The position numbers were made by a program, and so were the translations under genes. The notes beneath the pieces were generated by a model. That model searched no databases. It saw only the letters and a list, made by a program, of their open reading frames with translations, and had not been told where the DNA came from. DNA of 61,649 bases from the IMG/VR virus record IMGVR_UViG_3300026518_000001, positions 1 to 61,649 of that record. The stretch is one strand, 5' to 3'. The stretch is from a virus. Its lineage: Duplodnaviria; Caudoviricetes. Position 1 is the stretch's first letter, and each line of letters starts with the position of its first letter. Below, one piece after another: positions 1 through 61,649 of this stretch.

Positions 1-127
1 TTTTAGATCCAAAGAGGAAGGAATTACCAAGCTGGTGATTCTTCTTTTGGTTTAGTTTCTTCTTTAGGTTTATCTTCAATTACTGGTTTTTTCTCAATAT
101 CAGCTTTTAATTTATCTATACATTCTT
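1..127. repeat. 127-bp terminal direct repeat, left copy (circular assembly overlap)
   Basis: Identical to 61523..61649. It cuts through the SSB-like gene, and 127 is a common assembler k-mer length. Confidence 0.95.
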
Positions 128-602
128 GATCTCCAACTTTACAAGCTTTAACAAAATCAATATTTGTATATTGACCGCTAATTCTATGTCTAATACCAAT
201 AACTAATTTCTTACCTAGAATGTCACTTAATTGTAATGCTTCAATTTGTTTATTGAATTTTTCAATATTAATTTGTTTTGGTTGAACACTCATTAAATTA
301 AGATCAGCTGCTTTAAACACTTTACCTGCTTGAACAATACCAAATGCTAAATTACCTTTTGCATTCTTACTATTTCCTGTATGTCTAAACCACCATCTTA
401 AATTAATTTTATTTCCATCTTTTGTTTCAGTTTCTAAATTGAACCAATCATTCTTTTTACCACTTGCACTATCAATACCAGTTTCTACATAACAATTATT
501 AACTCTTACTTCATATACACCTGCTTCTGGTAATTCAAACCCTTTTGGTTCTTTTTCTACTGCTTCATTTAATTCATTTTCATTTATATCTAACCAATTC
601 AT
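24..602 (-). CDS. ssDNA-binding protein (N4 gp45 position, DUF669-like)
   Basis: N-terminal 'FELPEAGVYEVRV' OB-fold-like start and acidic tail ending in W; lies downstream of the Sak4-like ATPase. Confidence 0.6.
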   Translation of the reverse strand: MNWLDINENELNEAVEKEPKGFELPEAGVYEVRVNNCYVETGIDSASGKKNDWFNLETETKDGNKINLRWWFRHTGNSKNAKGNLAFGIVQAGKVFKAADLNLMSVQPKQINIEKFNKQIEALQLSDILGKKLVIGIRHRISGQYTNIDFVKACKVGDQECIDKLKADIEKKPVIEDKPKEETKPKEESPAW

Positions 603-665
603 CTGCTCTCCTTGTGATTGTTTTATTAAATATGTGAAGGTTTTTTAATATCTGGTTCTATCCAC

Positions 666-869
666 CTACAAACCACTTAATGCTTTACTAACTTCTTCAA
701 AATTATGATCCAACGTAACAACCATAACTCTAACCTTATCATCAAATCTTTTAAAGATATATCCAAATCCATTATGAACTATATATTTGCTTATATGAGC
801 TTTATCATATTTCATATTGTTTTGGATCTTTTTAACAAACTCTTTATCTGGTATATAATCTAATATCAT
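666..869 (-). CDS. hypothetical protein
   Basis: ORF translationally coupled to the ATPase stop codon. Confidence 0.6.
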   Translation of the reverse strand: MILDYIPDKEFVKKIQNNMKYDKAHISKYIVHNGFGYIFKRFDDKVRVMVVTLDHNFEEVSKALSGL

Positions 870-1534
870 TTTAATCCATAATAATCTTTGATAGTATCAT
901 CAATTAACTTTAAATCATTTGGTATTAGTAACTTATTAAACATATCTATTGGACTCTTAGCTACATCATCATCAGTTCTTTTATTAGTTAAGAACCAATA
1001 ACCATCATCATTCTTTAATGATTGTAGAACTATTGTCATCATTGCTGGAATATCAACTTTCTCACTTATTAACTTACCAATAGTTCTAAAAGTTAATCTT
1101 CCAAATTGACTTTCATCTAAATGATTAATCATATAAACTCTACAATCTTCACTAGTTTCTTCAGCTGCTTTTAATACATCATAATATTGTTTAGCTAATT
1201 CTTCAAATCTAGTAAATCCTTTCTCTTGGATCGTATCCATAAACTTTTTAACCATAATAAAAGTTGAATCATCAATAATAATTCTTTTCTTACCCATTTT
1301 ATTTAAACCTTGAATAGCACCAGCTATTTGAGTTCCATTATCTAACATTAGATAATCACCTTTCTTAGTATCTTTATCAAAAGGTTTTAATTTATTTCTA
1401 AATGGTAATGGTTTAGATAAAACTCTTATAATTACAGTATCTTCATCAAATCTTAAATCATTATTTAATAATGTTCTAATACTACTTGATTTACCTGTTC
1501 CGCTAAATCCAGCTATTCCTACTAATATTCCCAT
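866..1534 (-). CDS. Sak4-like AAA ATPase / single-strand annealing protein
   Basis: Walker A GFSGTGKSS and Walker B IIIDDS; sits between primase and SSB, as N4 gp44 does. Confidence 0.8.
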   Translation of the reverse strand: MGILVGIAGFSGTGKSSSIRTLLNNDLRFDEDTVIIRVLSKPLPFRNKLKPFDKDTKKGDYLMLDNGTQIAGAIQGLNKMGKKRIIIDDSTFIMVKKFMDTIQEKGFTRFEELAKQYYDVLKAAEETSEDCRVYMINHLDESQFGRLTFRTIGKLISEKVDIPAMMTIVLQSLKNDDGYWFLTNKRTDDDVAKSPIDMFNKLLIPNDLKLIDDTIKDYYGLK

Positions 1535-1535
1535 A

Positions 1536-3602
1536 TTATTTCTCCTTTATTCTTATAAACTTTCTAATTTCACTATCTTTAAGTGGTTCACTTAACATAC
1601 TATTCATCTCATAAACAACTTCCATTGCATAACTTGCATTAGTTAAATCTCTAACAAAAGATCCGAGTCTAAACAAGTTATTAACTCTATTACCTTGATA
1701 AGTACTATTTACAAACCATTTCTTTATTCCATAGATTCTCCTTTCAATTTGATCCATATCATTTGGCTCCAAATCTTCTAATGAAGCTTTTTGTTTCTCA
1801 ATAAGTTCATTTACTTTTGTTTCTGGTAGAAATGGTATTGGATCAAATAATTCAACTTTATTAATATATATTTCAGCTTCTTTATTTGTAAACCATAATC
1901 TACTTATATCTTTTGCATTATGATCATATATTTGTAAATTAATAGCATTAGCTATATTGTCATATAATTCAATAAATCTATCACTATCAATAGTTACAAC
2001 ATACTTAAAAGGAATAATAACTCTGAATCTATCAGCAATTACTCCTCCTTTATCTTTCTGATGACTTTTAGTTGTATAGATTAAATAAGTATATGGTTTA
2101 AGATATTCGATAGTATCTTCTAATGAACCACCTTCATCAATATCTAATGCAATACAATTGATATTTGGTAATACATTATCTTTCTTTCTCTTACCATCTT
2201 TAAAATGAGCTAATACAAAATTACTTATATCACTATGGATAAGTTTCTCTATTGATTTAGTAGATCCAAACATTGGTACTTCCATTGAATTATATTGAGT
2301 ACTCTTTTCTCTTTTGTCAGGATTTGGAATACTTAATATAATCTTATTTGGATCACTATTATCTAATGATTTAATTTCAAAGAACTTAATCTTTGAACCT
2401 TTTGTTATTAACCTTTCATTATTTCTATAACAATATTCTTCAACTAAAAACATATCTTCTGAAAATGTACTTCTATTAAATACATCTTTTTCTAATATCT
2501 CAGATTTATTTGTTTTACCAAGTTGTTTAATAATGCTATAAATTCTTTTATGTTGAGGTTCAACACTAAATAACTTCTCAGTTGTATTTCTACATCTTTT
2601 ATAGAAGTTATATGAATATTCAATATCATCATAACTAATTATATTTCTACCTAAACTAATAGCATTTAATGCTGCTAATTTAACTATCTTAGATAATGAT
2701 CCAAGTTCTGCTGAATATCTTTCATCATATTTATTACCATTAGCAAAGTCTATTAGTTCTTGTTGGATCAAATGAATATATTCATTAGCTGTTTCATCAC
2801 AAGTAATTGCTTTATAATTGCCTTTAAACGAATCTTTTATATTATTTGATATAAAGTTATTAACATTAATAAATCTATCAGTATGAGATTCTATTGGACT
2901 ATTAATCACTATATCACTTGGTTCTGAATAAAAGATAAACGATCTTCTATAAATACCACTTGATAAAGCTTTATTAAAGAACTCAAAGTTTTTCATACTT
3001 CTTTTTAATCCAACAGATGATCCAAGCAATAACATATTAGAAACAATACCTTTTATATTTTCATTAATAGATGATTTAATCATCTTACCTAATAATTCTC
3101 CATCATATAATTGTTTCATTTGTTCTAAATTTGAATCTCTGATAATATCCATTATTTCATCGTGAGTAATATTCAATGATCCAACGAATGAATTAGATAA
3201 AGCTAATGCTCTAAGATAAATACCTTCACTAGTTCCATGAATACTATTCATAAATGATGGTAAATAACTTTTTAAATCTACTTCATTACCATCAATCATT
3301 ATCCTATCTTCCTCAATAATTCCTGTTCCTTTTTTATATCCACTTTGTAAAGCATTATTCCACTTCTTTGGATCTTCTAAATATTCTTTATACATTATAG
3401 ATGCTATTGCTGATTTACCACTACCACTTGGTAATAAAGCGATACCAAAGAAATTAATCTTTTCCTTCTTATTTAGATAATGAACTTCTGGTTGTATAAC
3501 ACCTAATATAGATGAAGTATAGAACCAAAATTCCATTTCAACAAGTTCCGTTGGAGATTTAAATTGTAGTTTTTGATGAATATAATTATATAAGTGCTTC
3601 AT
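1536..3602 (-). CDS. primase-helicase fusion (N-terminal DUF3987-like P-loop domain, C-terminal AEP primase + PriCT), N4 gp43-like
   Basis: PSGSGKS Walker A and HDE Walker B; AEP motifs IALDIDEG, YTTKSH and RFRVIIP; GNRVNNLF PriCT-like end. The ATG at 3602 with an AAGGAAG RBS is preferred over the GTG at 3644. Confidence 0.8.
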   Translation of the reverse strand: MKHLYNYIHQKLQFKSPTELVEMEFWFYTSSILGVIQPEVHYLNKKEKINFFGIALLPSGSGKSAIASIMYKEYLEDPKKWNNALQSGYKKGTGIIEEDRIMIDGNEVDLKSYLPSFMNSIHGTSEGIYLRALALSNSFVGSLNITHDEIMDIIRDSNLEQMKQLYDGELLGKMIKSSINENIKGIVSNMLLLGSSVGLKRSMKNFEFFNKALSSGIYRRSFIFYSEPSDIVINSPIESHTDRFINVNNFISNNIKDSFKGNYKAITCDETANEYIHLIQQELIDFANGNKYDERYSAELGSLSKIVKLAALNAISLGRNIISYDDIEYSYNFYKRCRNTTEKLFSVEPQHKRIYSIIKQLGKTNKSEILEKDVFNRSTFSEDMFLVEEYCYRNNERLITKGSKIKFFEIKSLDNSDPNKIILSIPNPDKREKSTQYNSMEVPMFGSTKSIEKLIHSDISNFVLAHFKDGKRKKDNVLPNINCIALDIDEGGSLEDTIEYLKPYTYLIYTTKSHQKDKGGVIADRFRVIIPFKYVVTIDSDRFIELYDNIANAINLQIYDHNAKDISRLWFTNKEAEIYINKVELFDPIPFLPETKVNELIEKQKASLEDLEPNDMDQIERRIYGIKKWFVNSTYQGNRVNNLFRLGSFVRDLTNASYAMEVVYEMNSMLSEPLKDSEIRKFIRIKEK

Positions 3603-3655
3603 AGTTCTTCCTTTTTTATATATAAAATAATACTCTATAAGCACTTAGAGAGTGC

Positions 3656-4201
3656 TTAATCTTTATCTATTTTTATATTTTCAAATGTTGTATCATCATT
3701 TACTTCCATATATATTGAATCTGAACTATCAATTATTTGATCTTCATAAACTTTTTCATCTTCTTTGTATATTGGAATTTCTTTATATACAACTTCGTTA
3801 TATCTTACATCTAAAATAATATATTTTTTAGTATTTGTTGGTTTTAATATTTCTAATTCTAATGCTTTATTTAATACTTTTTCAATAGAATATGCATTTA
3901 ACCATAATTCCCAACAAATCCAAACAATGTTATTTAATGATTTAACTATTTCAAATTTTATTTCATCACCATATACTTGTTGGATCATTTCCATACAATC
4001 TTCATAATATTTACTACCAATTACATTTGTTTCAATATAATAAATTAATCCACTTACTGCACCACTAACTGGACTAGCATCCTTTTCTAAATAATTCTTA
4101 GCTTCTTCATATGTTAATCCATCAATATTATATAATGCTATATCAATAAATACATCATCTAAATCATTTACATATTTCAATACTTTTGTTTTATAACTCA
4201 T
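3656..4201 (-). CDS. acidic phage protein with an SGxxSGLIYY motif
   Basis: Good RBS; the motif SGAVSGLIYY is of a kind seen in uncharacterised phage proteins. Confidence 0.55.
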   Translation of the reverse strand: MSYKTKVLKYVNDLDDVFIDIALYNIDGLTYEEAKNYLEKDASPVSGAVSGLIYYIETNVIGSKYYEDCMEMIQQVYGDEIKFEIVKSLNNIVWICWELWLNAYSIEKVLNKALELEILKPTNTKKYIILDVRYNEVVYKEIPIYKEDEKVYEDQIIDSSDSIYMEVNDDTTFENIKIDKD

Positions 4202-4213
4202 TTCTATTCTCCT

Positions 4214-5746
4214 TTAAAATGGTATTTCTTCTTGTTCTTCTAACTCATTTGCTAACCAAGGATATTTCTCTAATGTAGCTTCATAGAACCAACTAGGGAA
4301 ATATTTAACTCCATATAATTTCTTCTTTGGATCTCTAAGAATATTATTTATTCTTGTTTTTAATGCTTTTACATATGATCTCCTTTTATTTATTAAAATA
4401 AATCTATCTTCATATTCTAAACAATCACTAACAATTTCATCTAATCTATCTTGTTTATAGACCCAACCTCTAATAGCTTTATGAGCTTTAAATGTAATAT
4501 CTAATAATTCTTCTATATCATTAGTTAATTCAAATTCATATTTAAGTTCATTTAATAATCCACCTTTCTTAAATTCTTCAAGATATATCTCTATTTTCTT
4601 TGGATCCAAATCAACTAATTCATCATCAGTTTTACTAAAATAAAACTCTTCATCATTTTTCTTTTTATCTTCATATAATTGTTTATCTATTTCATCTTTA
4701 AATCCAGTGAAATGTTTTCTTGGATCTTCTAATCTAAATATATTATCAGTAAAATCATATAGGTATTTATCTTTGTTTTCTGGATGTTTTCTTACTAACC
4801 TTCCAGCTATTTGAAAATATAAATTATATGATTCAGTTGGTCTAAGATTAATTAATACTTCTGTATTACTTGCATCGAATCCAATATTGATTTTGGAAAT
4901 TGATACAAGACAATTTAAGCTATTATTTTTAAAGTTAGCTATATTTGTATCATTTTCCTTAGAACTTCTCTTAGAATGGATTACAGAAGCATTAATCTTT
5001 ATATCTTTTAACCATAATCCAACAAGTTCTGCATGATCTATATTAGAACATACAATTAGTGTTTGTTTAGATCCAACATTTTCCAAATAGAATTGTTTAA
5101 AATACTTTTCAAACTCTTTTGTATCATATAGCTTCTTTATATCTCCAAGATTATAATCACCTGTAGATGATGATAAACTATTAAAATCTAATGTTTTAAT
5201 AACACTTGGAACAATTAACTTATATGGAGCCAAATAACCTTTATTAGTAAGATTTTCTATATTAGCTTCTCCAATAATATAATTCATATCAAATCTTATT
5301 CCATTGGGTCTAAAAGGAGTTCCACTAAATAATATTTCTTTAACTGGTTTAATATATTTTTTAATTTCAATATATCTATCAGCTTCAGTTCTCTTATGTC
5401 CTTCATCTGATAATAAAACTACATTATTGAAGCTCATCTCTTTGGCTCTATTGATTAAAGTCTGATCCATTGCTATATAGATATCATCTTTGCCTTTTCT
5501 TTTATCAGAAGCTTTAATAACAGTGGGATCCAAATCAATGGTTCTACAAGTATCATATAATTGATCTATTAATGCTGATATATCAGTTGATATAATTACT
5601 TCATATCCTTGATTATGATAATACTTAGCTAAATAAGCTATCATAATTGACTTTCCTGAACCAGTACAAGCTTCTACCATTAAAGATTGATTATTTGATC
5701 CAACAACCTTATCTACTATATCTTGTTGATAATCTCTTAGTTTCAT
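4214..5746 (-). CDS. superfamily 2 DExH helicase
   Basis: LRDYQ Q-motif, ACTGSGKS, DEGH, SGTP, GFD and QIAGRLVR motifs. Confidence 0.9.
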   Translation of the reverse strand: MKLRDYQQDIVDKVVGSNNQSLMVEACTGSGKSIMIAYLAKYYHNQGYEVIISTDISALIDQLYDTCRTIDLDPTVIKASDKRKGKDDIYIAMDQTLINRAKEMSFNNVVLLSDEGHKRTEADRYIEIKKYIKPVKEILFSGTPFRPNGIRFDMNYIIGEANIENLTNKGYLAPYKLIVPSVIKTLDFNSLSSSTGDYNLGDIKKLYDTKEFEKYFKQFYLENVGSKQTLIVCSNIDHAELVGLWLKDIKINASVIHSKRSSKENDTNIANFKNNSLNCLVSISKINIGFDASNTEVLINLRPTESYNLYFQIAGRLVRKHPENKDKYLYDFTDNIFRLEDPRKHFTGFKDEIDKQLYEDKKKNDEEFYFSKTDDELVDLDPKKIEIYLEEFKKGGLLNELKYEFELTNDIEELLDITFKAHKAIRGWVYKQDRLDEIVSDCLEYEDRFILINKRRSYVKALKTRINNILRDPKKKLYGVKYFPSWFYEATLEKYPWLANELEEQEEIPF

Positions 5747-5775
5747 TTGATCTTGTTCCTCCTTTTAATTTTGTT

Positions 5776-6582
5776 TTAGTCATCTTTAAATTTCTTTTCC
5801 ATTAAAGCTTTAATTGTTTTATTCATTTCAGCTAATTGAGCTAAATCTAAATTTTTACTTCTTACTAAATTAATACATTCTTTTACATCATCATCTTTTG
5901 GTTTATAATCAATTATTTCTTTTTCTTTCTTTTTCTTTCTACTAATATAATCCATTATTGAAGATAAATTTGTATAATACTTTCCATTGTCAAGTTTAAC
6001 TTTTCCATTGTTTAATAATGTATCTAATTTATTTATTCCAAGTTCTTTAGCAATAGTTTCTGCTTTTGATATATATGTTCTATCTGTTCCATATTTAATT
6101 GCATATGATTGTTTGGTTCCACCATTTTCAATATAATCGAAATATGCTTGTATAGCTTTTTGACTTTTTGTCAAATTTCTTCTTGCATTTTTACTCATCA
6201 CTATTTCCTTTATCTCACTTAATCTTGTGTTTCTTGGTATTTCTGAATATAATATATATTCACAACCAAGTTCTTTTAGAGCTTTTGTTCTATGTCTTCC
6301 ATCTACTATTAACCCACGATATAAAAGTATAGGTTCTTGTTGTCCAGTTTGTAATATTGAATATTTCAATTGTTCAAATTCTTGATTATCCATCAATGGA
6401 TTTATTTTTGATATTTCATGTTCTCCTTTAACTACATTATGGATTAATCCAAACTTTATTGATTTATCTACTGTTGATGCTTCAATATACTCTAATGATT
6501 CATTTATATCCATTCCGTTCTTTCGTAACTCTTTCAGTTGTTGTAATTGTTTTGCTTTCATTTGCTTTTCTGTTAATAACAT
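5776..6582 (-). CDS. ParB/Srx N-terminal domain protein with HTH
   Basis: LKYSILQTGQQEPI..IVDGRHR ParB box, NARRNLT, and an HTH-like segment YAIKYGTDRTYISKA. Confidence 0.8.
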   Translation of the reverse strand: MLLTEKQMKAKQLQQLKELRKNGMDINESLEYIEASTVDKSIKFGLIHNVVKGEHEISKINPLMDNQEFEQLKYSILQTGQQEPILLYRGLIVDGRHRTKALKELGCEYILYSEIPRNTRLSEIKEIVMSKNARRNLTKSQKAIQAYFDYIENGGTKQSYAIKYGTDRTYISKAETIAKELGINKLDTLLNNGKVKLDNGKYYTNLSSIMDYISRKKKKEKEIIDYKPKDDDVKECINLVRSKNLDLAQLAEMNKTIKALMEKKFKDD

Positions 6583-6625
6583 TAATGTCCTTTATTTTGG
6601 TATTTGTAAAAGATATGCGGTCAGT

Positions 6626-6655
6626 ATTATATCACCATTTATGTTAAGAAGTCAA
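6626..6655 (-). promoter_or_regulatory. host sigma70-type promoter for the ParB-like gene
   Basis: Minus strand reads TTGACT-N18-TATAAT with an extended -10 (TGA TATAAT). Confidence 0.65.
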
Positions 6656-6934
6656 GATTTTAAGGATTTTACTATGTTATTCCCATAAATAAGGAAGTTT
6701 TAAGAGCCAAAAATGGAAAATCGTGAGATATTATCACGCTTATCTATCACTATTATTTATTAAATATAAATGTACGGAAAATGTGCTAATATATATAGGA
6801 ACAAATGTCGCACGATTTATCTTTAATAAATAAATAAAAAATATTAATTTGTAATAGATTATTTTTTAAGTTATATCCAAATAGATAGATAGTAATAATT
6901 TACTTATCTACTTTTGATCCAAATAATAGATATA

Positions 6935-7171
6935 TTATTTTAATTCATAAATAATTAAATATTTTACTTCTCCTAATTCTTTTAAATCATCATAATTAAT
7001 TATTTCTCCTAAGTAATTATTAATATCTTCATCTGTACAATTTTCTAAATTAATCATATATACACTATCTTTACAAAATGTATGTAACTCTTCTAATCCA
7101 TCTAATTTATATAAATTATCTTCATCTTCTTTTGATAATTCTTTATATAACACATATGCTTTCTCTAACAT
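6935..7171 (-). CDS. hypothetical acidic protein
   Basis: ORF with AAGGAG RBS. Confidence 0.65.
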   Translation of the reverse strand: MLEKAYVLYKELSKEDEDNLYKLDGLEELHTFCKDSVYMINLENCTDEDINNYLGEIINYDDLKELGEVKYLIIYELK

Positions 7172-7189
7172 ATCATCTCCTTTGTTTTT

Positions 7190-7471
7190 TTACTCAACCA
7201 TAAACTTCATATGTTGTTGTTTCTGTTGGATCTCACAAGATATAACTAAATTTCTTTCATCATCTTCATAATAAAATGAATTTGATCCAACAGTTAGATA
7301 ATCATTGTAATCTTCATATTCAGCTTTTAATTCTTTTCTATATTCTGCTAACTTATTTGATCGTTCATTTAATTCATTTCTTGCTTCTTCTTCATTAAAA
7401 AAGAAATCAATATATACTTTACTATCTAGTACTGCTTCAGTAAATATTCTATTTTCTACTAACATATACAT
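7190..7471 (-). CDS. hypothetical protein
   Basis: ORF with AAGGA RBS. Confidence 0.65.
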   Translation of the reverse strand: MYMLVENRIFTEAVLDSKVYIDFFFNEEEARNELNERSNKLAEYRKELKAEYEDYNDYLTVGSNSFYYEDDERNLVISCEIQQKQQHMKFMVE

Positions 7472-7571
7472 TTAATTATCCTTATATTTAATTGATACTT
7501 TTGATTTGAGAGACTTTTACAATAAATAAGTATATTTTATTGTATTAGTAGTAAAAAGCTCTTAGAGAGCT

Positions 7572-7802
7572 TTATAGATAAAATATAACATAGTTATATT
7601 CATTAAGTTTATTTAAACTAATTCCTTTTAAATATTCATTAGCTAACCATTCTTTATCTTCATTATTTAATTCACATAAATCAACTCTATATTCAACTTC
7701 ATTAGATTTACTTTCTATCCATTTTTGGATCCAAATTTGTCTTTGTTTAAATTGATCTAAATCTATTCCTTTATCATAAATGAATAATGCATTTAAAAAC
7801 AT
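7572..7802 (-). CDS. hypothetical protein
   Basis: ORF with AGGAG RBS; its C-terminus (YNYVIFYL) loosely resembles that of 6935..7171. Confidence 0.65.
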   Translation of the reverse strand: MFLNALFIYDKGIDLDQFKQRQIWIQKWIESKSNEVEYRVDLCELNNEDKEWLANEYLKGISLNKLNEYNYVIFYL

Positions 7803-7817
7803 TATTTTCTCCTTTAA

Positions 7818-8030
7818 TCAATCATAACAGTCTTCAGAATATCCTTCTCTATAACCATCATTATATCCTTCTTGATATCCCTCTTGGTATGCTTCATCTC
7901 TTTCATTAACTAAATCATCATCTGTGTATAATTTTAATTCTTTTAAAATTGTTTTGAATTCTTCATTCTCATCATATAAATATTTTTTTAGTAAATTTTT
8001 TAATTCTGTTATTGAATTTTCGTTTTTCAT
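7818..8030 (-). CDS. hypothetical protein with xGY repeats
   Basis: YQEGYQEGYNDGYREGY repeat. Confidence 0.6.
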   Translation of the reverse strand: MKNENSITELKNLLKKYLYDENEEFKTILKELKLYTDDDLVNERDEAYQEGYQEGYNDGYREGYSEDCYD

Positions 8031-8040
8031 TTTTTCTCAT

Positions 8041-8700
8041 TTAACATTTATTATCACTATTTCTTGGATCCAACTTCTTAGCAAAACCTTTAAAAGTTAA
8101 ATCTCCATCAATATATGATTGATAATATTCTTTTAAATCAGATGGATATATATTTTTAAATATTATAGATATATTATTATAAATTGCTAATCTAATAGCT
8201 AATAATTCAATTTTACAATCATTTATTTCTATATCTTCAATACAATAAATTATATAATCAACACCGTAATAATCTATATCTTCTCCATCACACCAACCAT
8301 CTATTCTTAAATGTAATTTATTAGAATAAATTTTATTTTTATCTAATTCATAATCATTTACATTATCTAATATTTCTTTTACTTCATCAAAAGATATAAA
8401 ATTATCAAGTTCAAATACCTTTTCAAAACCATTAGTTTTATGTAGTTTTGTAATTTCTTTCTCTTTATATATTTTTCTTAAATCATTAACATTTTTACCA
8501 TTATATTTACTTAATCTTTTTCTATCTTTTTCTATTTCTTTATATATATTTTTTTTATATTTGACTACTTCTTTTTTAAGTTCATTTGGTTCTATTTCTT
8601 TAAACTCTATATCTTTCTCATTAATATATCCGTCTTTTTCTTCTATATTTGTATATAGACTATAAAATATATCTTCAACTAAAACTCCTTTATAAAACAT
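8041..8700 (-). CDS. hypothetical protein
   Basis: 219-aa ORF coupled to the upstream stop codon. Confidence 0.7.
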   Translation of the reverse strand: MFYKGVLVEDIFYSLYTNIEEKDGYINEKDIEFKEIEPNELKKEVVKYKKNIYKEIEKDRKRLSKYNGKNVNDLRKIYKEKEITKLHKTNGFEKVFELDNFISFDEVKEILDNVNDYELDKNKIYSNKLHLRIDGWCDGEDIDYYGVDYIIYCIEDIEINDCKIELLAIRLAIYNNISIIFKNIYPSDLKEYYQSYIDGDLTFKGFAKKLDPRNSDNKC

Positions 8701-8987
8701 TATTTTCTCCTTTTAAATTGACTTAGTTCTTTAAGTAACAATTCATTATGCTCAATAGCTTTATAAATGTCATTAAGCCAATATTCATACTCAAGATATG
8801 TATCACTATCACTTGATTGAGATTGTTGCTCTAATAAGCTCTTAGACATCTTCTTAGCTAATTTAACTTTTTCTCTTAATATATCTTCATACTTCATATC
8901 TATAAATCTTGTTGGATCAACTCCATATAAATATTCAGTTGATGCTATATCTACTCTAATCTTTGGATCTATATGATCTACACTCAT
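8700..8987 (-). CDS. hypothetical protein
   Basis: ORF in operon with RBS. Confidence 0.65.
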   Translation of the reverse strand: MSVDHIDPKIRVDIASTEYLYGVDPTRFIDMKYEDILREKVKLAKKMSKSLLEQQSQSSDSDTYLEYEYWLNDIYKAIEHNELLLKELSQFKRRK

Positions 8988-8988
8988 C

Positions 8989-9234
8989 TTATTTTCCTTT
9001 TCTTTTTAAATATCTAATAGCTTCTTTATAACTTAAAAATAAGTACTTATCTTCTTTATCATAACTCCAAGTAATACGATTATCAGTATGTAGTATTAAA
9101 TATTTAGTATCAGTACATATATATTTTTCAGTTTTAATATTCCAATCATATCCATTTTTATAAGCATATTTTTGTAATTTTTTACTTTGTTTTTTATTTT
9201 TAATTTTAATAATTACATCACAATCAAATTTCAT
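8989..9234 (-). CDS. hypothetical protein
   Basis: ORF in operon with RBS. Confidence 0.65.
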   Translation of the reverse strand: MKFDCDVIIKIKNKKQSKKLQKYAYKNGYDWNIKTEKYICTDTKYLILHTDNRITWSYDKEDKYLFLSYKEAIRYLKRKGK

Positions 9235-9550
9235 CTTATCTCCTTTAATTCAGCTTCATCAAAATCATATTCTTGTTCATCACTAAAACTATCTTCATAT
9301 GTTGGATAACATTCAAGATAACAATCTGGTTCTACACTAGAACCAAATCCTTGTTTTAAAAAACATTCAGCATCTTTTTTATTTTTAAATAGAAACTTAG
9401 TACATCCATAACTATCAACTCTCATATAATTAGGTACAACAACTTTATATTTATACCATCCTTTTGGATCGCTTCTATTTCATCATAAAGTTTTTCTAAT
9501 TGTTTTTTATGATATCTAACTTGTTCTTCTAATATTTTTATATTATCCAT
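9231..9550 (-). pseudogene. frameshifted gene (MDNIKILEEQ... joined to ...DPKGWYKY..MRVDSYG)
   Basis: The 64-aa ORF has no RBS and its frame stays open upstream to about 9477. One extra base there would join it to the ATG at 9550. Confidence 0.5.
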
Positions 9551-9608
9551 TTAATACTACTTCTACTTTATATTTTAAATCAATTAAACCTCTCTCATAT
9601 TGGTTCTT

Positions 9609-9914
9609 TTAAGCAGTTACTTTATTAAGATCAATAACTAATGAATCAATTAAATCGACTAGTTCATCTTTATCCATATATTGAGATATTAATTCTTTAA
9701 TATTATAAGTTATAGTTTCAACATCTTCATTATAATATTCATTATACTCTTCATCATATCTTATTGGAATTTCAATAGATATTTTTACTTGATCATCTCC
9801 ATTATATATCCAATCGTTAATCATTTCTATAATATTTTCATTTATGAATTTATCTACATCATAATTACCATCAATTGCGTCTTTTTTGTCTATTAAATAA
9901 CTATATGTTGCCAT
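9609..9914 (-). CDS. hypothetical acidic protein
   Basis: AAGGAG RBS; the frame stays open for 21 more codons past the TAA. Confidence 0.65.
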   Translation of the reverse strand: MATYSYLIDKKDAIDGNYDVDKFINENIIEMINDWIYNGDDQVKISIEIPIRYDEEYNEYYNEDVETITYNIKELISQYMDKDELVDLIDSLVIDLNKVTA

Positions 9915-9961
9915 ATCATTCTCCTTTAATTATATTTGTTTTTGATAATTAATCTTTTTTT

Positions 9962-10153
9962 TTAATCTTTCCAAAAATAACCTCTGTATTTTTCATTTTT
10001 TTTAATCGCACTAACAAGGTTACTATATGCTATACCAAGCGTATAAGCCACTTCTTTTGCACTTATCCATTCTTTTACTACTTCACCTGTGTTTAGGTCT
10101 ATTTGAGCAATAGGCCATCTTCTTACAGAATTATAATTTCTATTAACCATCAA
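9962..10153 (-). pseudogene. NUMOD1 DNA-binding domain fragment (homing endonuclease remnant)
   Basis: IAQIDLNTGEVVKEWISAKE..GYFWK resembles the C-terminus of 59857..60567; no nuclease domain and no clear RBS. Confidence 0.55.
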
Positions 10154-10205
10154 TTTTTCACATATTCTTTTCCACTTATTTTAATACTTCTTCCTTTTTG
10201 TTTAA

Positions 10206-10481
10206 TTATTTTAATTGCTCAATTTCTTCTATTTCTATACTTACAATATCATCCCAATCAAATCTATTGGAACCATTGTAGAAATCAAACTCAATATAGC
10301 TATTCATAGCTTGTAATTTCTTTTCTTGATATGTATTTAGTTTAATATTTTCATCTTCTATTATTTCTATTAACTTTTCTTTTAACAAGTTAATATCATA
10401 AGACACATATTTTGGTTCCAAAATTTGAATTAATTCTCCATCCGAATCAAAACTTGCTTTATAAATATTTAAAATATACAC
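10206..10481 (-). CDS. hypothetical protein
   Basis: GTG start with GGAG RBS. Confidence 0.6.
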   Translation of the reverse strand: MYILNIYKASFDSDGELIQILEPKYVSYDINLLKEKLIEIIEDENIKLNTYQEKKLQAMNSYIEFDFYNGSNRFDWDDIVSIEIEEIEQLK

Positions 10482-10482
10482 C

Positions 10483-11022
10483 TTAATCTCCTTCTAAATT
10501 AAATCTACCAGAATTTAAAATGTCACATATTTTCTGTGCATCTTCTTTTGTTTTGAAATAAACATGAAAAAGATTTCCTGATTGATTAAAACTATAATCA
10601 TGAAAATTTTTTTTATTTTCAAAAATATAAAAATTATATTTATCATACTGAAATTCATATCCTCTACTATCGACACACTCTTGGTCTCTTAGTGCCAACA
10701 ATCTTAAATATTTTTTAGCTTGTTTTAATGAAGCATAATTATTATCTATATTAAAATAAGCTATTTGTAATGTATTTGAATAATCTCTTTTTAATTTAAT
10801 CTTTGGTCTTTCTGGGATATCGAATTTGATTTCATTCCAGAATAGAGTTTGATTTTCACTAGTTCTTTTTGTTCCATTCATATTATAATTTATAATATAA
10901 TTTAATTTATCAAATTTTATTGCTAATGGATATTCTCCTCTCATTTTTTCTATTAATGTACCCCAACCATATTCAAAGCTCCAAACTCTATTACCTATTT
11001 TAATTCCATTGAAATAGATCAT
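10483..11022 (-). CDS. hypothetical protein with a YFxGIKxGxRVWS..YGWG N-terminal domain
   Basis: The first ~65 aa are paralogous to 11712..12359. Confidence 0.7.
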   Translation of the reverse strand: MIYFNGIKIGNRVWSFEYGWGTLIEKMRGEYPLAIKFDKLNYIINYNMNGTKRTSENQTLFWNEIKFDIPERPKIKLKRDYSNTLQIAYFNIDNNYASLKQAKKYLRLLALRDQECVDSRGYEFQYDKYNFYIFENKKNFHDYSFNQSGNLFHVYFKTKEDAQKICDILNSGRFNLEGD

Positions 11023-11023
11023 T

Positions 11024-11440
11024 TTATTTTCCTTTGTTTAGTAGTTCTGGATTTTCAAATATATTTCCGATAATTTCAAATTCGAAATTATCTTCAAGAT
11101 GATTACCTATTACATTTTCGTTTCTTATAGGCTTCAATCTAAAAGCCCCAAACGCAAAATATACTTCTCTAACTTCTCCTGCGAAAAATCCATATTTATC
11201 ATAATTATCTGGAATTTTTACAATATCGCCCTCATAAATTTCTTTTTTATTTTTATCTTTAAGTCCTGTATATTTAATAAGCTTATCATATAAAGATACA
11301 TTCTCATCAAATTCATCAGTTGCACTTGAGAAAATAGTCCAGCTACATTCCTTGGCTTTAAAATCTATCCAATCTAAAACTGGAGTTATTATTGTTTTAT
11401 CTTTTAAATTTATCACTGCTTTGAGTTTATTATTTGTCAT
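11024..11440 (-). CDS. YopX family protein
   Basis: YTGLKDKNKKEIYEGDIV and EIIGNIFENPELL signature motifs. Confidence 0.9.
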   Translation of the reverse strand: MTNNKLKAVINLKDKTIITPVLDWIDFKAKECSWTIFSSATDEFDENVSLYDKLIKYTGLKDKNKKEIYEGDIVKIPDNYDKYGFFAGEVREVYFAFGAFRLKPIRNENVIGNHLEDNFEFEIIGNIFENPELLNKGK

Positions 11441-11690
11441 TTTTCCCTCCTTCTTTGTACAAACAAGCTTCGAATATTGCTCGATTTGTTTTGTTCATTT
11501 CTTTAATCCTATTATCCAATTCTTCTTTATCTAACATTTTTAATGAGTTAATATTTAAAGATATTGAATTAGCTAAATATTTTAACTCCTAATACATTCT
11601 CTAATTACCTGTTATTGCGAATGCTTCACTTAGACTTTTTAAATCTAAAGCTATAGATTTTAAATCTTGATAATGTTTTTCTTTTTCCAT
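11430..11690 (-). pseudogene. 86-codon gene interrupted by two in-frame TAG codons
   Basis: AGGA RBS, ATG at 11690, TAG at 11601-11603 and 11589-11591; the frame continues to a TAA that overlaps the YopX start. Confidence 0.7.
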
Positions 11691-11711
11691 TGTTTTTCCT
11701 TTTTTTTAAAT

Positions 11712-12359
11712 TTAATACCAATCCTCACCATCTGCTTCTTCCAAACTCTTTTTAGTCGGAATATAACAAGTTATCTCTTTATTTTTATCTATTAAAGCTC
11801 TCCAAACATATGATTCTGAATCAAACATTTCATCGTTAGGAACTGCTTCTTTGTAAGAATCGATATTATCTATACCTAAACAATAAGAATCTGCTTTTTT
11901 TAAAAGTTCTTCAGTTAGATTTTTAAATCTTACCCAAAAAACTTTTTCAGCTCCATCTAATTTGGCATCATATTCAGCTCCAGCTTGTAAGAGCTTATAT
12001 GAATCTTCAATACTTACTTGAGCAGAATAGCTATCCCTGTTTGACCATTTGTAATAAGGAACTACCGCTCTTTTACATAGAGAAATTAATTGCTCTCTAC
12101 TAGTAAACTCTTCTATATGATTTCTCATATACTCCATTTTTTCTTTCTCAATTCTTTTTGGTTCTTTATCATTCCAGAAAAGAGTTTGAGAAGATGGTTT
12201 TTTGTTTTCCTTTTTCTCTCCATTCATATAATAATAAACAAAATTACCCCTCTTAAACTCCACTCCAAAATCATCTTCTGAAATATCAAAAGCTTCTCCC
12301 CAACCATAATTAATACTCCAAACTCTATCACCTTCTTTAATTCCATCGAAATAGCTCAT
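11712..12359 (-). CDS. hypothetical protein with a YFxGIKxGxRVWS..YGWG N-terminal domain
   Basis: N-terminus paralogous to 10483..11022; AGGAG RBS. Confidence 0.7.
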   Translation of the reverse strand: MSYFDGIKEGDRVWSINYGWGEAFDISEDDFGVEFKRGNFVYYYMNGEKKENKKPSSQTLFWNDKEPKRIEKEKMEYMRNHIEEFTSREQLISLCKRAVVPYYKWSNRDSYSAQVSIEDSYKLLQAGAEYDAKLDGAEKVFWVRFKNLTEELLKKADSYCLGIDNIDSYKEAVPNDEMFDSESYVWRALIDKNKEITCYIPTKKSLEEADGEDWY

Positions 12360-12371
12360 TTGCTCTCCTTT

Positions 12372-12719
12372 TTATTTATTTTTCAATATCCACTCACAAG
12401 CCTTAAATATAGCTTCTATTTCTGTTTTAAATTCTTCTTTAAAAGCAAAAATAGTATTTTTTGTATAAGGTTCTAATATATGGCAATTATAATGCCATAA
12501 ATCTTTATTTTCTACATAACCATCAATAGATGGCTCAATGTTAAATCCTTTACTATAAGCCCATTCTTTACATAAATAAGCAAATTCATAAATATTTACA
12601 GAGCCAAAAACACTTTGTCCGTCAAGAGATATTAAAATATTTTTTGTTATTTCTATTTTAATATTTTTATATTTTTTATATTCTGGCATTATTTCCAAAA
12701 ATAATTCTTTACTAACCAT
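12372..12719 (-). CDS. hypothetical phage protein
   Basis: NIYEFAYLCKEWA..TEIEAIFKACEWIL; AAGGAG RBS. Confidence 0.7.
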   Translation of the reverse strand: MVSKELFLEIMPEYKKYKNIKIEITKNILISLDGQSVFGSVNIYEFAYLCKEWAYSKGFNIEPSIDGYVENKDLWHYNCHILEPYTKNTIFAFKEEFKTEIEAIFKACEWILKNK

Positions 12720-12780
12720 ATTTTATTCTCCTTTGTATTTATTTTTTAGAATAATTTTTACATCTCATTTTGTAATTTTT

Positions 12781-12999
12781 TTATTTGTTTTTTTTAAATT
12801 TATTACATCCAAAATTTTCATCAACTCTTAAATTAACAACAACACCTACATCATCGTTAGCTTCTAATTTAATTCCTGCTCCTACACTATTATTGTGAGT
12901 GTACTCTTTATCATCAATCCAAATAGTTTCACATATACCATTATTATAATATTTACAATATTTACACTTTTTTGATTCAAAATTATTTTCTTTAATCAA
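12781..12999 (-). CDS. small Cys-rich protein
   Basis: CKYCKY..C..FGCNKF pattern. Confidence 0.6.
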   Translation of the reverse strand: MIKENNFESKKCKYCKYYNNGICETIWIDDKEYTHNNSVGAGIKLEANDDVGVVVNLRVDENFGCNKFKKNK

Positions 13000-13199
13000 T
13001 TCTTTGATTTCTTTTTTTTATATCTTGATTTTTTACATCATAAATTAAATCTTTTACATCATAATAAAAACGATATATTTATTTAAGATCATCCATATCC
13101 ATAGAATTAAAGCTACGATAATCATACATCGCAAGATGTTCTATTTGTTTAAAAGAATAAACTATTTTTTTCTACTATTTTTTCTTGATCATATTTCAT
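12991..13199 (-). pseudogene. degraded gene (frameshift in an A7 run plus an in-frame TAA)
   Basis: RBS and ATG at 13199. Removing one A at 13165-13171 gives a long frame that is broken once by a TAA near 13082. Confidence 0.5.
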
Positions 13200-13250
13200 T
13201 TTATTTTCCTTATTTTTAACAAAAATATTGGTGTTAAAAATAAAACTAAA

Positions 13251-13736
13251 CTAGTTATTAACATTTATTTTCCTTAAATATTTTATTGCTTTACTTACTT
13301 TTCTTACATATTCTATATTAGAGTAATATCCTCCATTATATGATCCAACCATCTTTACCCATAACCATTTACCTGAATATCCTCTTTGAATCCAAAAAGA
13401 CTTCCAATAAAGTAATTCAGATATTGCTTGTTTAGAAGCAAAGTTTTTATCTTTAATTAATCTCTCTAACATTCTTGATCTATTCCAAGATGTATTAGGT
13501 ATATTAAGTCTATGCAATACTGATGTTACTAATATATGATATGCTGAGCCACTTGGATCACTTAAATTAATATTATATTTTCCAAGTGATGATTCAACAT
13601 ATGCAATACCAGCTAAAGTCCAACCTAATTGATACTTTGATCCAACTTTGTAGCTGTATTTAAAACATTGTATTTGTTGATTGTTTAAAGCTTGTAGAGA
13701 GTTAATTATAAAAAATAAGAATATTACTACTCTCAT
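13251..13736 (-). CDS. exported lytic transglycosylase (SLT-like)
   Basis: Signal-peptide-like N-terminus, catalytic IAYVESS motif, SYNGG and YVRKV motifs. Confidence 0.8.
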   Translation of the reverse strand: MRVVIFLFFIINSLQALNNQQIQCFKYSYKVGSKYQLGWTLAGIAYVESSLGKYNINLSDPSGSAYHILVTSVLHRLNIPNTSWNRSRMLERLIKDKNFASKQAISELLYWKSFWIQRGYSGKWLWVKMVGSYNGGYYSNIEYVRKVSKAIKYLRKINVNN

Positions 13737-14074
13737 TTAAAAAGTTCTTTTATAAACGAAATATCAACTTCTTTATTAACTAAATAATTTTGATATATTC
13801 TTAGTAACATATCTTTATTATCTTGTAGTATTTCACAATATTTATAGAATTTCTTTTGACTAAATCTTTTTGCTGGTTCTAACTTAATAACAAAGTTTTC
13901 TCTATCCATTGGAGTTATAGATTTACTAATAGCTCCATTACTATATTTTAATACACTATATTTGGTGAAATATATGTAATAACCTCTTTCTCTATCATAT
14001 GTTCCAATGTCATATGTAACTTCTATTTCTAATAGTGTATTTTCACTTATATACTTATCAATTACATTATTCAT
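13733..14074 (-). CDS. hypothetical protein
   Basis: AAGGAG RBS. Confidence 0.65.
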   Translation of the reverse strand: MNNVIDKYISENTLLEIEVTYDIGTYDRERGYYIYFTKYSVLKYSNGAISKSITPMDRENFVIKLEPAKRFSQKKFYKYCEILQDNKDMLLRIYQNYLVNKEVDISFIKELFK

Positions 14075-14415
14075 CTATCTCTCCTTTTGGTTCTATTTTG
14101 ATAAGAAATGATTTATATACAGTTTTTAAACATCTTTTTAATTCTTTATATACTTCCATCATTTGTTTTCTATCTTTACCTTTACAAACAGGTATCCATT
14201 CTTTATCTACTTTTATTGATATTACTTGTTCCATTTAATCTTCCTTATTTATTGGATCTATAAAATACATAACTAATCCAAGAGCTATTCCATCATAAAA
14301 TTCTATACCTGTCATTTCTTCAAATACTGAACAACATTCATTATATGATCCTGTATGTAATATAAACTCTCTATTGTTTGGTTCTACTTGTATTAATCTA
14401 TACATCTTAATCTCC

Positions 14416-14711
14416 TTATTTTAATTTTTTATAACCAATTACTTCAATACTTCTAATCTTATGAAGTGCATATTTCTTTTGTAATTGACTATCCATATAT
14501 TCTTCTACATCAGCAGTAAATTCTATTACTTGATGTAGTTGTAACTTATTCAATATCTTTGCTCTATTCCAATTATATGAGACCCAAGAATGATCTCTAA
14601 ATGGAATCCACTTACCTCCTTGTTGAATTTCTATATAACGGAATAACTTAAATTCACCATTAGCTCTTTTAATTACATTAGATCCAACAATTGCTCTAAA
14701 TTTAGCTTTCA
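14416..14711 (-). CDS. hypothetical protein, possible OB-fold
   Basis: FRDHSW..IEFTADVEEY; the start position is uncertain (second Met is near 14712). Confidence 0.55.
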
Positions 14712-14944
14712 TTGTTATACTTCTTAATAACAATATCATCGATTGGTTCTGTTGATTCTAATGCTTCATAGAACCAATCAATATATTTATCCATTTCATT
14801 ATCAGTTAGTTTAAATAAGTTTTTTATAATTAATCCTAATTCATTTAATGGATATATCTTGTTTAATATATGACTAACTATTTCTATTTCTTTTGCTGTA
14901 ACTTCTACTGATATATATTTGTGTTTACTATTTAATATTCTCAT
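14702..14944 (-). CDS. hypothetical protein
   Basis: AAGGAG RBS. Confidence 0.6.
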   Translation of the reverse strand: MRILNSKHKYISVEVTAKEIEIVSHILNKIYPLNELGLIIKNLFKLTDNEMDKYIDWFYEALESTEPIDDIVIKKYNNES

Positions 14945-15208
14945 CTTTGGTTCTCCTTAATTAATTTTGTTTAGTAATCTAATAATTACTAAATCAAACC
15001 AATTAAAAAGAGAATTATGGACATAAAATCCATTTTTCTCTAATTAAATAACCTAATTGTTTAAATACTCTTCTTTGGTTCTTTTGAATATATACTTTTT
15101 CAAATTTACCATTTAATACGAAATATAATATTACTTTTCTATTTTTCATTCTTCATCCTTTATTTTTTATTTTTAAGCCTTTTAAAGACTTGCTTAGGTC
15201 TATTACAA

Positions 15209-15346
15209 TTAAGCTTGTTCGTCGTCAAATAAATCTTTATAAATATCAGATTTTTTACCTGCTTTATAACTTCTATCTGCAAACTTTACTAATACTGGTC
15301 CTAAGATTAGAAACATTGCTAATCCGATTACTGCACTAACTTCCAT
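15209..15346 (-). CDS. 45-aa membrane peptide MEVSAVIGLAMFLILGPVLVKFADRSYKAGKKSDIYKDLFDDEQA (not in the ORF track)
   Basis: AAGGAG RBS, hydrophobic N-terminal half, paralogous to 18547..18669. Confidence 0.8.
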   Translation of the reverse strand: MEVSAVIGLAMFLILGPVLVKFADRSYKAGKKSDIYKDLFDDEQA

Positions 15347-15374
15347 TGGTTCTCCTTATGTGATATATGTTCGA

Positions 15375-15517
15375 AGACAATCAATATTTAATTGAATATC
15401 TAATAGATTTATACAATCCACAGACAATTAATATATAAATAGTTACCTATTTATTTTTAATTATCCACAGACTATCTATTTAATTTTATAACCTAAATTA
15501 AATAAATAATCACAGAC
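15375..15517. repeat. degenerate tandem repeat, three units of about 47 bp, with AT(C)CACAGAC junctions
   Basis: AGAC at 15375, 15422, 15469 and 15514; units 2 and 3 contain internal palindromes; TTATCCACA at 15461..15469. Confidence 0.75.
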
Positions 15518-15581
15518 CTTAAGTAGCTGAGTTTACGAAGCGTTTATATATATTGAGTAGAACCAAAGAAAAAAAAAACAA

Positions 15582-16565
15582 TCAAGAGAGCATATACTCA
15601 CTCTCTTTAATTGCTTCTATTATTTTCTCTTTTCTTGTTGGATCATATGGATTAACTTTTAATCCTAAGTCTTTAAGTATATTTATTAATAGTTCATCTT
15701 CTATCATAGTTACAAATGCTTCTTTATAACAATCTATTAAGAATCCTGCATCAGTAATACTTACTTGGAATGAATCATGAATTACACTAATAGGTTTATT
15801 ATTACTTTTAAATTTATTTACTACATATCTTAAGATCCAACTATCGAGGCTATGAACCGCATTAGGAGCCAAACTTCTCCATTGGTCTAAATCACCTTGA
15901 TTCACATAATATGTATATGGTAATTCTGTATCATTGTATTTTATTGGTTCTGTTACTGATACTTCTACTGGCACGTAACAAACCATATCTGGTAGTTTCC
16001 AAGTATGATATTTATTATCAGTCCAGCATTTTCTTAATATATTCATTATTTTAACAGGACCTGTAAATTCATCATTAAGATAATCAAAGAATAATTCTGC
16101 TACTTCATCTCCTAATAATTCTTTTATTTTTGCAGTACTATTATAGAAATATGTCATTAATGGTTTTTTAATATCATTTCTTGTAATATTTTCTAATCCA
16201 AACATATCAGTAAATTCATTAGCAATATCAGTATATACATCTCTTCTTTCTTTGGTTCCAATATTAACTTTTTTACCACTATTAGTATCTAAACTAATAG
16301 CACTTAATATTTGTAATCCACTTGCAGTAGCATCCAGATATATTGTTGGATAATCTACTTTATTACCATTAACTAAATCTACTGCTTCCTGTAATCTTTT
16401 ATGTTCTAATACATTTGTTGGCTCATAAGAACCATTAATATAATCACTTAATAGTTCTTTACCTTTATTAATTCTATTATTCCAACTTTCTTTATCATAT
16501 CCAGCTTCATTAGCAATACTAATATACATCCATTCTATTACACTTATATTTTCATAACTTATCAT
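15582..16565 (-). CDS. N4-like RNA polymerase II, subunit 2 (catalytic half)
   Basis: T7-family motifs LDATASGLQ (A), RNDIKKPLMTYFY (B), APNAVHSLD and IHDSF (C). Confidence 0.95.
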   Translation of the reverse strand: MISYENISVIEWMYISIANEAGYDKESWNNRINKGKELLSDYINGSYEPTNVLEHKRLQEAVDLVNGNKVDYPTIYLDATASGLQILSAISLDTNSGKKVNIGTKERRDVYTDIANEFTDMFGLENITRNDIKKPLMTYFYNSTAKIKELLGDEVAELFFDYLNDEFTGPVKIMNILRKCWTDNKYHTWKLPDMVCYVPVEVSVTEPIKYNDTELPYTYYVNQGDLDQWRSLAPNAVHSLDSWILRYVVNKFKSNNKPISVIHDSFQVSITDAGFLIDCYKEAFVTMIEDELLINILKDLGLKVNPYDPTRKEKIIEAIKESEYMLS

Positions 16566-16575
16566 ATCTATCTCC

Positions 16576-17352
16576 TTATTTTATATTTAATTCATCTTTT
16601 AAATGTTTAATGAATCCATCACTTACTTTATTTGTTACCATATCTAATGCTGCTTTTTTGAATTTAGTTCCTTGTACATTTATGTGATAACCTTTACTAT
16701 AAACTCTACCTCTTGCATCAATGAACCAATCGAAATACAAGTCTTTATTTCTAAACTTTTGATACATTTTATTGGCTCTATTTAACTCTAATTCAGGATA
16801 CATACTATCAATATAACTATCATCAGTATAATTATCTAATATATAATTATTTAATCTATACTTTTGATTAGCTAAATAAGTTAATGTATTTTCAATATTT
16901 TCTACTGCTTTATACTTTACATTCCAGAATCTTTTACTACATTCTACTTTTAATTTATCAGTAGTTTTAATTCTTTGTTCTATACTATTCTCTTCTATAT
17001 CTTGATCTAATACTACTCTTGGTATTAATGAACCAGTAGCAGTATTACTTTCTTGTGAATATCCTATTTTAATATCATAGAATATACCTTCACAACTATT
17101 TAATACATCTAATCCCCATTGAGCTTCATCTCTTTGATTCATAGATATAAAACTATCTTTATCTAACTCTTTAAAATATTTGAATGTTAGATAAGATATA
17201 TGTTGAATAGCCCAACTAGGTTTACTAACTATTAACTCTACAAATCCTCTAACTATCACTCTTTGGATCATTTCATCTTCATCAGATATATTAAACATTT
17301 TGTTTAATTTATATCTTAATCTCTTGAATGTACTATCTTTAATTTCTAACAT
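16576..17352 (-). CDS. N4-like RNA polymerase II, subunit 1
   Basis: DxxGR motif DARGRVYSKGYHINVQG; adjacent to subunit 2. Confidence 0.9.
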   Translation of the reverse strand: MLEIKDSTFKRLRYKLNKMFNISDEDEMIQRVIVRGFVELIVSKPSWAIQHISYLTFKYFKELDKDSFISMNQRDEAQWGLDVLNSCEGIFYDIKIGYSQESNTATGSLIPRVVLDQDIEENSIEQRIKTTDKLKVECSKRFWNVKYKAVENIENTLTYLANQKYRLNNYILDNYTDDSYIDSMYPELELNRANKMYQKFRNKDLYFDWFIDARGRVYSKGYHINVQGTKFKKAALDMVTNKVSDGFIKHLKDELNIK

Positions 17353-17362
17353 TGTTTATCCT

Positions 17363-17446
17363 TTATATGTCTAATTCTACATATTCTAATAATACTAATA
17401 ATGATGCACTCATTAATGTTCCTAATAATAAATATATTAGATACAT
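17363..17446 (-). CDS. 27-aa hydrophobic peptide (not in the ORF track)
   Basis: AAGGAG RBS directly after an early promoter motif; MYLIYLLLGTLMSASLLVLLEYVELDI. Confidence 0.6.
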   Translation of the reverse strand: MYLIYLLLGTLMSASLLVLLEYVELDI

Positions 17447-17489
17447 AATTTACTCCTTATATTAAATTTAGTAATCTATAACAGATTAC

Positions 17490-17515
17490 CATTATAAATG
17501 TGGACACCAAAAAAA
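17490..17515 (-). promoter_or_regulatory. repeated early promoter motif, copy 4
   Basis: Minus strand TTTTTTTGGTGTCCACATTTATAATG, followed by a hairpin and an RBS. Confidence 0.65.
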
Positions 17516-17597
17516 GAACCAAAAAAGATAGAAAAAAAGATAAACATAAACAGTAAACGAAAAAGATAAGCAAAAATAGTAGTTAATAAGTGTAGAT

Positions 17598-17666
17598 ATA
17601 GTTGAGTATTTTACTATCTTTAATAGTGGTTAGATAGTTGAGTCATTACATTTACTATCTTTAATA
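17598..17666. repeat. two-copy direct repeat ATAGTTGAGT..TTTACTATCTTTAATA
   Basis: Copies start at 17598 and 17634. Confidence 0.7.
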
Positions 17667-17686
17667 AAAAAATAAAGAAACAAGTA

Positions 17687-17893
17687 TCAAACTGATACTG
17701 TTTCTGATGTAGAATTTTTTCTAAATCTACTCTTTTTCTCTGTTTTACTAATCAATGCTAATTCTAATTCTATACCTTCGATTACTACTTTAATATCAAG
17801 CGATGTTGGGTCTATTTCTTTATCTAAATTAATGAATCCGATTGTATCTCCATTGTCTCTAATTGCATATCCAATGTAATCTGTTTTAGTCAT
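17687..17893 (-). CDS. early protein; possible RNAPII activator (N4 gp2 position)
   Basis: Strong RBS after an early promoter motif. The function is a guess from position and a GFINL segment. Confidence 0.5.
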   Translation of the reverse strand: MTKTDYIGYAIRDNGDTIGFINLDKEIDPTSLDIKVVIEGIELELALISKTEKKSRFRKNSTSETVSV

Positions 17894-17937
17894 AATTTAC
17901 TCCTTAAGTTAATTTATGATAGTTATGACTTAACTAT

Positions 17938-17965
17938 CATTATAGATGTAAACACCCAATAAAAA
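17938..17965 (-). promoter_or_regulatory. repeated early promoter motif, copy 3
   Basis: Minus strand TTTTTATTGGGTGTTTACATCTATAATG, then the hairpin ATGATAGTTA-N5-TAACTATCAT. Confidence 0.65.
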
Positions 17966-18277
17966 GAGATTTAATACAATTGTAAACACCTAAAAAAAGA
18001 GAGAATTAAATATAAACTCTCTCCATTTCAAATTATAAAGTTTTAAGCATTAAAAAAAAATAGTTAGATGGTTGATAAATGGTTGAATGTGTTTAGTTTA
18101 TGGAAAGATTTTTAGAAAAATTAAGGAAAAATTATGGTATACACCTAATAAAATAGTACTTGGATCTTGGCTCTCAGATGGCTTATTTATGGTAGTTTGC
18201 GAGTAATAAATTACAGATTCAAGGTTAAGCAAATTGTCTATAAATTGTTTATTATGGTGTACTATTGTACTATCTAC

Positions 18278-18321
18278 AAGTGTCTAAGTGTTAAAAGTGT
18301 ATAAGTGTTATGTTTAAGTGT
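18278..18321. repeat. five AAGTGT hexamers
   Basis: Copies at 18278, 18286, 18295, 18303 and 18316. Confidence 0.8.
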
Positions 18322-18342
18322 TTATTATATAGACGAAGAAGA

Positions 18343-18480
18343 TTAGATAATATTATCTACTTCTTCGTAGAACTTTCTTGCTTTTGAATATGTTAATAAA
18401 TCTTTTATAAATCCATATAAGTAAGTATATTCTACAGTAGTCCATCTACCATTTATATAATAAGGTAATTTAAGTTTCAT
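18343..18480 (-). CDS. 45-aa early protein (not in the ORF track)
   Basis: AAGGAG RBS after a promoter motif; MKLKLPYYINGRW... Confidence 0.7.
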   Translation of the reverse strand: MKLKLPYYINGRWTTVEYTYLYGFIKDLLTYSKARKFYEEVDNII

Positions 18481-18504
18481 TTGGATCTCCTTTAAATTAA
18501 TTTA

Positions 18505-18530
18505 CATTATTAATGTAAGACCCAAAAAAA
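18505..18530 (-). promoter_or_regulatory. repeated early promoter motif, copy 2
   Basis: Minus strand TTTTTTTGGGTCTTACATTAATAATG; the + strand can form TTACATT-ATT-AATGTAA. Confidence 0.65.
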
Positions 18531-18546
18531 AAGAAATAAACGATGA

Positions 18547-18669
18547 TTATTCATCATCGCTTAAATCTTTGTATAGTTCTGTTTTCTTTAAGCTTTTATA
18601 AGCTCTATCAATAAACTTTACTGCAATAGGTGCTACTAATACTAATACAACATATGATAATACGCCCAT
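18547..18669 (-). CDS. 40-aa membrane peptide MGVLSYVVLVLVAPIAVKFIDRAYKSLRKTELYKDLSDDE, probable first early gene (not in the ORF track)
   Basis: AAGGA RBS after a promoter motif; paralogous to 15209..15346. Confidence 0.8.
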   Translation of the reverse strand: MGVLSYVVLVLVAPIAVKFIDRAYKSLKKTELYKDLSDDE

Positions 18670-18697
18670 GTTAATCCTTTAAGTTTTATTTTATTAT

Positions 18698-18724
18698 CAT
18701 TATAAATGTAGAACCAACCAAAAG
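18698..18724 (-). promoter_or_regulatory. repeated early promoter motif, copy 1
   Basis: Minus strand TTTTGGTTGGTTCTACATTTATAATG. Confidence 0.65.
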
Positions 18725-19210
18725 AAATTATTTGATTAGTTAAAGACTCGGGGGGGATAGTCAAGTTTTGAATTAGTTTTAGATATAGTACTACCCCTAT
18801 ACATAATAATGGTGTTCCATATGAATTTTTAAATTTACTCCTATACTAAAATATAATTTTTGGTTACGAATTTTTTAAACTTACTATTACAAGTAAATAT
18901 GAATTTTTCTTATGATTTTTTTAACACTATTCCTATAAGTAGATATAAAAATATCTATTAACTTTTCAATATAAGTAGATATAATTTCATCTAACAACTT
19001 TTCATATACATTTATTACTTATAAAGATCAAAAGAGTAATGTACTTACCATCTTTTGGATCTAAACTAATGTATTAAGAATATTAATTAAGTTAATAAAA
19101 TATTTGTACAAATATAAGAACCAAAGATAAAAGTATTATGTATTAATGTAAATAAATATATGTATCCATTATATATCTATCATTCTGTTTTGGATCTCAT
19201 TAAATTATAT

Positions 19211-19238
19211 TTGACATTAACTATTAATATGATATACT
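19211..19238 (+). promoter_or_regulatory. host sigma70-type promoter
   Basis: TTGACA-N16-TATACT with a TGn extension. Confidence 0.7.
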
Positions 19239-19241
19239 TTG

Positions 19242-19500
19242 TTTGCAAGTATTTATCTGGCACTAAATATTTGTAAAAGATTTTATTGCTAAAACTTTTA
19301 AAGTTCTTCCTTTTAGAGTTTTTATGTTATTTTTCAACTATTCGATATAATTCTCCTTATGTGATATTTTAGAGAGAAGGGATTTTTTTGAATATGTTTT
19401 ATAGAATGATGTCATAACACTCCTACCTTTTTTTATTATTTTTGTAACAATCACTTTTTCTCCCTTCTCTCATACATATCACATATTTTCCTTTCTGTTT
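19242..19500 (+). ncRNA. candidate structured small RNA or long leader
   Basis: ORF-free stretch downstream of a promoter; hairpin at 19242..19277; long-range stem 19359..19382 pairing with 19461..19484; T-rich end; a separate TGATATAAT for terS at 19509..19517. Confidence 0.45.
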
Positions 19501-19545
19501 TTCCTATATGATATAATTTATATAAATAATACTTAAGGATAATAG

Positions 19546-20217
19546 ATGATTGAATATAAAGAATTTAGAAAAGCTTTACCTCCTGAAAAAAGAAAATTAC
19601 TTACAGAAGATACATTTAAAGTAATCCAACAACTTGATAATGACCCTGATTTGGATCTTAGAGATGAATTAATAAGTTATACACAAGTATTACAAACTGG
19701 TAAATTTAAGATAACTGATTATGCTAAAGCTTGTAAGTATATTGCTTATAAAAATGCTGGATATAGTAATAAAGATGCTTATCAAAAAACATTTCCTGAA
19801 AGATTAGAAAGATGGGAAAAAGATGGTAAACCTTGGGATAAGATTCATAGATATATTAATAAATACAATACTAGTACATTAGTTACTGAAATAACTAAAA
19901 GAGTATTAATACCTACAAAGATACTTAATCAAGATAAAGTACAAAAGAGTTTAAATGTACTAGACGAATTAATGATGAATGCTAAAAGTGAAATGGTTAG
20001 AATGAAAGCAGCTGAAACATTACTTAGAGAATTAAAGATAGATGATGATAATAAATTAGAATTAGATATTACTGTTAGGAAGGATGAATCGTTGGATCAA
20101 TTAGAAAGAAAGTTAGCTGAGTTTAGTGAATTACAATTAAATGCTATTAAAAATAAACAATCAGATCCAAAACAGATAGCAGAAATGGATATAATAACAG
20201 TTGATACTGAAGATTAA
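19546..20217 (+). CDS. terS: terminase small subunit (N4 gp69-like)
   Basis: ISYTQVLQTGKFKITDY..AKSEMVRMKAAETLL pattern; directly upstream of terL. Confidence 0.75.
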   Translation: MIEYKEFRKALPPEKRKLLTEDTFKVIQQLDNDPDLDLRDELISYTQVLQTGKFKITDYAKACKYIAYKNAGYSNKDAYQKTFPERLERWEKDGKPWDKIHRYINKYNTSTLVTEITKRVLIPTKILNQDKVQKSLNVLDELMMNAKSEMVRMKAAETLLRELKIDDDNKLELDITVRKDESLDQLERKLAEFSELQLNAIKNKQSDPKQIAEMDIITVDTED

Positions 20218-20325
20218 TATAAATGATAAAAGATGAATAAGAAACCAAATACTAAAAATAGAGCTTGTTTTGCTAAAACATTTGTGTATAATGCAAAGTA
20301 AATCTTATAAAGGAGGTAAATAATA

Positions 20326-20388
20326 ATGGCTTGTAAGAAAAAAAAATCTACAACTAAAAGAAAAACTACTAAAAAGAAAATGAAATAA
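20326..20388 (+). CDS. 20-aa basic peptide MACKKKKSTTKRKTTKKKMK (not in the ORF track)
   Basis: Perfect AAGGAGGT RBS and a TGTGTATAAT extended -10 at about 20283..20292. Confidence 0.65.
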   Translation: MACKKKKSTTKRKTTKKKMK

Positions 20389-20444
20389 AGTAGTTTTATA
20401 GATCCAACACTTGTTGGATCAATTAAGATTATTAAAGGAAGTTT

Positions 20445-21986
20445 ATGGCTAAAGTAGTAGAAGATTATTTAAAAGAAGTTGATTATACTTTTGAAGGTTA
20501 TGAACCAAGTGTAAATGCTATTAAGTTTGTTAACTTTATTAAATTAGTTGAAGGTGGTAAACCAGAGAATAAGACACCAGTAGTTCATATGAAGATATTA
20601 GATAACATATTCAGTAAACATAGAAGACATGCAATTATGGCTCATAGGGGTATTGCTAAATCTAGTATGATTGAATATCTAATACTTTATATAGCTGTCT
20701 TTGGATCTCTTCCAAACTTTGGAGAAGTTAACTTAGCATTATATGTAAGTGATAGTGCTGAAGGTGGAGCAAAGAACTTAAGAAAGAACTTAGAGTTTAA
20801 ATATGAAATGAGTGATTTTTTAAAAGAATATGTAAATATTAAATTTACTGATAATAGATTAGAGTTTATTAATAAGAAAAATGATAAAAGATTAATTGTT
20901 AAATTATATGGTGGACAACAAAATATTAGGGGTTTAAGAGAACAAGGTGTTAGACCTCAATTAGCTTTTCTTGATGACTTATTAAGTGATATAGATGCTA
21001 ATAGTCCTACTGTATTAAAGAATGTAGAGAATAATATTAGTAAAGCTGTGAGTAAAGCATTACATCCAAGTAGACATAAAATAATATATGTTGGTACTCC
21101 ATTTAACCAGAATGATCCATTATATAGAAGGGTTGAGAGTGGAGCTTGGAATGCTAGTGTGTATCCTATATGCGAGAAATTTCCTTGTTCAAAGAAAGAA
21201 TATAAAGGTAGTTGGGAAGATAGGTTTCCTTATGATTATGTAAAAGATATGTATGATGAAGCTAAATCATTAGGACAATTAGATTCATTCTATCAAGAGT
21301 TAATGTTACAAATTAAATCAGATGAAGATAGATTAATTGCTGATGATGAAATAGTATTCTATTCATTAGATTCAAAGAGAAGAGGAGATTGGAATTATTA
21401 TATAGCTACTGACTTTGCTACAAGTGAAAAAGAATCAGCTGACTATAGTGTTATAGGTGTTTGGGGAATAAATCCAAATGGTAAAAAGTATTTAGTAGAA
21501 GCACAAGCTAAGAGACAATTAATGGATAAGAATATAGAAGACTTATTTGTATTAGCTAGTAAATATAAAGTATTTCAAGTTGGTATAGAAGTAACAGGTC
21601 AACAAAAAGGGTTTGTTAGTTGGTTTGGATCTGAGATGATAAAAAGAAATACTTATTTTAATGTGAAAGAAGTTAGACCTACTAAAAATAAGTTAAGTAG
21701 ATTTATGGAAGTATTACCAGAATTTAAGAAAGGTAATATTATATTTAATAAGAATTTATCTAATGAGTTTAAAGATGAATTAATAAATGAATTATCTAAT
21801 GTTACTATTAATGGTTTTAAGTCTAAACACGATGATATTTTAGATATAATTTCTATGGTAATAAATCTAGATATTATATTACCGTCATCTATTGGTTCTA
21901 CAGATGAATATCAGAATATTGATTATTCAGATATTAATATTATTAAAACTAAAGATGAACAACAAATAAATGATTTATTCGAGTAA
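20445..21986 (+). CDS. terL: terminase large subunit (N4 gp68-like)
   Basis: HRGIAKSS Walker A, RPQLAFLDD Walker B, VGTPF, and nuclease motifs TDFATS..ADYS..HDD. Confidence 0.95.
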   Translation: MAKVVEDYLKEVDYTFEGYEPSVNAIKFVNFIKLVEGGKPENKTPVVHMKILDNIFSKHRRHAIMAHRGIAKSSMIEYLILYIAVFGSLPNFGEVNLALYVSDSAEGGAKNLRKNLEFKYEMSDFLKEYVNIKFTDNRLEFINKKNDKRLIVKLYGGQQNIRGLREQGVRPQLAFLDDLLSDIDANSPTVLKNVENNISKAVSKALHPSRHKIIYVGTPFNQNDPLYRRVESGAWNASVYPICEKFPCSKKEYKGSWEDRFPYDYVKDMYDEAKSLGQLDSFYQELMLQIKSDEDRLIADDEIVFYSLDSKRRGDWNYYIATDFATSEKESADYSVIGVWGINPNGKKYLVEAQAKRQLMDKNIEDLFVLASKYKVFQVGIEVTGQQKGFVSWFGSEMIKRNTYFNVKEVRPTKNKLSRFMEVLPEFKKGNIIFNKNLSNEFKDELINELSNVTINGFKSKHDDILDIISMVINLDIILPSSIGSTDEYQNIDYSDINIIKTKDEQQINDLFE

Positions 21987-22006
21987 ATCCTTAATAAGGA
22001 GATAAT

Positions 22007-22819
22007 ATGGCATGTGATAATGCTGACTTTGATATATCTAAATATATGATCTATATTAGAGATACAGATATAAGTGAACAAGAAGCTCAAAATATATTAC
22101 AAGATATATTGGATGAAGTATCATTTGATACTAAGATATTTAGAGATTTGTTTGTATTTGATATAGAAAATTGTGATAATGTATATGATACTAAAGCTTT
22201 ATATGATTTATCTCAATCATTAAAAGAAGAAGTAACAGGTGTAACATCTACTGATTATACAACTGAACAATTAATTAATATATTAGAAGGTAAAGAATTT
22301 TCAGATAGTAATAATAATGCAAATAATTGTTCTACTGGTGAATCACAAGATAGTGATACAGAAGATACAAATAACTCATTATGTCTTAATACATATCTTA
22401 ATATAATTGATCTTATGTGGTATGATAAAACAGATAGTAAGCAACCTATTAAATCAATTATATCGACTTGGTTCCAACAAGTAGGTAATGATATATATGA
22501 AGTAATACCAACTAAAGTTTCAAACGATACTGGTATACCTGAAAGTAATATAAATATTAATAATCCAATACCAGTTATTGGTTATGTATCTATAATACCT
22601 AATATATTTAAACTTACTTCTGATGATGAGAGAATATTAAGACAAGTATTAATAGCAGGATTAAAATATAAAGTAAGTGATATGTATCTTAATACAGCAA
22701 ATGAACAAGTAAGTAATTTACTTTACCAAAGATATTATAATGCTAAAAAACAATTAGCATTTAATTTTCCACAATTTGTTTCGAACCAAAGAGTTAAAAA
22801 TGAAGCGTGGAATATTTAA
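22007..22819 (+). CDS. virion structural protein, adaptor (N4 gp67 position)
   Basis: Position after terL; helical C-terminus typical of adaptor proteins. Confidence 0.5.
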   Translation: MACDNADFDISKYMIYIRDTDISEQEAQNILQDILDEVSFDTKIFRDLFVFDIENCDNVYDTKALYDLSQSLKEEVTGVTSTDYTTEQLINILEGKEFSDSNNNANNCSTGESQDSDTEDTNNSLCLNTYLNIIDLMWYDKTDSKQPIKSIISTWFQQVGNDIYEVIPTKVSNDTGIPESNININNPIPVIGYVSIIPNIFKLTSDDERILRQVLIAGLKYKVSDMYLNTANEQVSNLLYQRYYNAKKQLAFNFPQFVSNQRVKNEAWNI

Positions 22820-22831
22820 AAGGATGATTAA

Positions 22832-23971
22832 ATGAATATTACAAATATGTATCAATATTTAAAAGATTATATTGATAAGAGAGTGTATTTAGCTAAAACT
22901 AATATACAACAATTATTTGATGACTATGAAGTTAAAACAGTTGCTGGAAATATTGATAATGTTAAAATTACTGGTGATAATATTAATCAAGTTAATATAG
23001 TATCAGATAGTATTGATAAAGTTATAAATGTTAATGATAATATAAATTATGTTATTAAAGTTGATAGTAATATGAATGATATTAATACTACAGCTACTAA
23101 TATAAATGATATTAACAATGTTTCATCTAATATTAATAATGTAAATACAGTATCTACAAATATAGATAATGTTAATATAACAAGTAATTATATAAATAAT
23201 GTTAATACTGTTAGTACTAATATAACTAATGTAAATACTGTAAACAATAATATAGTCAATGTTAATACTGTAGGTAATGATATTGATAATATAAATATTG
23301 TTTACGATAATATAAATAATGTTAATACGGTTAGTACTAATATAACTAATGTAAATACAATAGCTAATGATATAGCTAATGTTGATATTACAGCTAATAG
23401 TATTGATGATGTTAATACTTATGCTAAAACATATTATGGTCCATTAGATAGTGATCCAACAACTAGACCTGATGGTAGTGCAGTACAAATAGGTGATTTA
23501 TATTTTAATACTACTGTAAATAAAATGAGAGCATATGCAAACAATAATACAGGTTGGGTCTTAGCTAGTAGTGCTGTTAATGGAATATTGAAATCAGGAA
23601 GATTTACTGGTGATGGTTCTACTAAAGTATTTACTATTGAAGGTGGTTATGATGCTAATATGGGCATAGTTTATTTAAATGGTACTGAAGTAACTCAAGA
23701 TGTAGATATTAGTGATGGTAGTACAATAGTATTTAATACAGCTCCAGCAGATGGAGATACTGTTGATTATGTTATGTTTGGATCTTTTCAATTAGTTAAT
23801 GCAGTTGACCTAAATAGTTCTCAAACTGTAGTTGGATCAAAAACATTTAGCAAAGATATTAATATTGAAGATGAAAATAATGGATTAGTATTAATTGATA
23901 GAAGTGATACAACTAAAAAATATAGATTATATGTTGATAATGGTAATCTTGGAATAGAGGAGGTAGTATAA
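22832..23971 (+). CDS. tail fibre / appendage with a 10-aa repeat shaft
   Basis: About 16 NIxNVNTVxx repeats; GDLYFNTT; FTGDGSTKVF..VYLNG..APADGD domain. Confidence 0.8.
   Translation: MNITNMYQYLKDYIDKRVYLAKTNIQQLFDDYEVKTVAGNIDNVKITGDNINQVNIVSDSIDKVINVNDNINYVIKVDSNMNDINTTATNINDINNVSSNINNVNTVSTNIDNVNITSNYINNVNTVSTNITNVNTVNNNIVNVNTVGNDIDNINIVYDNINNVNTVSTNITNVNTIANDIANVDITANSIDDVNTYAKTYYGPLDSDPTTRPDGSAVQIGDLYFNTTVNKMRAYANNNTGWVLASSAVNGILKSGRFTGDGSTKVFTIEGGYDANMGIVYLNGTEVTQDVDISDGSTIVFNTAPADGDTVDYVMFGSFQLVNAVDLNSSQTVVGSKTFSKDINIEDENNGLVLIDRSDTTKKYRLYVDNGNLGIEEVV
22951..23430 (+). repeat. 30-bp coding tandem repeat
   Basis: 10-aa periodicity; a 48-bp near-identical pair at 23191 and 23311. Confidence 0.85.
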
Positions 23972-23972
23972 G

Positions 23973-24314
23973 ATGGGTAAATTAGTCGCAGATTATTTAA
24001 ATGTTAAGAATGATAATGGAATTGTTAAAGATTTAAGTGGAAATATTATTGGAATTGGAGGAGATAATTACTCTTGGGTAGATGAAACAAATAACAGGGA
24101 TTTAGGTACGACTTATACTAATGACAATGGTACACCGATAATTGTAAATGCTTATATAGTAGATAGTAATACAAATGCGTATATTGAAGTTGATAGTTTA
24201 AAAATAGCGTATACATATCCAAATGAATGGGAGTGTTTAACTTTTATTGTTCCAAATGGAAGTACTTATACATTTAATGGGACAGGTTTAAATGCTGTTA
24301 TAGAATTTAAATAA
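23973..24314 (+). CDS. small tail-fibre tip / receptor-binding module
   Basis: TYTNDNGTPIIV..FIVPNGSTY beta-rich fibre-tip pattern. Confidence 0.6.
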   Translation: MGKLVADYLNVKNDNGIVKDLSGNIIGIGGDNYSWVDETNNRDLGTTYTNDNGTPIIVNAYIVDSNTNAYIEVDSLKIAYTYPNEWECLTFIVPNGSTYTFNGTGLNAVIEFK

Positions 24315-24321
24315 AGGATAA

Positions 24322-24825
24322 ATGATGATTTATTATAAAGATACAAACAATAATTTATATGCTTTTAATGATAATACAAAGCAAGAAATTATTGATAGAA
24401 TTGCTAAAAAACACAATACAACTTTATCATTGATTACAGAAAAAGAATATAAACAATTAAAAGCTCCTACATTAGAGCAACTAAAAAATAGAAAGAAAAA
24501 TGAAATAAATAAAATTTATAACATTAAATCACAAGAACCAATTGAGTATCAATTAGACTCTAGTCATAATTATACTTTCCAAGCAGATAGCAAGTCGCAA
24601 GACATATTAACAAAAGTTATTACTTCTGCTCCTGTAGGTTTTAAAATTGATTGGTCAGATATTGATAATAATCTAATTAATTTGACATTAGATAATCTAA
24701 AACAATTAGCAGAATTAATTTTAACTAGAAGTCAAAAACTATTTATTAAGAAAGTTACTCTTAAGAAGCAAGTAGATTCTGTTGGATCTAAAAAAGAATT
24801 AGAAAATATTAAATGGATAGATTAA
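24322..24825 (+). CDS. tail fibre assembly chaperone (DUF4376-like)
   Basis: FQADSKSQ..WSDIDNN..ELENIKW pattern. Confidence 0.7.
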   Translation: MMIYYKDTNNNLYAFNDNTKQEIIDRIAKKHNTTLSLITEKEYKQLKAPTLEQLKNRKKNEINKIYNIKSQEPIEYQLDSSHNYTFQADSKSQDILTKVITSAPVGFKIDWSDIDNNLINLTLDNLKQLAELILTRSQKLFIKKVTLKKQVDSVGSKKELENIKWID

Positions 24826-24854
24826 TTTCTTCCATTTTATAAAAAGGATATTAA

Positions 24855-25826
24855 ATGATAAGTAAAAATATTATAAATGCAGATACTGTAAATATAGGTT
24901 ATATTAATTTTAAGAATAGAATTATAAATGGTGACTTTCAAGTTTGGCAAAGAGGAGAAGATATAACTATATCTAAACAAAATGGATATATAGGTGTAGA
25001 TAGGTTTATTACTTGGCAAACAGGAGAAGACAGTAATGGAAATACTACTGGTGCAGTATGTGATATAGAGAATAAGAAAGAATATGATGGACAAGATATT
25101 GTTAGTTCTTATTATATTAGTAATACGGATACAACAGTAACTAATACTAAATTTGGAGTAACACAGCGTGTAGAACCATTAAATTATTGGGATTTAATAA
25201 ATAAAAAAATAACAATTAGTTTTTGGATTAAGACTAATAAAACTAATATAAATTTGTATACACAACATGACTATATAGATAGTAACGGAAATGAAATAGG
25301 TGAATCTATTTATTCAGAAGATATTTCTATTCAATCTGATACATGGACTAAAATAGAAAGAACTATTACTCTATCTTCTGCTAATTACACAACAATAGAT
25401 GATGAAGTATCTACAGAATTATTTGCAGTTTCTATATCTAATATTGCTGATAATGATTATATACAATTAAAACAAGTGCAAGTGGAAGAAGGTGATATAG
25501 CCACTGAATTTGAAAAAATTCCTTATGATCTTCAATTACAAAGGTGTATGAGATATTATGAATGGTTCCATATTGACTATACTAGTTATGATAATGCTAA
25601 TGCCAGTAATTATACTAGTACTATATTTTTTAAAACTCAAAAAAGAACACTACCGTCAATTACATGTGTGTATGCGTATGATGAATCAACTACACAACAA
25701 TTAAATTCATATAGTATTGATACTATAACAACTCAAAATGCTAGAATTTATAATCACTCAGCTGCTTCAGGATGGGGTGATAATAAACATATGCATTTTG
25801 CTGGAACAATTGATGCAGAACTATAA
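24855..25826 (+). CDS. tail-associated carbohydrate-binding protein
   Basis: NRIINGDFQVWQRG..DRF..VQVEEGDIATEFE..LQRCMRYYE motifs. Confidence 0.75.
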   Translation: MISKNIINADTVNIGYINFKNRIINGDFQVWQRGEDITISKQNGYIGVDRFITWQTGEDSNGNTTGAVCDIENKKEYDGQDIVSSYYISNTDTTVTNTKFGVTQRVEPLNYWDLINKKITISFWIKTNKTNINLYTQHDYIDSNGNEIGESIYSEDISIQSDTWTKIERTITLSSANYTTIDDEVSTELFAVSISNIADNDYIQLKQVQVEEGDIATEFEKIPYDLQLQRCMRYYEWFHIDYTSYDNANASNYTSTIFFKTQKRTLPSITCVYAYDESTTQQLNSYSIDTITTQNARIYNHSAASGWGDNKHMHFAGTIDAEL

Positions 25827-25841
25827 TAAAAGGAGATTTAA

Positions 25842-26381
25842 ATGGTTAAATTAAAACAAGAAATAAAAAAAGAGTTTAATACTCAATTAAATAAAAATGA
25901 ATATAAAATAGTATTAACTGGATACGAATTAAACGGGATTAATATCCCTTTGGATCCAAACAATAGATACTATAAAAAGGTACAAGAACTAATCTTAAAA
26001 GGAGAAGTTCCGGAATATCAATATACAGAAAAAGATGTAATATCATATATTAAATCAGAAAAGATAGAAGTATTCAAAAGTAAAAGAAAACAATTAACTA
26101 ATAATATAGTTATTACTTTAACTACTGGTGAAGAATTAAATGGAGATGAAGTTAGTCAAAGTAGATTACTTAGAGCATTTAATTTACTTGATGATACATC
26201 AACTGTTAATTGGATCGATGCTAATAATAATTTAGTTACATTAGATAAAACAAAGATCCAACAATCATTAACTAAAGCAACAGAAGAACAATCTAATATA
26301 TTTGTTACTTATAATAAATATAGAGATCAAGTAAATACTGCAACTACACAAGATGAATTAAGTGAAATAAAATGGGATTAA
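25842..26381 (+). CDS. tail fibre assembly chaperone (DUF4376-like)
   Basis: IPLDPNNRYY; GDEVSQSRL..WIDANN..ELSEIKW. Confidence 0.7.
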   Translation: MVKLKQEIKKEFNTQLNKNEYKIVLTGYELNGINIPLDPNNRYYKKVQELILKGEVPEYQYTEKDVISYIKSEKIEVFKSKRKQLTNNIVITLTTGEELNGDEVSQSRLLRAFNLLDDTSTVNWIDANNNLVTLDKTKIQQSLTKATEEQSNIFVTYNKYRDQVNTATTQDELSEIKWD

Positions 26382-26707
26382 AATATAGTGATGTAAAACT
26401 TCAACCATTAAAGTCTAATAGATTTAAGGTAATAGAATATTTTAATTATAAAGATATAATTATACATTCTGGTTTTAGAAGTGATGGAGCAAGTGTACCA
26501 AGAATATTTTGGTGCTTGTTTCCACCTAACAGAACTGATTACTTACCTTGTGCTATTATTCATGATTATCTTTGTGATAAAGAAGAATATAAAAAAGCAG
26601 ATGAATATTTTAAACAATGTTTAGAAGATTTAAAAGTAGATAAGTTTAGTAGAACTCTAATGTATTATGCAGTTAGAGTTTATCATAAGATAAGATACAA
26701 TAAATAA
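26372..26707 (+). CDS. DUF1353 family protein
   Basis: GFRSDGASVPRIFW..AIIHDYL..AD..F signature. Confidence 0.85.
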   Translation: MGLKYSDVKLQPLKSNRFKVIEYFNYKDIIIHSGFRSDGASVPRIFWCLFPPNRTDYLPCAIIHDYLCDKEEYKKADEYFKQCLEDLKVDKFSRTLMYYAVRVYHKIRYNK

Positions 26708-26717
26708 AGGATTATTA

Positions 26718-27107
26718 ATGGGTGGTATATTAGCAAGTTTAGTTCCTAACGTAGTTAATAAAGTTATGGATTTAGTTGGGTCTAAGTTTCAAACAGATGA
26801 TGAAAAAAAACAAGCTGAAGCTAAGATCCAACAAGCAGTACAACAACAAATACAAAATGCTTGGGAACAAGAACAAGAACAATTAACTGAAAGAATGAAA
26901 TTAGATATGGCTAGTGATAGTTGGTTAAGTAAGAATGTAAGACCATTAACATTAATTTATTTAATGATGTTATTTACATTAGCATTCTTTAGAGATGTAC
27001 CAGAACAAACTCTACAATTACTTCAATCATTACTAATGACAGTATTTGTATTCTACTTTGGATCTAGAACATTAGAAAAAATTACTAAGATAGTTAAAGA
27101 CAAATAA
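26718..27107 (+). CDS. holin, 3TM/GTA-release type
   Basis: DMASDSWLSKNVRP..FYFGSRTLEK with TM segments. Confidence 0.75.
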   Translation: MGGILASLVPNVVNKVMDLVGSKFQTDDEKKQAEAKIQQAVQQQIQNAWEQEQEQLTERMKLDMASDSWLSKNVRPLTLIYLMMLFTLAFFRDVPEQTLQLLQSLLMTVFVFYFGSRTLEKITKIVKDK

Positions 27108-27127
27108 AAACAATATAAGGAAGAACA

Positions 27128-27928
27128 ATGAATTTAGTTATAAACTTTAAGAACCAAATAGGATTTAGACAAAACTTTACCATTGATTTAAAAATGTTAA
27201 AGATTAGTATTAAACAATGGAATAGATTGTATGAACCAAAGATAGATAAAACATTCATAGTTGGATCATATACTGACAAAGAAATAGAAGATATTATTAC
27301 ATATCTATCAAAACAATTTATAGACAGATTTAATATTAAGATACTTAATGCTGGATCTATTCCAGTACAATTTAATACTAATAAAATTAGTAGAGTTAAT
27401 TATCAAATGATTAAAGCTTGGGAATATATTAAAGAACCATTTATATTAGGTACTAATGATATATTCCCTATTAAAAAGATATACGACAAATATCTAAATA
27501 AAGAATATAAAGTTAAATATAAAGACTATACAAATATAAAAGAATTATCTTTAAAAGAACCAAATAAAGTGCATTGGCTAACTCATCAATGGATATATGC
27601 AATAGATTACTTTAGAAACAAATATAACTTTGATAGTAAAACAATATATGAATTACATAATGCTTATGTAGTTAATAAAGAGTTTATGGACTTCTATCTA
27701 AGTGATAGCAATCTTTGGATCCAAATAGGTAGAGATATAGTAATAGCTTTATGGTTAAAAATGAATGGTAAAGAAATACTAAGTGATGAAGAGTTTTGTA
27801 AAGTAACATTTGATAGTAATAAATTACAAATAAATAAAAATGATTTAAAGAAACTTAAGATGTTAAATGTTACATTACCTAATCATCCTGATAGTGTTAA
27901 ATTGTTAAAGAAAGTACTATTAAAGTAA
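27128..27928 (+). CDS. divergent Stealth-like sugar-phosphotransferase candidate
   Basis: LKMLKISIK..FIVG, PFILGTNDIF and YELHNAY loosely match Stealth CR2/CR3 motifs. Confidence 0.35.
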   Translation: MNLVINFKNQIGFRQNFTIDLKMLKISIKQWNRLYEPKIDKTFIVGSYTDKEIEDIITYLSKQFIDRFNIKILNAGSIPVQFNTNKISRVNYQMIKAWEYIKEPFILGTNDIFPIKKIYDKYLNKEYKVKYKDYTNIKELSLKEPNKVHWLTHQWIYAIDYFRNKYNFDSKTIYELHNAYVVNKEFMDFYLSDSNLWIQIGRDIVIALWLKMNGKEILSDEEFCKVTFDSNKLQINKNDLKKLKMLNVTLPNHPDSVKLLKKVLLK

Positions 27929-27938
27929 AGGATTAATA

Positions 27939-28619
27939 ATGGTTAAATTAGGTGAACATATAGTTATATTTTGTATATTAATAATAATATTATTTAATAT
28001 AATATTTAATATTACATATAAAACAGTAATAGAACAATCAATGTATGATCAAAATAAATTAGCATTAAAGCATTTTAAAACTTGTTATAAAGATGTAAGT
28101 GGAAAACCTATTGATAGAATTAATAAATGTTTATCTAATAGTTTAACATCTGATCCAACTGGTGATGCATTTGTTGTGGATATTAAAAGTATGAGAGTTA
28201 TATGGGATAATAGTATAGATTGTAAAACTGATAAGACAATGTATCTTACAAAAGATAGTATTTGTAAATTAGCAAGTAATCAAAAAAGTTGTATTAACTT
28301 ATCAAATAACATACATAAAGGATATGATTCATATGGTAAATGGTATTTTGATAATAGTGCAGAATTAGATGATTGGATAATATTACCAGATGATACTCAT
28401 AATTTTGATGGAAGTTTAAGAGCAGAAAAAGGTATAGTATCTCAATATGCTGTAGTTCAAGGAAATCAATATGATGAATATACTAGATATTTTAAATATT
28501 TACCTTTAATAGTTAATATAGGTACAGTAATAATATTATTATTTTTATTAATTATATTTACATTATTTACTCAAATAAAAGAATATAATAATAATTTTGA
28601 ATGTAAATATAAAGGTTAA
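27939..28619 (+). CDS. two-TM protein with a Cys-rich periplasmic (Cache-like?) domain
   Basis: TM helices at both ends; GDAFVVD..VIWD segment; almost no cytoplasmic domain. Confidence 0.5.
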   Translation: MVKLGEHIVIFCILIIILFNIIFNITYKTVIEQSMYDQNKLALKHFKTCYKDVSGKPIDRINKCLSNSLTSDPTGDAFVVDIKSMRVIWDNSIDCKTDKTMYLTKDSICKLASNQKSCINLSNNIHKGYDSYGKWYFDNSAELDDWIILPDDTHNFDGSLRAEKGIVSQYAVVQGNQYDEYTRYFKYLPLIVNIGTVIILLFLLIIFTLFTQIKEYNNNFECKYKG

Positions 28620-28624
28620 TTATT

Positions 28625-28984
28625 ATGCAAAATAATATTGATAGTAATATTATATTACAAATATTACAAGCTATAAAAGATATTCTTATAGGTTTATTTG
28701 GCGGTGTAGTAGGATATTTAATTAAATATAAAAGTATGAAAGAAAAAGATCCAACGCATCTATTTTCATTTAGTATGTTATTTATTAATATAATAATAGG
28801 TGGTTTTACAGCATACACATTTGGATCAGTGATAAATATAGATTATAAATATAGAGATTTTATATTAGGAGCTGTTGGAGTAGCTAGTTATCCAATAATG
28901 TTGTTTATAGAAAGTAAAGCACTAACACTAATATTATTAAAAATATCTAAAATGTTTAATATAGATATGAAGGATTTAAAATGA
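28625..28984 (+). CDS. holin (LydA-like)
   Basis: Three hydrophobic segments (GLFGGVVGYL..) upstream of the lysozyme gene. Confidence 0.7.
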   Translation: MQNNIDSNIILQILQAIKDILIGLFGGVVGYLIKYKSMKEKDPTHLFSFSMLFINIIIGGFTAYTFGSVINIDYKYRDFILGAVGVASYPIMLFIESKALTLILLKISKMFNIDMKDLK

Positions 28985-29118
28985 ATAAGTTCCAATTAAA
29001 ATGGATTAAAAGTAAGTATTTTTATAATGTATCAAAATGATATGTTGAATATATTAAAAAAATATATAAATAAATATGGTTATATTAAAACATTTAATAA
29101 ATATAAAAAAGGAAAAAT

Positions 29119-29523
29119 ATGCTGAAATTAATAGAACAAATAAAACAAGATGAAGGATTTAGAGGAATGCCTTATAAAGATCCAAAAGGTAATCTTACAA
29201 TCGGCTTTGGTACTTTATTACCAATTACTAAACAAGAAGCTGAATACTTATTAGTTAATAGACTAACTGTTATTATTAATGAAATGAAACAAAAATGTTT
29301 AGTGTATGATAAATTACCACAACAAGCGAAAGAAGTATTAAACAATATGGCTTACAATTTAGGTGTTCCTAAGTTATGTGGATTTAAGAAGATGTGGAGA
29401 GCATTAGAAGATGGTAATTATCAAGCAGCAGCAGCAGAAATGTTAGATAGTAAATGGGCAATAGAAGTAAAAGATAGAGCTATTAAATTAGCTAATCAAA
29501 TGAAAAATATAAAAGGAGATTAA
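29119..29523 (+). CDS. endolysin, GH24 lysozyme
   Basis: DEGFRGMPYKD..TIGFG, NMAYNLG and AAAEMLDSKWA..RA motifs. Confidence 0.9.
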   Translation: MLKLIEQIKQDEGFRGMPYKDPKGNLTIGFGTLLPITKQEAEYLLVNRLTVIINEMKQKCLVYDKLPQQAKEVLNNMAYNLGVPKLCGFKKMWRALEDGNYQAAAAEMLDSKWAIEVKDRAIKLANQMKNIKGD

Positions 29524-29525
29524 TA

Positions 29526-30407
29526 ATGCTTATATCAAGATACGAACCATGTGTAATTGGACTAATAGATAAGATCATATCTTTTGGATCTTTTGAGAAA
29601 GATGGTAGTTATCCATATGTATATAATAATAGTCAAAATACTATTGTATTACAAGATTTAGATGATCAATTATTAGGTGTAACTAATAATATAATAGATA
29701 ATTATAAAACATTATCATATAAAGATAATAAATCATATATACCTATTTTGAATCAACAAATAAAATATGAAGTATTGGATCAGATATCTAAGAATAATAA
29801 TTGTAGAATAACATTATTAACTGTTGTAGAGTTTTATAAACAAATATTACCTAATGTTGATAGTAATGGTATTTTAATGTTAGGATTTAGATATGATACT
29901 GAAAAAGATTCAAGTGGTAATATTACTAAATATAAAACTATTGGTATTAGAGGTAAATTTGGATTAAATAACAATATATATGGTATTAGTTTATGGGCAG
30001 AAGCATTACAATATGATGTAAGTGATATTAATAATATAACTATTACTTCATTAAATAAAAGTAATGTAGTATTTTATGAATATGATTATAAAGTAAATAA
30101 TTATACTATTAACATGAATTTTAATTATGATTCTACAAATAATGAATTAGATTGTTATATTGGATCAGTAGAAAAAGATATTAATGGTAATAAATATATT
30201 GATAATACATTTACTATTAATTGTGATGATAATAATGCTTCATTTGATCCAAGTAAGATAGAAGAATGTATTACTACTGGAGATAGAAATAAACAGACAT
30301 CATTTAGTTATTTTCATATAAAAACATTTAATGATGTATTAACTGATAGTGAAGCAGAAAATCAAAGTAAAATATTAGTAACAGTTGAAGGAGTTAAGTA
30401 TGTATGA
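29526..30407 (+). CDS. putative virion protein, beta-rich (LamG-like end)
   Basis: Lies in the structural operon; IKTFNDVLTDSE at the C-terminus. Confidence 0.45.
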   Translation: MLISRYEPCVIGLIDKIISFGSFEKDGSYPYVYNNSQNTIVLQDLDDQLLGVTNNIIDNYKTLSYKDNKSYIPILNQQIKYEVLDQISKNNNCRITLLTVVEFYKQILPNVDSNGILMLGFRYDTEKDSSGNITKYKTIGIRGKFGLNNNIYGISLWAEALQYDVSDINNITITSLNKSNVVFYEYDYKVNNYTINMNFNYDSTNNELDCYIGSVEKDINGNKYIDNTFTINCDDNNASFDPSKIEECITTGDRNKQTSFSYFHIKTFNDVLTDSEAENQSKILVTVEGVKYV

Positions 30408-30945
30408 TACAGAACAAATAAGTGAAGTATTTGATGTTCTAGTTAATAAAATAAAACAAGAACTTGATGATCAATATACAAGAGGTAGATTAAAGGGTAC
30501 TGACTATGCAAATGTATATAGTAACTTAATGAATACTGCATTACAGTTAGCTAACCAATCTCCAATTAATGAATCACAAGTAAATAAAAACAATGAAGAT
30601 ATATTATTAATAAAAAAACAAGAAGAATTAACTAATTCTCAAACATTAAAAACTGATAGTGAACGAAATATTGATGAAGAACAATCTAATAAAAATTTAG
30701 TTATTAAAGATGAACAGGCTAATAATTTAAGAAAAGATACTGAAGTTAAAGATGCTCAAATAAAGTTTACAGAAAGACAAACTAAAGGTTTTGATGATAA
30801 TATTAAAATTAAATTATTCTCAGCTCAATTAGGTACTTGGGGTACTATGTTTAGTGCTGGAGCATTATCAGAAAAACCTAAGATTATTAGCGATGATGAA
30901 ACATCTAGATTATATGATTCATTTAAAAGTGAGTTAAGTATATAA
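30385..30945 (+). CDS. N4 gp54-like virion protein
   Basis: VFDVL..QYTRGRLKGTDYANVY..ALQLA; the true start is probably the ATG at 30403. Confidence 0.65.
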   Translation: MKELSMYDTEQISEVFDVLVNKIKQELDDQYTRGRLKGTDYANVYSNLMNTALQLANQSPINESQVNKNNEDILLIKKQEELTNSQTLKTDSERNIDEEQSNKNLVIKDEQANNLRKDTEVKDAQIKFTERQTKGFDDNIKIKLFSAQLGTWGTMFSAGALSEKPKIISDDETSRLYDSFKSELSI

Positions 30946-30946
30946 T

Positions 30947-32539
30947 ATGGGTTGGTTACATAATAGTTGGCATAAAATAGAACATAGTGCTACTAATGTA
31001 TTTAAAGATGCAAAAGCTAATGTTGATATTACAGTAGATATACTTAAAGATCCAAAACATAATCTAACGATAAAAAATATAACTAAACTTATTGATAATG
31101 GTGATCATATGCTATTAGATGCTATTGGTATGGGTAGTTTATTTGATGGTCAAAATAAAACATTTAAAAAAGGTTTGTTTACTCAAATAGGTCAATTAGA
31201 TAAAAATAAACAAATAAAACAATTTATTAGTGGTATGTTGCAAGGTGTAACTTCATATGATTATGAAGGTATCTTGTATAATATGAACCAAATGGTTATA
31301 AATAAAGGTAAATTAACTAATTTAAAGATGTACGATAATAAAGGTTTTGCTGTAAAGAATAATAAACCTTATATCGTAAATGATTATTTAGTTAAAAGTT
31401 ACTTTATATACAGATACAGATACTCTTCTTTGGATCTAAAATCATATGAAATAACTGATAAATACTTAAATGCTAGAATAACATCTGATCAATATTGTGG
31501 AGATATACAAGTTAAAAGAGAATATTTTGATGAGTTTATAAATGAATTAGAATTTATGATGTTACCTATTTATCATAATTATAAACCATTATCTAAGAAA
31601 GAAATTATGTTGGGTCTAACTAATAATGGCTTAACTTATAATAGTTTTATTAAATCATTAAAGAAAAATGATAATAATAATAAAGCTAACTTCAAAGATA
31701 TATTTTTAACATATTCAACTAAATATAGTGATCCAAAGTATAAAGATATAATAGAATATATTTATGGTACAGAAAATAATACAAAAGAAGTTATATTAAG
31801 TAATAAATACTATACATTACATTATTGGTGGGATTGTATTACTACTACAGATAGTAATAATAATACTACTACGACTTGTACAAGAAAAGCTACATTAAAT
31901 GGAGAAGGTATAGATGTTAGTAGTGATATATATATATTACCTATTAACTTAGGTAAATATCTTACCTTAAAAGATTTTATATCTTTAAAGAACCAAATGC
32001 AAACATTAGGAATGTATGTTACTGAAACAAAACATTTACATTGGTATCAAACAGATGATATGAAAACTATAAATATAGTAATTACTACAGTTATAGTTGT
32101 TGCTGCAATAGTAACAGGTAACTTTGAATTACTTTATATAATGGCTGGTACAATGGCAGCTAATTATGTTATAGATCAATTAAATATAAGTCCACAAGCT
32201 AAAGCAATATTACATACAATAGTAGCTATAGTTGCTATAGTAATTGGAGTTGAAATGGTTCAACCAACAGGTGTTCCATTAAATTCTGTACAAATATCTA
32301 CAATGAGTATACAAATAACCAATGCTTCTTTTAAATTATATGAAACATTTGAACAGATAGATTATAATCATAAAGATAGAAAATTAGAAGAAGAAAGAAA
32401 ATCATATGAAGATAAATTAAAAGAATTACAAAATAGTTCTTTTGATTATGATTTCTTTGCTGAATTAGATTCTGTAAATGAATATACATATAGTTTAGCT
32501 TATGACTCAATATATGATTACGATAGAATATATGATTAA
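30947..32539 (+). CDS. N4 gp53-like virion protein with C-terminal TM helices
   Basis: KHLHWYQT followed by hydrophobic helices and a coiled coil. Confidence 0.6.
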   Translation: MGWLHNSWHKIEHSATNVFKDAKANVDITVDILKDPKHNLTIKNITKLIDNGDHMLLDAIGMGSLFDGQNKTFKKGLFTQIGQLDKNKQIKQFISGMLQGVTSYDYEGILYNMNQMVINKGKLTNLKMYDNKGFAVKNNKPYIVNDYLVKSYFIYRYRYSSLDLKSYEITDKYLNARITSDQYCGDIQVKREYFDEFINELEFMMLPIYHNYKPLSKKEIMLGLTNNGLTYNSFIKSLKKNDNNNKANFKDIFLTYSTKYSDPKYKDIIEYIYGTENNTKEVILSNKYYTLHYWWDCITTTDSNNNTTTTCTRKATLNGEGIDVSSDIYILPINLGKYLTLKDFISLKNQMQTLGMYVTETKHLHWYQTDDMKTINIVITTVIVVAAIVTGNFELLYIMAGTMAANYVIDQLNISPQAKAILHTIVAIVAIVIGVEMVQPTGVPLNSVQISTMSIQITNASFKLYETFEQIDYNHKDRKLEEERKSYEDKLKELQNSSFDYDFFAELDSVNEYTYSLAYDSIYDYDRIYD

Positions 32540-32550
32540 AAAGGATTAAT

Positions 32551-34554
32551 ATGAATGAACAACAAATATTAAGTGAATTACAGAAAGATTATGATAATGC
32601 TAAGATTATAAAACAAGAAAATGATGAATATATAAATAAAATGAGAAATGTATATGAAGGTAGATTAGATGCTCCTGAATATGGTTCATCATTTGTAGAT
32701 AGACAAGCATTTAAACAAGTAGAATGGTTTGTATCTCAAACTAAGAATCCATTTATATCTAATGATTCTATTGTTAGATTAACTTCTTTGGACCAACAAC
32801 AAGAAATGTTTACGATCCAATCTGAGAAACTATTAAATCATATGTTTGTTAAGAAGTTTGATAGATATAACTTTGTAACTGATCTATTAAAAGTATTAGC
32901 TATTGAAGGTACAGTTATTGTTAGAACTGGTTGGGAATATGTTGGATCAGAAAAAGAAATAGATCAACCTATTGTTCAACAAGATCCAAATACTGCACAA
33001 CCAGTACAAGTTGGTTCTGTAAAAGTAACAAAAGAAATACCTGTTATAAATAGACCTACTGCAACTATAGTTAAGAATGAAGATATTTATATCGATCCAA
33101 CAGCTTATGATGTAAAAGATATACAATTTATTATTCATAGAAGAGAAGTTAGATTAAGTGATTTAGAAGAATCTGGATTATATAAGAATTTAGATAAAGT
33201 TAAAAATGAATCAGTTGATTCATTATCTAATGCTGGTGATAGTAATAGTGTATCAGATTATAGTAGACAAACTAATACTGATCTAAATATTAACTTAGAT
33301 GATGAACCAAGAAAGAAATACTATATGTATGAATATTGGGGTAATTATGATCTAAATGATGATGGTATAGCTGAACCAATTGTTTGTTGTTGGATAAATG
33401 ATGTAATTGTTAGATTAGAAGATAATCCTTATCCTGATGGAAAGATACCATATATTATAGGTAACTATAGTAGAGAACCTTATAGTATATATGGTAAATC
33501 ATTAGTTGATTTAATAGAAGATCAACAAAGATTAAAGACAGGTATTATTAGAGGTATATTAGATGATATAGCTCAATCTAATAGTAGACAAATAGGAATA
33601 CAAAAAGGTAATCTTGATCCAGTAAATCTAAGAAAATTTTATAATGGAGAACCATTTGAATTTAATTTAAGTCCTAATGCATTTTATAAAGGTCAATACA
33701 ATAGAATACCTGGCGAAGTATTTAATATGTTGCAAATAGTAGAACAAGATATACAAGTAACTAGTGGAGTAATACCATTTCAAGGTGGACAAGGAAGTCA
33801 ATCAATATATGGTAGTCAAGCAGGTAAAGCTGGTCAAATGAATAGTATGGCTTTAAGAGAGTTGGATCAAGTAACTAATATAGCTGATAATATTATTAAA
33901 CCTATTATGAGAAAATGGCTGATGTATTGTTACGAGTTGTTGGATCCAAAAGAAATAGAGTTTATAACTAAGATACCTTATATTAAACCAGATGATTTAT
34001 TTGATGTTGAATATTATACTGACTTTACTATTGATATTAGTACTCAACATACAGATGAAGTTAAAGCTAGTGAGTTAGCATTCTTATTACAAACATTAGG
34101 TAACAATATGCCAATTGAAATGACTAAATTATTAATGAGTAAGATTGCTGATCTTAAACAAATGCCTGATTTGGCTCAAAGTGTTAGAGAATATAAACCT
34201 CAACCTGATCCAATGCAACAACAAATGCAACAATTACAATTACAAAAAGCTCAATTAGATTTACAAACAGAACAAATGAAAGCTCAAAGTGAAGCTCAAT
34301 ATAAACAAGCTAAATCTAAAGAAGCTGAATCAAAAGCTCAATTAATGGGATTAGATGGATTAGCTAAACAATATGGTACACAAGAAGCTCAGAAGATGAG
34401 AGAGATACAAGCACAGAACCAAGCTAAGTTGGATCAAATAAGAGAACAACAAAGATTAAAACAACAATCACAATTACCAAGTGATTATGGAATTAACGGT
34501 GAAACGATGAAACAAGAACCAATGCAAAATCCAAATAATGTAACGGTTATTTGA
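32551..34554 (+). CDS. portal protein (N4 gp59-like)
   Basis: EGTVIVRTGW, IYIDPT, YEYWGNYD..DGIAEPIV, ENPYPDG-like motif, KASELAFLLQTLG, Q-rich tail. Confidence 0.92.
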   Translation: MNEQQILSELQKDYDNAKIIKQENDEYINKMRNVYEGRLDAPEYGSSFVDRQAFKQVEWFVSQTKNPFISNDSIVRLTSLDQQQEMFTIQSEKLLNHMFVKKFDRYNFVTDLLKVLAIEGTVIVRTGWEYVGSEKEIDQPIVQQDPNTAQPVQVGSVKVTKEIPVINRPTATIVKNEDIYIDPTAYDVKDIQFIIHRREVRLSDLEESGLYKNLDKVKNESVDSLSNAGDSNSVSDYSRQTNTDLNINLDDEPRKKYYMYEYWGNYDLNDDGIAEPIVCCWINDVIVRLEDNPYPDGKIPYIIGNYSREPYSIYGKSLVDLIEDQQRLKTGIIRGILDDIAQSNSRQIGIQKGNLDPVNLRKFYNGEPFEFNLSPNAFYKGQYNRIPGEVFNMLQIVEQDIQVTSGVIPFQGGQGSQSIYGSQAGKAGQMNSMALRELDQVTNIADNIIKPIMRKWLMYCYELLDPKEIEFITKIPYIKPDDLFDVEYYTDFTIDISTQHTDEVKASELAFLLQTLGNNMPIEMTKLLMSKIADLKQMPDLAQSVREYKPQPDPMQQQMQQLQLQKAQLDLQTEQMKAQSEAQYKQAKSKEAESKAQLMGLDGLAKQYGTQEAQKMREIQAQNQAKLDQIREQQRLKQQSQLPSDYGINGETMKQEPMQNPNNVTVI

Positions 34555-34579
34555 CATACAATTTATATTTAAGTAGAAT
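34551..34579 (+). promoter_or_regulatory. host sigma70-type late promoter
   Basis: TTGACA-N17-TAGAAT. Confidence 0.75.
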
Positions 34580-34613
34580 TTAAGCTAATTTTAAAATACA
34601 CAAAGGAGATAAG

Positions 34614-34937
34614 ATGAACGGAAATATTGATTTAAACAAATTCGTTAATGGATATAGCGATGAAGAAGAGGTTATGGAAGCAAGAGAACAAGCAAAAGAA
34701 TTACATGAATCAGTTGTAAGATTAATGAATAATGATGATTTTTTAAGAATCTATGAACATTATACAGTTCAAACTGTTTTAGAAGATGCAAGTAAAGCTA
34801 GTTATGCTGCTGAACATAGACCAGTATTATTTGAAAGTATCTTAAATAGAAAAGCATTTGAAGCTTATATTAAAGAACTATTAAGTATTAAACCAGAAGA
34901 TTTAGTTGATGATGATCTTAATGGATTTGAAGGTTGA
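34614..34937 (+). CDS. N4 gp58-like protein
   Basis: RLMNNDDF motif; position after the portal gene. Confidence 0.6.
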   Translation: MNGNIDLNKFVNGYSDEEEVMEAREQAKELHESVVRLMNNDDFLRIYEHYTVQTVLEDASKASYAAEHRPVLFESILNRKAFEAYIKELLSIKPEDLVDDDLNGFEG

Positions 34938-34941
34938 TTAA

Positions 34942-35967
34942 ATGGATTTAGATAAATTAGAAGAACTAGATACAACTGAATTAGATAACTCACCTGATTT
35001 AGATGATCTAGTATATGAAGATCCAAATAGAGATAATGAATCAGAAGAAGACGATACTAACGCTTCTTTGGATCAAGATGAAGAGGAAGATAATGACTAC
35101 GAACAATCTAATGGAGATAATAGTGATAATAATGATGTGGATAACATTTCTAATAAACTTGAAATAGAAGAAACAACTGATGTTGATACAGAACCAAATG
35201 ATAATAGTAAGATACTAATTGATTTTGGTGATGGTCAAATAGAAGCTAATAATATAGATGAACTTAAAACTATTGCTAGTAAAGCTTTAAAAGACAAAAC
35301 TAGATATGATAGAAACAAAGAACAATTAGCTGTATTAGAAGGTGTTAAAGAACAAGGTTTATCAGAACAAGATTTATATCTATTAGTAGAAGCTAAAAAA
35401 GGTAACAAACAAGCATTAGCTAAATTACTTAAAGAAGCTAATGTTGATCCTTATGAGTTGGATCCTGAAGAATTAGATGTAGATGGTTATAAACCAAATG
35501 AATATAAAGCTGATCCAAAGATAGTAGAAGTTAAAAGTATTATTGATGATGTTAAACAAAATGAAACAGCATTTAAAACATTTAACTATATGCTTAATAA
35601 TGAGTTCAATGAATCAGATAGAGCTAAAGCATTTGAAGATCCAAACCTGCTATCATTCTTAGGTGAAACTATTAAATCAGGTATATTTGATAAGATAGCT
35701 CCTAACTATACTAAGAGAAAGATAATGGGAGAAAATCCTATTAGTGCTTATATTGATGCTTATGATGATTATATGAAAGAAATAAACAATACTAAACAAG
35801 AAACAATTAGTAAAGCTAAACAAGAAAATCAAGAGAAAGTAACTAAAAGAAAGAAAGCTAGTGAAGGTACTAAGAAAAGTAGATCAAATAAAGCTAAGAA
35901 ATCAGTTGAAGATATGTCTGATGCTGAATTTGAGAAATACTATAAATCTATTGTAGGAGACTTTTAA
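34942..35967 (+). CDS. scaffold-like protein (N4 gp57-like)
   Basis: Acidic N-terminus, KKGNKQALAKLLKEANVDP, and C-terminal MSDAEFEK. Confidence 0.75.
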   Translation: MDLDKLEELDTTELDNSPDLDDLVYEDPNRDNESEEDDTNASLDQDEEEDNDYEQSNGDNSDNNDVDNISNKLEIEETTDVDTEPNDNSKILIDFGDGQIEANNIDELKTIASKALKDKTRYDRNKEQLAVLEGVKEQGLSEQDLYLLVEAKKGNKQALAKLLKEANVDPYELDPEELDVDGYKPNEYKADPKIVEVKSIIDDVKQNETAFKTFNYMLNNEFNESDRAKAFEDPNLLSFLGETIKSGIFDKIAPNYTKRKIMGENPISAYIDAYDDYMKEINNTKQETISKAKQENQEKVTKRKKASEGTKKSRSNKAKKSVEDMSDAEFEKYYKSIVGDF

Positions 35968-35980
35968 TCTCTCCTTCTTT
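35955..35980 (+). terminator. possible intrinsic terminator or attenuator
   Basis: AGGAGA-N9-TCTCCT followed by TCTTT. Confidence 0.4.
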
Positions 35981-36089
35981 GGATCTTATATTAGGTTTAT
36001 ATATGAGCATTATTAAATGTTCAGATCTAAACTTAATTAAAACTTAAGTTTAAATTAATTTAATCTTAAACAATATAAAGGATAAGAAA

Positions 36090-37316
36090 ATGTCAATTTA
36101 TGTATATAACAATGGTAACTCTACTGAAGGTACTCAGGTACAAAACTTCTATAGTAGAATTGCTAGAAGAACAATTGATCAAACTTTCAACTTTGCTAAG
36201 TTTGCTAATGCTAAAGATATGATGAACCAAAATAGTGGTGATACTTTTAAAACAAGTGCTTATTACTGGTCAATCTATAGAGATGTAGTAGATAGTAGTG
36301 GTAACTATACAGGTGTTAAAGGTGGTTATATCGCTGAAAGAGATATGGCTAAGATCCAAGACAACTTAAATAAAATGCAATTAACTTCTGAAGGTACAGT
36401 AAATAAAAATGATATCTATGCTTTAGGTACATTTAGAAAAGTTACATTTACAACTCAAATGAAAAAATTTGCTGGATTAGTAGAACTTACTGAAGATATT
36501 GAAAAATATTCAGAAGATAGTATTAGAGCATTAACAGTTGAAGATGTTACATTACAAATGAATGATGCTTATAATTCATTAATGATGAATGACTTACAAA
36601 ACAGTTCATTTAAAGTTTATGGTGGTGATGCTACATCAAGAGATGAACTTGGTGGAACAGATGATACTACTTCAAGAACTTATGAAATGACTGAAGCATT
36701 AACTGTTCAATTATTTAGTGCATTAGTACAAAATAAAGCTAAACCAATGAGTAAAATTATTAGTGGTCAAAATAGAATTGGTACTACTCCAATCCCTGAA
36801 TCATTCTATGTAATTGTTGGTGCAGATATTTATGGTGCATTAATTAATAAAGACTTATATCCTAACTTTGTATCAGTTGATGAATATGCTGATCCAAGTG
36901 TAAGACTTAAAATGGATGGTATTGAAGAAATTGGTAAACTTGGTAGATTTAGAATCTGTTATGCAGAAACTATGACAAGTTATCCTCATCAAGGTCATAA
37001 AGTTGGAGACGGTTCAGCTCCATCACAATATTGTTACTCTTCATTGGATCCAAATGATACAGATAGTGCTGGTAATGAAAAATATCATTATGATGCTTAT
37101 CCTGCTATTGTTATGGCTAAAGATGCTATTAGTACTGTTGGTCTTCAAGGTAATACAAAACATATTATTTATACAAGATGGCCAGATGTAATTGATAATG
37201 GTAACCCAATTGGTGAAAGAGGTTATGTAGCATTTAAATTCAGATATGCTTCAGTAATTACTAGACCAGAACAATTAGCTGTAATGGAAATTACTTGTCC
37301 AATCCCTAACGCTTAA
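36090..37316 (+). CDS. major capsid protein (N4 gp56-like)
   Basis: KIISGQNRIGT, FVSVDEYAD, EIGKLGRFR and NPIGERGY..RPEQLA motifs. Confidence 0.92.
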   Translation: MSIYVYNNGNSTEGTQVQNFYSRIARRTIDQTFNFAKFANAKDMMNQNSGDTFKTSAYYWSIYRDVVDSSGNYTGVKGGYIAERDMAKIQDNLNKMQLTSEGTVNKNDIYALGTFRKVTFTTQMKKFAGLVELTEDIEKYSEDSIRALTVEDVTLQMNDAYNSLMMNDLQNSSFKVYGGDATSRDELGGTDDTTSRTYEMTEALTVQLFSALVQNKAKPMSKIISGQNRIGTTPIPESFYVIVGADIYGALINKDLYPNFVSVDEYADPSVRLKMDGIEEIGKLGRFRICYAETMTSYPHQGHKVGDGSAPSQYCYSSLDPNDTDSAGNEKYHYDAYPAIVMAKDAISTVGLQGNTKHIIYTRWPDVIDNGNPIGERGYVAFKFRYASVITRPEQLAVMEITCPIPNA

Positions 37317-37321
37317 TAATT

Positions 37322-37348
37322 AGATCCAACTTTGGATCTTTTTATTTT
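37322..37348 (+). terminator. intrinsic terminator built from two inverted GATCCAA motifs
   Basis: AGATCCA-ACTT-TGGATCT followed by a T-run, right after the capsid stop codon. Confidence 0.75.
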
Positions 37349-37405
37349 ACTTATGTCTAATTTAATAATTAGATCTAATTAAAATAAATCACAAAGGAAA
37401 TTAAG

Positions 37406-37837
37406 ATGATAAATTATGAAGAATTAACAATTCAAGAATTAAAGAAACTAGCTAAAGATAAAAATATAGATTTAGATAGAAAAGATACTAAAGCTATTAT
37501 TATTGAGAAAATAAAAGAAAAAAATACTAATGAAGTTAAAAGAGTAACTAAATTAGAAAGTGTAAGAAAAAGAATGATGGATAAAAGAAAAGTAATTGTT
37601 ACTAAACTTAATCCAGAAGATACTGTTAGAGATAGTATTTTAGTTACTATACTTAATGCTACTGGTACTTATTCAGCTGCTGTACCATTTAATGTAGAAG
37701 TTATGTTACCAGAACCAATCATTAAGAATCTTAAAAATATGAAATATCAAGGTTGGGAAAAAAGAAGAATTGCTGGTGTAGGTCAAATGGATGCACCAGT
37801 AACATTACCAGCTTATAATGTACAAGAGTTATCTTAA
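37406..37837 (+). CDS. N4 gp55-like protein with an N-terminal HeH/Rho-N-like domain
   Basis: LTIQELKKLAKDKNI..KAIIIEKI; VIVTKLNP..VPFN. Confidence 0.7.
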   Translation: MINYEELTIQELKKLAKDKNIDLDRKDTKAIIIEKIKEKNTNEVKRVTKLESVRKRMMDKRKVIVTKLNPEDTVRDSILVTILNATGTYSAAVPFNVEVMLPEPIIKNLKNMKYQGWEKRRIAGVGQMDAPVTLPAYNVQELS

Positions 37838-37930
37838 CTCTTACTTTTCTCTATACTGATCCAACTCCTACTAAATTACTTTTTATGATATTATTAGATT
37901 CAATATAAATAAACTATAAAGGATTTAATA

Positions 37931-38536
37931 ATGAATGAAGATCAATTACAACTAATGTATGGTAATCAACCACAAGTACAAGGATATTATACTGATAATA
38001 ATGGAGTACAACAAGTATATGTTAGATCTCCTGAACAAGTACAACAAGATATGAATTACTGGAATATGACACATAAAACTAGTGATGTTAGTGCTGGAGC
38101 ATTACCTAACAATACTAATACAAATACTTCTGTTGGATCAACAAATAATTCATTATCTAATGGTATGACACAAGCATATAAACCATATACTCAAACAGTT
38201 GATGATTATAAACTTAACTATTTAGGTATGAGTTATGATGAAGCTTTAAATAAAGCAAAAGAATTAGGCATTGATCCAAAACAATTAATGAAAGGTCCTA
38301 ATGGACAAGCTATACTTAAAAATGAAAGAAGTTTCACTGATAAATATGGACAAGATATTGGATTAGGATTAGGAGTAGCTCAATTAGGATTAGGTATTGG
38401 ATCATTCTTAGAAAATAGAGCTACAATGAAAAAACAAAGAGCATTACTTAGTGAACAATTAAGAGAATCAAAAAGTGAATTTGATAGAGTTAATAAATTA
38501 AGAAGTAAATTATCTGCAGAATATAAAGGACAATAA
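37931..38536 (+). CDS. ejection protein (N4 gp52-like)
   Basis: Gly-rich hydrophobic helix followed by a coiled coil; no Cys. Confidence 0.6.
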   Translation: MNEDQLQLMYGNQPQVQGYYTDNNGVQQVYVRSPEQVQQDMNYWNMTHKTSDVSAGALPNNTNTNTSVGSTNNSLSNGMTQAYKPYTQTVDDYKLNYLGMSYDEALNKAKELGIDPKQLMKGPNGQAILKNERSFTDKYGQDIGLGLGVAQLGLGIGSFLENRATMKKQRALLSEQLRESKSEFDRVNKLRSKLSAEYKGQ

Positions 38537-38537
38537 T

Positions 38538-40880
38538 ATGGGTACAACATTATATAATACTCCTGCATTGAAAGCTGGAACTAATGTAAATCAATTAAAT
38601 GCATCTGGTATTAATCAAGGTATTAATCAAATACAACAAGTATTAAACCAAGCTAAACAAAATGAAAAATATAATGAAGTTAAACAAGAGAATGAATTAG
38701 CTCAACAAAAACAAATTGTTGATAAAGCTAATAAAGTCAAATTAATGACTAATTTAGAATCTCAAATAGATAAATATAAAACAGTTACAGATAATGATAC
38801 TCCTGAAACTATTAAAGAGAAGTCTAATAAGATTAAACAATTATTATTACAAGCTACTGATGTAGCTAATCAATATGGTTTAACTAATACTGCATCTAGT
38901 TTATTACAAGATAGTGATAAGTTATATAATTCATATAAAGATCAATTATATAAGAAATATGCTACTAACTTAGCTAGTTCAAATATAAATAAAATATTTA
39001 ATCCAAATGATATTAGTAATCAAACAGATGATTATCAAAAATATAATCAAGTAATGAAACAAGCTGATACTATTAAAGATCCAACTCTTAAAACATATTA
39101 TTTACAAGCAGCTAATAACTTATTAGCAAGTGATAAAGATTCTATAGTTGATGCTAAGAAAAAAGAAATACAAATGGCTAATGATATTAGAACACAAGAA
39201 AAACAAAATCAAATAAATGATCAAATTGGATTAGTTGATGATACAGTTAAAGATCCAAGTAAACTACCATCATCATTTCCTAAATTTGTTGAATTATTAA
39301 GAAAAAGAAATGTTAATGTAGCTAAACTTATGCCTTACATTAAAACAGCTTATTCTAGTGCTATTTCTTCTATTGATATAAATAATAAAAAAAAGCAAAT
39401 AATACAAGATGCTAACTTTAAAAAAAATCTTAATAGTATAAATACTAATTCAACTAGTGTAACGGATGGTTCTCATTTAGTTACATTAAATAATAGTTTT
39501 AAAGTTGTACAAAAAAATGGAAAACAATTAGTTACAGCTGTTGGATCAGTAGATAATAATATGTCTACACAATTAGGTAATACTTTAAATACATTAGATA
39601 CATTGATCCAACAATTAAATAAAGCAAAAGATAATAATGTTCCACAAAACGATTTAGATAATTTAAAACAGAATATAAAAGATACTTGGAATAAATATAC
39701 TAAATTAAAACAACAAAGTTTGGATCTATTGAATAATAAAGTTAAACCAATTAATACAAATGGTAGTTTAATAGATACGAATAATGCTATTGATTTATTT
39801 GAATGGAAATTAAATAATACTTCAGATCCAAAAGAGAAACAAGCATATACACATCTAATGAATATGATTAAAAGTGGATATTTAACTGATATAAATGAAA
39901 ATAAATTAGGTTACTATAAAGAATCTTTTATATTTAAAACTCACAATAATTTATTTAGTAAAAATAACTTACCAAGTACTAAACAAGCATTGTTAGTATT
40001 CTATGCTATGAATGGTGGAAATGATGCTAATACAGCTAAACAGATTAAATTAGCTCAAAATAGTACTCAATTAAATAATATTCTTAAAAAGAATAAAGTT
40101 CTAAGTAAATTAATAGAAACTAATAATCAAACTGGAGCAAAACAAATAGATAGATATATGTTACAAGATAGTGTTGAAAAAGCATTTGGTAAATCAAATA
40201 AAATTGATGTTAATAATGGTGTAAAAGATGAAATTAACAACATTGGATCAGATGTTAATAATATTAATATTAATAATAAAAATATAGATGTACTTAATAT
40301 AGATAAGTTTAAACCAGATGTACTTAAAAATAAACCTGAATACAATGAAGTAATAACTAGAAAAATAATGTTCTCTAAAAATAATATGAATATATTAGCT
40401 CAAATAAAATCAGGTGATATTAGTACTAATCAAGGTATGTATTTATTTAGTAAAGCATATAAGAACCAAAAGAATTTTAAATATATAAAACCTTACATTA
40501 ATCAAGAAATCAAAGCATTAAAAGATGTAAATGAAATATCTATTAAAGCTAAAGACTTACAAATATTTAAGACTAGTGAATCAGGAGTATTGTATTTACC
40601 TAAAGTAGGAATACCATCAGATAAATTAATACAAGCAGCAAATAAATTAGCTATTACAAGACAAACTGGAATTAAAAATATTAATGATTTAATGAGTAAT
40701 AAAAAATTTCAAAATATATTTATGAAGATGTATAACACTAACTTAGCTAATATTAAACCAAATAATAAAGCAGTATATTATGAAAGATTACCATTAACTT
40801 CAAAAACATATACACAATATACAAATATGTTATATAAGATATTAATGAAAGCACAAAAAGAATATAACAAGGAGAAATAA
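38538..40880 (+). CDS. ejection protein (N4 gp51 position)
   Basis: 780-aa helical Q/N-rich protein with no Cys seen, upstream of the vRNAP region. Confidence 0.6.
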   Translation: MGTTLYNTPALKAGTNVNQLNASGINQGINQIQQVLNQAKQNEKYNEVKQENELAQQKQIVDKANKVKLMTNLESQIDKYKTVTDNDTPETIKEKSNKIKQLLLQATDVANQYGLTNTASSLLQDSDKLYNSYKDQLYKKYATNLASSNINKIFNPNDISNQTDDYQKYNQVMKQADTIKDPTLKTYYLQAANNLLASDKDSIVDAKKKEIQMANDIRTQEKQNQINDQIGLVDDTVKDPSKLPSSFPKFVELLRKRNVNVAKLMPYIKTAYSSAISSIDINNKKKQIIQDANFKKNLNSINTNSTSVTDGSHLVTLNNSFKVVQKNGKQLVTAVGSVDNNMSTQLGNTLNTLDTLIQQLNKAKDNNVPQNDLDNLKQNIKDTWNKYTKLKQQSLDLLNNKVKPINTNGSLIDTNNAIDLFEWKLNNTSDPKEKQAYTHLMNMIKSGYLTDINENKLGYYKESFIFKTHNNLFSKNNLPSTKQALLVFYAMNGGNDANTAKQIKLAQNSTQLNNILKKNKVLSKLIETNNQTGAKQIDRYMLQDSVEKAFGKSNKIDVNNGVKDEINNIGSDVNNININNKNIDVLNIDKFKPDVLKNKPEYNEVITRKIMFSKNNMNILAQIKSGDISTNQGMYLFSKAYKNQKNFKYIKPYINQEIKALKDVNEISIKAKDLQIFKTSESGVLYLPKVGIPSDKLIQAANKLAITRQTGIKNINDLMSNKKFQNIFMKMYNTNLANIKPNNKAVYYERLPLTSKTYTQYTNMLYKILMKAQKEYNKEK

Positions 40881-40883
40881 ATA

Positions 40884-43800
40884 ATGGATGTATTAAGTCA
40901 ATTACAACAAATAAGAAAAAAAATAAAGAAACAAGATGGAAATAGTAATAATGATCCAATACTTGGAGATGAAACATCATATTTAGATGGTAGAGATTCT
41001 TATGTAAATCCTGTTGTACAACATAATGAACAACAATCAGATGTAGCAATTGATACTCTTAATTCTACAGGATCCAAAGCAATAACAATAGGAAATAAAA
41101 CATACTTTAAAACTAATAATGGATTAGATGTAAATACATCTAATAATCCAGTTGGTTATTTATTTGAGGATATAGATAAACAAAAATCTAAATTACTAGC
41201 ATTACAATCAGTTTATAAAGATCAAGTAATAAATGAACAAAATAAATTACTTAAAAAAGGTATTAATTCAGCAGAAGATGAAACTAAGTTGGATCAATTA
41301 AATTATGCATTACAAAATCCTGATATGGCTACATTAATGGAAATGCAAGGATTAAATCCTGATAAAGATAATATTAATATTAACACTTCTTTTGGATCCA
41401 ACAACAAACAGTTACAAGATTGGTGGGCTAAAGTACAAGAAACAAAAGAATATAGTAGTACTAATCCAAAAGACAAAGATAAGTTTGGAACTTTATATGT
41501 ATTATATAATCCTAAGAATAATCAAACTAAAGTAGGTTATGCAAAAGATACAGCTCAATTAAGATACAAAACTGATGATCTTGTAAATAAAGGTTGGATT
41601 ATACAAGATCAAGTTAGATCCAAAGATGCTGCTAGTTTAGAGCAAGAGTTTCATAATATAGCTAGACAAGATAATAGTTTAATTGATAATACTGGTAATG
41701 CATATAATCAATATGGTCAAACTACTGATATAGAACATCATCAATTAAATTCTGGATCAAGTGAAATATATAATGGTAAATTATTAAATACTCCTGATCA
41801 AAAAACACAACAATTTAATCAGAATTATCAATGGTTATATAACACTAAAATACAAAAACAACAAGCCGAACATTATGTTCAATATAAAGGTTATCTAAGT
41901 AACTTAGCAAGAGCTGTTCCAACATCTATTGATAGTTGGTTAGCTGATAAAGGTGAAGGTGCATATGAAGCAGTTAGAGGTGGATGGAATGATTTAGTTA
42001 CAAGTGTTAACCCAAATAAAAAAAGTGTTGCATATTGGTCTAAAGGTACAGTATATAAACTAATTGATTATGAAAAAAAATATGGTAATGAACATTTTGG
42101 ATATTCATTTAAAAACTTAGTTGAAGGTCATAAAAATGTACAAACAGCATTAGCTCAATTTGGTGATGGTAATGTTGGATTAGGAGTTATTGATTTAGCT
42201 AAGTCATTAAAAGCTGCTCCAGAACAATTAATAATGTCATTACCTGATATGGCTACATTAGGTGCAACTGGACCAATAGGTTGGATCACTAAAGGATTGT
42301 ATACTGCTGCTGTATATAATGATACAATACAACAATATCGTAAAAATAATAACTTTGTTGATCCAACAGCTGAGTATAAATTAAGTTTAGCTGGATTATC
42401 TACATTAGATACATTATTACAAACAGAAGCAATACATTATATAGTTAAAGGTCCTAATATATTATTTGCTGATAAAGCTGCTGGTAAAATAGCTAGTTCA
42501 TTAGATGATGTTAAATTAATATCACCTAAAACAGTTTATAAAACTTTATATGGTACTGGATTAAAGATATTAGGTAAAAGTATTAATATTGGATCAAAAG
42601 CATTTGTATCAGAAGCGATACCTGAAATGTATGAACAAGCATTACAAGATGTAGCATCTAAATTATATACAGATAAATATAAAGATAAATCTATATCAGA
42701 TTTACTTAAAGATTCTTGGAAAGATATTGCAGAAGCTGGATGGTATGGTGGAGTAATGGGACATGGACTAAAACATATATCTAGTGCTAATGAAATATTT
42801 GGAGAACCAATACAAGAATATAATAATAATCCTAATAAGATATTAAAAGAAGAATCATATAGACAAATACAATCATTACCTGTAACAGAAAGAGCAAATA
42901 TAATTAATGAAGTATTACCTAAAACTAAAGGTATAGAAAAAGATTATAAACAAATGCAAAACATATTAAATAATGGAAATATAAATAATATTGGTTTAAA
43001 AAATATATATAATACATCTAAAAACAATAACATAATGAAAGATGCATTAACTAAATCTATGTTAGAAAATATAGGATATATTTCTCATCAATTAAAGACA
43101 CAAGATAATAATGCTTATATATTACTAAATAATATATTAGAAAAAGATGTTGATAATTTAACTTCTAATGATAAAGATCAATTATTAAATGTAATTGTAA
43201 ATGATTTATTTAATAATGTTGATACTAAAACTAAAAATAGATTAGATACTTTAATTGCTAATAGAATTAAAATAAATAGTAATAATATACTTAATACATA
43301 TAAAAATAAATATCAAAATATGGTTAATATAATTGCATATGCTGGTGATAAAAATAATGATTATTTAGCTAATAGAGTTATGTTAGATACTAAGACACCA
43401 AAAGATATAGTTGATGCGAATATGAAGATATTAGAAGGTATTAAGTATATAGATAAATCTATCAAAAGTGATAAAGAACCAACATCAATGATTAAATCAG
43501 TAACTAATACAATTAGCAATGTATTAAATTCGTTTGGTACAAAAAAATATTCTCCTATAGAAAGATTAAAATCTATTGATGCATTACAATCAGGAATTAA
43601 ATTAGCAGAAACTCAATTAAAAAATAATAAATCATTAAGAAGTAATAAACAATTAAAAAAAATGATTAAGGATTATACTACTCAATTAGAATCAATGAAA
43701 CAAAGAGATTTATTATTAGCAAGATATGCACCTAAAGCTATCATTGGATCTGAGAATATAATAGAACCAAACAAAAAGAAAAGTAAAACTAAACAAGAAC

Positions 43801-46181
43801 AAGAATATAATAATAAATTAACTAAACTTAGAGAGAAATTAAATAATAATCCTGAAGGTATTAAAGTATTAGATAAATTAGATACATTGGATACATTAAA
43901 TCCTGAAGAAAAGATTAGTTCTATTGGATCAGTTATAAAAGATATATCTAATAATAAATCTATTAGTAATGAAACTGATAAATATAGATTATTACAACAT
44001 CTACAAAAACAATTACAAGAATCTATTAATAATATTAATAATAGAGAAATAGATGAAACAACTTATAATGATTTAAAACACTCTATTAATAATGCATTAA
44101 ATGATATTGATGAAGTTAATAGAAAATATAATTCTATATTACCAGAAGATAATGAACCAAATGAAGATCATATAAAAGCTAAAGCATTTGACTTATTAAT
44201 TAAAGCTATTATAAGAGAACTTAAAAATGATGATAATATTAACACATTATTGAATAGTAAAAATGTAGAAGATTATAATAATAAGATCCAAAAGGGTGCT
44301 AAAGAAGTAAAAAATGATATTAATAATAAAGGGTTTAAAACTAAGAATAAAGAATATAGATCAATACCTGAATATCAACAAAAGTTGGATCAATTATTTA
44401 ATGAATATACTTCTGATCCAACAGATAAGTTAAAGTCAGAAATAACTAAAGTATTAATGGATTACAATACATTTGTATTAAGTAGAAAAGATAAAGTATT
44501 AAATGCTAAATATTTTACATTTGATTTTGCTAAGAATATATTAAATGAAAATAATGATATTAGAGATATATTTAAAATTAATAGAAGTAGAATACATCAT
44601 GTACTTGGAGATGAATTATATAATACATTAGCAAATAATGTTAGAGATATACTTTATACAAGTTATAATGATAATGTAATACATATCTATAAGAATGCTA
44701 AACAAGTTGGTTCTATTAATGCAATGATGGATACTAAACAAATAACTAATATCATTAAAGAATCTCAAAGAAGTAATACTGTAGAACAAAAGACTACTAA
44801 TACTAATACAGAACCAAAACAAAGTAATACTACTACACCTACTAATCACTCACCTGTTGGATCTAATGAAAGTAATATTAATAAAACTACTGAAGAGAAA
44901 GTAGTTAACACTATAGCTAATACTGAAGAAGCTATGCAAAATAAAGCAGAAAGATTAAGAAAGTTAGGTTACAAAGCAGAACTAAAAGTATTTGATAAAA
45001 CTGATTCAGTAAAAGATAAGTTATATAAAAGATTAATGCTTAAATATAGTAAGAATGGTATTGTTAGATATGATGTTACATATAAAGGTACAGTATATAG
45101 ATTTAATGAAAATGAATTTAAAAATGTATTAAATAATGTATATAAAGATTCTATGGTAAATGATGGTAAATATAGTGATCCAAAAGAAAGAAGTAAAGCA
45201 TTATTTAAAGAAACAATGATAAAAGATCCTATGTTAGCTAACAAAGAACCAATTAATTTAAATCAATATATAGCTGAATATAGATTAAGAGAATATGAAC
45301 CAAAAAATAGTTTAGATAATCAAAATGGATTAGTTAGTAAAGTAGTAAATACTTATATAGAACATCAAAGTAGCAATGTCGAACCATTACAAGGTATGAA
45401 TTATATACCTTATGTTAAATTCGATGAGAAAGATAAAAATGGTAAAGTAATAGGTAAATCTATTTATTTTATTACATCAAAAGTTAATAGTGAAAATCCT
45501 GGTAAAACTAGTTTAAACAAAAATAATAATGAAAGTAATTTCATTAAATTTACTTATTTAGATGAAGATAATAAATTAGATGATAAATTATTCAATGATT
45601 TAAAAACATTATCTAATTATAATATGTTTCCATATGATTGGAATGATAAAACATATAGTAATGGTAAACCAATAGAACCAAAGAAAACATCTACAACTGA
45701 ACCTGTTACAGAACCAGAAAAGAATACTAATACTAAGAATACAGAACCAAATAAATATAATGAACCAGAAGTTCCAGAATTTGATGAATCAGTATTAAAT
45801 AATGAGTTTCATAAAGATAAAGAAACTGAAGAATTTAAAGGTAATCAAGAAGATATTAAAGAATTAAATGATAAAATAGATGAATTATCTCAATTAAAAG
45901 AAACATATAATAAAACAAAAGATAAATTAAAAGATAAAGTTAGTCAGTATGGTTCTACTATTGAAACTGTAAAAGGTGTTAAAATATCAGTTAAATCAAA
46001 TATGAAATATATTAATAAATTGATTGATAAAAATGGTGAAGTAGATGAATTATCTAATATACTTCAATTATTAGAAGATTATCATTCAAGTATAAACAAA
46101 GATAATTTACAAAGTAAAACAGTAGAACTAAATTTAGCAATAGAAAAAGAATTAGCTAAATTAAAACTTAGATGTGAATAA
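40884..46181 (+). CDS. large ejection protein equivalent to the N-terminal part of the vRNAP; GIY-YIG-like domain near the N-terminus
   Basis: Gly/Ala-rich membrane-active region (SEAIPEMYEQ..AGWYGGVMG); a single Cys at the penultimate residue. Confidence 0.65.
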   Translation: MDVLSQLQQIRKKIKKQDGNSNNDPILGDETSYLDGRDSYVNPVVQHNEQQSDVAIDTLNSTGSKAITIGNKTYFKTNNGLDVNTSNNPVGYLFEDIDKQKSKLLALQSVYKDQVINEQNKLLKKGINSAEDETKLDQLNYALQNPDMATLMEMQGLNPDKDNININTSFGSNNKQLQDWWAKVQETKEYSSTNPKDKDKFGTLYVLYNPKNNQTKVGYAKDTAQLRYKTDDLVNKGWIIQDQVRSKDAASLEQEFHNIARQDNSLIDNTGNAYNQYGQTTDIEHHQLNSGSSEIYNGKLLNTPDQKTQQFNQNYQWLYNTKIQKQQAEHYVQYKGYLSNLARAVPTSIDSWLADKGEGAYEAVRGGWNDLVTSVNPNKKSVAYWSKGTVYKLIDYEKKYGNEHFGYSFKNLVEGHKNVQTALAQFGDGNVGLGVIDLAKSLKAAPEQLIMSLPDMATLGATGPIGWITKGLYTAAVYNDTIQQYRKNNNFVDPTAEYKLSLAGLSTLDTLLQTEAIHYIVKGPNILFADKAAGKIASSLDDVKLISPKTVYKTLYGTGLKILGKSINIGSKAFVSEAIPEMYEQALQDVASKLYTDKYKDKSISDLLKDSWKDIAEAGWYGGVMGHGLKHISSANEIFGEPIQEYNNNPNKILKEESYRQIQSLPVTERANIINEVLPKTKGIEKDYKQMQNILNNGNINNIGLKNIYNTSKNNNIMKDALTKSMLENIGYISHQLKTQDNNAYILLNNILEKDVDNLTSNDKDQLLNVIVNDLFNNVDTKTKNRLDTLIANRIKINSNNILNTYKNKYQNMVNIIAYAGDKNNDYLANRVMLDTKTPKDIVDANMKILEGIKYIDKSIKSDKEPTSMIKSVTNTISNVLNSFGTKKYSPIERLKSIDALQSGIKLAETQLKNNKSLRSNKQLKKMIKDYTTQLESMKQRDLLLARYAPKAIIGSENIIEPNKKKSKTKQEQEYNNKLTKLREKLNNNPEGIKVLDKLDTLDTLNPEEKISSIGSVIKDISNNKSISNETDKYRLLQHLQKQLQESINNINNREIDETTYNDLKHSINNALNDIDEVNRKYNSILPEDNEPNEDHIKAKAFDLLIKAIIRELKNDDNINTLLNSKNVEDYNNKIQKGAKEVKNDINNKGFKTKNKEYRSIPEYQQKLDQLFNEYTSDPTDKLKSEITKVLMDYNTFVLSRKDKVLNAKYFTFDFAKNILNENNDIRDIFKINRSRIHHVLGDELYNTLANNVRDILYTSYNDNVIHIYKNAKQVGSINAMMDTKQITNIIKESQRSNTVEQKTTNTNTEPKQSNTTTPTNHSPVGSNESNINKTTEEKVVNTIANTEEAMQNKAERLRKLGYKAELKVFDKTDSVKDKLYKRLMLKYSKNGIVRYDVTYKGTVYRFNENEFKNVLNNVYKDSMVNDGKYSDPKERSKALFKETMIKDPMLANKEPINLNQYIAEYRLREYEPKNSLDNQNGLVSKVVNTYIEHQSSNVEPLQGMNYIPYVKFDEKDKNGKVIGKSIYFITSKVNSENPGKTSLNKNNNESNFIKFTYLDEDNKLDDKLFNDLKTLSNYNMFPYDWNDKTYSNGKPIEPKKTSTTEPVTEPEKNTNTKNTEPNKYNEPEVPEFDESVLNNEFHKDKETEEFKGNQEDIKELNDKIDELSQLKETYNKTKDKLKDKVSQYGSTIETVKGVKISVKSNMKYINKLIDKNGEVDELSNILQLLEDYHSSINKDNLQSKTVELNLAIEKELAKLKLRCE

Positions 46182-46192
46182 AAGGATAATAT

Positions 46193-49100
46193 ATGAATTG
46201 TACCAATGTAGATATAAATAAGTTAACAACTAAATTAAAAACAGAAGATAAACTAATAATTGATCCAAAGATAGATGTAACACTTAACAAGATATATCAA
46301 CAAGCTTTGGATCTTATCAATAAGCAAGTTAAATTAGAGAATGAAGTACAAGAAAAGTTTAATGAGTTAAAAGATCAGAATGAAGGTTATGATGTAGAAA
46401 ATAAAGCAAAACTATTGAATACTTTAATATATACATTTAAAAAGTATTTAGGTAGTAATGCTATTCAATTCAATGGACAAGAGTTAAATCCTCTTATCTC
46501 TTGGATCCAAGACAAACAAGATGATAATACATTTGTTGACAATATGAAACAAACTATAAAGGATGAATATAGATCATTAATAGAAATGAATGAAGGTTTT
46601 ATTAAGATAGAAGATAGTCAATTACTAAAAGATAAAATGAATACTATTAAAGAATTATTTGTTAGAAATAATAAATATAAAAATGTATTATTTGATCAAT
46701 TGATAGGTGATATTAATAAACTTAATAGACCACAAAAGATAGACTTTTCTAATAAAAATATGAATATAAAATCTATTAATAGAGCTTATGTAGAAAATAA
46801 TGAATTAAAGTATGATGTTGTTTATGAGCAAAAAGGTACTGCTGAAGATAATTATAAGAAAGAATTAGTAGAAGCTACTATATCTGCTAGTGATATAAAT
46901 AATGGTTTTTTATATCAATTAGGTATACCAATTAGAAATGATGATACAAATACTAACGAGTTCCAATTAAATCCTGATTTACATAAAATATTTAATAAGG
47001 TATTACCTGCATTCTTAAATGAAATTAATAATCCTCAATTTATGTCTGATGATAAGATATCACAAATGTTTTATGGTAAAGATGCTGATAGAGTTATAGG
47101 TACTGAAGTTACTCAACAAGAATTTAATAATATTGCTAGATCAATTAGACAATATGGTTTTCCTAGAAAAGAATTATATGAGAAACTTGGTAATGCTATA
47201 TTAGATATAGCTCATATAAAAATTATAAATAAATTAAGATATGATGAAAGAAAAGCATTAGCGAATCAATTAGGAGCATTCTATTTACAAAATTTAATAG
47301 AACATAGTAAAGATAATAAAATTATAAAAGTACAAGATACATTAGTTAATATTAATGATAAACAAATGGTATTAAATAAATTAGAATTTGCTGATAATTA
47401 TAATGAAGAAGCAAAAGAAAGATTAAATAATGCTATGAGTAGTTATTCTGCTACATTACAAAAAATAACTAATATTAGATTTGCACAACCTGAACCAATA
47501 GAATACTACAAATCAATTAAAACATCTACTAATGTAAAAGATGCTGAAGCATATCAAGTATCACCTAAGATATATGATTTTATGAGAAAAGAACAGAATG
47601 TAGTATATAAAACTAATATTGCTTATGATGCTATTAAACTATTGGATCAAACTACTTATTTAATTACTGCTGGTGGAGAAGATCCAAATGAGATAGAACA
47701 TTTGCCTGTTGAAGAAAGAGAATCAGTAGTTGGTAAGAATAATGATCTATTAAGAAGAATGGAAGCATTAAAAGATAATGAAGATATATTATCTTTTGGT
47801 TCTAAGTTTAAATGGAGTGAAGTTAAAAACTTAAGAACAATGATGGACAGTATAGTAAATCCTCAAGATAACAAAGTACATAGATTTTTAGTAGATGAAA
47901 GAGGTGTTACTTACAATAAAAATAATGAAGTAATTGAGAAAGAAATAAATACTAATACATATGTAACAAAAGATACTGCAAACTTATATAAATTAGCATT
48001 ATCACAAGCATTTGATTTAGATACTGATAAAAGAACTGACAATAGTTTATTAGATGAAATATCTAATAATTATTTAGATTTTACTTTTAATGATAAAGAT
48101 GGTTCTATTAATGAAGTAATAATTAATGATAAACTAAAACCTATAATTAATGATGGTTCATATATAGATAAAGTAGTTAAATTATCTTTAAGTAAAGAAC
48201 CAACATTAGTAAAGAAACAGAAACTACAAGATTGGATCAAACAACATCAAGATGAATATAAAGCATATTTAGATTTTATTAAAGGTACTGAACATATACA
48301 TGCATTTCAAGCATTAATAGATATTAAATATTTACAAGTATCAAAATCTAATAATAAATCTATACTTAAATTAGAAGCTGATGCTATTACATCTGGTATG
48401 GTATTAACTATGTTACAAACAATAGGTGTTACTGTTAATACTGAAGAAGAAATGAATAAATTAGTTAATTTATTAGCTAAAGGTGGAATATATGTATCAA
48501 CTGATAATAATACTTTTGGTTTAAAAGAACCAAATGAAGAACAATTAGCTAAATTAAATAAAGTATTACAAAATACATTAAAAAGTAAACAATTAGCAAA
48601 TAATGCAGAATATTTAACTCATGGATTTTTAAAACAAAACTTTAAGAACTTTAATGATTTCTATGAAACATTAAGTGATTCATTAAATGATTATATGCAA
48701 TCAACTACATTTAAACCAGAACAACAAACTATTGTTAATGCTTTTGGATCTAGTTTTAGTAGAAAACAAGTTAAACCATTCCAAATGGTATATGTATATG
48801 GAGCTTCATTTAAAAATATTATGGAGAAAACTTTTTATGAAATAGCATTTAATCCATTAAATAAAATGTTATATGAATTTGGTAATAAAGGTGGACAATT
48901 AAAACATTTAATTGCTAAATTAAATAAAAAGACAGATGATATAGATGATCCAAAACTTAAACTAATTAAACAGTTAATCAATAATGGTAATGATATAAAA
49001 GAATATATTAATATATATAAATGGAATAAAGAATTACAAAAAAATGAAGTAATAAATACTAAGGATTTATCAGAAGAAGAATTATTAAATACTAATTTAT

Positions 49101-52100
49101 CTAATATATCTTTTAAATTTGATAGCAAACTCGTAAATTATATTAAAACACTATTTAAAGAGACTTATGAACCAGCATTTGAATATGCGTTTGGTCAATA
49201 TAAATTTATAGATGATTATAGAAATACTGTTAAGAGTATGTCTAATATTCTATATGAAACTTCTAAAGAAATCTTTAATAAACAATTACAAGAAGAGATT
49301 AAAAAAAGAGGTTACAATGATATTAACCAAGTAAATAATAAAGAACTTACTGATATAATAAGTAACTTAATTAAACAACATAAATACTATACAATTAAAT
49401 CAATACAATCTACTAATACACATAATTCATTTATACCATTAGATAAATTTGATAGAAATAAAAATGGTAAACAATTAATGATTAATATTAATGGTAAAGC
49501 TTTATCTACAAATTTAGATGATAAACATATGGTTAATAACGCAATAGCTACTCCTGTAACAACAATTCACCAAATAGATAGTAATATTATAGTAGATACT
49601 TTACAAACTATGAGAGAAGCTTCTAATGGTAAATTACATATAGGTCATATATTTGATGCATTACTTATGCCTTTGGATCTAAATAGTGTAGATAGTATTT
49701 CTGAATATAATAAAGAAACTATTAAATCAAATGCTAATTATTCAGTAGCTCAAGAAATGATGAAGCAAATAAATGATATTTATACATCTGAACCAGAAGT
49801 ATTAAATAATATCTTAGCTAATAATATAAAAGATTTAGTTAATAATGGTGTAGATATAGATAATATTAAAGATATATTATCTGGTAATATAGATGTAGAT
49901 ATTAATAATGATATTATTAAACATTTATATTCATTAAAAAACATATCTAATAATAAAGAATTAGTTGCTAAATTTAATTTATTACTTGATATAGCTAACT
50001 ATAATAAATTAGCTAGTAATTCATCTAATATAGCTAATACTAGAAATGAGTTTTTTAAAAAAGATATGGTTGTAGGTCATTCTTATCTATTGGATCCTTA
50101 CTCAATAAAAGATAAAAATCCATTATATATTCATAAAGGTAGAAATAAAATTAAACCTACATTAGACCCATTAGATAGTATAGAATCAATTAGATTAGAT
50201 CCAACAACAATAGATAGTATAAAAGAATCAAATACTAACAATAATAAACCTACATTAGAACAATTAGATAAAATATATAATAATGATAAATATGGATCAT
50301 CATCAACTGAATATATGGGTGAATTACAAGATAGAGATACATTTAGATCTCCTGAAGAAGTAATAGATTATCTTAATAAAGAACTACCAAATGATATTGA
50401 TCCAATAATCAAAGATAACTTTATTAATCTTACAAGTAAATCATTTAATACATTAGATAAAATAAATGTATTAAACTATCTAAATACTACATTTAATAGA
50501 GGTTTAGCTAATATAGATACTAACACTATATCATTAAGTAAATCAGCTGGATTATCTAATCAATCTACTAGTGAAATATATATGCATGAATTAATGCACT
50601 TATATACAGGACTTGCATTTAAATATAGTACTAAATTAGTAAACCAATCATTAAGATTACAACAAGCAGTTAAGAAATATATACAAGATAATGGTATAGA
50701 TACTGATACATTATTTATTCCTGATGGTTTACCACATACAAGAGAATTAATTAATAATTCTAAAAAGTTATCTGAATATGCTTTTAATGGTGATCCAGTA
50801 GAATTTATAACAATAGCTTCTACTAATAGTAAATTAAAACAATTTATTGATACAAATAATATAAAAATTAAACATTCAGCAAAAGAATTTAAACCAAAGA
50901 ATTTATTAGAAAAAATAATATCTAAAGTATTTGCTACAGTAGAGAATTTATTTAATACTATTACATCATCTAAGAGAGTTACATCAAAAGAAATAAATTC
51001 TATATTAAATAATGCAGTAGTTATGACAAATGCTCTTAGAAGCGGTAAGAATGCAAATGATAATGTATTATCTAAAATTGATATACCAAAGAAATATCAA
51101 GATGTAATAAATAACAAAATTAAGTCAACAGTCACTAAACAAATAGTAGAACCATTTAAGAAAACTACATTATATAACGAAATAAAAGATGTGAATGTAA
51201 TTAATAAAATATCTAATAAAATATCTAAAGTTAATAGTGATTTTGGTAAATTATTTAGAGATGTAGCTAATGAAATAACAAGTACTTCTAATAAGTTTGG
51301 AGACTTTTTCCCAATGTTTACTAAGATAAAATATGAACAAGAAACAATAAGAAATCATATAAATAAAGCAATAGAAGATGTAACTGATAACTTATTAAAA
51401 GATGCATCAGAATTTGATAAAGTTGCTCTTTCCCATTTGGTTCTTAAAACTGATATATATAATGTTTACGATAAAGCTTCACAAGCTACTGATATGATAA
51501 TAGATGAAACTAAAAGATTAAATAGAATAAATGAATTATCAGAAGAAATTAAATTATATACAGATCCAAAGACATATAATGCAATGATGAATCAAGCTCA
51601 ATCATTAGGATATTATATTGCAACTGGTTCAGTAACAGAACATAATTTAATGTTAAATGCTCATAATATAAATAATTTATTATTTGATCAAATGCGTACA
51701 TTACCAAAACCAAGTATAGATTTAACTAAACAATTAGATGAATTTATTAGTTTAATAGCATTACATAATACTGATCCAGTATATTTATCAAGTGATTATA
51801 TATCTAAGAATAAAAGAAATATAAATAACTTAGTTAAATTTGCTAAAGGATTATTAAGTAAACAAAGAAAAGAATTATTTACTAATCCAACATTAGAAGT
51901 AAAAGGATTTATTAGACCTAAGAATACATCTAATTATGAATATATAACAGTTAAAGCAAATAAAACTAACAACTATAAAAAAATAGGATTTAATCAATAT
52001 AGTGAACCATTTACTACTTCATTAGCTGATGGTTCTAAAGAAGAATTAATAGTACTTAAAAGACTTAATATATATCCAAACTATACTAAAGGTATAGTAG

Positions 52101-53587
52101 AAGTAACTAATACAGAACACTTCGGATCTGATTTATATGATTTAGATAATGTATCGCCATTTAGAAAACCAGCATTATTAGAAAAGATAAGTAGAAATGC
52201 TACATTATCAACAGTAAATAAACCTTTTAAATTATTTAAAGTAGATAATAAAAATGAATATGCAGTACCATTGTTGAATGATAGTGGAACAATAACTAAT
52301 TATAGAAGTGGATCAATAAATAAATTACCAATTATTAATAATAGAGCTGATATGTCAATAGATAGTGTATTAGCTAATACAGTAAGTCATAATACATTAA
52401 AGATTAATGGTAAAGCTATTAATAAATTAATATTAGAACAACAACAAAAAGCTTATGAAAAAGCTAAAGATAAGTCAGATTATATGCCAATATGTAAACC
52501 AAGTGTAGCAAATAAATTAGGATTAAAAGATTATAATGAAGAATTTTATGCTTTACTTCCTTCATATACAAGACAAATGATTGGTAATAAAGTATATTAC
52601 ATTAATAAGAATCTTACGAACCAAATATTTGGATATAAAGATACATCTATTACTAATATACCTTTACTTAAAAAAGCTAATCCAAAGTTTGTTAGAGTAT
52701 TAGGAATAAGTGAAAAATTACTTAAAGATTTAGTTAAACTACTTAAATTCCCATTAGTATTTATTAACTCATCAGTAGTATTTGGTAACTTAATTTCAAA
52801 TGTAATAGAACTATTAAAAATAATGCCATTAAGTCAAATAGTAAGTGAATTTAAAAATAGATGGAATTTATTAAATGATTATCAAACTAATCAACAAGAA
52901 CTAAATAAACTTAAATTATTACAACAAGCAGGTTTAACATCTAAAGAAGATAATTATAAAATTAAAGTATTAACTCAAAAATTAAATAATAATCCAATGC
53001 ATGATATTATTGATGCTGGTCTTATTGGATCTATTATTGATGATGTTACATTAAATAATGATAATAATACTAATTTAATTACTTCTAAAATAAATGAACA
53101 TAACTTAATAAAAAATAAAAATGTTAAATCATTACTTGATACTATATTTTTGACTCAAGAATCTTTACCAGCTAAATTAGGATTAAAGACTACTCAGTTT
53201 ACAGATGGTATTGCTAAATCTATCTATTATGAATACTATAAAAAACAAGGTATGAGTAAAGCACAATCATTAGAATTATCTAATGAGTTATTTATTAATT
53301 ATTCTATAAATGAATCTAAATATCTTAAATATCTAAATGATACTGGTTTATTTATGTTTAGTAAATTCTTATTACAAACACCTAAAGCATTAGTTAAATC
53401 AACTATACAAAATCCAATTGGTTTTTTAAAACAATTAGGAATTAATATAGTTGATCAAGCTATACCTGATACACTTGATACATATAATTATAATTTGTTG
53501 GATATAATAACTAATAGAAGAATTAATCTATATCAACAAATAGAATATAACATTAATCCAATAGACAAATGGAGTAGATTATTTTAA
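46193..53587 (+). CDS. virion RNA polymerase, catalytic and C-terminal part (N4 gp50-like), with a zincin HExxH motif
   Basis: EADAITSG (48374), RKQVKPFQMVYVYG (48761), TIHQIDS, HIFDA (49646) and HELMH (50585). Confidence 0.92.
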   Translation: MNCTNVDINKLTTKLKTEDKLIIDPKIDVTLNKIYQQALDLINKQVKLENEVQEKFNELKDQNEGYDVENKAKLLNTLIYTFKKYLGSNAIQFNGQELNPLISWIQDKQDDNTFVDNMKQTIKDEYRSLIEMNEGFIKIEDSQLLKDKMNTIKELFVRNNKYKNVLFDQLIGDINKLNRPQKIDFSNKNMNIKSINRAYVENNELKYDVVYEQKGTAEDNYKKELVEATISASDINNGFLYQLGIPIRNDDTNTNEFQLNPDLHKIFNKVLPAFLNEINNPQFMSDDKISQMFYGKDADRVIGTEVTQQEFNNIARSIRQYGFPRKELYEKLGNAILDIAHIKIINKLRYDERKALANQLGAFYLQNLIEHSKDNKIIKVQDTLVNINDKQMVLNKLEFADNYNEEAKERLNNAMSSYSATLQKITNIRFAQPEPIEYYKSIKTSTNVKDAEAYQVSPKIYDFMRKEQNVVYKTNIAYDAIKLLDQTTYLITAGGEDPNEIEHLPVEERESVVGKNNDLLRRMEALKDNEDILSFGSKFKWSEVKNLRTMMDSIVNPQDNKVHRFLVDERGVTYNKNNEVIEKEINTNTYVTKDTANLYKLALSQAFDLDTDKRTDNSLLDEISNNYLDFTFNDKDGSINEVIINDKLKPIINDGSYIDKVVKLSLSKEPTLVKKQKLQDWIKQHQDEYKAYLDFIKGTEHIHAFQALIDIKYLQVSKSNNKSILKLEADAITSGMVLTMLQTIGVTVNTEEEMNKLVNLLAKGGIYVSTDNNTFGLKEPNEEQLAKLNKVLQNTLKSKQLANNAEYLTHGFLKQNFKNFNDFYETLSDSLNDYMQSTTFKPEQQTIVNAFGSSFSRKQVKPFQMVYVYGASFKNIMEKTFYEIAFNPLNKMLYEFGNKGGQLKHLIAKLNKKTDDIDDPKLKLIKQLINNGNDIKEYINIYKWNKELQKNEVINTKDLSEEELLNTNLSNISFKFDSKLVNYIKTLFKETYEPAFEYAFGQYKFIDDYRNTVKSMSNILYETSKEIFNKQLQEEIKKRGYNDINQVNNKELTDIISNLIKQHKYYTIKSIQSTNTHNSFIPLDKFDRNKNGKQLMININGKALSTNLDDKHMVNNAIATPVTTIHQIDSNIIVDTLQTMREASNGKLHIGHIFDALLMPLDLNSVDSISEYNKETIKSNANYSVAQEMMKQINDIYTSEPEVLNNILANNIKDLVNNGVDIDNIKDILSGNIDVDINNDIIKHLYSLKNISNNKELVAKFNLLLDIANYNKLASNSSNIANTRNEFFKKDMVVGHSYLLDPYSIKDKNPLYIHKGRNKIKPTLDPLDSIESIRLDPTTIDSIKESNTNNNKPTLEQLDKIYNNDKYGSSSTEYMGELQDRDTFRSPEEVIDYLNKELPNDIDPIIKDNFINLTSKSFNTLDKINVLNYLNTTFNRGLANIDTNTISLSKSAGLSNQSTSEIYMHELMHLYTGLAFKYSTKLVNQSLRLQQAVKKYIQDNGIDTDTLFIPDGLPHTRELINNSKKLSEYAFNGDPVEFITIASTNSKLKQFIDTNNIKIKHSAKEFKPKNLLEKIISKVFATVENLFNTITSSKRVTSKEINSILNNAVVMTNALRSGKNANDNVLSKIDIPKKYQDVINNKIKSTVTKQIVEPFKKTTLYNEIKDVNVINKISNKISKVNSDFGKLFRDVANEITSTSNKFGDFFPMFTKIKYEQETIRNHINKAIEDVTDNLLKDASEFDKVALSHLVLKTDIYNVYDKASQATDMIIDETKRLNRINELSEEIKLYTDPKTYNAMMNQAQSLGYYIATGSVTEHNLMLNAHNINNLLFDQMRTLPKPSIDLTKQLDEFISLIALHNTDPVYLSSDYISKNKRNINNLVKFAKGLLSKQRKELFTNPTLEVKGFIRPKNTSNYEYITVKANKTNNYKKIGFNQYSEPFTTSLADGSKEELIVLKRLNIYPNYTKGIVEVTNTEHFGSDLYDLDNVSPFRKPALLEKISRNATLSTVNKPFKLFKVDNKNEYAVPLLNDSGTITNYRSGSINKLPIINNRADMSIDSVLANTVSHNTLKINGKAINKLILEQQQKAYEKAKDKSDYMPICKPSVANKLGLKDYNEEFYALLPSYTRQMIGNKVYYINKNLTNQIFGYKDTSITNIPLLKKANPKFVRVLGISEKLLKDLVKLLKFPLVFINSSVVFGNLISNVIELLKIMPLSQIVSEFKNRWNLLNDYQTNQQELNKLKLLQQAGLTSKEDNYKIKVLTQKLNNNPMHDIIDAGLIGSIIDDVTLNNDNNTNLITSKINEHNLIKNKNVKSLLDTIFLTQESLPAKLGLKTTQFTDGIAKSIYYEYYKKQGMSKAQSLELSNELFINYSINESKYLKYLNDTGLFMFSKFLLQTPKALVKSTIQNPIGFLKQLGINIVDQAIPDTLDTYNYNLLDIITNRRINLYQQIEYNINPIDKWSRLF

Positions 53588-53757
53588 TCTTCCTCCTTAT
53601 GTATTGTTTCATAAATAACTGATCCAATGATAAACACTACAAACATAATAAAGAAAAATACTCCAATCATATAACTACTAATCAATGTACCGATTATTAT
53701 TGCTACTAATACAATAGATAATATAATACTTACTATAAATCTAATAACACCATCCAT
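53584..53757 (-). CDS. 57-aa two-TM membrane protein (not in the ORF track)
   Basis: MDGVIRFIVSIILSIVLVAII..., last gene of the minus-strand operon. Confidence 0.55.
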   Translation of the reverse strand: MDGVIRFIVSIILSIVLVAIIIGTLISSYMIGVFFFIMFVVFIIGSVIYETIHKEED

Positions 53758-53917
53758 TATTTACTCATTTTTAAATTCATATCTAATAATTCATTAGATA
53801 AATTAAATTCATTATTAATTATATTTAAACATTCTTCTAATAATATATTAGATAATATATATTCATTATTTTGTTTACTACATTCTTCAATAATATATCT
53901 TTTAATTAACTCTTTAT

Positions 53918-54505
53918 TCATTTTTTTTCTCCTTTTCCGTGATATATATATTCAAAATTAAAACTATTTATTCTTCTACATTCTATAATGTATCCTTTTG
54001 ATCTAAGTGTCTTAAATAAACTATAATATATTTGTTTAGATCCAAATATCTCTGTTAATTTATTTGTATCTATTCTTTTATATGTATATAAATATTTAAG
54101 TAATCTTTGCCATAAATACCTAATATAACCAGCACTTCTACCAATACTTTTGGATCTTCTTGTTGTTCTTGGATCAGTTAATTTACATTTAATCCTATAT
54201 TGTCTTTCACCATACATTTGTTTATATTTTCTTCTAAGCATTATTTCTGATCTATATACATTTTCACACATTAAATTAAATGATAAATCTTTATACTCTT
54301 CAAACATTTGTTTAAATTCTTCTTCTCTATTCAAATAACCAAGTTTAACAAACTTACCAACTGTTTCTCTAGTTACTCCTATATAATCAGCTATTTGCAT
54401 ATTATTTAATGATACCAATGGATAAAAATATTCTTTATGTAATTTATCTATCCATTTACCATATCTATTATCAAATAGTTCCTTAGTTAATCTAGGTGTT
54501 GCCAT
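53918..54505 (-). CDS. multi-HTH DNA-binding protein with a Crp-type HTH
   Basis: QIADYIGVTRETVGK and a C-terminal winged-helix-like LRSKGYII. Confidence 0.65.
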   Translation of the reverse strand: MATPRLTKELFDNRYGKWIDKLHKEYFYPLVSLNNMQIADYIGVTRETVGKFVKLGYLNREEEFKQMFEEYKDLSFNLMCENVYRSEIMLRRKYKQMYGERQYRIKCKLTDPRTTRRSKSIGRSAGYIRYLWQRLLKYLYTYKRIDTNKLTEIFGSKQIYYSLFKTLRSKGYIIECRRINSFNFEYIYHGKGEKK

Positions 54506-55032
54506 TATTCTTCCTTTTCAATAATATCTTTAAACTTATGAGTTCCAAACATATATTTAAGTTCTAATCTCCCTTCTACTTTTGGATCCAAAGCTACTAT
54601 ACAATCCTCAGCAAACTTAATTGTTTTATCAGTTATATGATGATATGACTTAATAACTTTCTCAATATCTTTTTGTTTAAATGGAGGAATAATACCTGTT
54701 TTACTATCATCCAACTCTAGATAATAATAGAATATTAATAATCCACTTACTAATACATCAGCTTCTACTTCTTCACCATTAAATACTTTAGTTAATCTTT
54801 TATTAGCAAAGTCTTGTATCGGTTTCTTAGCAAAGATAGCTGATATTTTATATAACCATTTATATAGTATAATAAGCTCCATATCTTCAAAGTTTTTATC
54901 ATCTAATTTCTCTTTCAACAAATCTATTTCAAACTTATTACAAGCTTCTTGAATCATTGCAAATGTAACTAACAATACAGCATTTCTTACTTTAACTTGT
55001 TTCGTAGTACCTTTTACTTTCTTTTTATTCAT
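54505..55032 (-). CDS. hypothetical protein
   Basis: 175-aa ORF with RBS. Confidence 0.7.
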   Translation of the reverse strand: MNKKKVKGTTKQVKVRNAVLLVTFAMIQEACNKFEIDLLKEKLDDKNFEDMELIILYKWLYKISAIFAKKPIQDFANKRLTKVFNGEEVEADVLVSGLLIFYYYLELDDSKTGIIPPFKQKDIEKVIKSYHHITDKTIKFAEDCIVALDPKVEGRLELKYMFGTHKFKDIIEKEE

Positions 55033-55047
55033 AACTCTTCCTTTTTA

Positions 55048-55296
55048 TTATTTAGTTCCAACAACCATACATTCATAGTAGTATCTAGTTATGTTTGATA
55101 ATAAATCTTGCTTACTCATTAATGCTGGATAACCTCTAAAATATTTAATTATTTCTTTTTTGTTCTCATTTAATGAATAAGCTAAATTACTAAGCTCGTG
55201 ATGAGTTAATCTATCTAATAGAACTATATCCTTAAAATATTTAAAATATGTCTCTATATCGTTTATTCTTACTTTATGATTGTATTTCTTTTTTAT
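55048..55296 (-). CDS. 82-aa ORF with an ATA start (non-canonical or mutated start)
   Basis: AAGGAG 6 nt upstream of the ATA; the open frame fills the intergenic gap. Confidence 0.5.
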   Translation of the reverse strand: MKKKYNHKVRINDIETYFKYFKDIVLLDRLTHHELSNLAYSLNENKKEIIKYFRGYPALMSKQDLLSNITRYYYECMVVGTK

Positions 55297-55391
55297 TTAT
55301 TTCTCCTTATATTTTATTATGTTTTACTTTATTTATTAATAGAGGGTCTTCACCTTCGGTGAATGGATCCAACAAGGATAGATAGGTTGGA

Positions 55392-55631
55392 TCAAAAGTA
55401 TTGCTTAATAATTCTATTTAGTTTATTAGCTGTTAAATATTCATCTAAATCTTCATAAAATTCTGTTTGTTTATTAGCTAACTTATTTAGTGATTCACAC
55501 ATAGCTATACAATTACCTTTATGATATACATAATCAGTTATTACTTCCTCTTGTTTAGATCCAACAACAAGTATAATCCTATATAGTGAATCTTTATTCC
55601 AATCTCTTTGTGCTTGAAATTTTACTTTCAT
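55392..55631 (-). CDS. hypothetical protein
   Basis: AAGGA RBS. Confidence 0.6.
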   Translation of the reverse strand: MKVKFQAQRDWNKDSLYRIILVVGSKQEEVITDYVYHKGNCIAMCESLNKLANKQTEFYEDLDEYLTANKLNRIIKQYF

Positions 55632-55643
55632 TTATAATCCTTT

Positions 55644-56045
55644 TTATTCAAAGTTGTATTTTTTTGTTAGTTCATTTATTAATTCACCTAATATATCTTT
55701 CTCTTCATTAGATATATTACTTAATAACTCTTCTTTTAGTTCTGTTGAATCTTTTTCTTTTTTAGGTGTATTTGTATTATTTTTAATAACTTCTCGTCTA
55801 TAAAGCTCTAAATAGTTTTGTATATCAATAATATTATCTTCATAATATCTATCACCATTAATCATTCTTGATAACTTATGTAAAACCATTTCCATTGCTT
55901 CATTCATTGCATCTGTTGGTTCTTTAAAATCAAGATTAGCTTTCATATACCAAGTATCTTTTAATGTTTGACTAATCTCAGCTAAATTATCAAACTCTCC
56001 ATATCTACTACCTCTTTCTTCTAATATCTTTTCGTGAATATTCAT
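55644..56045 (-). CDS. DUF6378-like all-alpha nucleotide hydrolase-related protein
   Basis: ILEERGSRYG..HKLSRMING..DNIIDIQNY. Confidence 0.7.
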   Translation of the reverse strand: MNIHEKILEERGSRYGEFDNLAEISQTLKDTWYMKANLDFKEPTDAMNEAMEMVLHKLSRMINGDRYYEDNIIDIQNYLELYRREVIKNNTNTPKKEKDSTELKEELLSNISNEEKDILGELINELTKKYNFE

Positions 56046-56090
56046 TATTTAATTCCTTTATATTTTTGTTTTAGATCCAAAGATAAATGA

Positions 56091-56789
56091 TTAATCATCA
56101 AAATCTCTTTTACATTGATTTACTTTCTTAGCTATATCTTTATCAGCTAATACTAATTCTTTATAATCATCTGGTAGTTCTTTGAATAACATATAAGCTA
56201 TTTGTCTAATATTTATATGGACTTCACTACCTAAACGAAGTTTCAAGAATCCTACTAATGATCTAAGATTAAAACTTAATTGCATTTTATATATGAACCA
56301 TTGTGGTAAACTTAAAGATAATCTATCCATATCTTTCTTAAATATTCTACCTTTATCATTTCTATAACTATCAATTAACTCTATTAATTCTAATCTATAT
56401 TTCTCATTAAACTCATCTAACTTTGAATCTCCTGTTGGCTCTCTTTCAATATCAATTAGATCCAAAGCGTATCTGCTACTAGTAACTGTTTGGCTAACTC
56501 CTATTCTTGAACGACTTTCTTCAAGAAGTGACTTAGTAGTCATATGAACATCAAATACTATTAGACTATGTTCTAATACACTTTGATGGAAGTGAACAAA
56601 TCCAATTTTTTTAATTAGATTAAAATCTTTTTTACCTATTTTTATACAACTAGAATAAACAGTTTTATTCTCTTCACTAAAATAAATAGTGTCACTTTGA
56701 TTATGATTGTCATGGCTAAATCTAATCCCATTACTAATCAACCAGAGCGGTGATGTAAAAATAAGTTTTACTCTTTGTTTAGTTTTCAT
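56091..56789 (-). CDS. thyX: FAD-dependent thymidylate synthase
   Basis: HQSVLEH, RSRIGVSQTVTSSRY (a variant of RHRx7-8SxR) and FNLRSLVGFLKLR. Confidence 0.88.
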   Translation of the reverse strand: MKTKQRVKLIFTSPLWLISNGIRFSHDNHNQSDTIYFSEENKTVYSSCIKIGKKDFNLIKKIGFVHFHQSVLEHSLIVFDVHMTTKSLLEESRSRIGVSQTVTSSRYALDLIDIEREPTGDSKLDEFNEKYRLELIELIDSYRNDKGRIFKKDMDRLSLSLPQWFIYKMQLSFNLRSLVGFLKLRLGSEVHINIRQIAYMLFKELPDDYKELVLADKDIAKKVNQCKRDFDD

Positions 56790-56967
56790 TTTTACTCCTT
56801 TATATTTTCAAAAAAACCAGCATTTATAAGTTGCTGAAATTTTCTTTGATATTTTTTACCATTGTTTTTCTTTATTATAACTCTACTACTTTTATTTATA
56901 TAGATAAGTCTTCCAATCTTTACTTTTGGTTTCCTACATTTTGAATAATTTTTATTTTTCATTATAG

Positions 56968-57720
56968 TTATCCTTGTGAGAAAAAGTTTAAAACTTTATC
57001 TTTGTACTTTTCATTAAAATCTTCATTATGGTATTTATACCATTTTATATTATCTTTAATATCATTATAATAATGTTCAAAATCATCGTTGCAACAATGA
57101 ATGCTATTAATTGATTTTTTTAAAAACTGATAGTCATGAAAGACTGTAAGTTTAATATCTTTTTCTAAACTCTCTTTAAATAAATCACTTAAATTTTTAG
57201 AAGCTTTAGTGTCTCCTGTAATAACAACTTGTTGTGTTATTATTCCAGCTTCTTTTGTATATGAAAAGACAATTCCATAATTAGGAAGTACTATATGATT
57301 CCCCTTTATCAATTGAAATACAATTGAACCTTCACCTTCACTTCCAAAATAAATAAGTTCTTGTTCTTCTTTTTTGTTTAGCTCATACATTTTTACATGA
57401 ACTAAAATACCATTTTCATAAACAATTTGTTTTGGTAAATATTTTTCAATATCTATTTCTTTACCTGTATAAATTTTAGTAATTTTATTTTTTATAAAGT
57501 AGTTATAATAAATAAGTTTTTCTAATCCACCAATATGGTCTTGATGAGTATGTGTTATAAAAATATTTGCAATATCTATGTTATTGTCTTTAATATATTC
57601 AAAAGCATTATTTGGACAGTCAATTAATATAGAAGTTCTTTTAGAGTTATTTAATGTTACTAAAAAAGAACTATTATCTTTACTAAAAACTCCTCCACCT
57701 CCAATAATATCAATCTTCAT
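56968..57720 (-). CDS. MBL-fold metallohydrolase, Apyc1-like (anti-Pycsar candidate)
   Basis: IDCP, THTHQDHIGGLE, TGDT, FHDYQ..IH and a terminal YH. Confidence 0.75.
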   Translation of the reverse strand: MKIDIIGGGGVFSKDNSSFLVTLNNSKRTSILIDCPNNAFEYIKDNNIDIANIFITHTHQDHIGGLEKLIYYNYFIKNKITKIYTGKEIDIEKYLPKQIVYENGILVHVKMYELNKKEEQELIYFGSEGEGSIVFQLIKGNHIVLPNYGIVFSYTKEAGIITQQVVITGDTKASKNLSDLFKESLEKDIKLTVFHDYQFLKKSINSIHCCNDDFEHYYNDIKDNIKWYKYHNEDFNEKYKDKVLNFFSQG

Positions 57721-57741
57721 TTATTTTCCTTTCTTAATGTT

Positions 57742-57921
57742 TTATTCATAAATTTCCTTTTTTGATCTTTCTAATTCAGTTATCTTATTTCTAAGCTTTA
57801 AATTTTCTATATGTAAATCAATTAATTTATATTGTAAATTACAATTTATTTATTCTTGATGATATAAAATATATTTACTTACACATTTACAAATATATTT
57901 ATTTATTAGTTTTCTAATCAC
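57742..57921 (-). pseudogene. small gene with an internal TAA
   Basis: GTG start coupled to the upstream stop; TAA near 57850, after which the frame continues as a coiled coil. Confidence 0.45.
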
Positions 57922-58295
57922 TTATCTTTATTTACTTTATAACATTTACCATCATAAATAATATCTTTATTATTAGCTTTGAAATTCATATTGAATACAT
58001 CTGATCCAACATTATCAGCTGGTAAACCAATCATAAAATCTTTATTTTTATAAACATCTACATTTTTACTTGTTAATAGATATGAAAATACTGCCCCACT
58101 TTCATCTGTAAGTTTTTGTCCTTTTTTAACAAAAGTTACCTTTTGCCATTCTTTCTCAGGTAGCTTTTTAGTTAAATTGTTTAACGATACAGCAACTATT
58201 GCACAATTATATTTTCCATCTTCAATTGCAAATGCTTGAGTTACAATGAAAGCTCCTACTAATCCTACTAGTCCTAATAATTTAATTTTATTCAT
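57918..58295 (-). CDS. exported periplasmic protein
   Basis: Sec signal peptide ending in AFA; two Cys; beta-rich. Confidence 0.7.
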   Translation of the reverse strand: MNKIKLLGLVGLVGAFIVTQAFAIEDGKYNCAIVAVSLNNLTKKLPEKEWQKVTFVKKGQKLTDESGAVFSYLLTSKNVDVYKNKDFMIGLPADNVGSDVFNMNFKANNKDIIYDGKCYKVNKDK

Positions 58296-58735
58296 TATTT
58301 ATCCTTTAATATACATTTATTAAAATTTGGTTTATATAATGTTTCTTTAGGTTGGTTCTTATCTTTTAACCATTTACCATATGGACCTCTTTTAGACCAT
58401 TCTATCTTTTGCATTGGATCTTGTCTTCTACTACTTATTTCTTTATATACTTCTTTTACAGCACAATCTACATTTATATCTAGCTTCATTAAACCAGTAA
58501 GAATATATACTATTGCATCAATTCTATCTACATAATTAGCTACTGTTGGTTCTTTAGGTTTACCAAATGTAAGCATATATTCATATACTTTTTTAGCTAC
58601 ATCTCTAGGATCCAATCCTGATAGATAGAAGCTTTCTAATAGTTCTTCTAATACATTAATTGTTTCTACTTTTGGATCAAATTTAGATTTATGTAATTGT
58701 CTTTCTTTTGCCCATTCTTGTATTTTATTAATCAT
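58295..58735 (-). CDS. MazG-like NTP pyrophosphohydrolase
   Basis: IQEWAKER..LEELLE..DRIDAIVY..EISSR. Confidence 0.7.
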   Translation of the reverse strand: MINKIQEWAKERQLHKSKFDPKVETINVLEELLESFYLSGLDPRDVAKKVYEYMLTFGKPKEPTVANYVDRIDAIVYILTGLMKLDINVDCAVKEVYKEISSRRQDPMQKIEWSKRGPYGKWLKDKNQPKETLYKPNFNKCILKDK

Positions 58736-58902
58736 TTAATCTCCTTATGTATTTGTTTATTTTTAATTACATATTTCTCATATACATAATTTTTACCATC
58801 TGAATATCCGTAACCATATAATGTTATAAAAACTATAAGCAATGATATTATTGTTATAAAAAACAAAATTATAGATATATCTTTATAATTATCATTATCC
58901 AT

Positions 58903-59154
58903 TTATGCTTCCTTTTTTTTATATTTTCTAATATCTTGTTTAACTTTAGTTATTCTATTCATTATGAATGTATAACCATATTTAGTAGTACAAACTACTT
59001 TATCTGTTTGCTCTTGTACTATTGCTCTTCCTCTTTTAAATTCATATATAAGAACCAACTTGTTATCATTGTTATAATTAACTCTTGTTGGTTTCTTGTA
59101 TTTCTTTCCTAGCATATTCTTAAAGTATTGATAATATCCTTGTCTAATTGTCAT
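58903..59154 (-). CDS. hypothetical basic protein
   Basis: Coupled ORF with AAGGAG RBS. Confidence 0.6.
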   Translation of the reverse strand: MTIRQGYYQYFKNMLGKKYKKPTRVNYNNDNKLVLIYEFKRGRAIVQEQTDKVVCTTKYGYTFIMNRITKVKQDIRKYKKKEA

Positions 59155-59545
59155 AAATCTCCTTTATTGTTATTTCTAATCTTGGTTCATTAATATCTCT
59201 ATTTTTAACTTCTAATGTTATTTTTTTGACAAAATTGACATTATCGTTCTCTAAGCAACCAATTTCTTGTAATGGATCAAGTAAGAATTTAATTAATATA
59301 GAATAATTATCTAAATCACTAACTGATGATTTGTAATATAAATTACAATGAAGTTCTACTTGATTAAACTTTATATTTTTATCTATTTGATCCAACACAA
59401 GTTTTTTATAGTAATGTTTAACTTTATTAGCTATTTGATAATGAGTATTTCTATACCAATTATTATTAATCAATATAGTTTTATTTTGTTTAGTCTTATA
59501 CTCAATCGTATAATATAAAGGAAGTGTTATCTTAATATTTTTCAT
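59144..59545 (-). CDS. RusA-like Holliday junction resolvase
   Basis: DLDN..KFLLD..GCLENDN..PRLEITI. Confidence 0.75.
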   Translation of the reverse strand: MKNIKITLPLYYTIEYKTKQNKTILINNNWYRNTHYQIANKVKHYYKKLVLDQIDKNIKFNQVELHCNLYYKSSVSDLDNYSILIKFLLDPLQEIGCLENDNVNFVKKITLEVKNRDINEPRLEITIKEIYDN

Positions 59546-59717
59546 CTAATGTTTTTTCAGCTAATTTTCTTGAAACTTTAATCTCTTCATCAATAATATA
59601 AATAACATTATCTATACCATTCTTTGGTTCTTCAATAGTTAATGAATCTAATTTAGTACCATCAAATTTTTCATTTAAAATAGTTAATAATTCTTTTGTA
59701 GTTAATCTTAATGTCAT
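59532..59717 (-). CDS. hypothetical protein
   Basis: AAGGAG RBS. Confidence 0.6.
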   Translation of the reverse strand: MTLRLTTKELLTILNEKFDGTKLDSLTIEEPKNGIDNVIYIIDEEIKVSRKLAEKTLDEKY

Positions 59718-59856
59718 ATTATTCTCCTTATATTTATTTTTACCAATGAACTAAATCATTTTTGTTCAACTTTATATTTATTTTTTATGATTACTTACAT
59801 AATACCACCAACTTTGTAATATAAAATTTCCTATTACACCTACCATAATTACATAC

Positions 59857-60567
59857 TCAATCATTTACATACTCCCAAATATAACCATAAGCTGATTTAG
59901 CATGTTTTTTTAAAACTGCTACTATATTAGATCTTTTTATATTTAAAGTTTTAGCTGCTTCACTAGCTGTTGTAAATTTTCTCATAATATCTCCTGTATC
60001 TTTATTTATTTGATATATTACTCTAGCATTTGGATGATCTTTTCCAGATAAATATGTATCTTTTCTATTTATTTTATGTATTATTATATTATCTTCTACA
60101 TTGTTTAAAGTATATGGTAAATTATATTCTTTAACAGTTCTATTATATGCTATAGCAGCTTCTTTCTCTGTATTAAAGACTTCAATTTGTTTATTTTTAC
60201 CATCTATATATACAGTAGTTCTATATATACCACTATTTAATTTTGATACACCTTTATAACCTTTAAAGGTGTATCTTCTATTATTTGCTTGTTCTATATA
60301 ATTAGCCCATCTACAATTATCTGAATAATATCCTTTATTTACATCTATTCTGTCTATTGTTAGTTCATCTTTATATCCATTTGTTATAGCCCAGCTATAA
60401 AATAATGAAAAATCTTTTAACCATTCATCATAAATAGTTATCCCTCTTTCACCATAATTTTTATAAGCTGGATTATTTTTATTATAGCATCTAGCTAACA
60501 TATTTCTGAATATTACACCTAATCTAGTATTTCCTTTTCCTTTATACCTATTGTGCATATACTTCAT
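59857..60567 (-). CDS. HNH-type homing endonuclease with AP2 and NUMOD1 domains
   Basis: NMLARCYN..YGERGI..TIDRIDVNKGY..NCRWA..QANN; AP2 FNTEKEAAIAYN; NUMOD1 at the C-terminus. Confidence 0.85.
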   Translation of the reverse strand: MKYMHNRYKGKGNTRLGVIFRNMLARCYNKNNPAYKNYGERGITIYDEWLKDFSLFYSWAITNGYKDELTIDRIDVNKGYYSDNCRWANYIEQANNRRYTFKGYKGVSKLNSGIYRTTVYIDGKNKQIEVFNTEKEAAIAYNRTVKEYNLPYTLNNVEDNIIIHKINRKDTYLSGKDHPNARVIYQINKDTGDIMRKFTTASEAAKTLNIKRSNIVAVLKKHAKSAYGYIWEYVND

Positions 60568-60572
60568 ATGTT

Positions 60573-60749
60573 TTATTTTCTATCTTTTTCAATGCTTTGT
60601 TTTCTATATTCTTTATATAGTTTTGTAAGCTCTAAACTTAACTTTCTAGCTTTTACACCTGAAGTTTTAATACCTTTTTCAATATTTCTTTCTATCTCTT
60701 CAATTAACATTTCTGTTTTTACTTTAATATCTTCTAATAATTTATTAAT
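60573..60749 (-). CDS. 58-aa Hc1 (histone H1-like) family protein with an ATT start (not in the ORF track)
   Basis: EKGIKTSGVKARKLSLELTKLYKEYRKQS matches the Hc1 pattern; AAGGA 6 nt upstream of the ATT. Confidence 0.65.
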   Translation of the reverse strand: MNKLLEDIKVKTEMLIEEIERNIEKGIKTSGVKARKLSLELTKLYKEYRKQSIEKDRK

Positions 60750-60763
60750 TATTTATCCTTTGT

Positions 60764-61513
60764 TTAAAATACAGGTTCTTTTCTATATATTAGTTTCTCT
60801 TGGTTTACTGGACATTTATCAGCATATGAACAATAATATTTACATTTCATATGAACTATTTGTCCTTTAACTTTTCTAATATATGTATCTTTACAAGGTT
60901 GTAATTCCATTACTCCACTATGAAGTAGATCCAACTCTTTCTTAATAGATGTTACTTTATCTTCTAATTTATAATCTTCTATATAAGGTACATCTACTAT
61001 TTGGATCGTAGGAACTTCAACTCCTGTTCTACTATTTAATCCACCATCTTTTAATATGAATATAAGTTTCATATCATATTTCTTATCATACTTATGTTCC
61101 ATTAAATATCTATAAGCATTTACTTGCCAAGTATAATGATGATTTTCTAAATCTTTTTTATATTGTTTAACTGTATATTCTTTAGTAGATTTAATATCAT
61201 AAATTGCTTTATTTAACCAATCAATAATATCTATACTACCTGTAAGCTTTAATCCACTAATTTCTATTGGATCGCATTTATATTCAGTAACAATATCTTC
61301 ATCAAGTTCTAAAGCTTTATCAATACCTAGATGAATAATTGATCCAAGTGAGTTCTGTCCAAAATTAGTATCTTTAATTACTCCATATTTTTGTCTAAGG
61401 AATATTTGCGTAATATCACTACCTAATTCACTTGCACTTATCTCATCAACTCTTGGATTAGTATTACCTTGATATTGAGTAGCTTCTAATATCTTTTGTT
61501 TTATACAACTCAT
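60764..61513 (-). CDS. PD-(D/E)XK Cas4-like exonuclease
   Basis: GSIIH, TGSID..YDIKST, QVNAY and C-terminal C..C...C.....C. Confidence 0.85.
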   Translation of the reverse strand: MSCIKQKILEATQYQGNTNPRVDEISASELGSDITQIFLRQKYGVIKDTNFGQNSLGSIIHLGIDKALELDEDIVTEYKCDPIEISGLKLTGSIDIIDWLNKAIYDIKSTKEYTVKQYKKDLENHHYTWQVNAYRYLMEHKYDKKYDMKLIFILKDGGLNSRTGVEVPTIQIVDVPYIEDYKLEDKVTSIKKELDLLHSGVMELQPCKDTYIRKVKGQIVHMKCKYYCSYADKCPVNQEKLIYRKEPVF

Positions 61514-61522
61514 TTATCTTCC

Positions 61523-61649
61523 TTTTAGATCCAAAGAGGAAGGAATTACCAAGCTGGTGATTCTTCTTTTGGTTTAGTTTCTTCTTTAGGTTTATCTTCA
61601 ATTACTGGTTTTTTCTCAATATCAGCTTTTAATTTATCTATACATTCTT
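61523..61649. repeat. 127-bp terminal direct repeat, right copy
   Basis: Identical to 1..127. Confidence 0.95.

What the first reader, a model, noticed from the sequence alone, without database searches (positions are those of the whole stretch)
1..61649. Genome-wide hyper-iterated TTGGATC/GATCCAA (family TTGGNTC) motif
Seen: counting by eye, there are about 100 copies of GATCCAA/TTGGATC in the first 40 kb, and the density continues beyond that. About 5 per genome would be expected at ~25% GC. GAACCAA/TTGGTTC is also frequent, and GAGCCAA and GACCCAA occur less often. The motif is on both strands and in all reading frames (giving DP-K/N/T, LD-Q/L/P, V/F/I-GS, EP-K/N and WI in proteins), also between genes, and sometimes as the palindrome TTGGATCCAA (e.g. 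4600, 7725, 25950, 33940). Known: iterated short motifs such as cyanobacterial HIP1, Chi and DNA uptake sequences mark dedicated DNA-handling systems. No methyltransferase is recognisable in this genome. Inference: the motif is selected at the DNA level. It could be a priming site for the AEP primase (roughly one per 400 bp, either strand), a loading site for a genome-coating protein (ParB-like, HTH or Hc1), a self-mark protecting against the injected nuclease or host defence, or a host methylation/Chi-like signal. This is the best candidate for an undescribed system here.
Basis: partly seen in the sequence, partly recalled or inferred. Interest (0 to 1): 0.9.

Follow-up and report, generated by a model that had tools for sequence, protein, structure and literature searches.

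The report
Iterated heptamer code in N4-like phages
A seven-letter DNA word is written about 240 times, on both strands and regardless of genes, in this vent phage, and related words fill most N4-like phages including N4 itself, most likely marking where the phage's own primase starts DNA copies.

Summary
TTGGATC occurs 157 times (80+/77-) against 5.7 expected. In genes there are 141 copies against 42.8±4.6 after a shuffle that keeps amino acids and codons. The word lies in all six frames and at equal density between genes. Six positions are fixed and the fifth is free, so the word is TTGGNTC.

The window is a complete 61.5-kb, 24.5% GC N4-like podophage from hydrothermal-vent metagenomes.

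- The motif is not private to this phage. Words with the core TGG-N-T are the top over-represented 7-mer in 5 of 9 cultured Schitoviridae, 5 of 11 IMG/VR relatives and 23 of 30 metagenome relatives; chance is 2.3%. Each lineage has its own variant.
- In phage N4, TGGTTC occurs 220 times against 85.7 expected, while E. coli and T7 lack the enrichment.
- Same-strand copies avoid each other within 100 nt (4 pairs against 18.5) and opposite-strand copies do not. This points to strand-specific reading.

Best reading (about 0.45): these are selected start sites for the phage's MCM-like helicase / AEP primase (N4 gp43 family, 1536-3644). I found no paper describing this. The mechanism is inferred, not shown.

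The parts
1..61649 (.). Genome-wide iterated word TTGGNTC: 243 copies in all, with A 157, T 67, C 11 and G 8 at position 5. That is about 2 per kb per strand. Position -1 prefers G/T.
1536..3644 (-). Proposed reader: a fusion of an MCM-like AAA+ helicase with an AEP primase and a C-terminal helical bundle. It is a full-length homologue of phage N4 gp43. The database form starts at 3602.
   Evidence: PHROG 2135 'DNA primase', E 7.7e-59. BLASTP to N4 gp43: 23% identity, E 2e-29, over 681 columns. AF2 model pLDDT 87; Foldseek finds MCM chains at E 6e-8 and the S-2L PrimPol AEP domain 6zp9_A at E 6.5e-6. C-terminal model against 6zp9_A: E 4e-5. Invariant D58/D60 and H85 in A2.
866..1534 (-). Sak4-like ATPase / ssDNA-annealing protein directly downstream of the primase. 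The same order is annotated in Klebsiella phage FBKp27.
   Evidence: PHROG 2872, E 2.3e-59; annotation table
4214..5746 (-). SF2 helicase (ResIII/Helicase_C). Part of the replication module and a candidate reader in the Chi-like rival.
   Evidence: homologues in the flanks of 17 of 30 related loci
60764..61513 (-). PD-(D/E)XK exonuclease. A candidate reader in the Chi-like rival.
   Evidence: Pfam PF12705, E 2.8e-8; homologues in 20 of 30 related loci; N4 gp42 is a weak PD-(D/E)XK match, E 6e-4, below the Pfam cut-off
5776..6582 (-).
   Evidence: weak PHROG ParB-like hits, E 1e-7 to 1e-5; no Pfam hit; homologues in 3 of 30 related loci
9471..13341 (.). Low-motif island. It has 0 TTGGATC and 4 TTGGNTC (1.0/kb, against 3.5-5.4/kb elsewhere) and is the most atypical tetranucleotide stretch of the genome. 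Probably a recently acquired block of small genes of unknown function.
4600..4609 (.). Example of the palindrome TTGGATCCAA, with one copy of the word on each strand. There are 10 in the genome: 4600, 7725, 8064, 25950, 27715, 33940, 37044, 41392, 46501, 54582.
59857..60567 (-). HNH/NUMOD homing-endonuclease gene with no TTGGNTC copy, as expected of a recent mobile insert.
15582..17352 (-). The two subunits of N4-type RNA polymerase II. With TerL (20445-21986), portal, capsid and the giant virion RNA polymerase (46193-53587) they mark the phage as N4-like.
1..127 (.). Terminal overlap: bases 1-127 are identical to 61523-61649, so the contig closes on itself. One motif copy (6-12) is counted twice.

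Best explanation
TTGGNTC is the local version of a short DNA word with the core 5'-TGG-N-T-(C/T)-3'. This word is kept at high density on both strands of most N4-like phages.

I propose that it is the template recognition and start site of the phage's own helicase-primase, the N4 gp43 family, which in this window is 1536-3644. The enzyme would travel on single-stranded DNA, stop at the word, and start a primer with a purine opposite the 3' T or C. That gives a primer 5'-(G)A-N-CCAA-3'.

Six fixed bases would occur only once per 10-20 kb per strand in a 24.5% GC genome. Selection has therefore written the word into genes in every frame and into spacers, until each strand carries one about every 0.5 kb, which is the scale of Okazaki fragments.

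What is shown:
- the enrichment and its independence of coding;
- the fixed and free positions;
- strand-specific spacing;
- spread of the trait through the family;
- absence of N4's word from N4's host;
- the primase fold of the protein.

For: 1. DNA-level signal. 141 copies in genes against 42.8+-4.6 under a synonymous shuffle. All six frames are used, and spacers are as dense as genes.

2. Sharp recognition logic. Changing any of T1, T2, G3, G4, T6 or C7 leaves no significant enrichment (20 of 21 single-base variants at 0-1.7x; TcGGATC, at 2 copies, 4x but z 2.1). All four bases at position 5 are enriched 6-14x.

3. Strand-specific reading.
- Same-strand pairs 7-100 nt apart: 4 against 18.5+-4.4 for TTGGATC, and 13 against 38.0+-6.2 for TTGGWTC.
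- Opposite-strand pairs: 24 against 18.7, and 41 against 38.0.
- GATCCA has the lowest same-strand ratio of 138 frequent 6-mers, 0.32 against a median of 1.37.
- The same direction is seen in N4 (8 against 15.6 within 50 nt) and in L035, L036, L037, L043 and L077.

4. Family trait.
- N4: TGGTTC 220 against 85.7 and CTGGTTC 110 against 26.4. Over N4's first 50 kb the synonymous shuffle gives z 17.3 and 13.8, and all six classes are used.
- MIF8 and FBKp27 use CTGG(T/C)TT. A Luzseptimavirus uses TGG(T/C)TT.
- Vent relatives use TTGGTTCT (about 90 copies in 22 kb against 6-7), GTGGTTC (65 against 2.3), CTGGTTCC (41 against 1.9), GGGGTTC (29 against 1.5) and TTGGTAC (59 against 4.7).
- The top 7-mer holds TGGNT in 5 of 9, 5 of 11 and 23 of 30 loci, against a chance rate of 2.3%.

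5. Not from the host. In 50 kb of E. coli K-12, TGGTTC is 17 against 43.0 expected. In T7 it is 31 against 39.1.

6. Shared machinery. Of 36 N4 proteins, tblastn finds 10 in the window. The only replication protein among them is gp43. There was no hit for the DNA polymerase, the gp37 helicase or the SSB.

7. The protein has an MCM-like plus AEP primase fold. N4 gp43 carries PriCT_1 at 38.3 bits against a cut-off of 21.1.

8. Purine-start rule. In all 28 loci for which I derived an extended consensus, the last fixed base at the 3' end of the template word is C or T (the seeds were chosen by me). This fits the rule described in the passages of PMC10345425 returned by a term search.

9. Densities converge at 0.6-2.7 copies per kb per strand across phages of 24-55% GC.

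10. Likely recent inserts lack the word: the island 9471-13341 and the HNH gene.
Against: - No biochemical or primer-mapping data exist for any gp43-family enzyme in the papers I could search.
- Six fixed bases is longer than the 3-5 nt sites known for T7, T4, DnaG or pRN1 primases (recalled, and from the abstracts listed).
- T7's own pentamer sites are hardly enriched: GGGTC 94 against 57.3, TGGTC 141 against 124.8. There is therefore no precedent for selection on priming sites.
- The window shows no replication-linked orientation skew (80+/77-, no regional switch). N4 shows only 90+/130-.
- Spacing beyond 200 nt is near-Poisson, with CV 0.95-1.16.
- Having the primase is not enough. The records behind L002 and Vibrio phage D505 encode it yet show no strong word. 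Stenotrophomonas phage Piffle also shows none.
- L046 does not show same-strand avoidance (14 against 9.8).
- L099's word, TTGCTAC, departs from the TGG core.
- Other proteins travel with the motif: PD-(D/E)XK exonuclease, a Sak4-like ATPase, RNA polymerase II, virion RNA polymerase and terminase. Comparative data therefore cannot single out the primase.
- The metagenome loci were chosen by primase homology, so they cannot test primase absence.
Confidence: 0.45

Rival explanations
1. Chi-like control signal. The word is read on one strand by a translocating helicase-nuclease. This could be the phage's SF2 helicase with its PD-(D/E)XK exonuclease and Sak4-like annealing protein, or the host's RecBCD/AddAB. 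The word would switch the enzyme from degradation to recombination and so protect the linear genome and feed recombination-dependent replication.
For: Strand-specific reading, with nearby same-strand copies being redundant, is also what Chi-type sites would show. Exonuclease and helicase homologues lie in the flanks of 20 and 17 of 30 related loci. N4 gp42 is a weak PD-(D/E)XK match and gp44 is an AAA_24 ATPase.
Against: There is no polarity towards the genome ends or any regional switch of orientation in the window or in N4. For a host enzyme, the core is shared by phages of enterobacteria, Pseudomonas, Vibrio, Rhizobium, roseobacters and vent hosts, and E. coli itself under-represents TGGTTC at 17 against 43. 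From recall, no sequence-regulated lambda-Exo/RecE-type exonuclease is known.
Confidence: 0.15
2. Mutational or repair drive rather than selection for a function. A biased process keeps converting near-matches into the word, as proposed for HIP1 or very-short-patch repair. In a bolder form, DNA primers of fixed sequence laid down by the PrimPol-type enzyme stay in the genome ('primer imprinting').
For: Individual sites turn over fast. Only 1 of 9 window sites is a motif at the same place in the closest relative L001. Motif sites differ at 41-46% of positions, against 23.7% for the background. Clustered multi-base changes would fit patch-wise conversion. Acquired DNA lacks the word.
Against: A blind drive does not predict avoidance of nearby same-strand copies with normal opposite-strand counts. 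Single-mismatch neighbours are not generally depleted: 0.3-1.7x under the codon-order shuffle, and only TAGGATC is clearly low under the synonymous shuffle. No methyltransferase or Vsr-like gene was found in 40 scanned ORFs. The sample for one search is only 9+9 sites.
Confidence: 0.15
3. Binding site of a double-strand DNA-binding protein, such as the ParB-like 5776-6582, the HTH-like 53918-54505 or a histone-like protein. The protein would coat, compact, partition or silence the phage genome.
For: Density of one site per about 250 bp, sites on either strand, and palindromic TTGGATCCAA 10 times where about 1.4 would be expected from the base frequencies of the three letters that follow the word (my estimate). 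A free central base is common in protein sites (recall).
Against: Steric exclusion would not depend on orientation, nor reach 100-200 bp on one strand only. ParB-like homologues are in the flanks of 3 of 30 related loci. No tblastn hit fell in 5776-6582 or 53918-54505 among the 36 N4 proteins tried. The HTH call rests on sub-threshold Pfam hits.
Confidence: 0.1
4. Epigenetic self-mark or host-shared signal. The word would be the target of a host or phage modification enzyme, or a host uptake or 'self' sequence copied by the phage.
For: The favoured variant contains GATC. Outside the word GATC is not enriched: 85 copies, against 131 expected for the whole genome.
Against: From recall, targets of restriction-modification are normally avoided, not enriched. 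No methyltransferase was found. N4's word is absent from E. coli. Contigs whose names share the same numbering series carry different words. The host of the window is unknown, so its genome could not be checked.
Confidence: 0.07

Closest known systems
Primase recognition sites of phage T7 gp4 (5'-(G/T)(G/T)GTC-3'), T4 gp61 (5'-G(T/C)T-3') and the pRN1 AEP primase (GTG)
   Same: A short word read on single-stranded template DNA, with a pyrimidine at the start position so that the primer begins with a purine, present on both strands. T7's TGGTC even shares TGG-T. pRN1 shows that AEP primases with a helical bundle can be sequence-specific. Sources: abstracts listed, passages of PMC10345425, and otherwise recall.
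   Different: Those sites have 3-5 specified bases, are common by chance and are barely enriched (T7). Here 6-8 bases are fixed, the word is 6-30x enriched, and it differs between related phages. No priming assay exists for the gp43 family.
Chi sites (e.g. E. coli GCTGGTGG) and their counterparts in other bacteria
   Same: An over-represented 5-8-mer, read on one strand by a moving enzyme, independent of coding.
   Different: Chi belongs to the host, is co-oriented with replication and is specific to the host's RecBCD/AddAB (recall). Here the word belongs to the phage, is absent from E. coli and shows no orientation polarity.
DNA uptake sequences (Neisseria DUS, Haemophilus USS) and cyanobacterial HIP1
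   Same: Hundreds of copies of a short word on both strands, imposed on coding sequence.
   Different: Those are properties of cellular genomes; HIP1 is a palindrome and DUS/USS serve transformation (recall). Here the carrier is a lytic-type phage family, the word is asymmetric, and it changes between close relatives.
MCM-primase fusions of prophages and PrimPol of cyanophage S-2L (for the protein 1536-3644)
   Same: An AAA+ MCM-like helicase module together with an AEP catalytic domain. The best structural match of the C-terminal half is 6zp9_A.
   Different: Here the helicase lies at the N-terminus and the AEP at the C-terminus, followed by a PriCT-type helical bundle. Sequence identity to solved structures is 10-17%, and phmmer against PDB sequences found nothing relevant.

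Membership tests
Primase initiation (template recognition) site | Read on one strand of ssDNA: copies on the same strand are functionally linked and copies on the opposite strand are independent | tested here: met
   Same-strand pairs within 100 nt: 4 against 18.5 (P<=0.001 in 1000 placements). Opposite-strand pairs: 24 against 18.7. Lowest of 138 control 6-mers.
Primase initiation (template recognition) site | Pyrimidine at the template start position, giving a purine-initiated primer | tested here: met
   The last fixed 3' base is C or T in all 28 loci analysed. The orientation and the seeds were chosen by me, so this is a consistency check, not a proof.
Primase initiation (template recognition) site | Sites on both strands at about Okazaki-fragment spacing | tested here: met
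   0.6-2.7 copies per kb per strand in 13 related loci, about 2 in the window and about 1.6 in N4.
Primase initiation (template recognition) site | The primase starts primers at the word in vitro or in vivo | not testable with these tools
   No assay data were found.
Primase initiation (template recognition) site | The word is present only where the matching primase is present | tested here: inconclusive
   All motif-bearing genomes examined have a gp43 homologue. So do L002's record and Vibrio D505, which have no strong word. No gp43-less N4-like genome was available.
Chi-type recombination hotspot | Orientation bias relative to replication or to the DNA ends | tested here: not met
   80+/77- with no regional switch. 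N4 has 90+/130- with the same sign in all 14 full 5-kb bins.
Chi-type recombination hotspot | The same word is enriched in the host chromosome | tested here: not met
   For N4 and E. coli K-12, TGGTTC is 17 against 43 expected in 50 kb. The window's host is unknown.
DNA uptake sequence / HIP1-type host repeat | A property of the cellular genome, shared passively by its phages | tested here: not met
   E. coli and T7 lack N4's word. Metagenome contigs whose names share one numbering series carry different words.
HIP1-type repeat | Palindromic word with a cognate methyltransferase | tested here: not met
   TTGGNTC is asymmetric. No methyltransferase domain was found in the 40 ORFs scanned.
Archaeo-eukaryotic primase (AEP) superfamily, for protein 1536-3644 | Catalytic motifs DxD and sxH, and the AEP fold | tested here: met
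   D58, D60 and H85 are invariant in 19 sequences. Foldseek to the S-2L PrimPol AEP domain gives E 4e-5 to 6.5e-6 with probability 1.00, though TM is only 0.44-0.47.
Archaeo-eukaryotic primase (AEP) superfamily, for protein 1536-3644 | Pfam PriCT_1 helical domain above threshold | tested here: inconclusive
   Window protein: 17.6 bits against a cut-off of 21.1. Its homologue N4 gp43: 38.3 bits. Precomputed PF08708 on 6 of 33 relatives.
Schitoviridae (N4-like phages), for the genome | Giant virion RNA polymerase, two-subunit RNA polymerase II, and N4-type terminase, portal and capsid | tested here: met
   tblastn of N4 proteins: TerL 46% identity (E 2e-137), portal E 4e-70, capsid E 3e-21, RNAP2 E 5e-27, and the vRNAP C-terminal part E 1.5e-13. 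PHROG hits. The vRNAP candidate is shorter (2464 aa against 3500), and no N4-type DNA polymerase was found.

The most novel reading that the evidence does not exclude
N4-like phages carry a fast-evolving 'priming code'. The helicase-primase of each lineage recognises its own 6-8-base word, and the whole genome is rewritten to match within the divergence time of close relatives. The window and a relative with 77% nucleotide identity already use different words at different places. In the boldest form, the word spreads by itself: the PrimPol-type enzyme lays down DNA primers of fixed sequence on near-matching templates, and these primers remain in the daughter strand. The enzyme would then imprint its own recognition site on the genome, a self-reinforcing mutational drive.
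Probability: 0.12. Interest if true: 0.95.

Novelty: new variant of a known kind. Interest (0 to 1): 0.82.

Why it matters
Iterated functional words such as Chi, uptake sequences and KOPS have each exposed a DNA-handling machine. Here a comparable signal, up to 30-fold enriched, runs through a whole phage family. That family includes the model phage N4, whose replication start mechanism is poorly known, and I found no description of the signal in print.

If the word is the primase site, three things follow:
- It would be the longest and most variable primase specificity known.
- It would be the first case in which priming sites visibly shape codon and amino-acid choice.
- It would offer a way to read primase specificity directly from uncultured genomes.

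It also gives a practical marker. The word's density distinguishes resident from recently acquired DNA in these phages. The hypothesis can be tested at once in E. coli with N4.

Tried and rejected
Considered and rejected, or led nowhere.

1. Codon or dipeptide artefact: rejected by the two shuffles and by six-frame and spacer use. TTGGTTC is partly coding-driven: 33 of its 59 genic copies are GAA-CCA-A (Glu-Pro), and its z is only 6.3.
2. General GATC or TTGG bias: rejected.
3. Regular spacing: not found. CV is 0.95-1.16. Only the short-range same-strand deficit stands.
4. Fixed-distance inverted pairs, as for a dimer site: apart from the 10 palindromes, no preferred distance.
5. Close relatives among cultured phages: megablast of 24 kb found none.
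6. Primase relatives in IMG/VR by single sequence: none. The alignment-based metagenome scan worked.
7. Whole-record searches of the metagenome contigs for terminase and RNA polymerase II: records not held. I could therefore not test whether the 91-112 kb contigs (L077, L090, L103) are N4-like. tblastn in the 22-kb flanks found a vRNAP-like piece in L077 and L087 only.
8. Host hunt with ThyX in genome contigs: no relative found. No tRNA genes. The host remains unknown.
9. Sequencing runs: 4 coded runs from 2 studies, all labelled hydrothermal vent metagenome, and no RNA holder listed.
10. Laying their contigs on 4000-20000:
   - The island 9471-13341 is present in the runs X2 and X3.
   - Summed depth is raised in parts of the island and also at 14.7-15.2 and 17.4-17.9 kb. 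The many short-sided joints are uninformative.
   - Of the 40 listed differences, one (7289) hits a TTGGATC copy, which is too few to test constraint.
   - 525 further differences were not shown.
11. phmmer of the primase against PDB sequences: only chance-level hits.
12. Literature. These searches found no paper on an iterated word in N4-like phages or on gp43 specificity: 'bacteriophage N4'+primase+'recognition sequence'; 'N4-like'+overrepresented+motif+genome-wide; 'primase recognition sites'/overrepresented/'phage genome'; Schitoviridae/primase/'template sequence'; the words GAACCAG, TGGTTC, CTGGTTC, GATCCAA, TTGGATC; N4-like/hydrothermal vent/phage/Campylobacterota; 'bacteriophage N4'+gp43+'DNA replication'. 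I saw listings and abstracts only, except for passages of PMC10345425 and PMC4889955 (nothing on N4 gp43). Subscription journals and supplements were not searchable, so earlier notice in print cannot be excluded.
13. Tree-based co-variation of primase and word: not run, because relatives share both by descent.
14. The apparent GGTTCGA word in L109 and L111: not counted. It matches the tRNA T-arm consensus as I recall it and may come from tRNA genes, which I did not check.

Limits.
- Gene calls are my own longest-ORF heuristic.
- Several metagenome loci are near-duplicates (L035-37, L042/43, L072/75, L109/111, L063/71), so the tallies overstate independence.
- The window's own record may be left out of the collections.

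Full report
What the window is.
The window is the whole record. It is 61,649 bases at 24.5% GC. A 127-base overlap joins its two ends, so the unique genome is 61,522 bp. Its terminase is 46-54% identical to those of N4-like phages. It also encodes both subunits of N4-type RNA polymerase II, an N4-type portal and capsid, a 2464-residue protein whose C-terminal part matches the N4 virion RNA polymerase, and a full-length homologue of N4 gp43. No homologue of the N4 DNA polymerase, gp37 helicase or SSB was found by tblastn. Near-identical DNA is held by four coded sequencing runs from two studies, all labelled hydrothermal vent metagenome. The host is unknown: there are no tRNA genes, and a ThyX search in genomes found nothing.

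TTGGATC occurs 157 times, 80 on the plus strand and 77 on the minus strand. Dinucleotide shuffles expect 5.7, with a largest value of 13. A second-order Markov model expects 15.5, and this is the top 7-mer at z 36. Flanking positions carry almost no information, except that G/T is preferred at -1.

Within 81 ORFs, a shuffle that keeps every amino acid and each gene's codon usage gives 42.8±4.6 copies, against 141 observed. Shuffling codon order gives 10.5. The word is used in all six orientation/phase classes and is slightly denser in spacers, at 3.0/kb against 2.5/kb.

A scan of all 21 single-base variants shows that T1, T2, G3, G4, T6 and C7 are each required. Twenty variants sit at 0-1.7 times the codon-order null; the 21st, TcGGATC, has only 2 copies (4x, z 2.1). 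Position 5 is free: A is enriched 13.7x, G 8.9x, C 6.8x and T 6.1x. The word is therefore TTGGNTC, with 243 copies in all, or about one per 500 nt on each strand.

How the copies are arranged.
There is no regional orientation skew and no clustering. Copies on the same strand avoid each other at short range. For TTGGATC there are 4 pairs at 7-100 nt against 18.5±4.4 expected. For TTGGWTC there are 13 against 38.0±6.2. Opposite-strand pairs are at expectation, 24 against 18.7 and 41 against 38.0.

This is not a general property of repeated words. Among 138 frequent 6-mers, the median same-strand ratio is 1.37, and the motif's GATCCA is the lowest at 0.32. The overlapping palindrome TTGGATCCAA, which puts one copy on each strand, occurs 10 times.

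Parts of the genome that look recently acquired lack the word. The block 9471-13341 has 1.0 TTGGNTC per kb against 3.5-5.4 elsewhere and is the most atypical tetranucleotide window. The HNH homing-endonuclease gene has none.

The trait belongs to the family, not to this phage.
- In 22 IMG/VR loci found with the terminase, several carry TTGGTTC at 8-9 times expectation. The closest relative, L001 (80% TerL identity), carries (C/T)TGGTTC 17 times in 4.2 kb.
- In phage N4, TGGTTC is the top 6-mer (220 against 85.7) and CTGGTTC the top 7-mer (110 against 26.4). Over N4's first 50 kb the excess survives the synonymous shuffle (z 17.3 and 13.8) and uses all six classes.
- Other cultured Schitoviridae show CTGG(T/C)TT (Erwinia MIF8, Klebsiella FBKp27), TGG(T/C)TT (a Pseudomonas Luzseptimavirus), TTGGTT(T/C) (Vibrio pVco-7), TTGG(C/T)TC (Rhizobium RHEph24) and TTGGTTT (Ruegeria V13). 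Stenotrophomonas Piffle and Vibrio D505 show nothing clear.
- A database search with the window's primase gave 32 relatives at 40-86% identity. An alignment-based metagenome scan gave 78 loci. Of the 30 loci of 9 kb or more, nearly every one has its own hyper-iterated word: TTGGTTCT (87-90 copies of TTGGTTC in about 22 kb against 6-7 expected), GTGGTTC (65 against 2.3), CTGGTTCC (41 against 1.9), CTGGTTCT, GGGGTTC (29 against 1.5), TGGCTC, TTGGCTGC, TTGGTAC (59 against 4.7) and TTGCTAC (39 against 3.5). In 13 of these loci the excess survives the synonymous shuffle (z 8.6-17.8) and spreads over the frames.
- The single most over-represented 7-mer contains TGGNT in 5 of 9 cultured Schitoviridae, 5 of 11 IMG/VR loci and 23 of 30 metagenome loci, and in 0 of 2 controls. 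Only 2.3% of all 7-mers contain it. Several loci are near-duplicates, so these counts overstate independence.

The word does not come from the host.
In 50 kb of E. coli K-12, TGGTTC is under-represented (17 against 43.0) and so is CTGGTTC (3 against 14.4). Phage T7, another E. coli phage, shows no excess (31 against 39.1).

Sites turn over quickly.
Across 2.4 kb aligned between the window and L001 (23.7% differences), only 1 of 9 window sites is a motif at the same place in L001. Motif sites differ at 41-46% of positions (small sample). The two phages already prefer different words, TTGGATC and YTGGTTC.

Who reads it?

Of 36 N4 proteins, tblastn finds ten in the window: the two RNA polymerase II subunits, the virion RNA polymerase, five head and packaging proteins, gp66, and gp43. 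The word is equally common in sense and antisense (71 against 70). That argues against a transcription signal. A packaging signal every 250 bp makes little sense.

gp43 homologues are annotated as primases across Schitoviridae: 558 phage records match, of which 150 match over at least 80% of the length. An AlphaFold model built on 30 relatives (pLDDT 87.2) has two parts. The N-terminal part matches MCM helicases (E 6e-8). The C-terminal part matches the AEP domain of the cyanophage S-2L primase-polymerase: E 6.5e-6 for the full model and 4e-5 for a separate C-terminal model, with probability 1.00 but TM only 0.44-0.47. Acidic and histidine residues that fit the AEP motifs are invariant. N4 gp43 carries the PriCT_1 helical domain above threshold.

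A primase works on single strands, which fits the strand-specific spacing. In all 28 loci for which I derived an extended consensus, the last fixed 3' base of the word is a pyrimidine. The primer would therefore begin with a purine, the general rule for primases (passages of PMC10345425). Copy density converges on 0.6-2.7 per kb per strand across GC contents of 24-55%, which is the scale of Okazaki fragments.

I therefore rate 'selected initiation sites for the gp43-family helicase-primase' as the best explanation, at about 0.45.

What weakens it.
- Nothing here shows priming.
- Six to eight fixed bases exceed any known primase site, and T7's own sites are hardly enriched.
- There is no orientation skew.
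- Some genomes with the primase have no strong word.
- L046 lacks the same-strand deficit.
- L099's word lacks the TGG core.
- At family level, a PD-(D/E)XK exonuclease and a Sak4-like ATPase are also shared. A recombination-control (Chi-like) role cannot be excluded.
- Because the metagenome loci were picked by primase homology, the comparison cannot separate the primase from the rest of the replication module.
- A mutational drive remains possible and would fit the fast, clustered turnover. On its own it does not predict the strand-specific spacing.

Comparison with what is known, and novelty.
The nearest known things are primase recognition sites, Chi, uptake sequences and HIP1. The word shares features with each but fails defining tests for Chi, DUS/USS and HIP1 (see the membership table). 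Seven literature searches found no description of an iterated word in N4-like phages and no report of gp43's template specificity. The library lacks most subscription journals, and supplements were closed.

I class the finding as a new variant of a known kind of feature, namely genome-wide functional words. It is unusual in three ways: it is phage-encoded, it runs through a whole family, and it varies by lineage.

Noticed in passing
window, whole genome: tblastn with 36 N4 proteins finds no DNA polymerase. The largest replication-module ORFs are the helicase-primase (702 aa) and an SF2 helicase (510 aa). This N4-like phage may rely on the host polymerase.
   Followed up: partly
L023+L032 (phage N4, EF056009): N4 has a single GATC in 70,153 bp where base composition predicts about 258. 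The vent phage, in contrast, writes GATC into its favoured word.
   Followed up: partly
window 56968-57720 (-): A metallo-beta-lactamase-fold protein with a sub-threshold match to the anti-Pycsar protein Apyc1 (25.1 bits against a cut-off of 50). The gene has no TTGGNTC copy. It is a possible counter-defence gene.
   Followed up: no
window 46193-53587 (+) and 40884-46181 (+): The candidate virion RNA polymerase is 2464 aa against 3500 in N4, and only its C-terminal part matches N4 (21% identity, E 1.5e-13). A 1765-aa ORF of unknown family lies directly upstream.
   Followed up: no
window 17400-19545: Divergent gene arrangement. Minus-strand early and middle genes run leftwards from about 19.4 kb, and plus-strand late genes run rightwards from 19546. 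By analogy with N4, the virion DNA ends probably lie here and not at the contig ends.
   Followed up: no
L046 1-19737: GTGGTTC is unusually dense in non-coding DNA (21 copies in 2.6 kb). There are same-strand runs around 3919-4765, unlike the same-strand avoidance seen elsewhere. This may be an origin-like cluster.
   Followed up: no
L099 1-21887: This primase relative carries TTGCTAC(A) (39 against 3.5) instead of a TGG-core word, the most divergent variant seen.
   Followed up: no
L109, L111: The top 7-mer is TCGAACC (11 against 1.3). As I recall, this is the reverse complement of the tRNA T-arm consensus, so it probably reflects a tRNA gene cluster and not the iterated word. I did not check this with a tRNA scan.
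   Followed up: no
window 10408-12009, 14680-15213, 17350-17883: In one coded vent run, summed contig depth is 2-3 times the phage's baseline in these bins. Other genomes in the community may share these segments.
   Followed up: no
L036, L037, L047: Opposite-strand motif pairs within 100 nt exceed expectation (45 against 30.8, 40 against 29.1, 29 against 15.4). This echoes the excess of palindromic TTGGATCCAA in the window. Paired sites on both strands may be favoured.
   Followed up: partly

Follow-up and report, generated by a model that had tools for sequence, protein, structure and literature searches.

The virion RNA polymerase of coliphage N4 is one giant chain that lacks Cys, and the locus studied here raises the question of why a related enzyme should be cut in two, with a Cys placed at each of the cut ends. 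The window, by which we mean the whole stretch of 61,649 nucleotides that was analysed, is the complete genome of a distant N4-like podophage, and its genes run as they do in N4 (portal, gp57-like, major head protein ... polymerase). Polymerase piece 1 (ORF A, P0001; 40884..46181, + strand) encodes 1765 aa, ends in ..KLKLRCE and stops with TAA at 46179-46181. The stop codon and the spacer behind it cover 46179..46192 (+); the spacer itself (46182-46192, 11 nt, AAGGATAATAT) contains a Shine-Dalgarno-like AAGGA at 46182-46186, 6 nt upstream of the ATG of polymerase piece 2 (ORF B, P0002; 46193..53587, +), which encodes 2464 aa and begins MNCTN. Since 40884 mod 3 is 0 and 46193 mod 3 is 2, the two pieces lie in different frames. 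The original prediction for this DNA had named the 11-nt gap, the change of frame and the separate AAGGA ribosome-binding site of the second ORF, and all three are confirmed by the sequence. It had also allowed that reads might reveal a fused ORF; contigs from three public runs in two studies (contigs, not raw reads) bridge the junction at 46170-46205 with 0 indels, one run carrying a synonymous ACC to ACA change at 46204.

Upstream of the polymerase lie a 143-aa ORF (37406..37837), a 201-aa ORF (37931..38536, +) in the place of gp52 in N4, and a 780-aa ORF (38538..40880, +) that occupies the place of gp51. The latter two are putative ejection proteins by position only, and neither matches a PHROG or Pfam family above threshold. 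As had been noted for the upstream ejection proteins, all three ORFs contain 0 Cys.

To judge from its sequence matches, piece 2 is a distant N4-type virion RNA polymerase (vRNAP) made up of an RNAP domain and a C-terminal domain. It matches PHROG 2206, 'virion RNA polymerase', with an E value of 4e-95 (aa 1537-2432 against profile positions 2426-3378 of 3406), and tblastn places it at 21-23% identity to the vRNAPs of Vibrio and Pseudomonas N4-like phages. An HMM of seven unsplit vRNAPs further maps a homologue of the C-terminal (encapsidation) domain, within the same region as the PHROG match (aa 1612-2422; 51026..53458, +), to N4 residues 2623-3460 (iE 2.9e-45), and a single-subunit RNAP domain (aa 308-1198; 47114..49786, +) to N4 1183-1989, the latter being a weak match (iE 7.4e-8). 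Residues invariant in 5/5 piece-2 relatives include, among others, D730-A-I-T-S-G-M736, R857, K861, Y869-G870, H1126 and D1129; DAITSGM, R857/K861/Y869-G870 and H1126/D1129 are putative polymerase motifs A, B and C. Piece 1 stands where an N4-type vRNAP has its N-terminal domain (NTD), to judge by its position and by its homology to the piece-1 ORFs of two related metagenomic loci, L002 and L006 (19-23% identity). No match to it was found in PHROGs, phage records, a set of 5.8 billion proteins or the HMM of unsplit vRNAPs, and it contains no strongly hydrophobic 19-mer. Homology and synteny together suggest that virions carry the polymerase of the window and eject it into the host cell.

The resemblance to N4 gp50 (Schitoviridae; operon gp52-gp51-gp50) thus extends to homologous single-subunit RNAP and C-terminal domains and to the same gene order, and in N4 too Cys is almost absent from the polymerase and from the ORFs immediately before it (PMC11445570, as far as its available text goes). 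Indeed, gp50 (3500 aa), gp51 and gp52 have 0 Cys each, in agreement with the earlier description of the N4 vRNAP as one Cys-free chain (gp50 sequence; PMC11445570, available text). Whereas gp50 is one chain of 3500 aa, the window has 1765 + 2464 = 4229 aa in two ORFs, which hold 3 Cys, two of them at the cut ends. The break is shared by L002, L006 and further loci. The cut falls near the position of the N4 NTD-RNAP linker, given as N4 residues 907-1006 in the available text of PMC13434306. Identity to N4-type vRNAPs is only ~21-23%, and between piece 1 and the N4 NTD no similarity could be detected.

The only Cys of piece 1 is residue 1764 (codon TGT, 46173-46175). Piece 2 has Cys3 (codon TGT, 46199-46201) and one non-terminal Cys at 2101 (codon 52493..52495, +; ..YMPICKPS..), so that the original reading of a sole Cys in the ending LRCE, and of a start MNC with one other Cys in PICKP, was correct. 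In P0014, the closest relative, Cys2926 stands in the same column as Cys2101 (PICKP / PLCSP), where P0015 has Gly. The other 35 window ORFs of at least 150 aa contain 82 Cys in 10,723 aa, and at this background of 0.76% about 32 Cys are expected in the 4229 aa of the two pieces, where 3 are seen. The chance of the observed placement is ~1.6e-5, the product of 0.0028 (ORF A's single Cys in the last 5 residues) and 0.0057 (at least one of ORF B's two Cys in the first 7 residues), under uniform placement and as a post hoc estimate for this window. The same placement, however, recurs in relatives.

For the comparison with related loci, a junction was scored as complying when the upstream piece has a Cys with 0-4 residues after it and the first Cys of the downstream piece is at position 2-5. 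Across the window and 19 metagenomic loci, 28/30 junction rows comply, or 29/31 if the 93-aa middle ORF of L021 is included; the rows form 22 flank clusters, with a complying member in 21. Cys3 is invariant in 5/5 aligned ORF B homologues and Cys1764 in 3/3 ORF A homologues, and junction-terminal Cys make up 59/72 of all Cys in 75,594 residues of polymerase pieces. The outer termini behave differently: a Cys within 9 residues is found at 0/11 complete N-termini of first pieces and 0/13 complete C-termini of last pieces, while middle pieces have one Cys at either end. This polarity is that expected of a head-to-tail chain. Unsplit homologues, namely ten full-length or near full-length vRNAPs and N4 gp50, have 0 Cys, and pieces in which the NTD and RNAP or the RNAP and C-terminal domain (CTD) are still fused have no Cys at the uncut boundary. 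Cys therefore appears only where the polymerase chain is cut. As a control, 105 adjacent same-strand ORF pairs from 18 loci include 2 with both terminal Cys; both involve the L021 mini-piece, so that the true control count is 0/103. This 93-aa piece and the 701-aa piece of L008 have in common only a 39-aa head (85% identity) and a 25-aa tail (68%), with a Cys in both, and piece ends thus behave as modules.

Some junctions depart from this pattern. P0017 begins at the same place as P0002 without an N-terminal Cys, and the upstream Cys of L018 j3 lies 15 residues from the end. L012 j1 is without Cys; its contig has the label cov 1.9, and in relatives the sequence is unbroken at this point. Additional Cys occur as a CxxxxC motif in L006 p3 and L010 p3. 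As a separate observation, the unsplit polymerase of L019 contains an internal intein match that is sub-threshold but real.

The same pattern is present in cultured phages. Like the window, Alteromonas phages vB_AmaP_AD45-P1..P4 (Garcia-Heredia et al. 2013; PMC3821669) carry an N4-type vRNAP in two adjacent ORFs; unlike in the window, where the cut separates NTD from RNAP, theirs lies between the RNAP domain and the CTD. In AD45-P1 the 2495-aa ORF has its only Cys at 2493 and the next ORF, of 1409 aa, its only Cys at 4. The available text of PMC3821669 reports that the break was PCR-resequenced and that both polypeptides were seen on virion gels, as two separate bands of 270 and 175 kDa; that text states no gel conditions. 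Its authors noted the cysteines and for this reason judged the protein probably not injected, leaving their terminal position and pairing unremarked in the same text.

Among Crassvirales, crAss001 gp47/gp50/gp49 and phi14:2 g067/g066/g065 also follow the terminal pattern: in phi14:2 g067 ends in its only Cys, g066 (2180 residues) has Cys at 3 and 2179, and g065 has a single Cys, at residue 3. Over 8 genomes of crAss-like and Flavobacterium phages, 12/13 junctions comply, the exception being cr116_1 gp049, which is without an N-terminal Cys; a 215-aa ORF lies in that gap, and an intron is possible there. Relatives therefore keep the split together with both Cys, which was the check named in the original prediction, and the placement and polarity of the Cys hold over many junctions and in two phage groups. 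The likeness has limits, since the Crassvirales polymerase is an unrelated two-barrel enzyme (10.1101/2020.03.07.982082, in its available part) and several Crassvirales cargo proteins also hold internal Cys, many of them in p-crAssphage gp44 and in cr272_1. The pieces of AD45-P1, phi14:2 and crAss001 have been reported as virion proteins (PMC3821669 and PMC10172136, accessible portions; MS/MS notes in NC_021806), and the giant virion-packaged cargo proteins of crAss001 must cross the tail partly unfolded according to the accessible portion of PMC10172136. Terminal cysteines go unmentioned in that portion and in the available part of the phi14:2 preprint, and we found no published description of the rule.

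A predicted complex brings the two cut ends of the polymerase together. For P0001 aa 1580-1765 and P0002 aa 1-200 the prediction gave an ipSAE of 0.80 against 0.00 for the best control, a mark reached by 58/80 solved complexes and 2/110 mismatched pairs; contacts agree between runs to at least 47%, at a low pLDDT of 49-65 (49-55 for the partner). In the model the tail of piece 1 (aa 1654-1764; 45843..46175, +) touches the head of piece 2 (aa 3-63; 46199..46381, +) through its residues 1654-1689, which have heptad-like spacing, 1706-1726 and 1747-1764. Residues 1757-1764 and 3-6, and hence both Cys, fall in the predicted interface. According to the model the two ends would in addition associate in a non-covalent helical bundle, and the link between the pieces would therefore, unlike in the original prediction, not be a bare flexible one. 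Such a bundle, if it forms as predicted, might even be enough by itself, with no covalent bond.

We infer that the pieces are joined head-to-tail by a reducible disulfide, which would keep them as one thread during ejection and free them by reduction in the cytoplasm, an interpretation that we hold to be probable though well short of certain. The original prediction had proposed such a redox-cleavable linker, or else a shared metal site, and the conservation data support it. A virion-packaged, host-injected polymerase would be translated as two polypeptides, cut approximately at the NTD-RNAP linker of N4 gp50. Piece 1, with its C-terminal tail, and piece 2, with its N-terminal head, would then form a small helical bundle in which Cys1764 meets Cys3, and once the virion is out of the reducing cytoplasm the two thiols would oxidise to an inter-chain disulfide. 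Because the Cys are near the chain ends and nearly all others have been purged, the product would topologically be a single linear thread bearing tiny stubs. The piece in front could draw the next through the narrow tail or ejectosome channel even with its domains unfolded, and in the reducing host cytoplasm the bridge would be reduced and the polymerase freed from the N-terminal piece. The N4 vRNAP is presumed to leave in the unfolded state, like beads on a string, by way of a channel of ~35 Å (PMC13434306, available text), and the suppression of Cys in Schitoviridae ejection proteins is documented and has been ascribed to passage through the tail and periplasm in the available text of PMC11445570 and PMC3715699. 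Spontaneous oxidation is less certain in partly anoxic or reducing habitats, and the source habitats, vent and gut, are partly of this kind; no thiol oxidase is among the Pfam families of the 62 remaining ORFs of the window, as judged from 25 of 27 such families. Chains of 3-4 pieces, moreover, need specific flanks for the correct pairing of chemically identical thiols; one pair was modelled here.

The same working principle, if the bond is a disulfide, operates in two-chain translocated toxins. One inter-chain disulfide holds the two chains of such a toxin together until it is reduced in the cytosol of the target; an unfolded chain, tethered by this bond, passes along a narrow conduit, and cytosolic reduction sets it free. 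The parallel is an analogy only, with no relation in sequence or fold, and toxin chains arise by proteolytic nicking of one precursor, whereas the pieces in the window come from separate genes. Split inteins likewise involve separately translated halves of an ancestral protein with a Cys at the junction. A split intein was rejected: no intein family is found in P0001 or P0002, and the 0-4 residues after the upstream Cys and 1-4 before the downstream Cys leave intein halves no space.

The pairing, polarity and conservation data would fit a metal clasp as well as they fit a disulfide. The terminal thiolates, perhaps with the amine or carboxylate of the chain end or an adjacent acidic residue, would jointly bind a metal ion such as Zn, Fe or Cu, and loss of the metal would free the pieces. 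Such a clasp would be workable in anoxic habitats, to which the source habitats partly belong, and an acidic residue often stands just before the C-terminal Cys (..IECKE, ..ALECK, ..QKEC, ..IKDC). However, each chain end offers one Cys, with no conserved His or second Cys near it, and a two-thiolate site would be weak and probably broken by the unfolding forces of ejection. Real inter-subunit disulfides, on the other hand, exist in crAss001 virions (PMC10172136, accessible portion). We consider a metal link improbable and rank the disulfide above it as the best reading of how the pieces are joined. It is likewise unlikely, in our judgement, that the terminal Cys are functional without linking piece to piece, whether each end bonds to some other component of the virion, for example the portal, a further ejection protein or the inner capsid, or the Cys serve assembly or packaging order only while the bundle holds the pieces. 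An external partner would not need the one-to-one co-occurrence seen at 29/31 junctions, nor would it account for the strict polarity by which first pieces have a C-terminal Cys only, last pieces an N-terminal Cys only and middle pieces both (0/24 outer termini), and the other proteins of the ejection operon have no Cys to pair with. Nevertheless, the model's own score rates the predicted non-covalent interface as strong, C2101 of P0002 is kept in P0014 with no assigned partner, and in p-crAssphage the sole Cys of gp47 (857 aa) lies 1 residue from the C-terminus but the next ORF, gp46, has 0 Cys, so some terminal Cys are without an obvious partner in the neighbouring ORF.

Recoding, in which a frameshift or hop from the pre-stop Cys codon to the post-start Cys codon yields a fused chain, is suggested by the TGT codon on either side of the 11-nt gap and by the tightness of many junctions (1-nt overlaps or 1-24-nt gaps). 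It is nonetheless largely refuted, and we attach very little weight to it. Since 0-4 sense codons follow the Cys codon before the stop is reached, a ribosome at the stop does not have the Cys tRNA in its P site; all downstream pieces begin at an ATG of their own, with an SD-like stretch ahead of it in the six junction sequences inspected; and AD45 virions contain two polypeptides (PMC3821669, available text). Furthermore, 1.6 kb with opposite-strand ORFs separates the pieces in L004, and crAss001 gp47 and cr116_1 gp047 are on the strand opposite their partners; the link between pieces thus acts at the protein level, not in translation. An assembly error in a truly continuous ORF, or a coincidental placement of Cys, is scarcely credible. 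GenBank does label the AD45-P1 region 'potential frameshift', and L012 j1, on its contig with the label cov 1.9, resembles a broken ORF. Yet the same break and the same Cys are found in independent assemblies, namely L002, L006 and the contigs of the three runs; the AD45 break was resequenced; and the chance estimate for this window alone, like the control count, argues against coincidence.

Beyond the pair of pieces in the window, the disulfide reading can be extended, at a confidence that falls somewhat short of an even chance, to a general modular coupler. Near-terminal Cys would string separately translated proteins head-to-tail, in the order of their genes, into a disulfide thread that is packed in the capsid and ejected by way of the tail; the device would have been adopted both in the N4-like group, with its single-subunit polymerase, and in the crAss-like group, with its two-barrel enzyme, would admit extra cargo, and would be uncoupled by reduction in the host. 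Candidate extra cargo includes two modules, one of them NADAR-like, 210 aa long and capped MAC...NKIC, which occurs in L003 and three homologues, and the other made of pentapeptide repeats, 871 aa long, which occurs in L020; the 93-aa piece of L021 would be a bare head-plus-tail adaptor in the thread.

How megadalton-scale proteins exit the head of N4-like and crAss-like phages through a ~35 Å channel is a stated open question (PMC13434306 and PMC10172136, available text), and the joint, ordered delivery of several separately made polypeptides is an equally open one. A simple sequence rule, by which every cut end has one Cys and the remainder of the chains next to none, leads to a concrete mechanism, covalent head-to-tail concatenation that the reducing cytoplasm of the host would reverse. 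The mechanism is cheap to test because AD45-P1, phi14:2 and crAss001, all cultured, already carry the rule. The rule also reverses the 2013 conclusion that the Cys of the AD45 polymerase mean that it is not injected, and it turns 'potential frameshift' breaks into real gene boundaries. Finally, it provides an annotation signature for injected cargo, including possible anti-defence modules, and suggests a natural design for reducible protein trains.

The break between the two polymerase pieces of the window (61,649 bp, 24.5% G+C; a complete virus record carrying direct terminal repeats) has a cysteine on either side. ORF A (40884..46181, 1765 aa) ends in ..KLKLRCE and has its sole cysteine at residue 1764; its TAA stop (46179-46181) is followed, after an 11-nt spacer, AAGGATAATAT, by the ATG of ORF B (46193..53587, 2464 aa), which lies in a different frame, starts with MNCTN and has cysteines at residues 3 and 2101 alone. 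The original prediction had set out both termini, the one further cysteine (in PICKP) and the out-of-frame spacing of the two ORFs, and the coordinates bear it out on each point. The 143-, 201- and 780-aa ORFs directly upstream of ORF A lack cysteine, as was said there of the upstream ejection proteins, and so do gp51, gp52 and, again as claimed, the virion RNA polymerase (vRNAP, gp50) of N4. Cysteine suppression in this operon has been reported, at 0.00075% in gp71 homologues versus 0.865% proteome-wide (PMC11445570). In the other 35 window ORFs of 150 aa or more, cysteine averages 0.76% (82 in 10,723 aa); at that rate ORF A and ORF B, 4229 residues together, would hold about 32, and 3 are found.

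ORF B matches PHROG 2206 'virion RNA polymerase' over its last 900 residues (E 4e-95) and, in tblastn, shows 21-23% identity to vRNAPs of Vibrio and Pseudomonas N4-like phages among the matches listed of 208 records, all <60%. On a profile built from seven unsplit vRNAPs including N4 gp50, aa 308-1198 map to N4 residues 1183-1989 in the polymerase domain (RNAP) and aa 1612-2422 to N4 residues 2623-3460 in the C-terminal domain (CTD). Extrapolation from this mapping puts ORF B residue 1 near N4 residue 880-1000, so that the start would lie at or beside the low-complexity linker running from the N-terminal domain (NTD) to RNAP, which the N4 cryo-EM paper locates at residues 907-1006 (PMC13434306). 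ORF A stands in for the NTD by position. It is 19-23% identical to the same-position ORFs of two related contigs; it had no match in PHROGs or Pfam or in a tblastn of 50,697 phage records, none of 7997 scored candidates from a 5.8-billion-protein set was a relative, and its single match in the PDB, where ORF B had no sequence match, was at chance level. No hydrophobic or transmembrane segment was found in ORF A at Kyte-Doolittle >=1.0 over 19 residues. The window also follows N4 in gene order: terminase, tail fibres, portal, gp57-like, major head protein, small cysteine-free ORFs and polymerase. A Pfam sweep of the 62 other window ORFs gave an SU10-type portal, a T7-like RNA_pol domain in a second, smaller ORF, Thy1, YopX, a metallo-beta-lactamase (anti-Pycsar Apyc1-like), a NUMOD/I-HmuI-like endonuclease, lysozyme and holins; no phage thiol oxidase, thioredoxin or Dsb was among 25 of the 27 families listed.

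A HMMER search with ORF B aa 1-1200 against 1.84 billion representatives returned 10 relatives, whose cysteines are almost all terminal. P0014, P0015, P0016 and P0018 begin at the same point as ORF B, with a cysteine at position 5 or 6, with a further one as the last or third-last residue of P0016 and P0018. In P0019, P0020, P0021 and P0023 the N-terminal part is fused to the polymerase domain, and a single cysteine lies in the last four residues. P0022 (334 aa) has Cys3, and P0017 is the sole relative of the 10 without a terminal cysteine. The homologue P0003 (2426 aa) has its sole cysteine at residue 7; PT15-A5, the closest relative of P0003 in culture, is unsplit. Cysteine is absent from ten homologues of full or nearly full length (1784-3881 aa).

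Scanning viral_contigs with ORF B alone or P0003 alone gave no match. An alignment of five ORF B homologues, used as query against viral and metagenomic contigs, gave 3 + 18 loci, among which L002 and L005 are one contig and L022 lacks the length to hold a junction. We counted a junction as complying where the upstream cysteine is followed by 0-4 residues and the first downstream cysteine is at position 2-5. Across the window and 19 loci, 28/30 junction rows comply (29/31 once a 93-aa ORF of contig L021 is counted), so the split and both terminal cysteines are kept by relatives. The rows form 22 flanking-sequence clusters, and the cuts cover at least the NTD|RNAP boundary and the RNAP-CTD region, plus others that make middle pieces. 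The two failing rows are the first junction of L012, a contig labelled cov 1.9 whose relatives are contiguous there, and the third junction of L018, where the upstream cysteine is 15 residues from the end. The flanks of the window junction are too diverged to align with relatives that are fused there.

Junction-terminal cysteines account for 59/72 of those in the 75,594 residues of the pieces, and 5 of the remaining 13 fall inside a probable intein of the unsplit polymerase of L019. This ORF (L019:3323-13363, 3' end open) has its 5 cysteines at residues 230-466, coinciding with a sub-threshold Intein_splicing match (E 7e-6, aa 277-517), a hint of an intein within the N-terminal region of this vRNAP. 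Other cysteines beyond the rule include an extra CxxxxC pair, ~70-110 residues from the N-terminus, in two last pieces, L006:13925-18307 (Cys72, Cys77) and L010:6849-8336 (Cys108, Cys113). The sole non-terminal cysteine of ORF B, Cys2101 (codon 52493-52495, in ..MPICKPS..), is matched in the alignment by Cys2926 of P0014, the closest relative (PICKP / PLCSP), and P0015 has Gly at that column.

The terminal cysteines also have a polarity. None is found at the N-terminus of first pieces (0/11 complete N-termini) or at the C-terminus of last pieces (0/13 complete C-termini), and middle pieces have one at each end. They occur only at cut points, and pieces with two fused domains have none at the uncut boundary. 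Judged from these termini, the polarity is the pattern expected of a head-to-tail chain in gene order, and not of dimerisation or a generic end effect. Among 218 control ORFs of the same loci (1.25% cysteine), the first 7 residues include a cysteine in 14 cases and the last 5 in 21. Both terminal cysteines are present in 2/105 adjacent same-strand control pairs, and since both of these involve the L021 mini-piece, the true count is 0/103.

The same arrangement is seen in cultured phages. The Alteromonas phages AD45-P1 to AD45-P4 encode an N4-like vRNAP in two ORFs, and the break was resequenced; both polypeptides appeared on gels, at 270 and 175 kDa, under conditions that the passages do not give, and the authors took the cysteines they observed as a sign that it is unlikely to be injected (PMC3821669, 2013). 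In AD45-P1 (KF005317; L024:10624-22348, minus strand), where the GenBank label is only 'potential frameshift', the 2495-aa ORF has its sole cysteine at 2493 (..SKHCKQ) and the next ORF (1409 aa) at 4 (MTIC..). The crAss-like phages use an unrelated two-barrel enzyme (10.1101/2020.03.07.982082) as virion polymerase, made with two neighbouring giant proteins. We took 8 crAss-like and Flavobacterium phage genomes, picked for divergence out of 136 matching records (L026, MH675552, crAss001; L027, NC_021806, phi14:2; L028, BK010471; L029, NC_055880; L030, KU599878; and L031-L033), and the rule holds at 12/13 junctions. In crAss001, gp47, on the opposite strand to its partners, has its sole cysteine 2 residues from the end; the cysteines of gp50 are Cys5 and one lying 8 residues from the end, and gp49 has its sole cysteine at 5. 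In phi14:2, g067 ends in its sole cysteine, the 2180-residue g066 has Cys3 and Cys2179, and g065 has its sole cysteine at 3. The rule likewise appears in p-crAssphage, cr111_1, Fpv2 (with a fused 4401-aa protein whose single cysteine is residue 4400), cr55_1, cr272_1 and cr116_1 (with one partner on the opposite strand). The sole failing junction, at cr116_1 gp049, is preceded by an inserted 215-aa ORF and may be an intron case; with P0017, L012 and L018 it brings the exceptions to four in all. The terminal cysteine of p-crAssphage gp47 (L028:1588-4161, 857 aa; sole cysteine 1 residue from the C-terminus) is without an evident partner, the next ORF, gp46, being cysteine-free, and this counts against a coupling of the pieces. 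Some crassviruses also carry many additional cysteines.

We considered whether the break and its cysteines could arise by artefact or chance. By our own arithmetic, assuming uniform placement, the chance that the sole ORF A cysteine falls in the last 5 residues and one of the two ORF B cysteines in the first 7 is ~1.6e-5. The junction is spanned, with 0 insertions and 0 deletions, by contigs from three public runs (two studies), one run carrying a synonymous ACC -> ACA change beside ORF B Cys3; a fused ORF, which would have undone the original prediction, was looked for in these contigs and is absent. An artefact is rejected on this evidence, and artefact and chance together retain a negligible probability. 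RNA data are absent from the sequencing runs listed for the window. Recoding, in which the junction would be a translational event, is scarcely more credible. Downstream pieces have their own ATG in every case, preceded by an SD-like stretch in the six junction sequences inspected, and between the upstream cysteine codon and the stop there are up to four sense codons. In L004, 1.6 kb (L004:3380-5005) separates two polymerase pieces and holds 258-aa and 66-aa ORFs on the opposite strand, the latter with a sub-threshold Phage_pRha match. The own ATGs, the sense codons and this gap led us to reject recoding, and the L004 arrangement suggests that gene insertion may create such splits. An intein reading of the polymerase junctions was rejected too: with 0-4 residues after the upstream cysteine and 1-4 before the downstream one, intein halves would not fit, and neither ORF A nor ORF B matched an intein family.

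A head-to-tail coupling of the pieces is the explanation we favour, with some reserve. When ORF A aa 1580-1765 and ORF B aa 1-200 were predicted as a complex from our own shallow alignments, the ipSAE was 0.80 versus 0.00 for the best of three controls, a mark reached by 58/80 solved complexes and 2/110 mismatched pairs; runs share at least 47% of contacts, and partner pLDDT is at least 49. Residues 1757-1764 and 3-6 belong to the predicted interface, which shows heptad-like spacing, and both cysteines would thus lie within it. The tail of one piece and the head of the next would associate in a small helical bundle, bringing the matching ends together, and the two thiols would oxidise once the particle leaves the reducing cytoplasm. 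Unfolding is thought to be needed for ejection through the ~35 A channel (PMC13434306, PMC10172136); the coupled chain, linear save for stubs of a few residues, would survive it, the leading piece would drag the next through the channel, and the reducing host cytoplasm could then part the pieces. What is shown is the sequence pattern; that a bond forms, when it does so, what it serves and that it is later reduced are inferred. Partly anoxic habitats (a vent label, and gut phages) speak against this reading, as do the four exceptions, the extra cysteines of some pieces and the absence of a thiol oxidase among the window families listed. The original prediction had allowed for a shared metal site in place of a disulfide, and such a clasp between the terminal cysteines seems to us unlikely, as does some other role for them. 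Compared with these, coupling by a reducible bond remains the likelier reading.

The ends of the pieces behave as modules. The 93-aa ORF L021:9494-9775 fills an apparent 283-nt gap and has cysteines at residue 3 and the third-last residue; it joins the first 39 (85% identity) and last 25 residues (68%) of a 701-aa middle piece found in L008 and omits the interior, and by this comparison it is a natural adaptor-only variant. L020, which has at least 4 cysteine-capped pieces in succession, includes an 871-aa middle piece (L020:3302-5917; Cys 3 and 869) made of pentapeptide repeats (Pfam E 8e-54). The 210-aa middle piece of L003 (L003:12229-12861, with P0024-P0027) and its three homologues all read MAC...NKIC, with both cysteines invariant in 4/4 and no others. 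Its NADAR Pfam match is sub-threshold (22.4 bits versus a cut-off of 35.1), and the top Foldseek matches of its low-confidence model (pLDDT 58) are weak (YbiA, E 0.023; the NADAR ADP-ribose complex 8bau, E 0.088); the piece may be an injected enzyme reversing ADP-ribosylation, the NADAR identity being a lead only. We further note that the 483-aa middle piece of L011 (L011:9316-10767) matches the opening ~500 residues of the next last piece (L011:10769-14359) at ~40% identity, a likeness also present in L015, L016, L008 and L021. Duplication of a capped module thus appears to be how new pieces originate.

Split vRNAP genes (AD45), multi-protein crassvirus polymerases and cysteine suppression in ejection proteins are already known. 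We found no account of terminal or paired cysteines at polymerase breaks in the full texts searched, including passages of PMC11445570, PMC13434306, PMC10654107, PMC3821669, PMC3715699, PMC10172136 and bioRxiv 10.1101/2020.03.07.982082. The crAss001 structural paper describes inter-subunit disulfides in tail and portal-vertex proteins, and in its passages these termini are undiscussed and the word cysteine is absent (PMC10172136); those of the phi14:2 preprint mention neither cysteine nor disulfide (bioRxiv 10.1101/2020.03.07.982082). Cysteines near the ends of 'truncated' gp51/gp72 homologue predictions were dismissed as errors (PMC11445570), and split gp51 homologues may use the same coupler. 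What appears new, in that we did not find it in print, is that the remaining cysteines stand in pairs where the chain is cut, polarised head-to-tail, in two polymerase systems that are unrelated, together with the coupling mechanism that this rule would imply. The rule is open to direct test in three cultured phages, and it bears on how giant, multi-part proteins get ejected.
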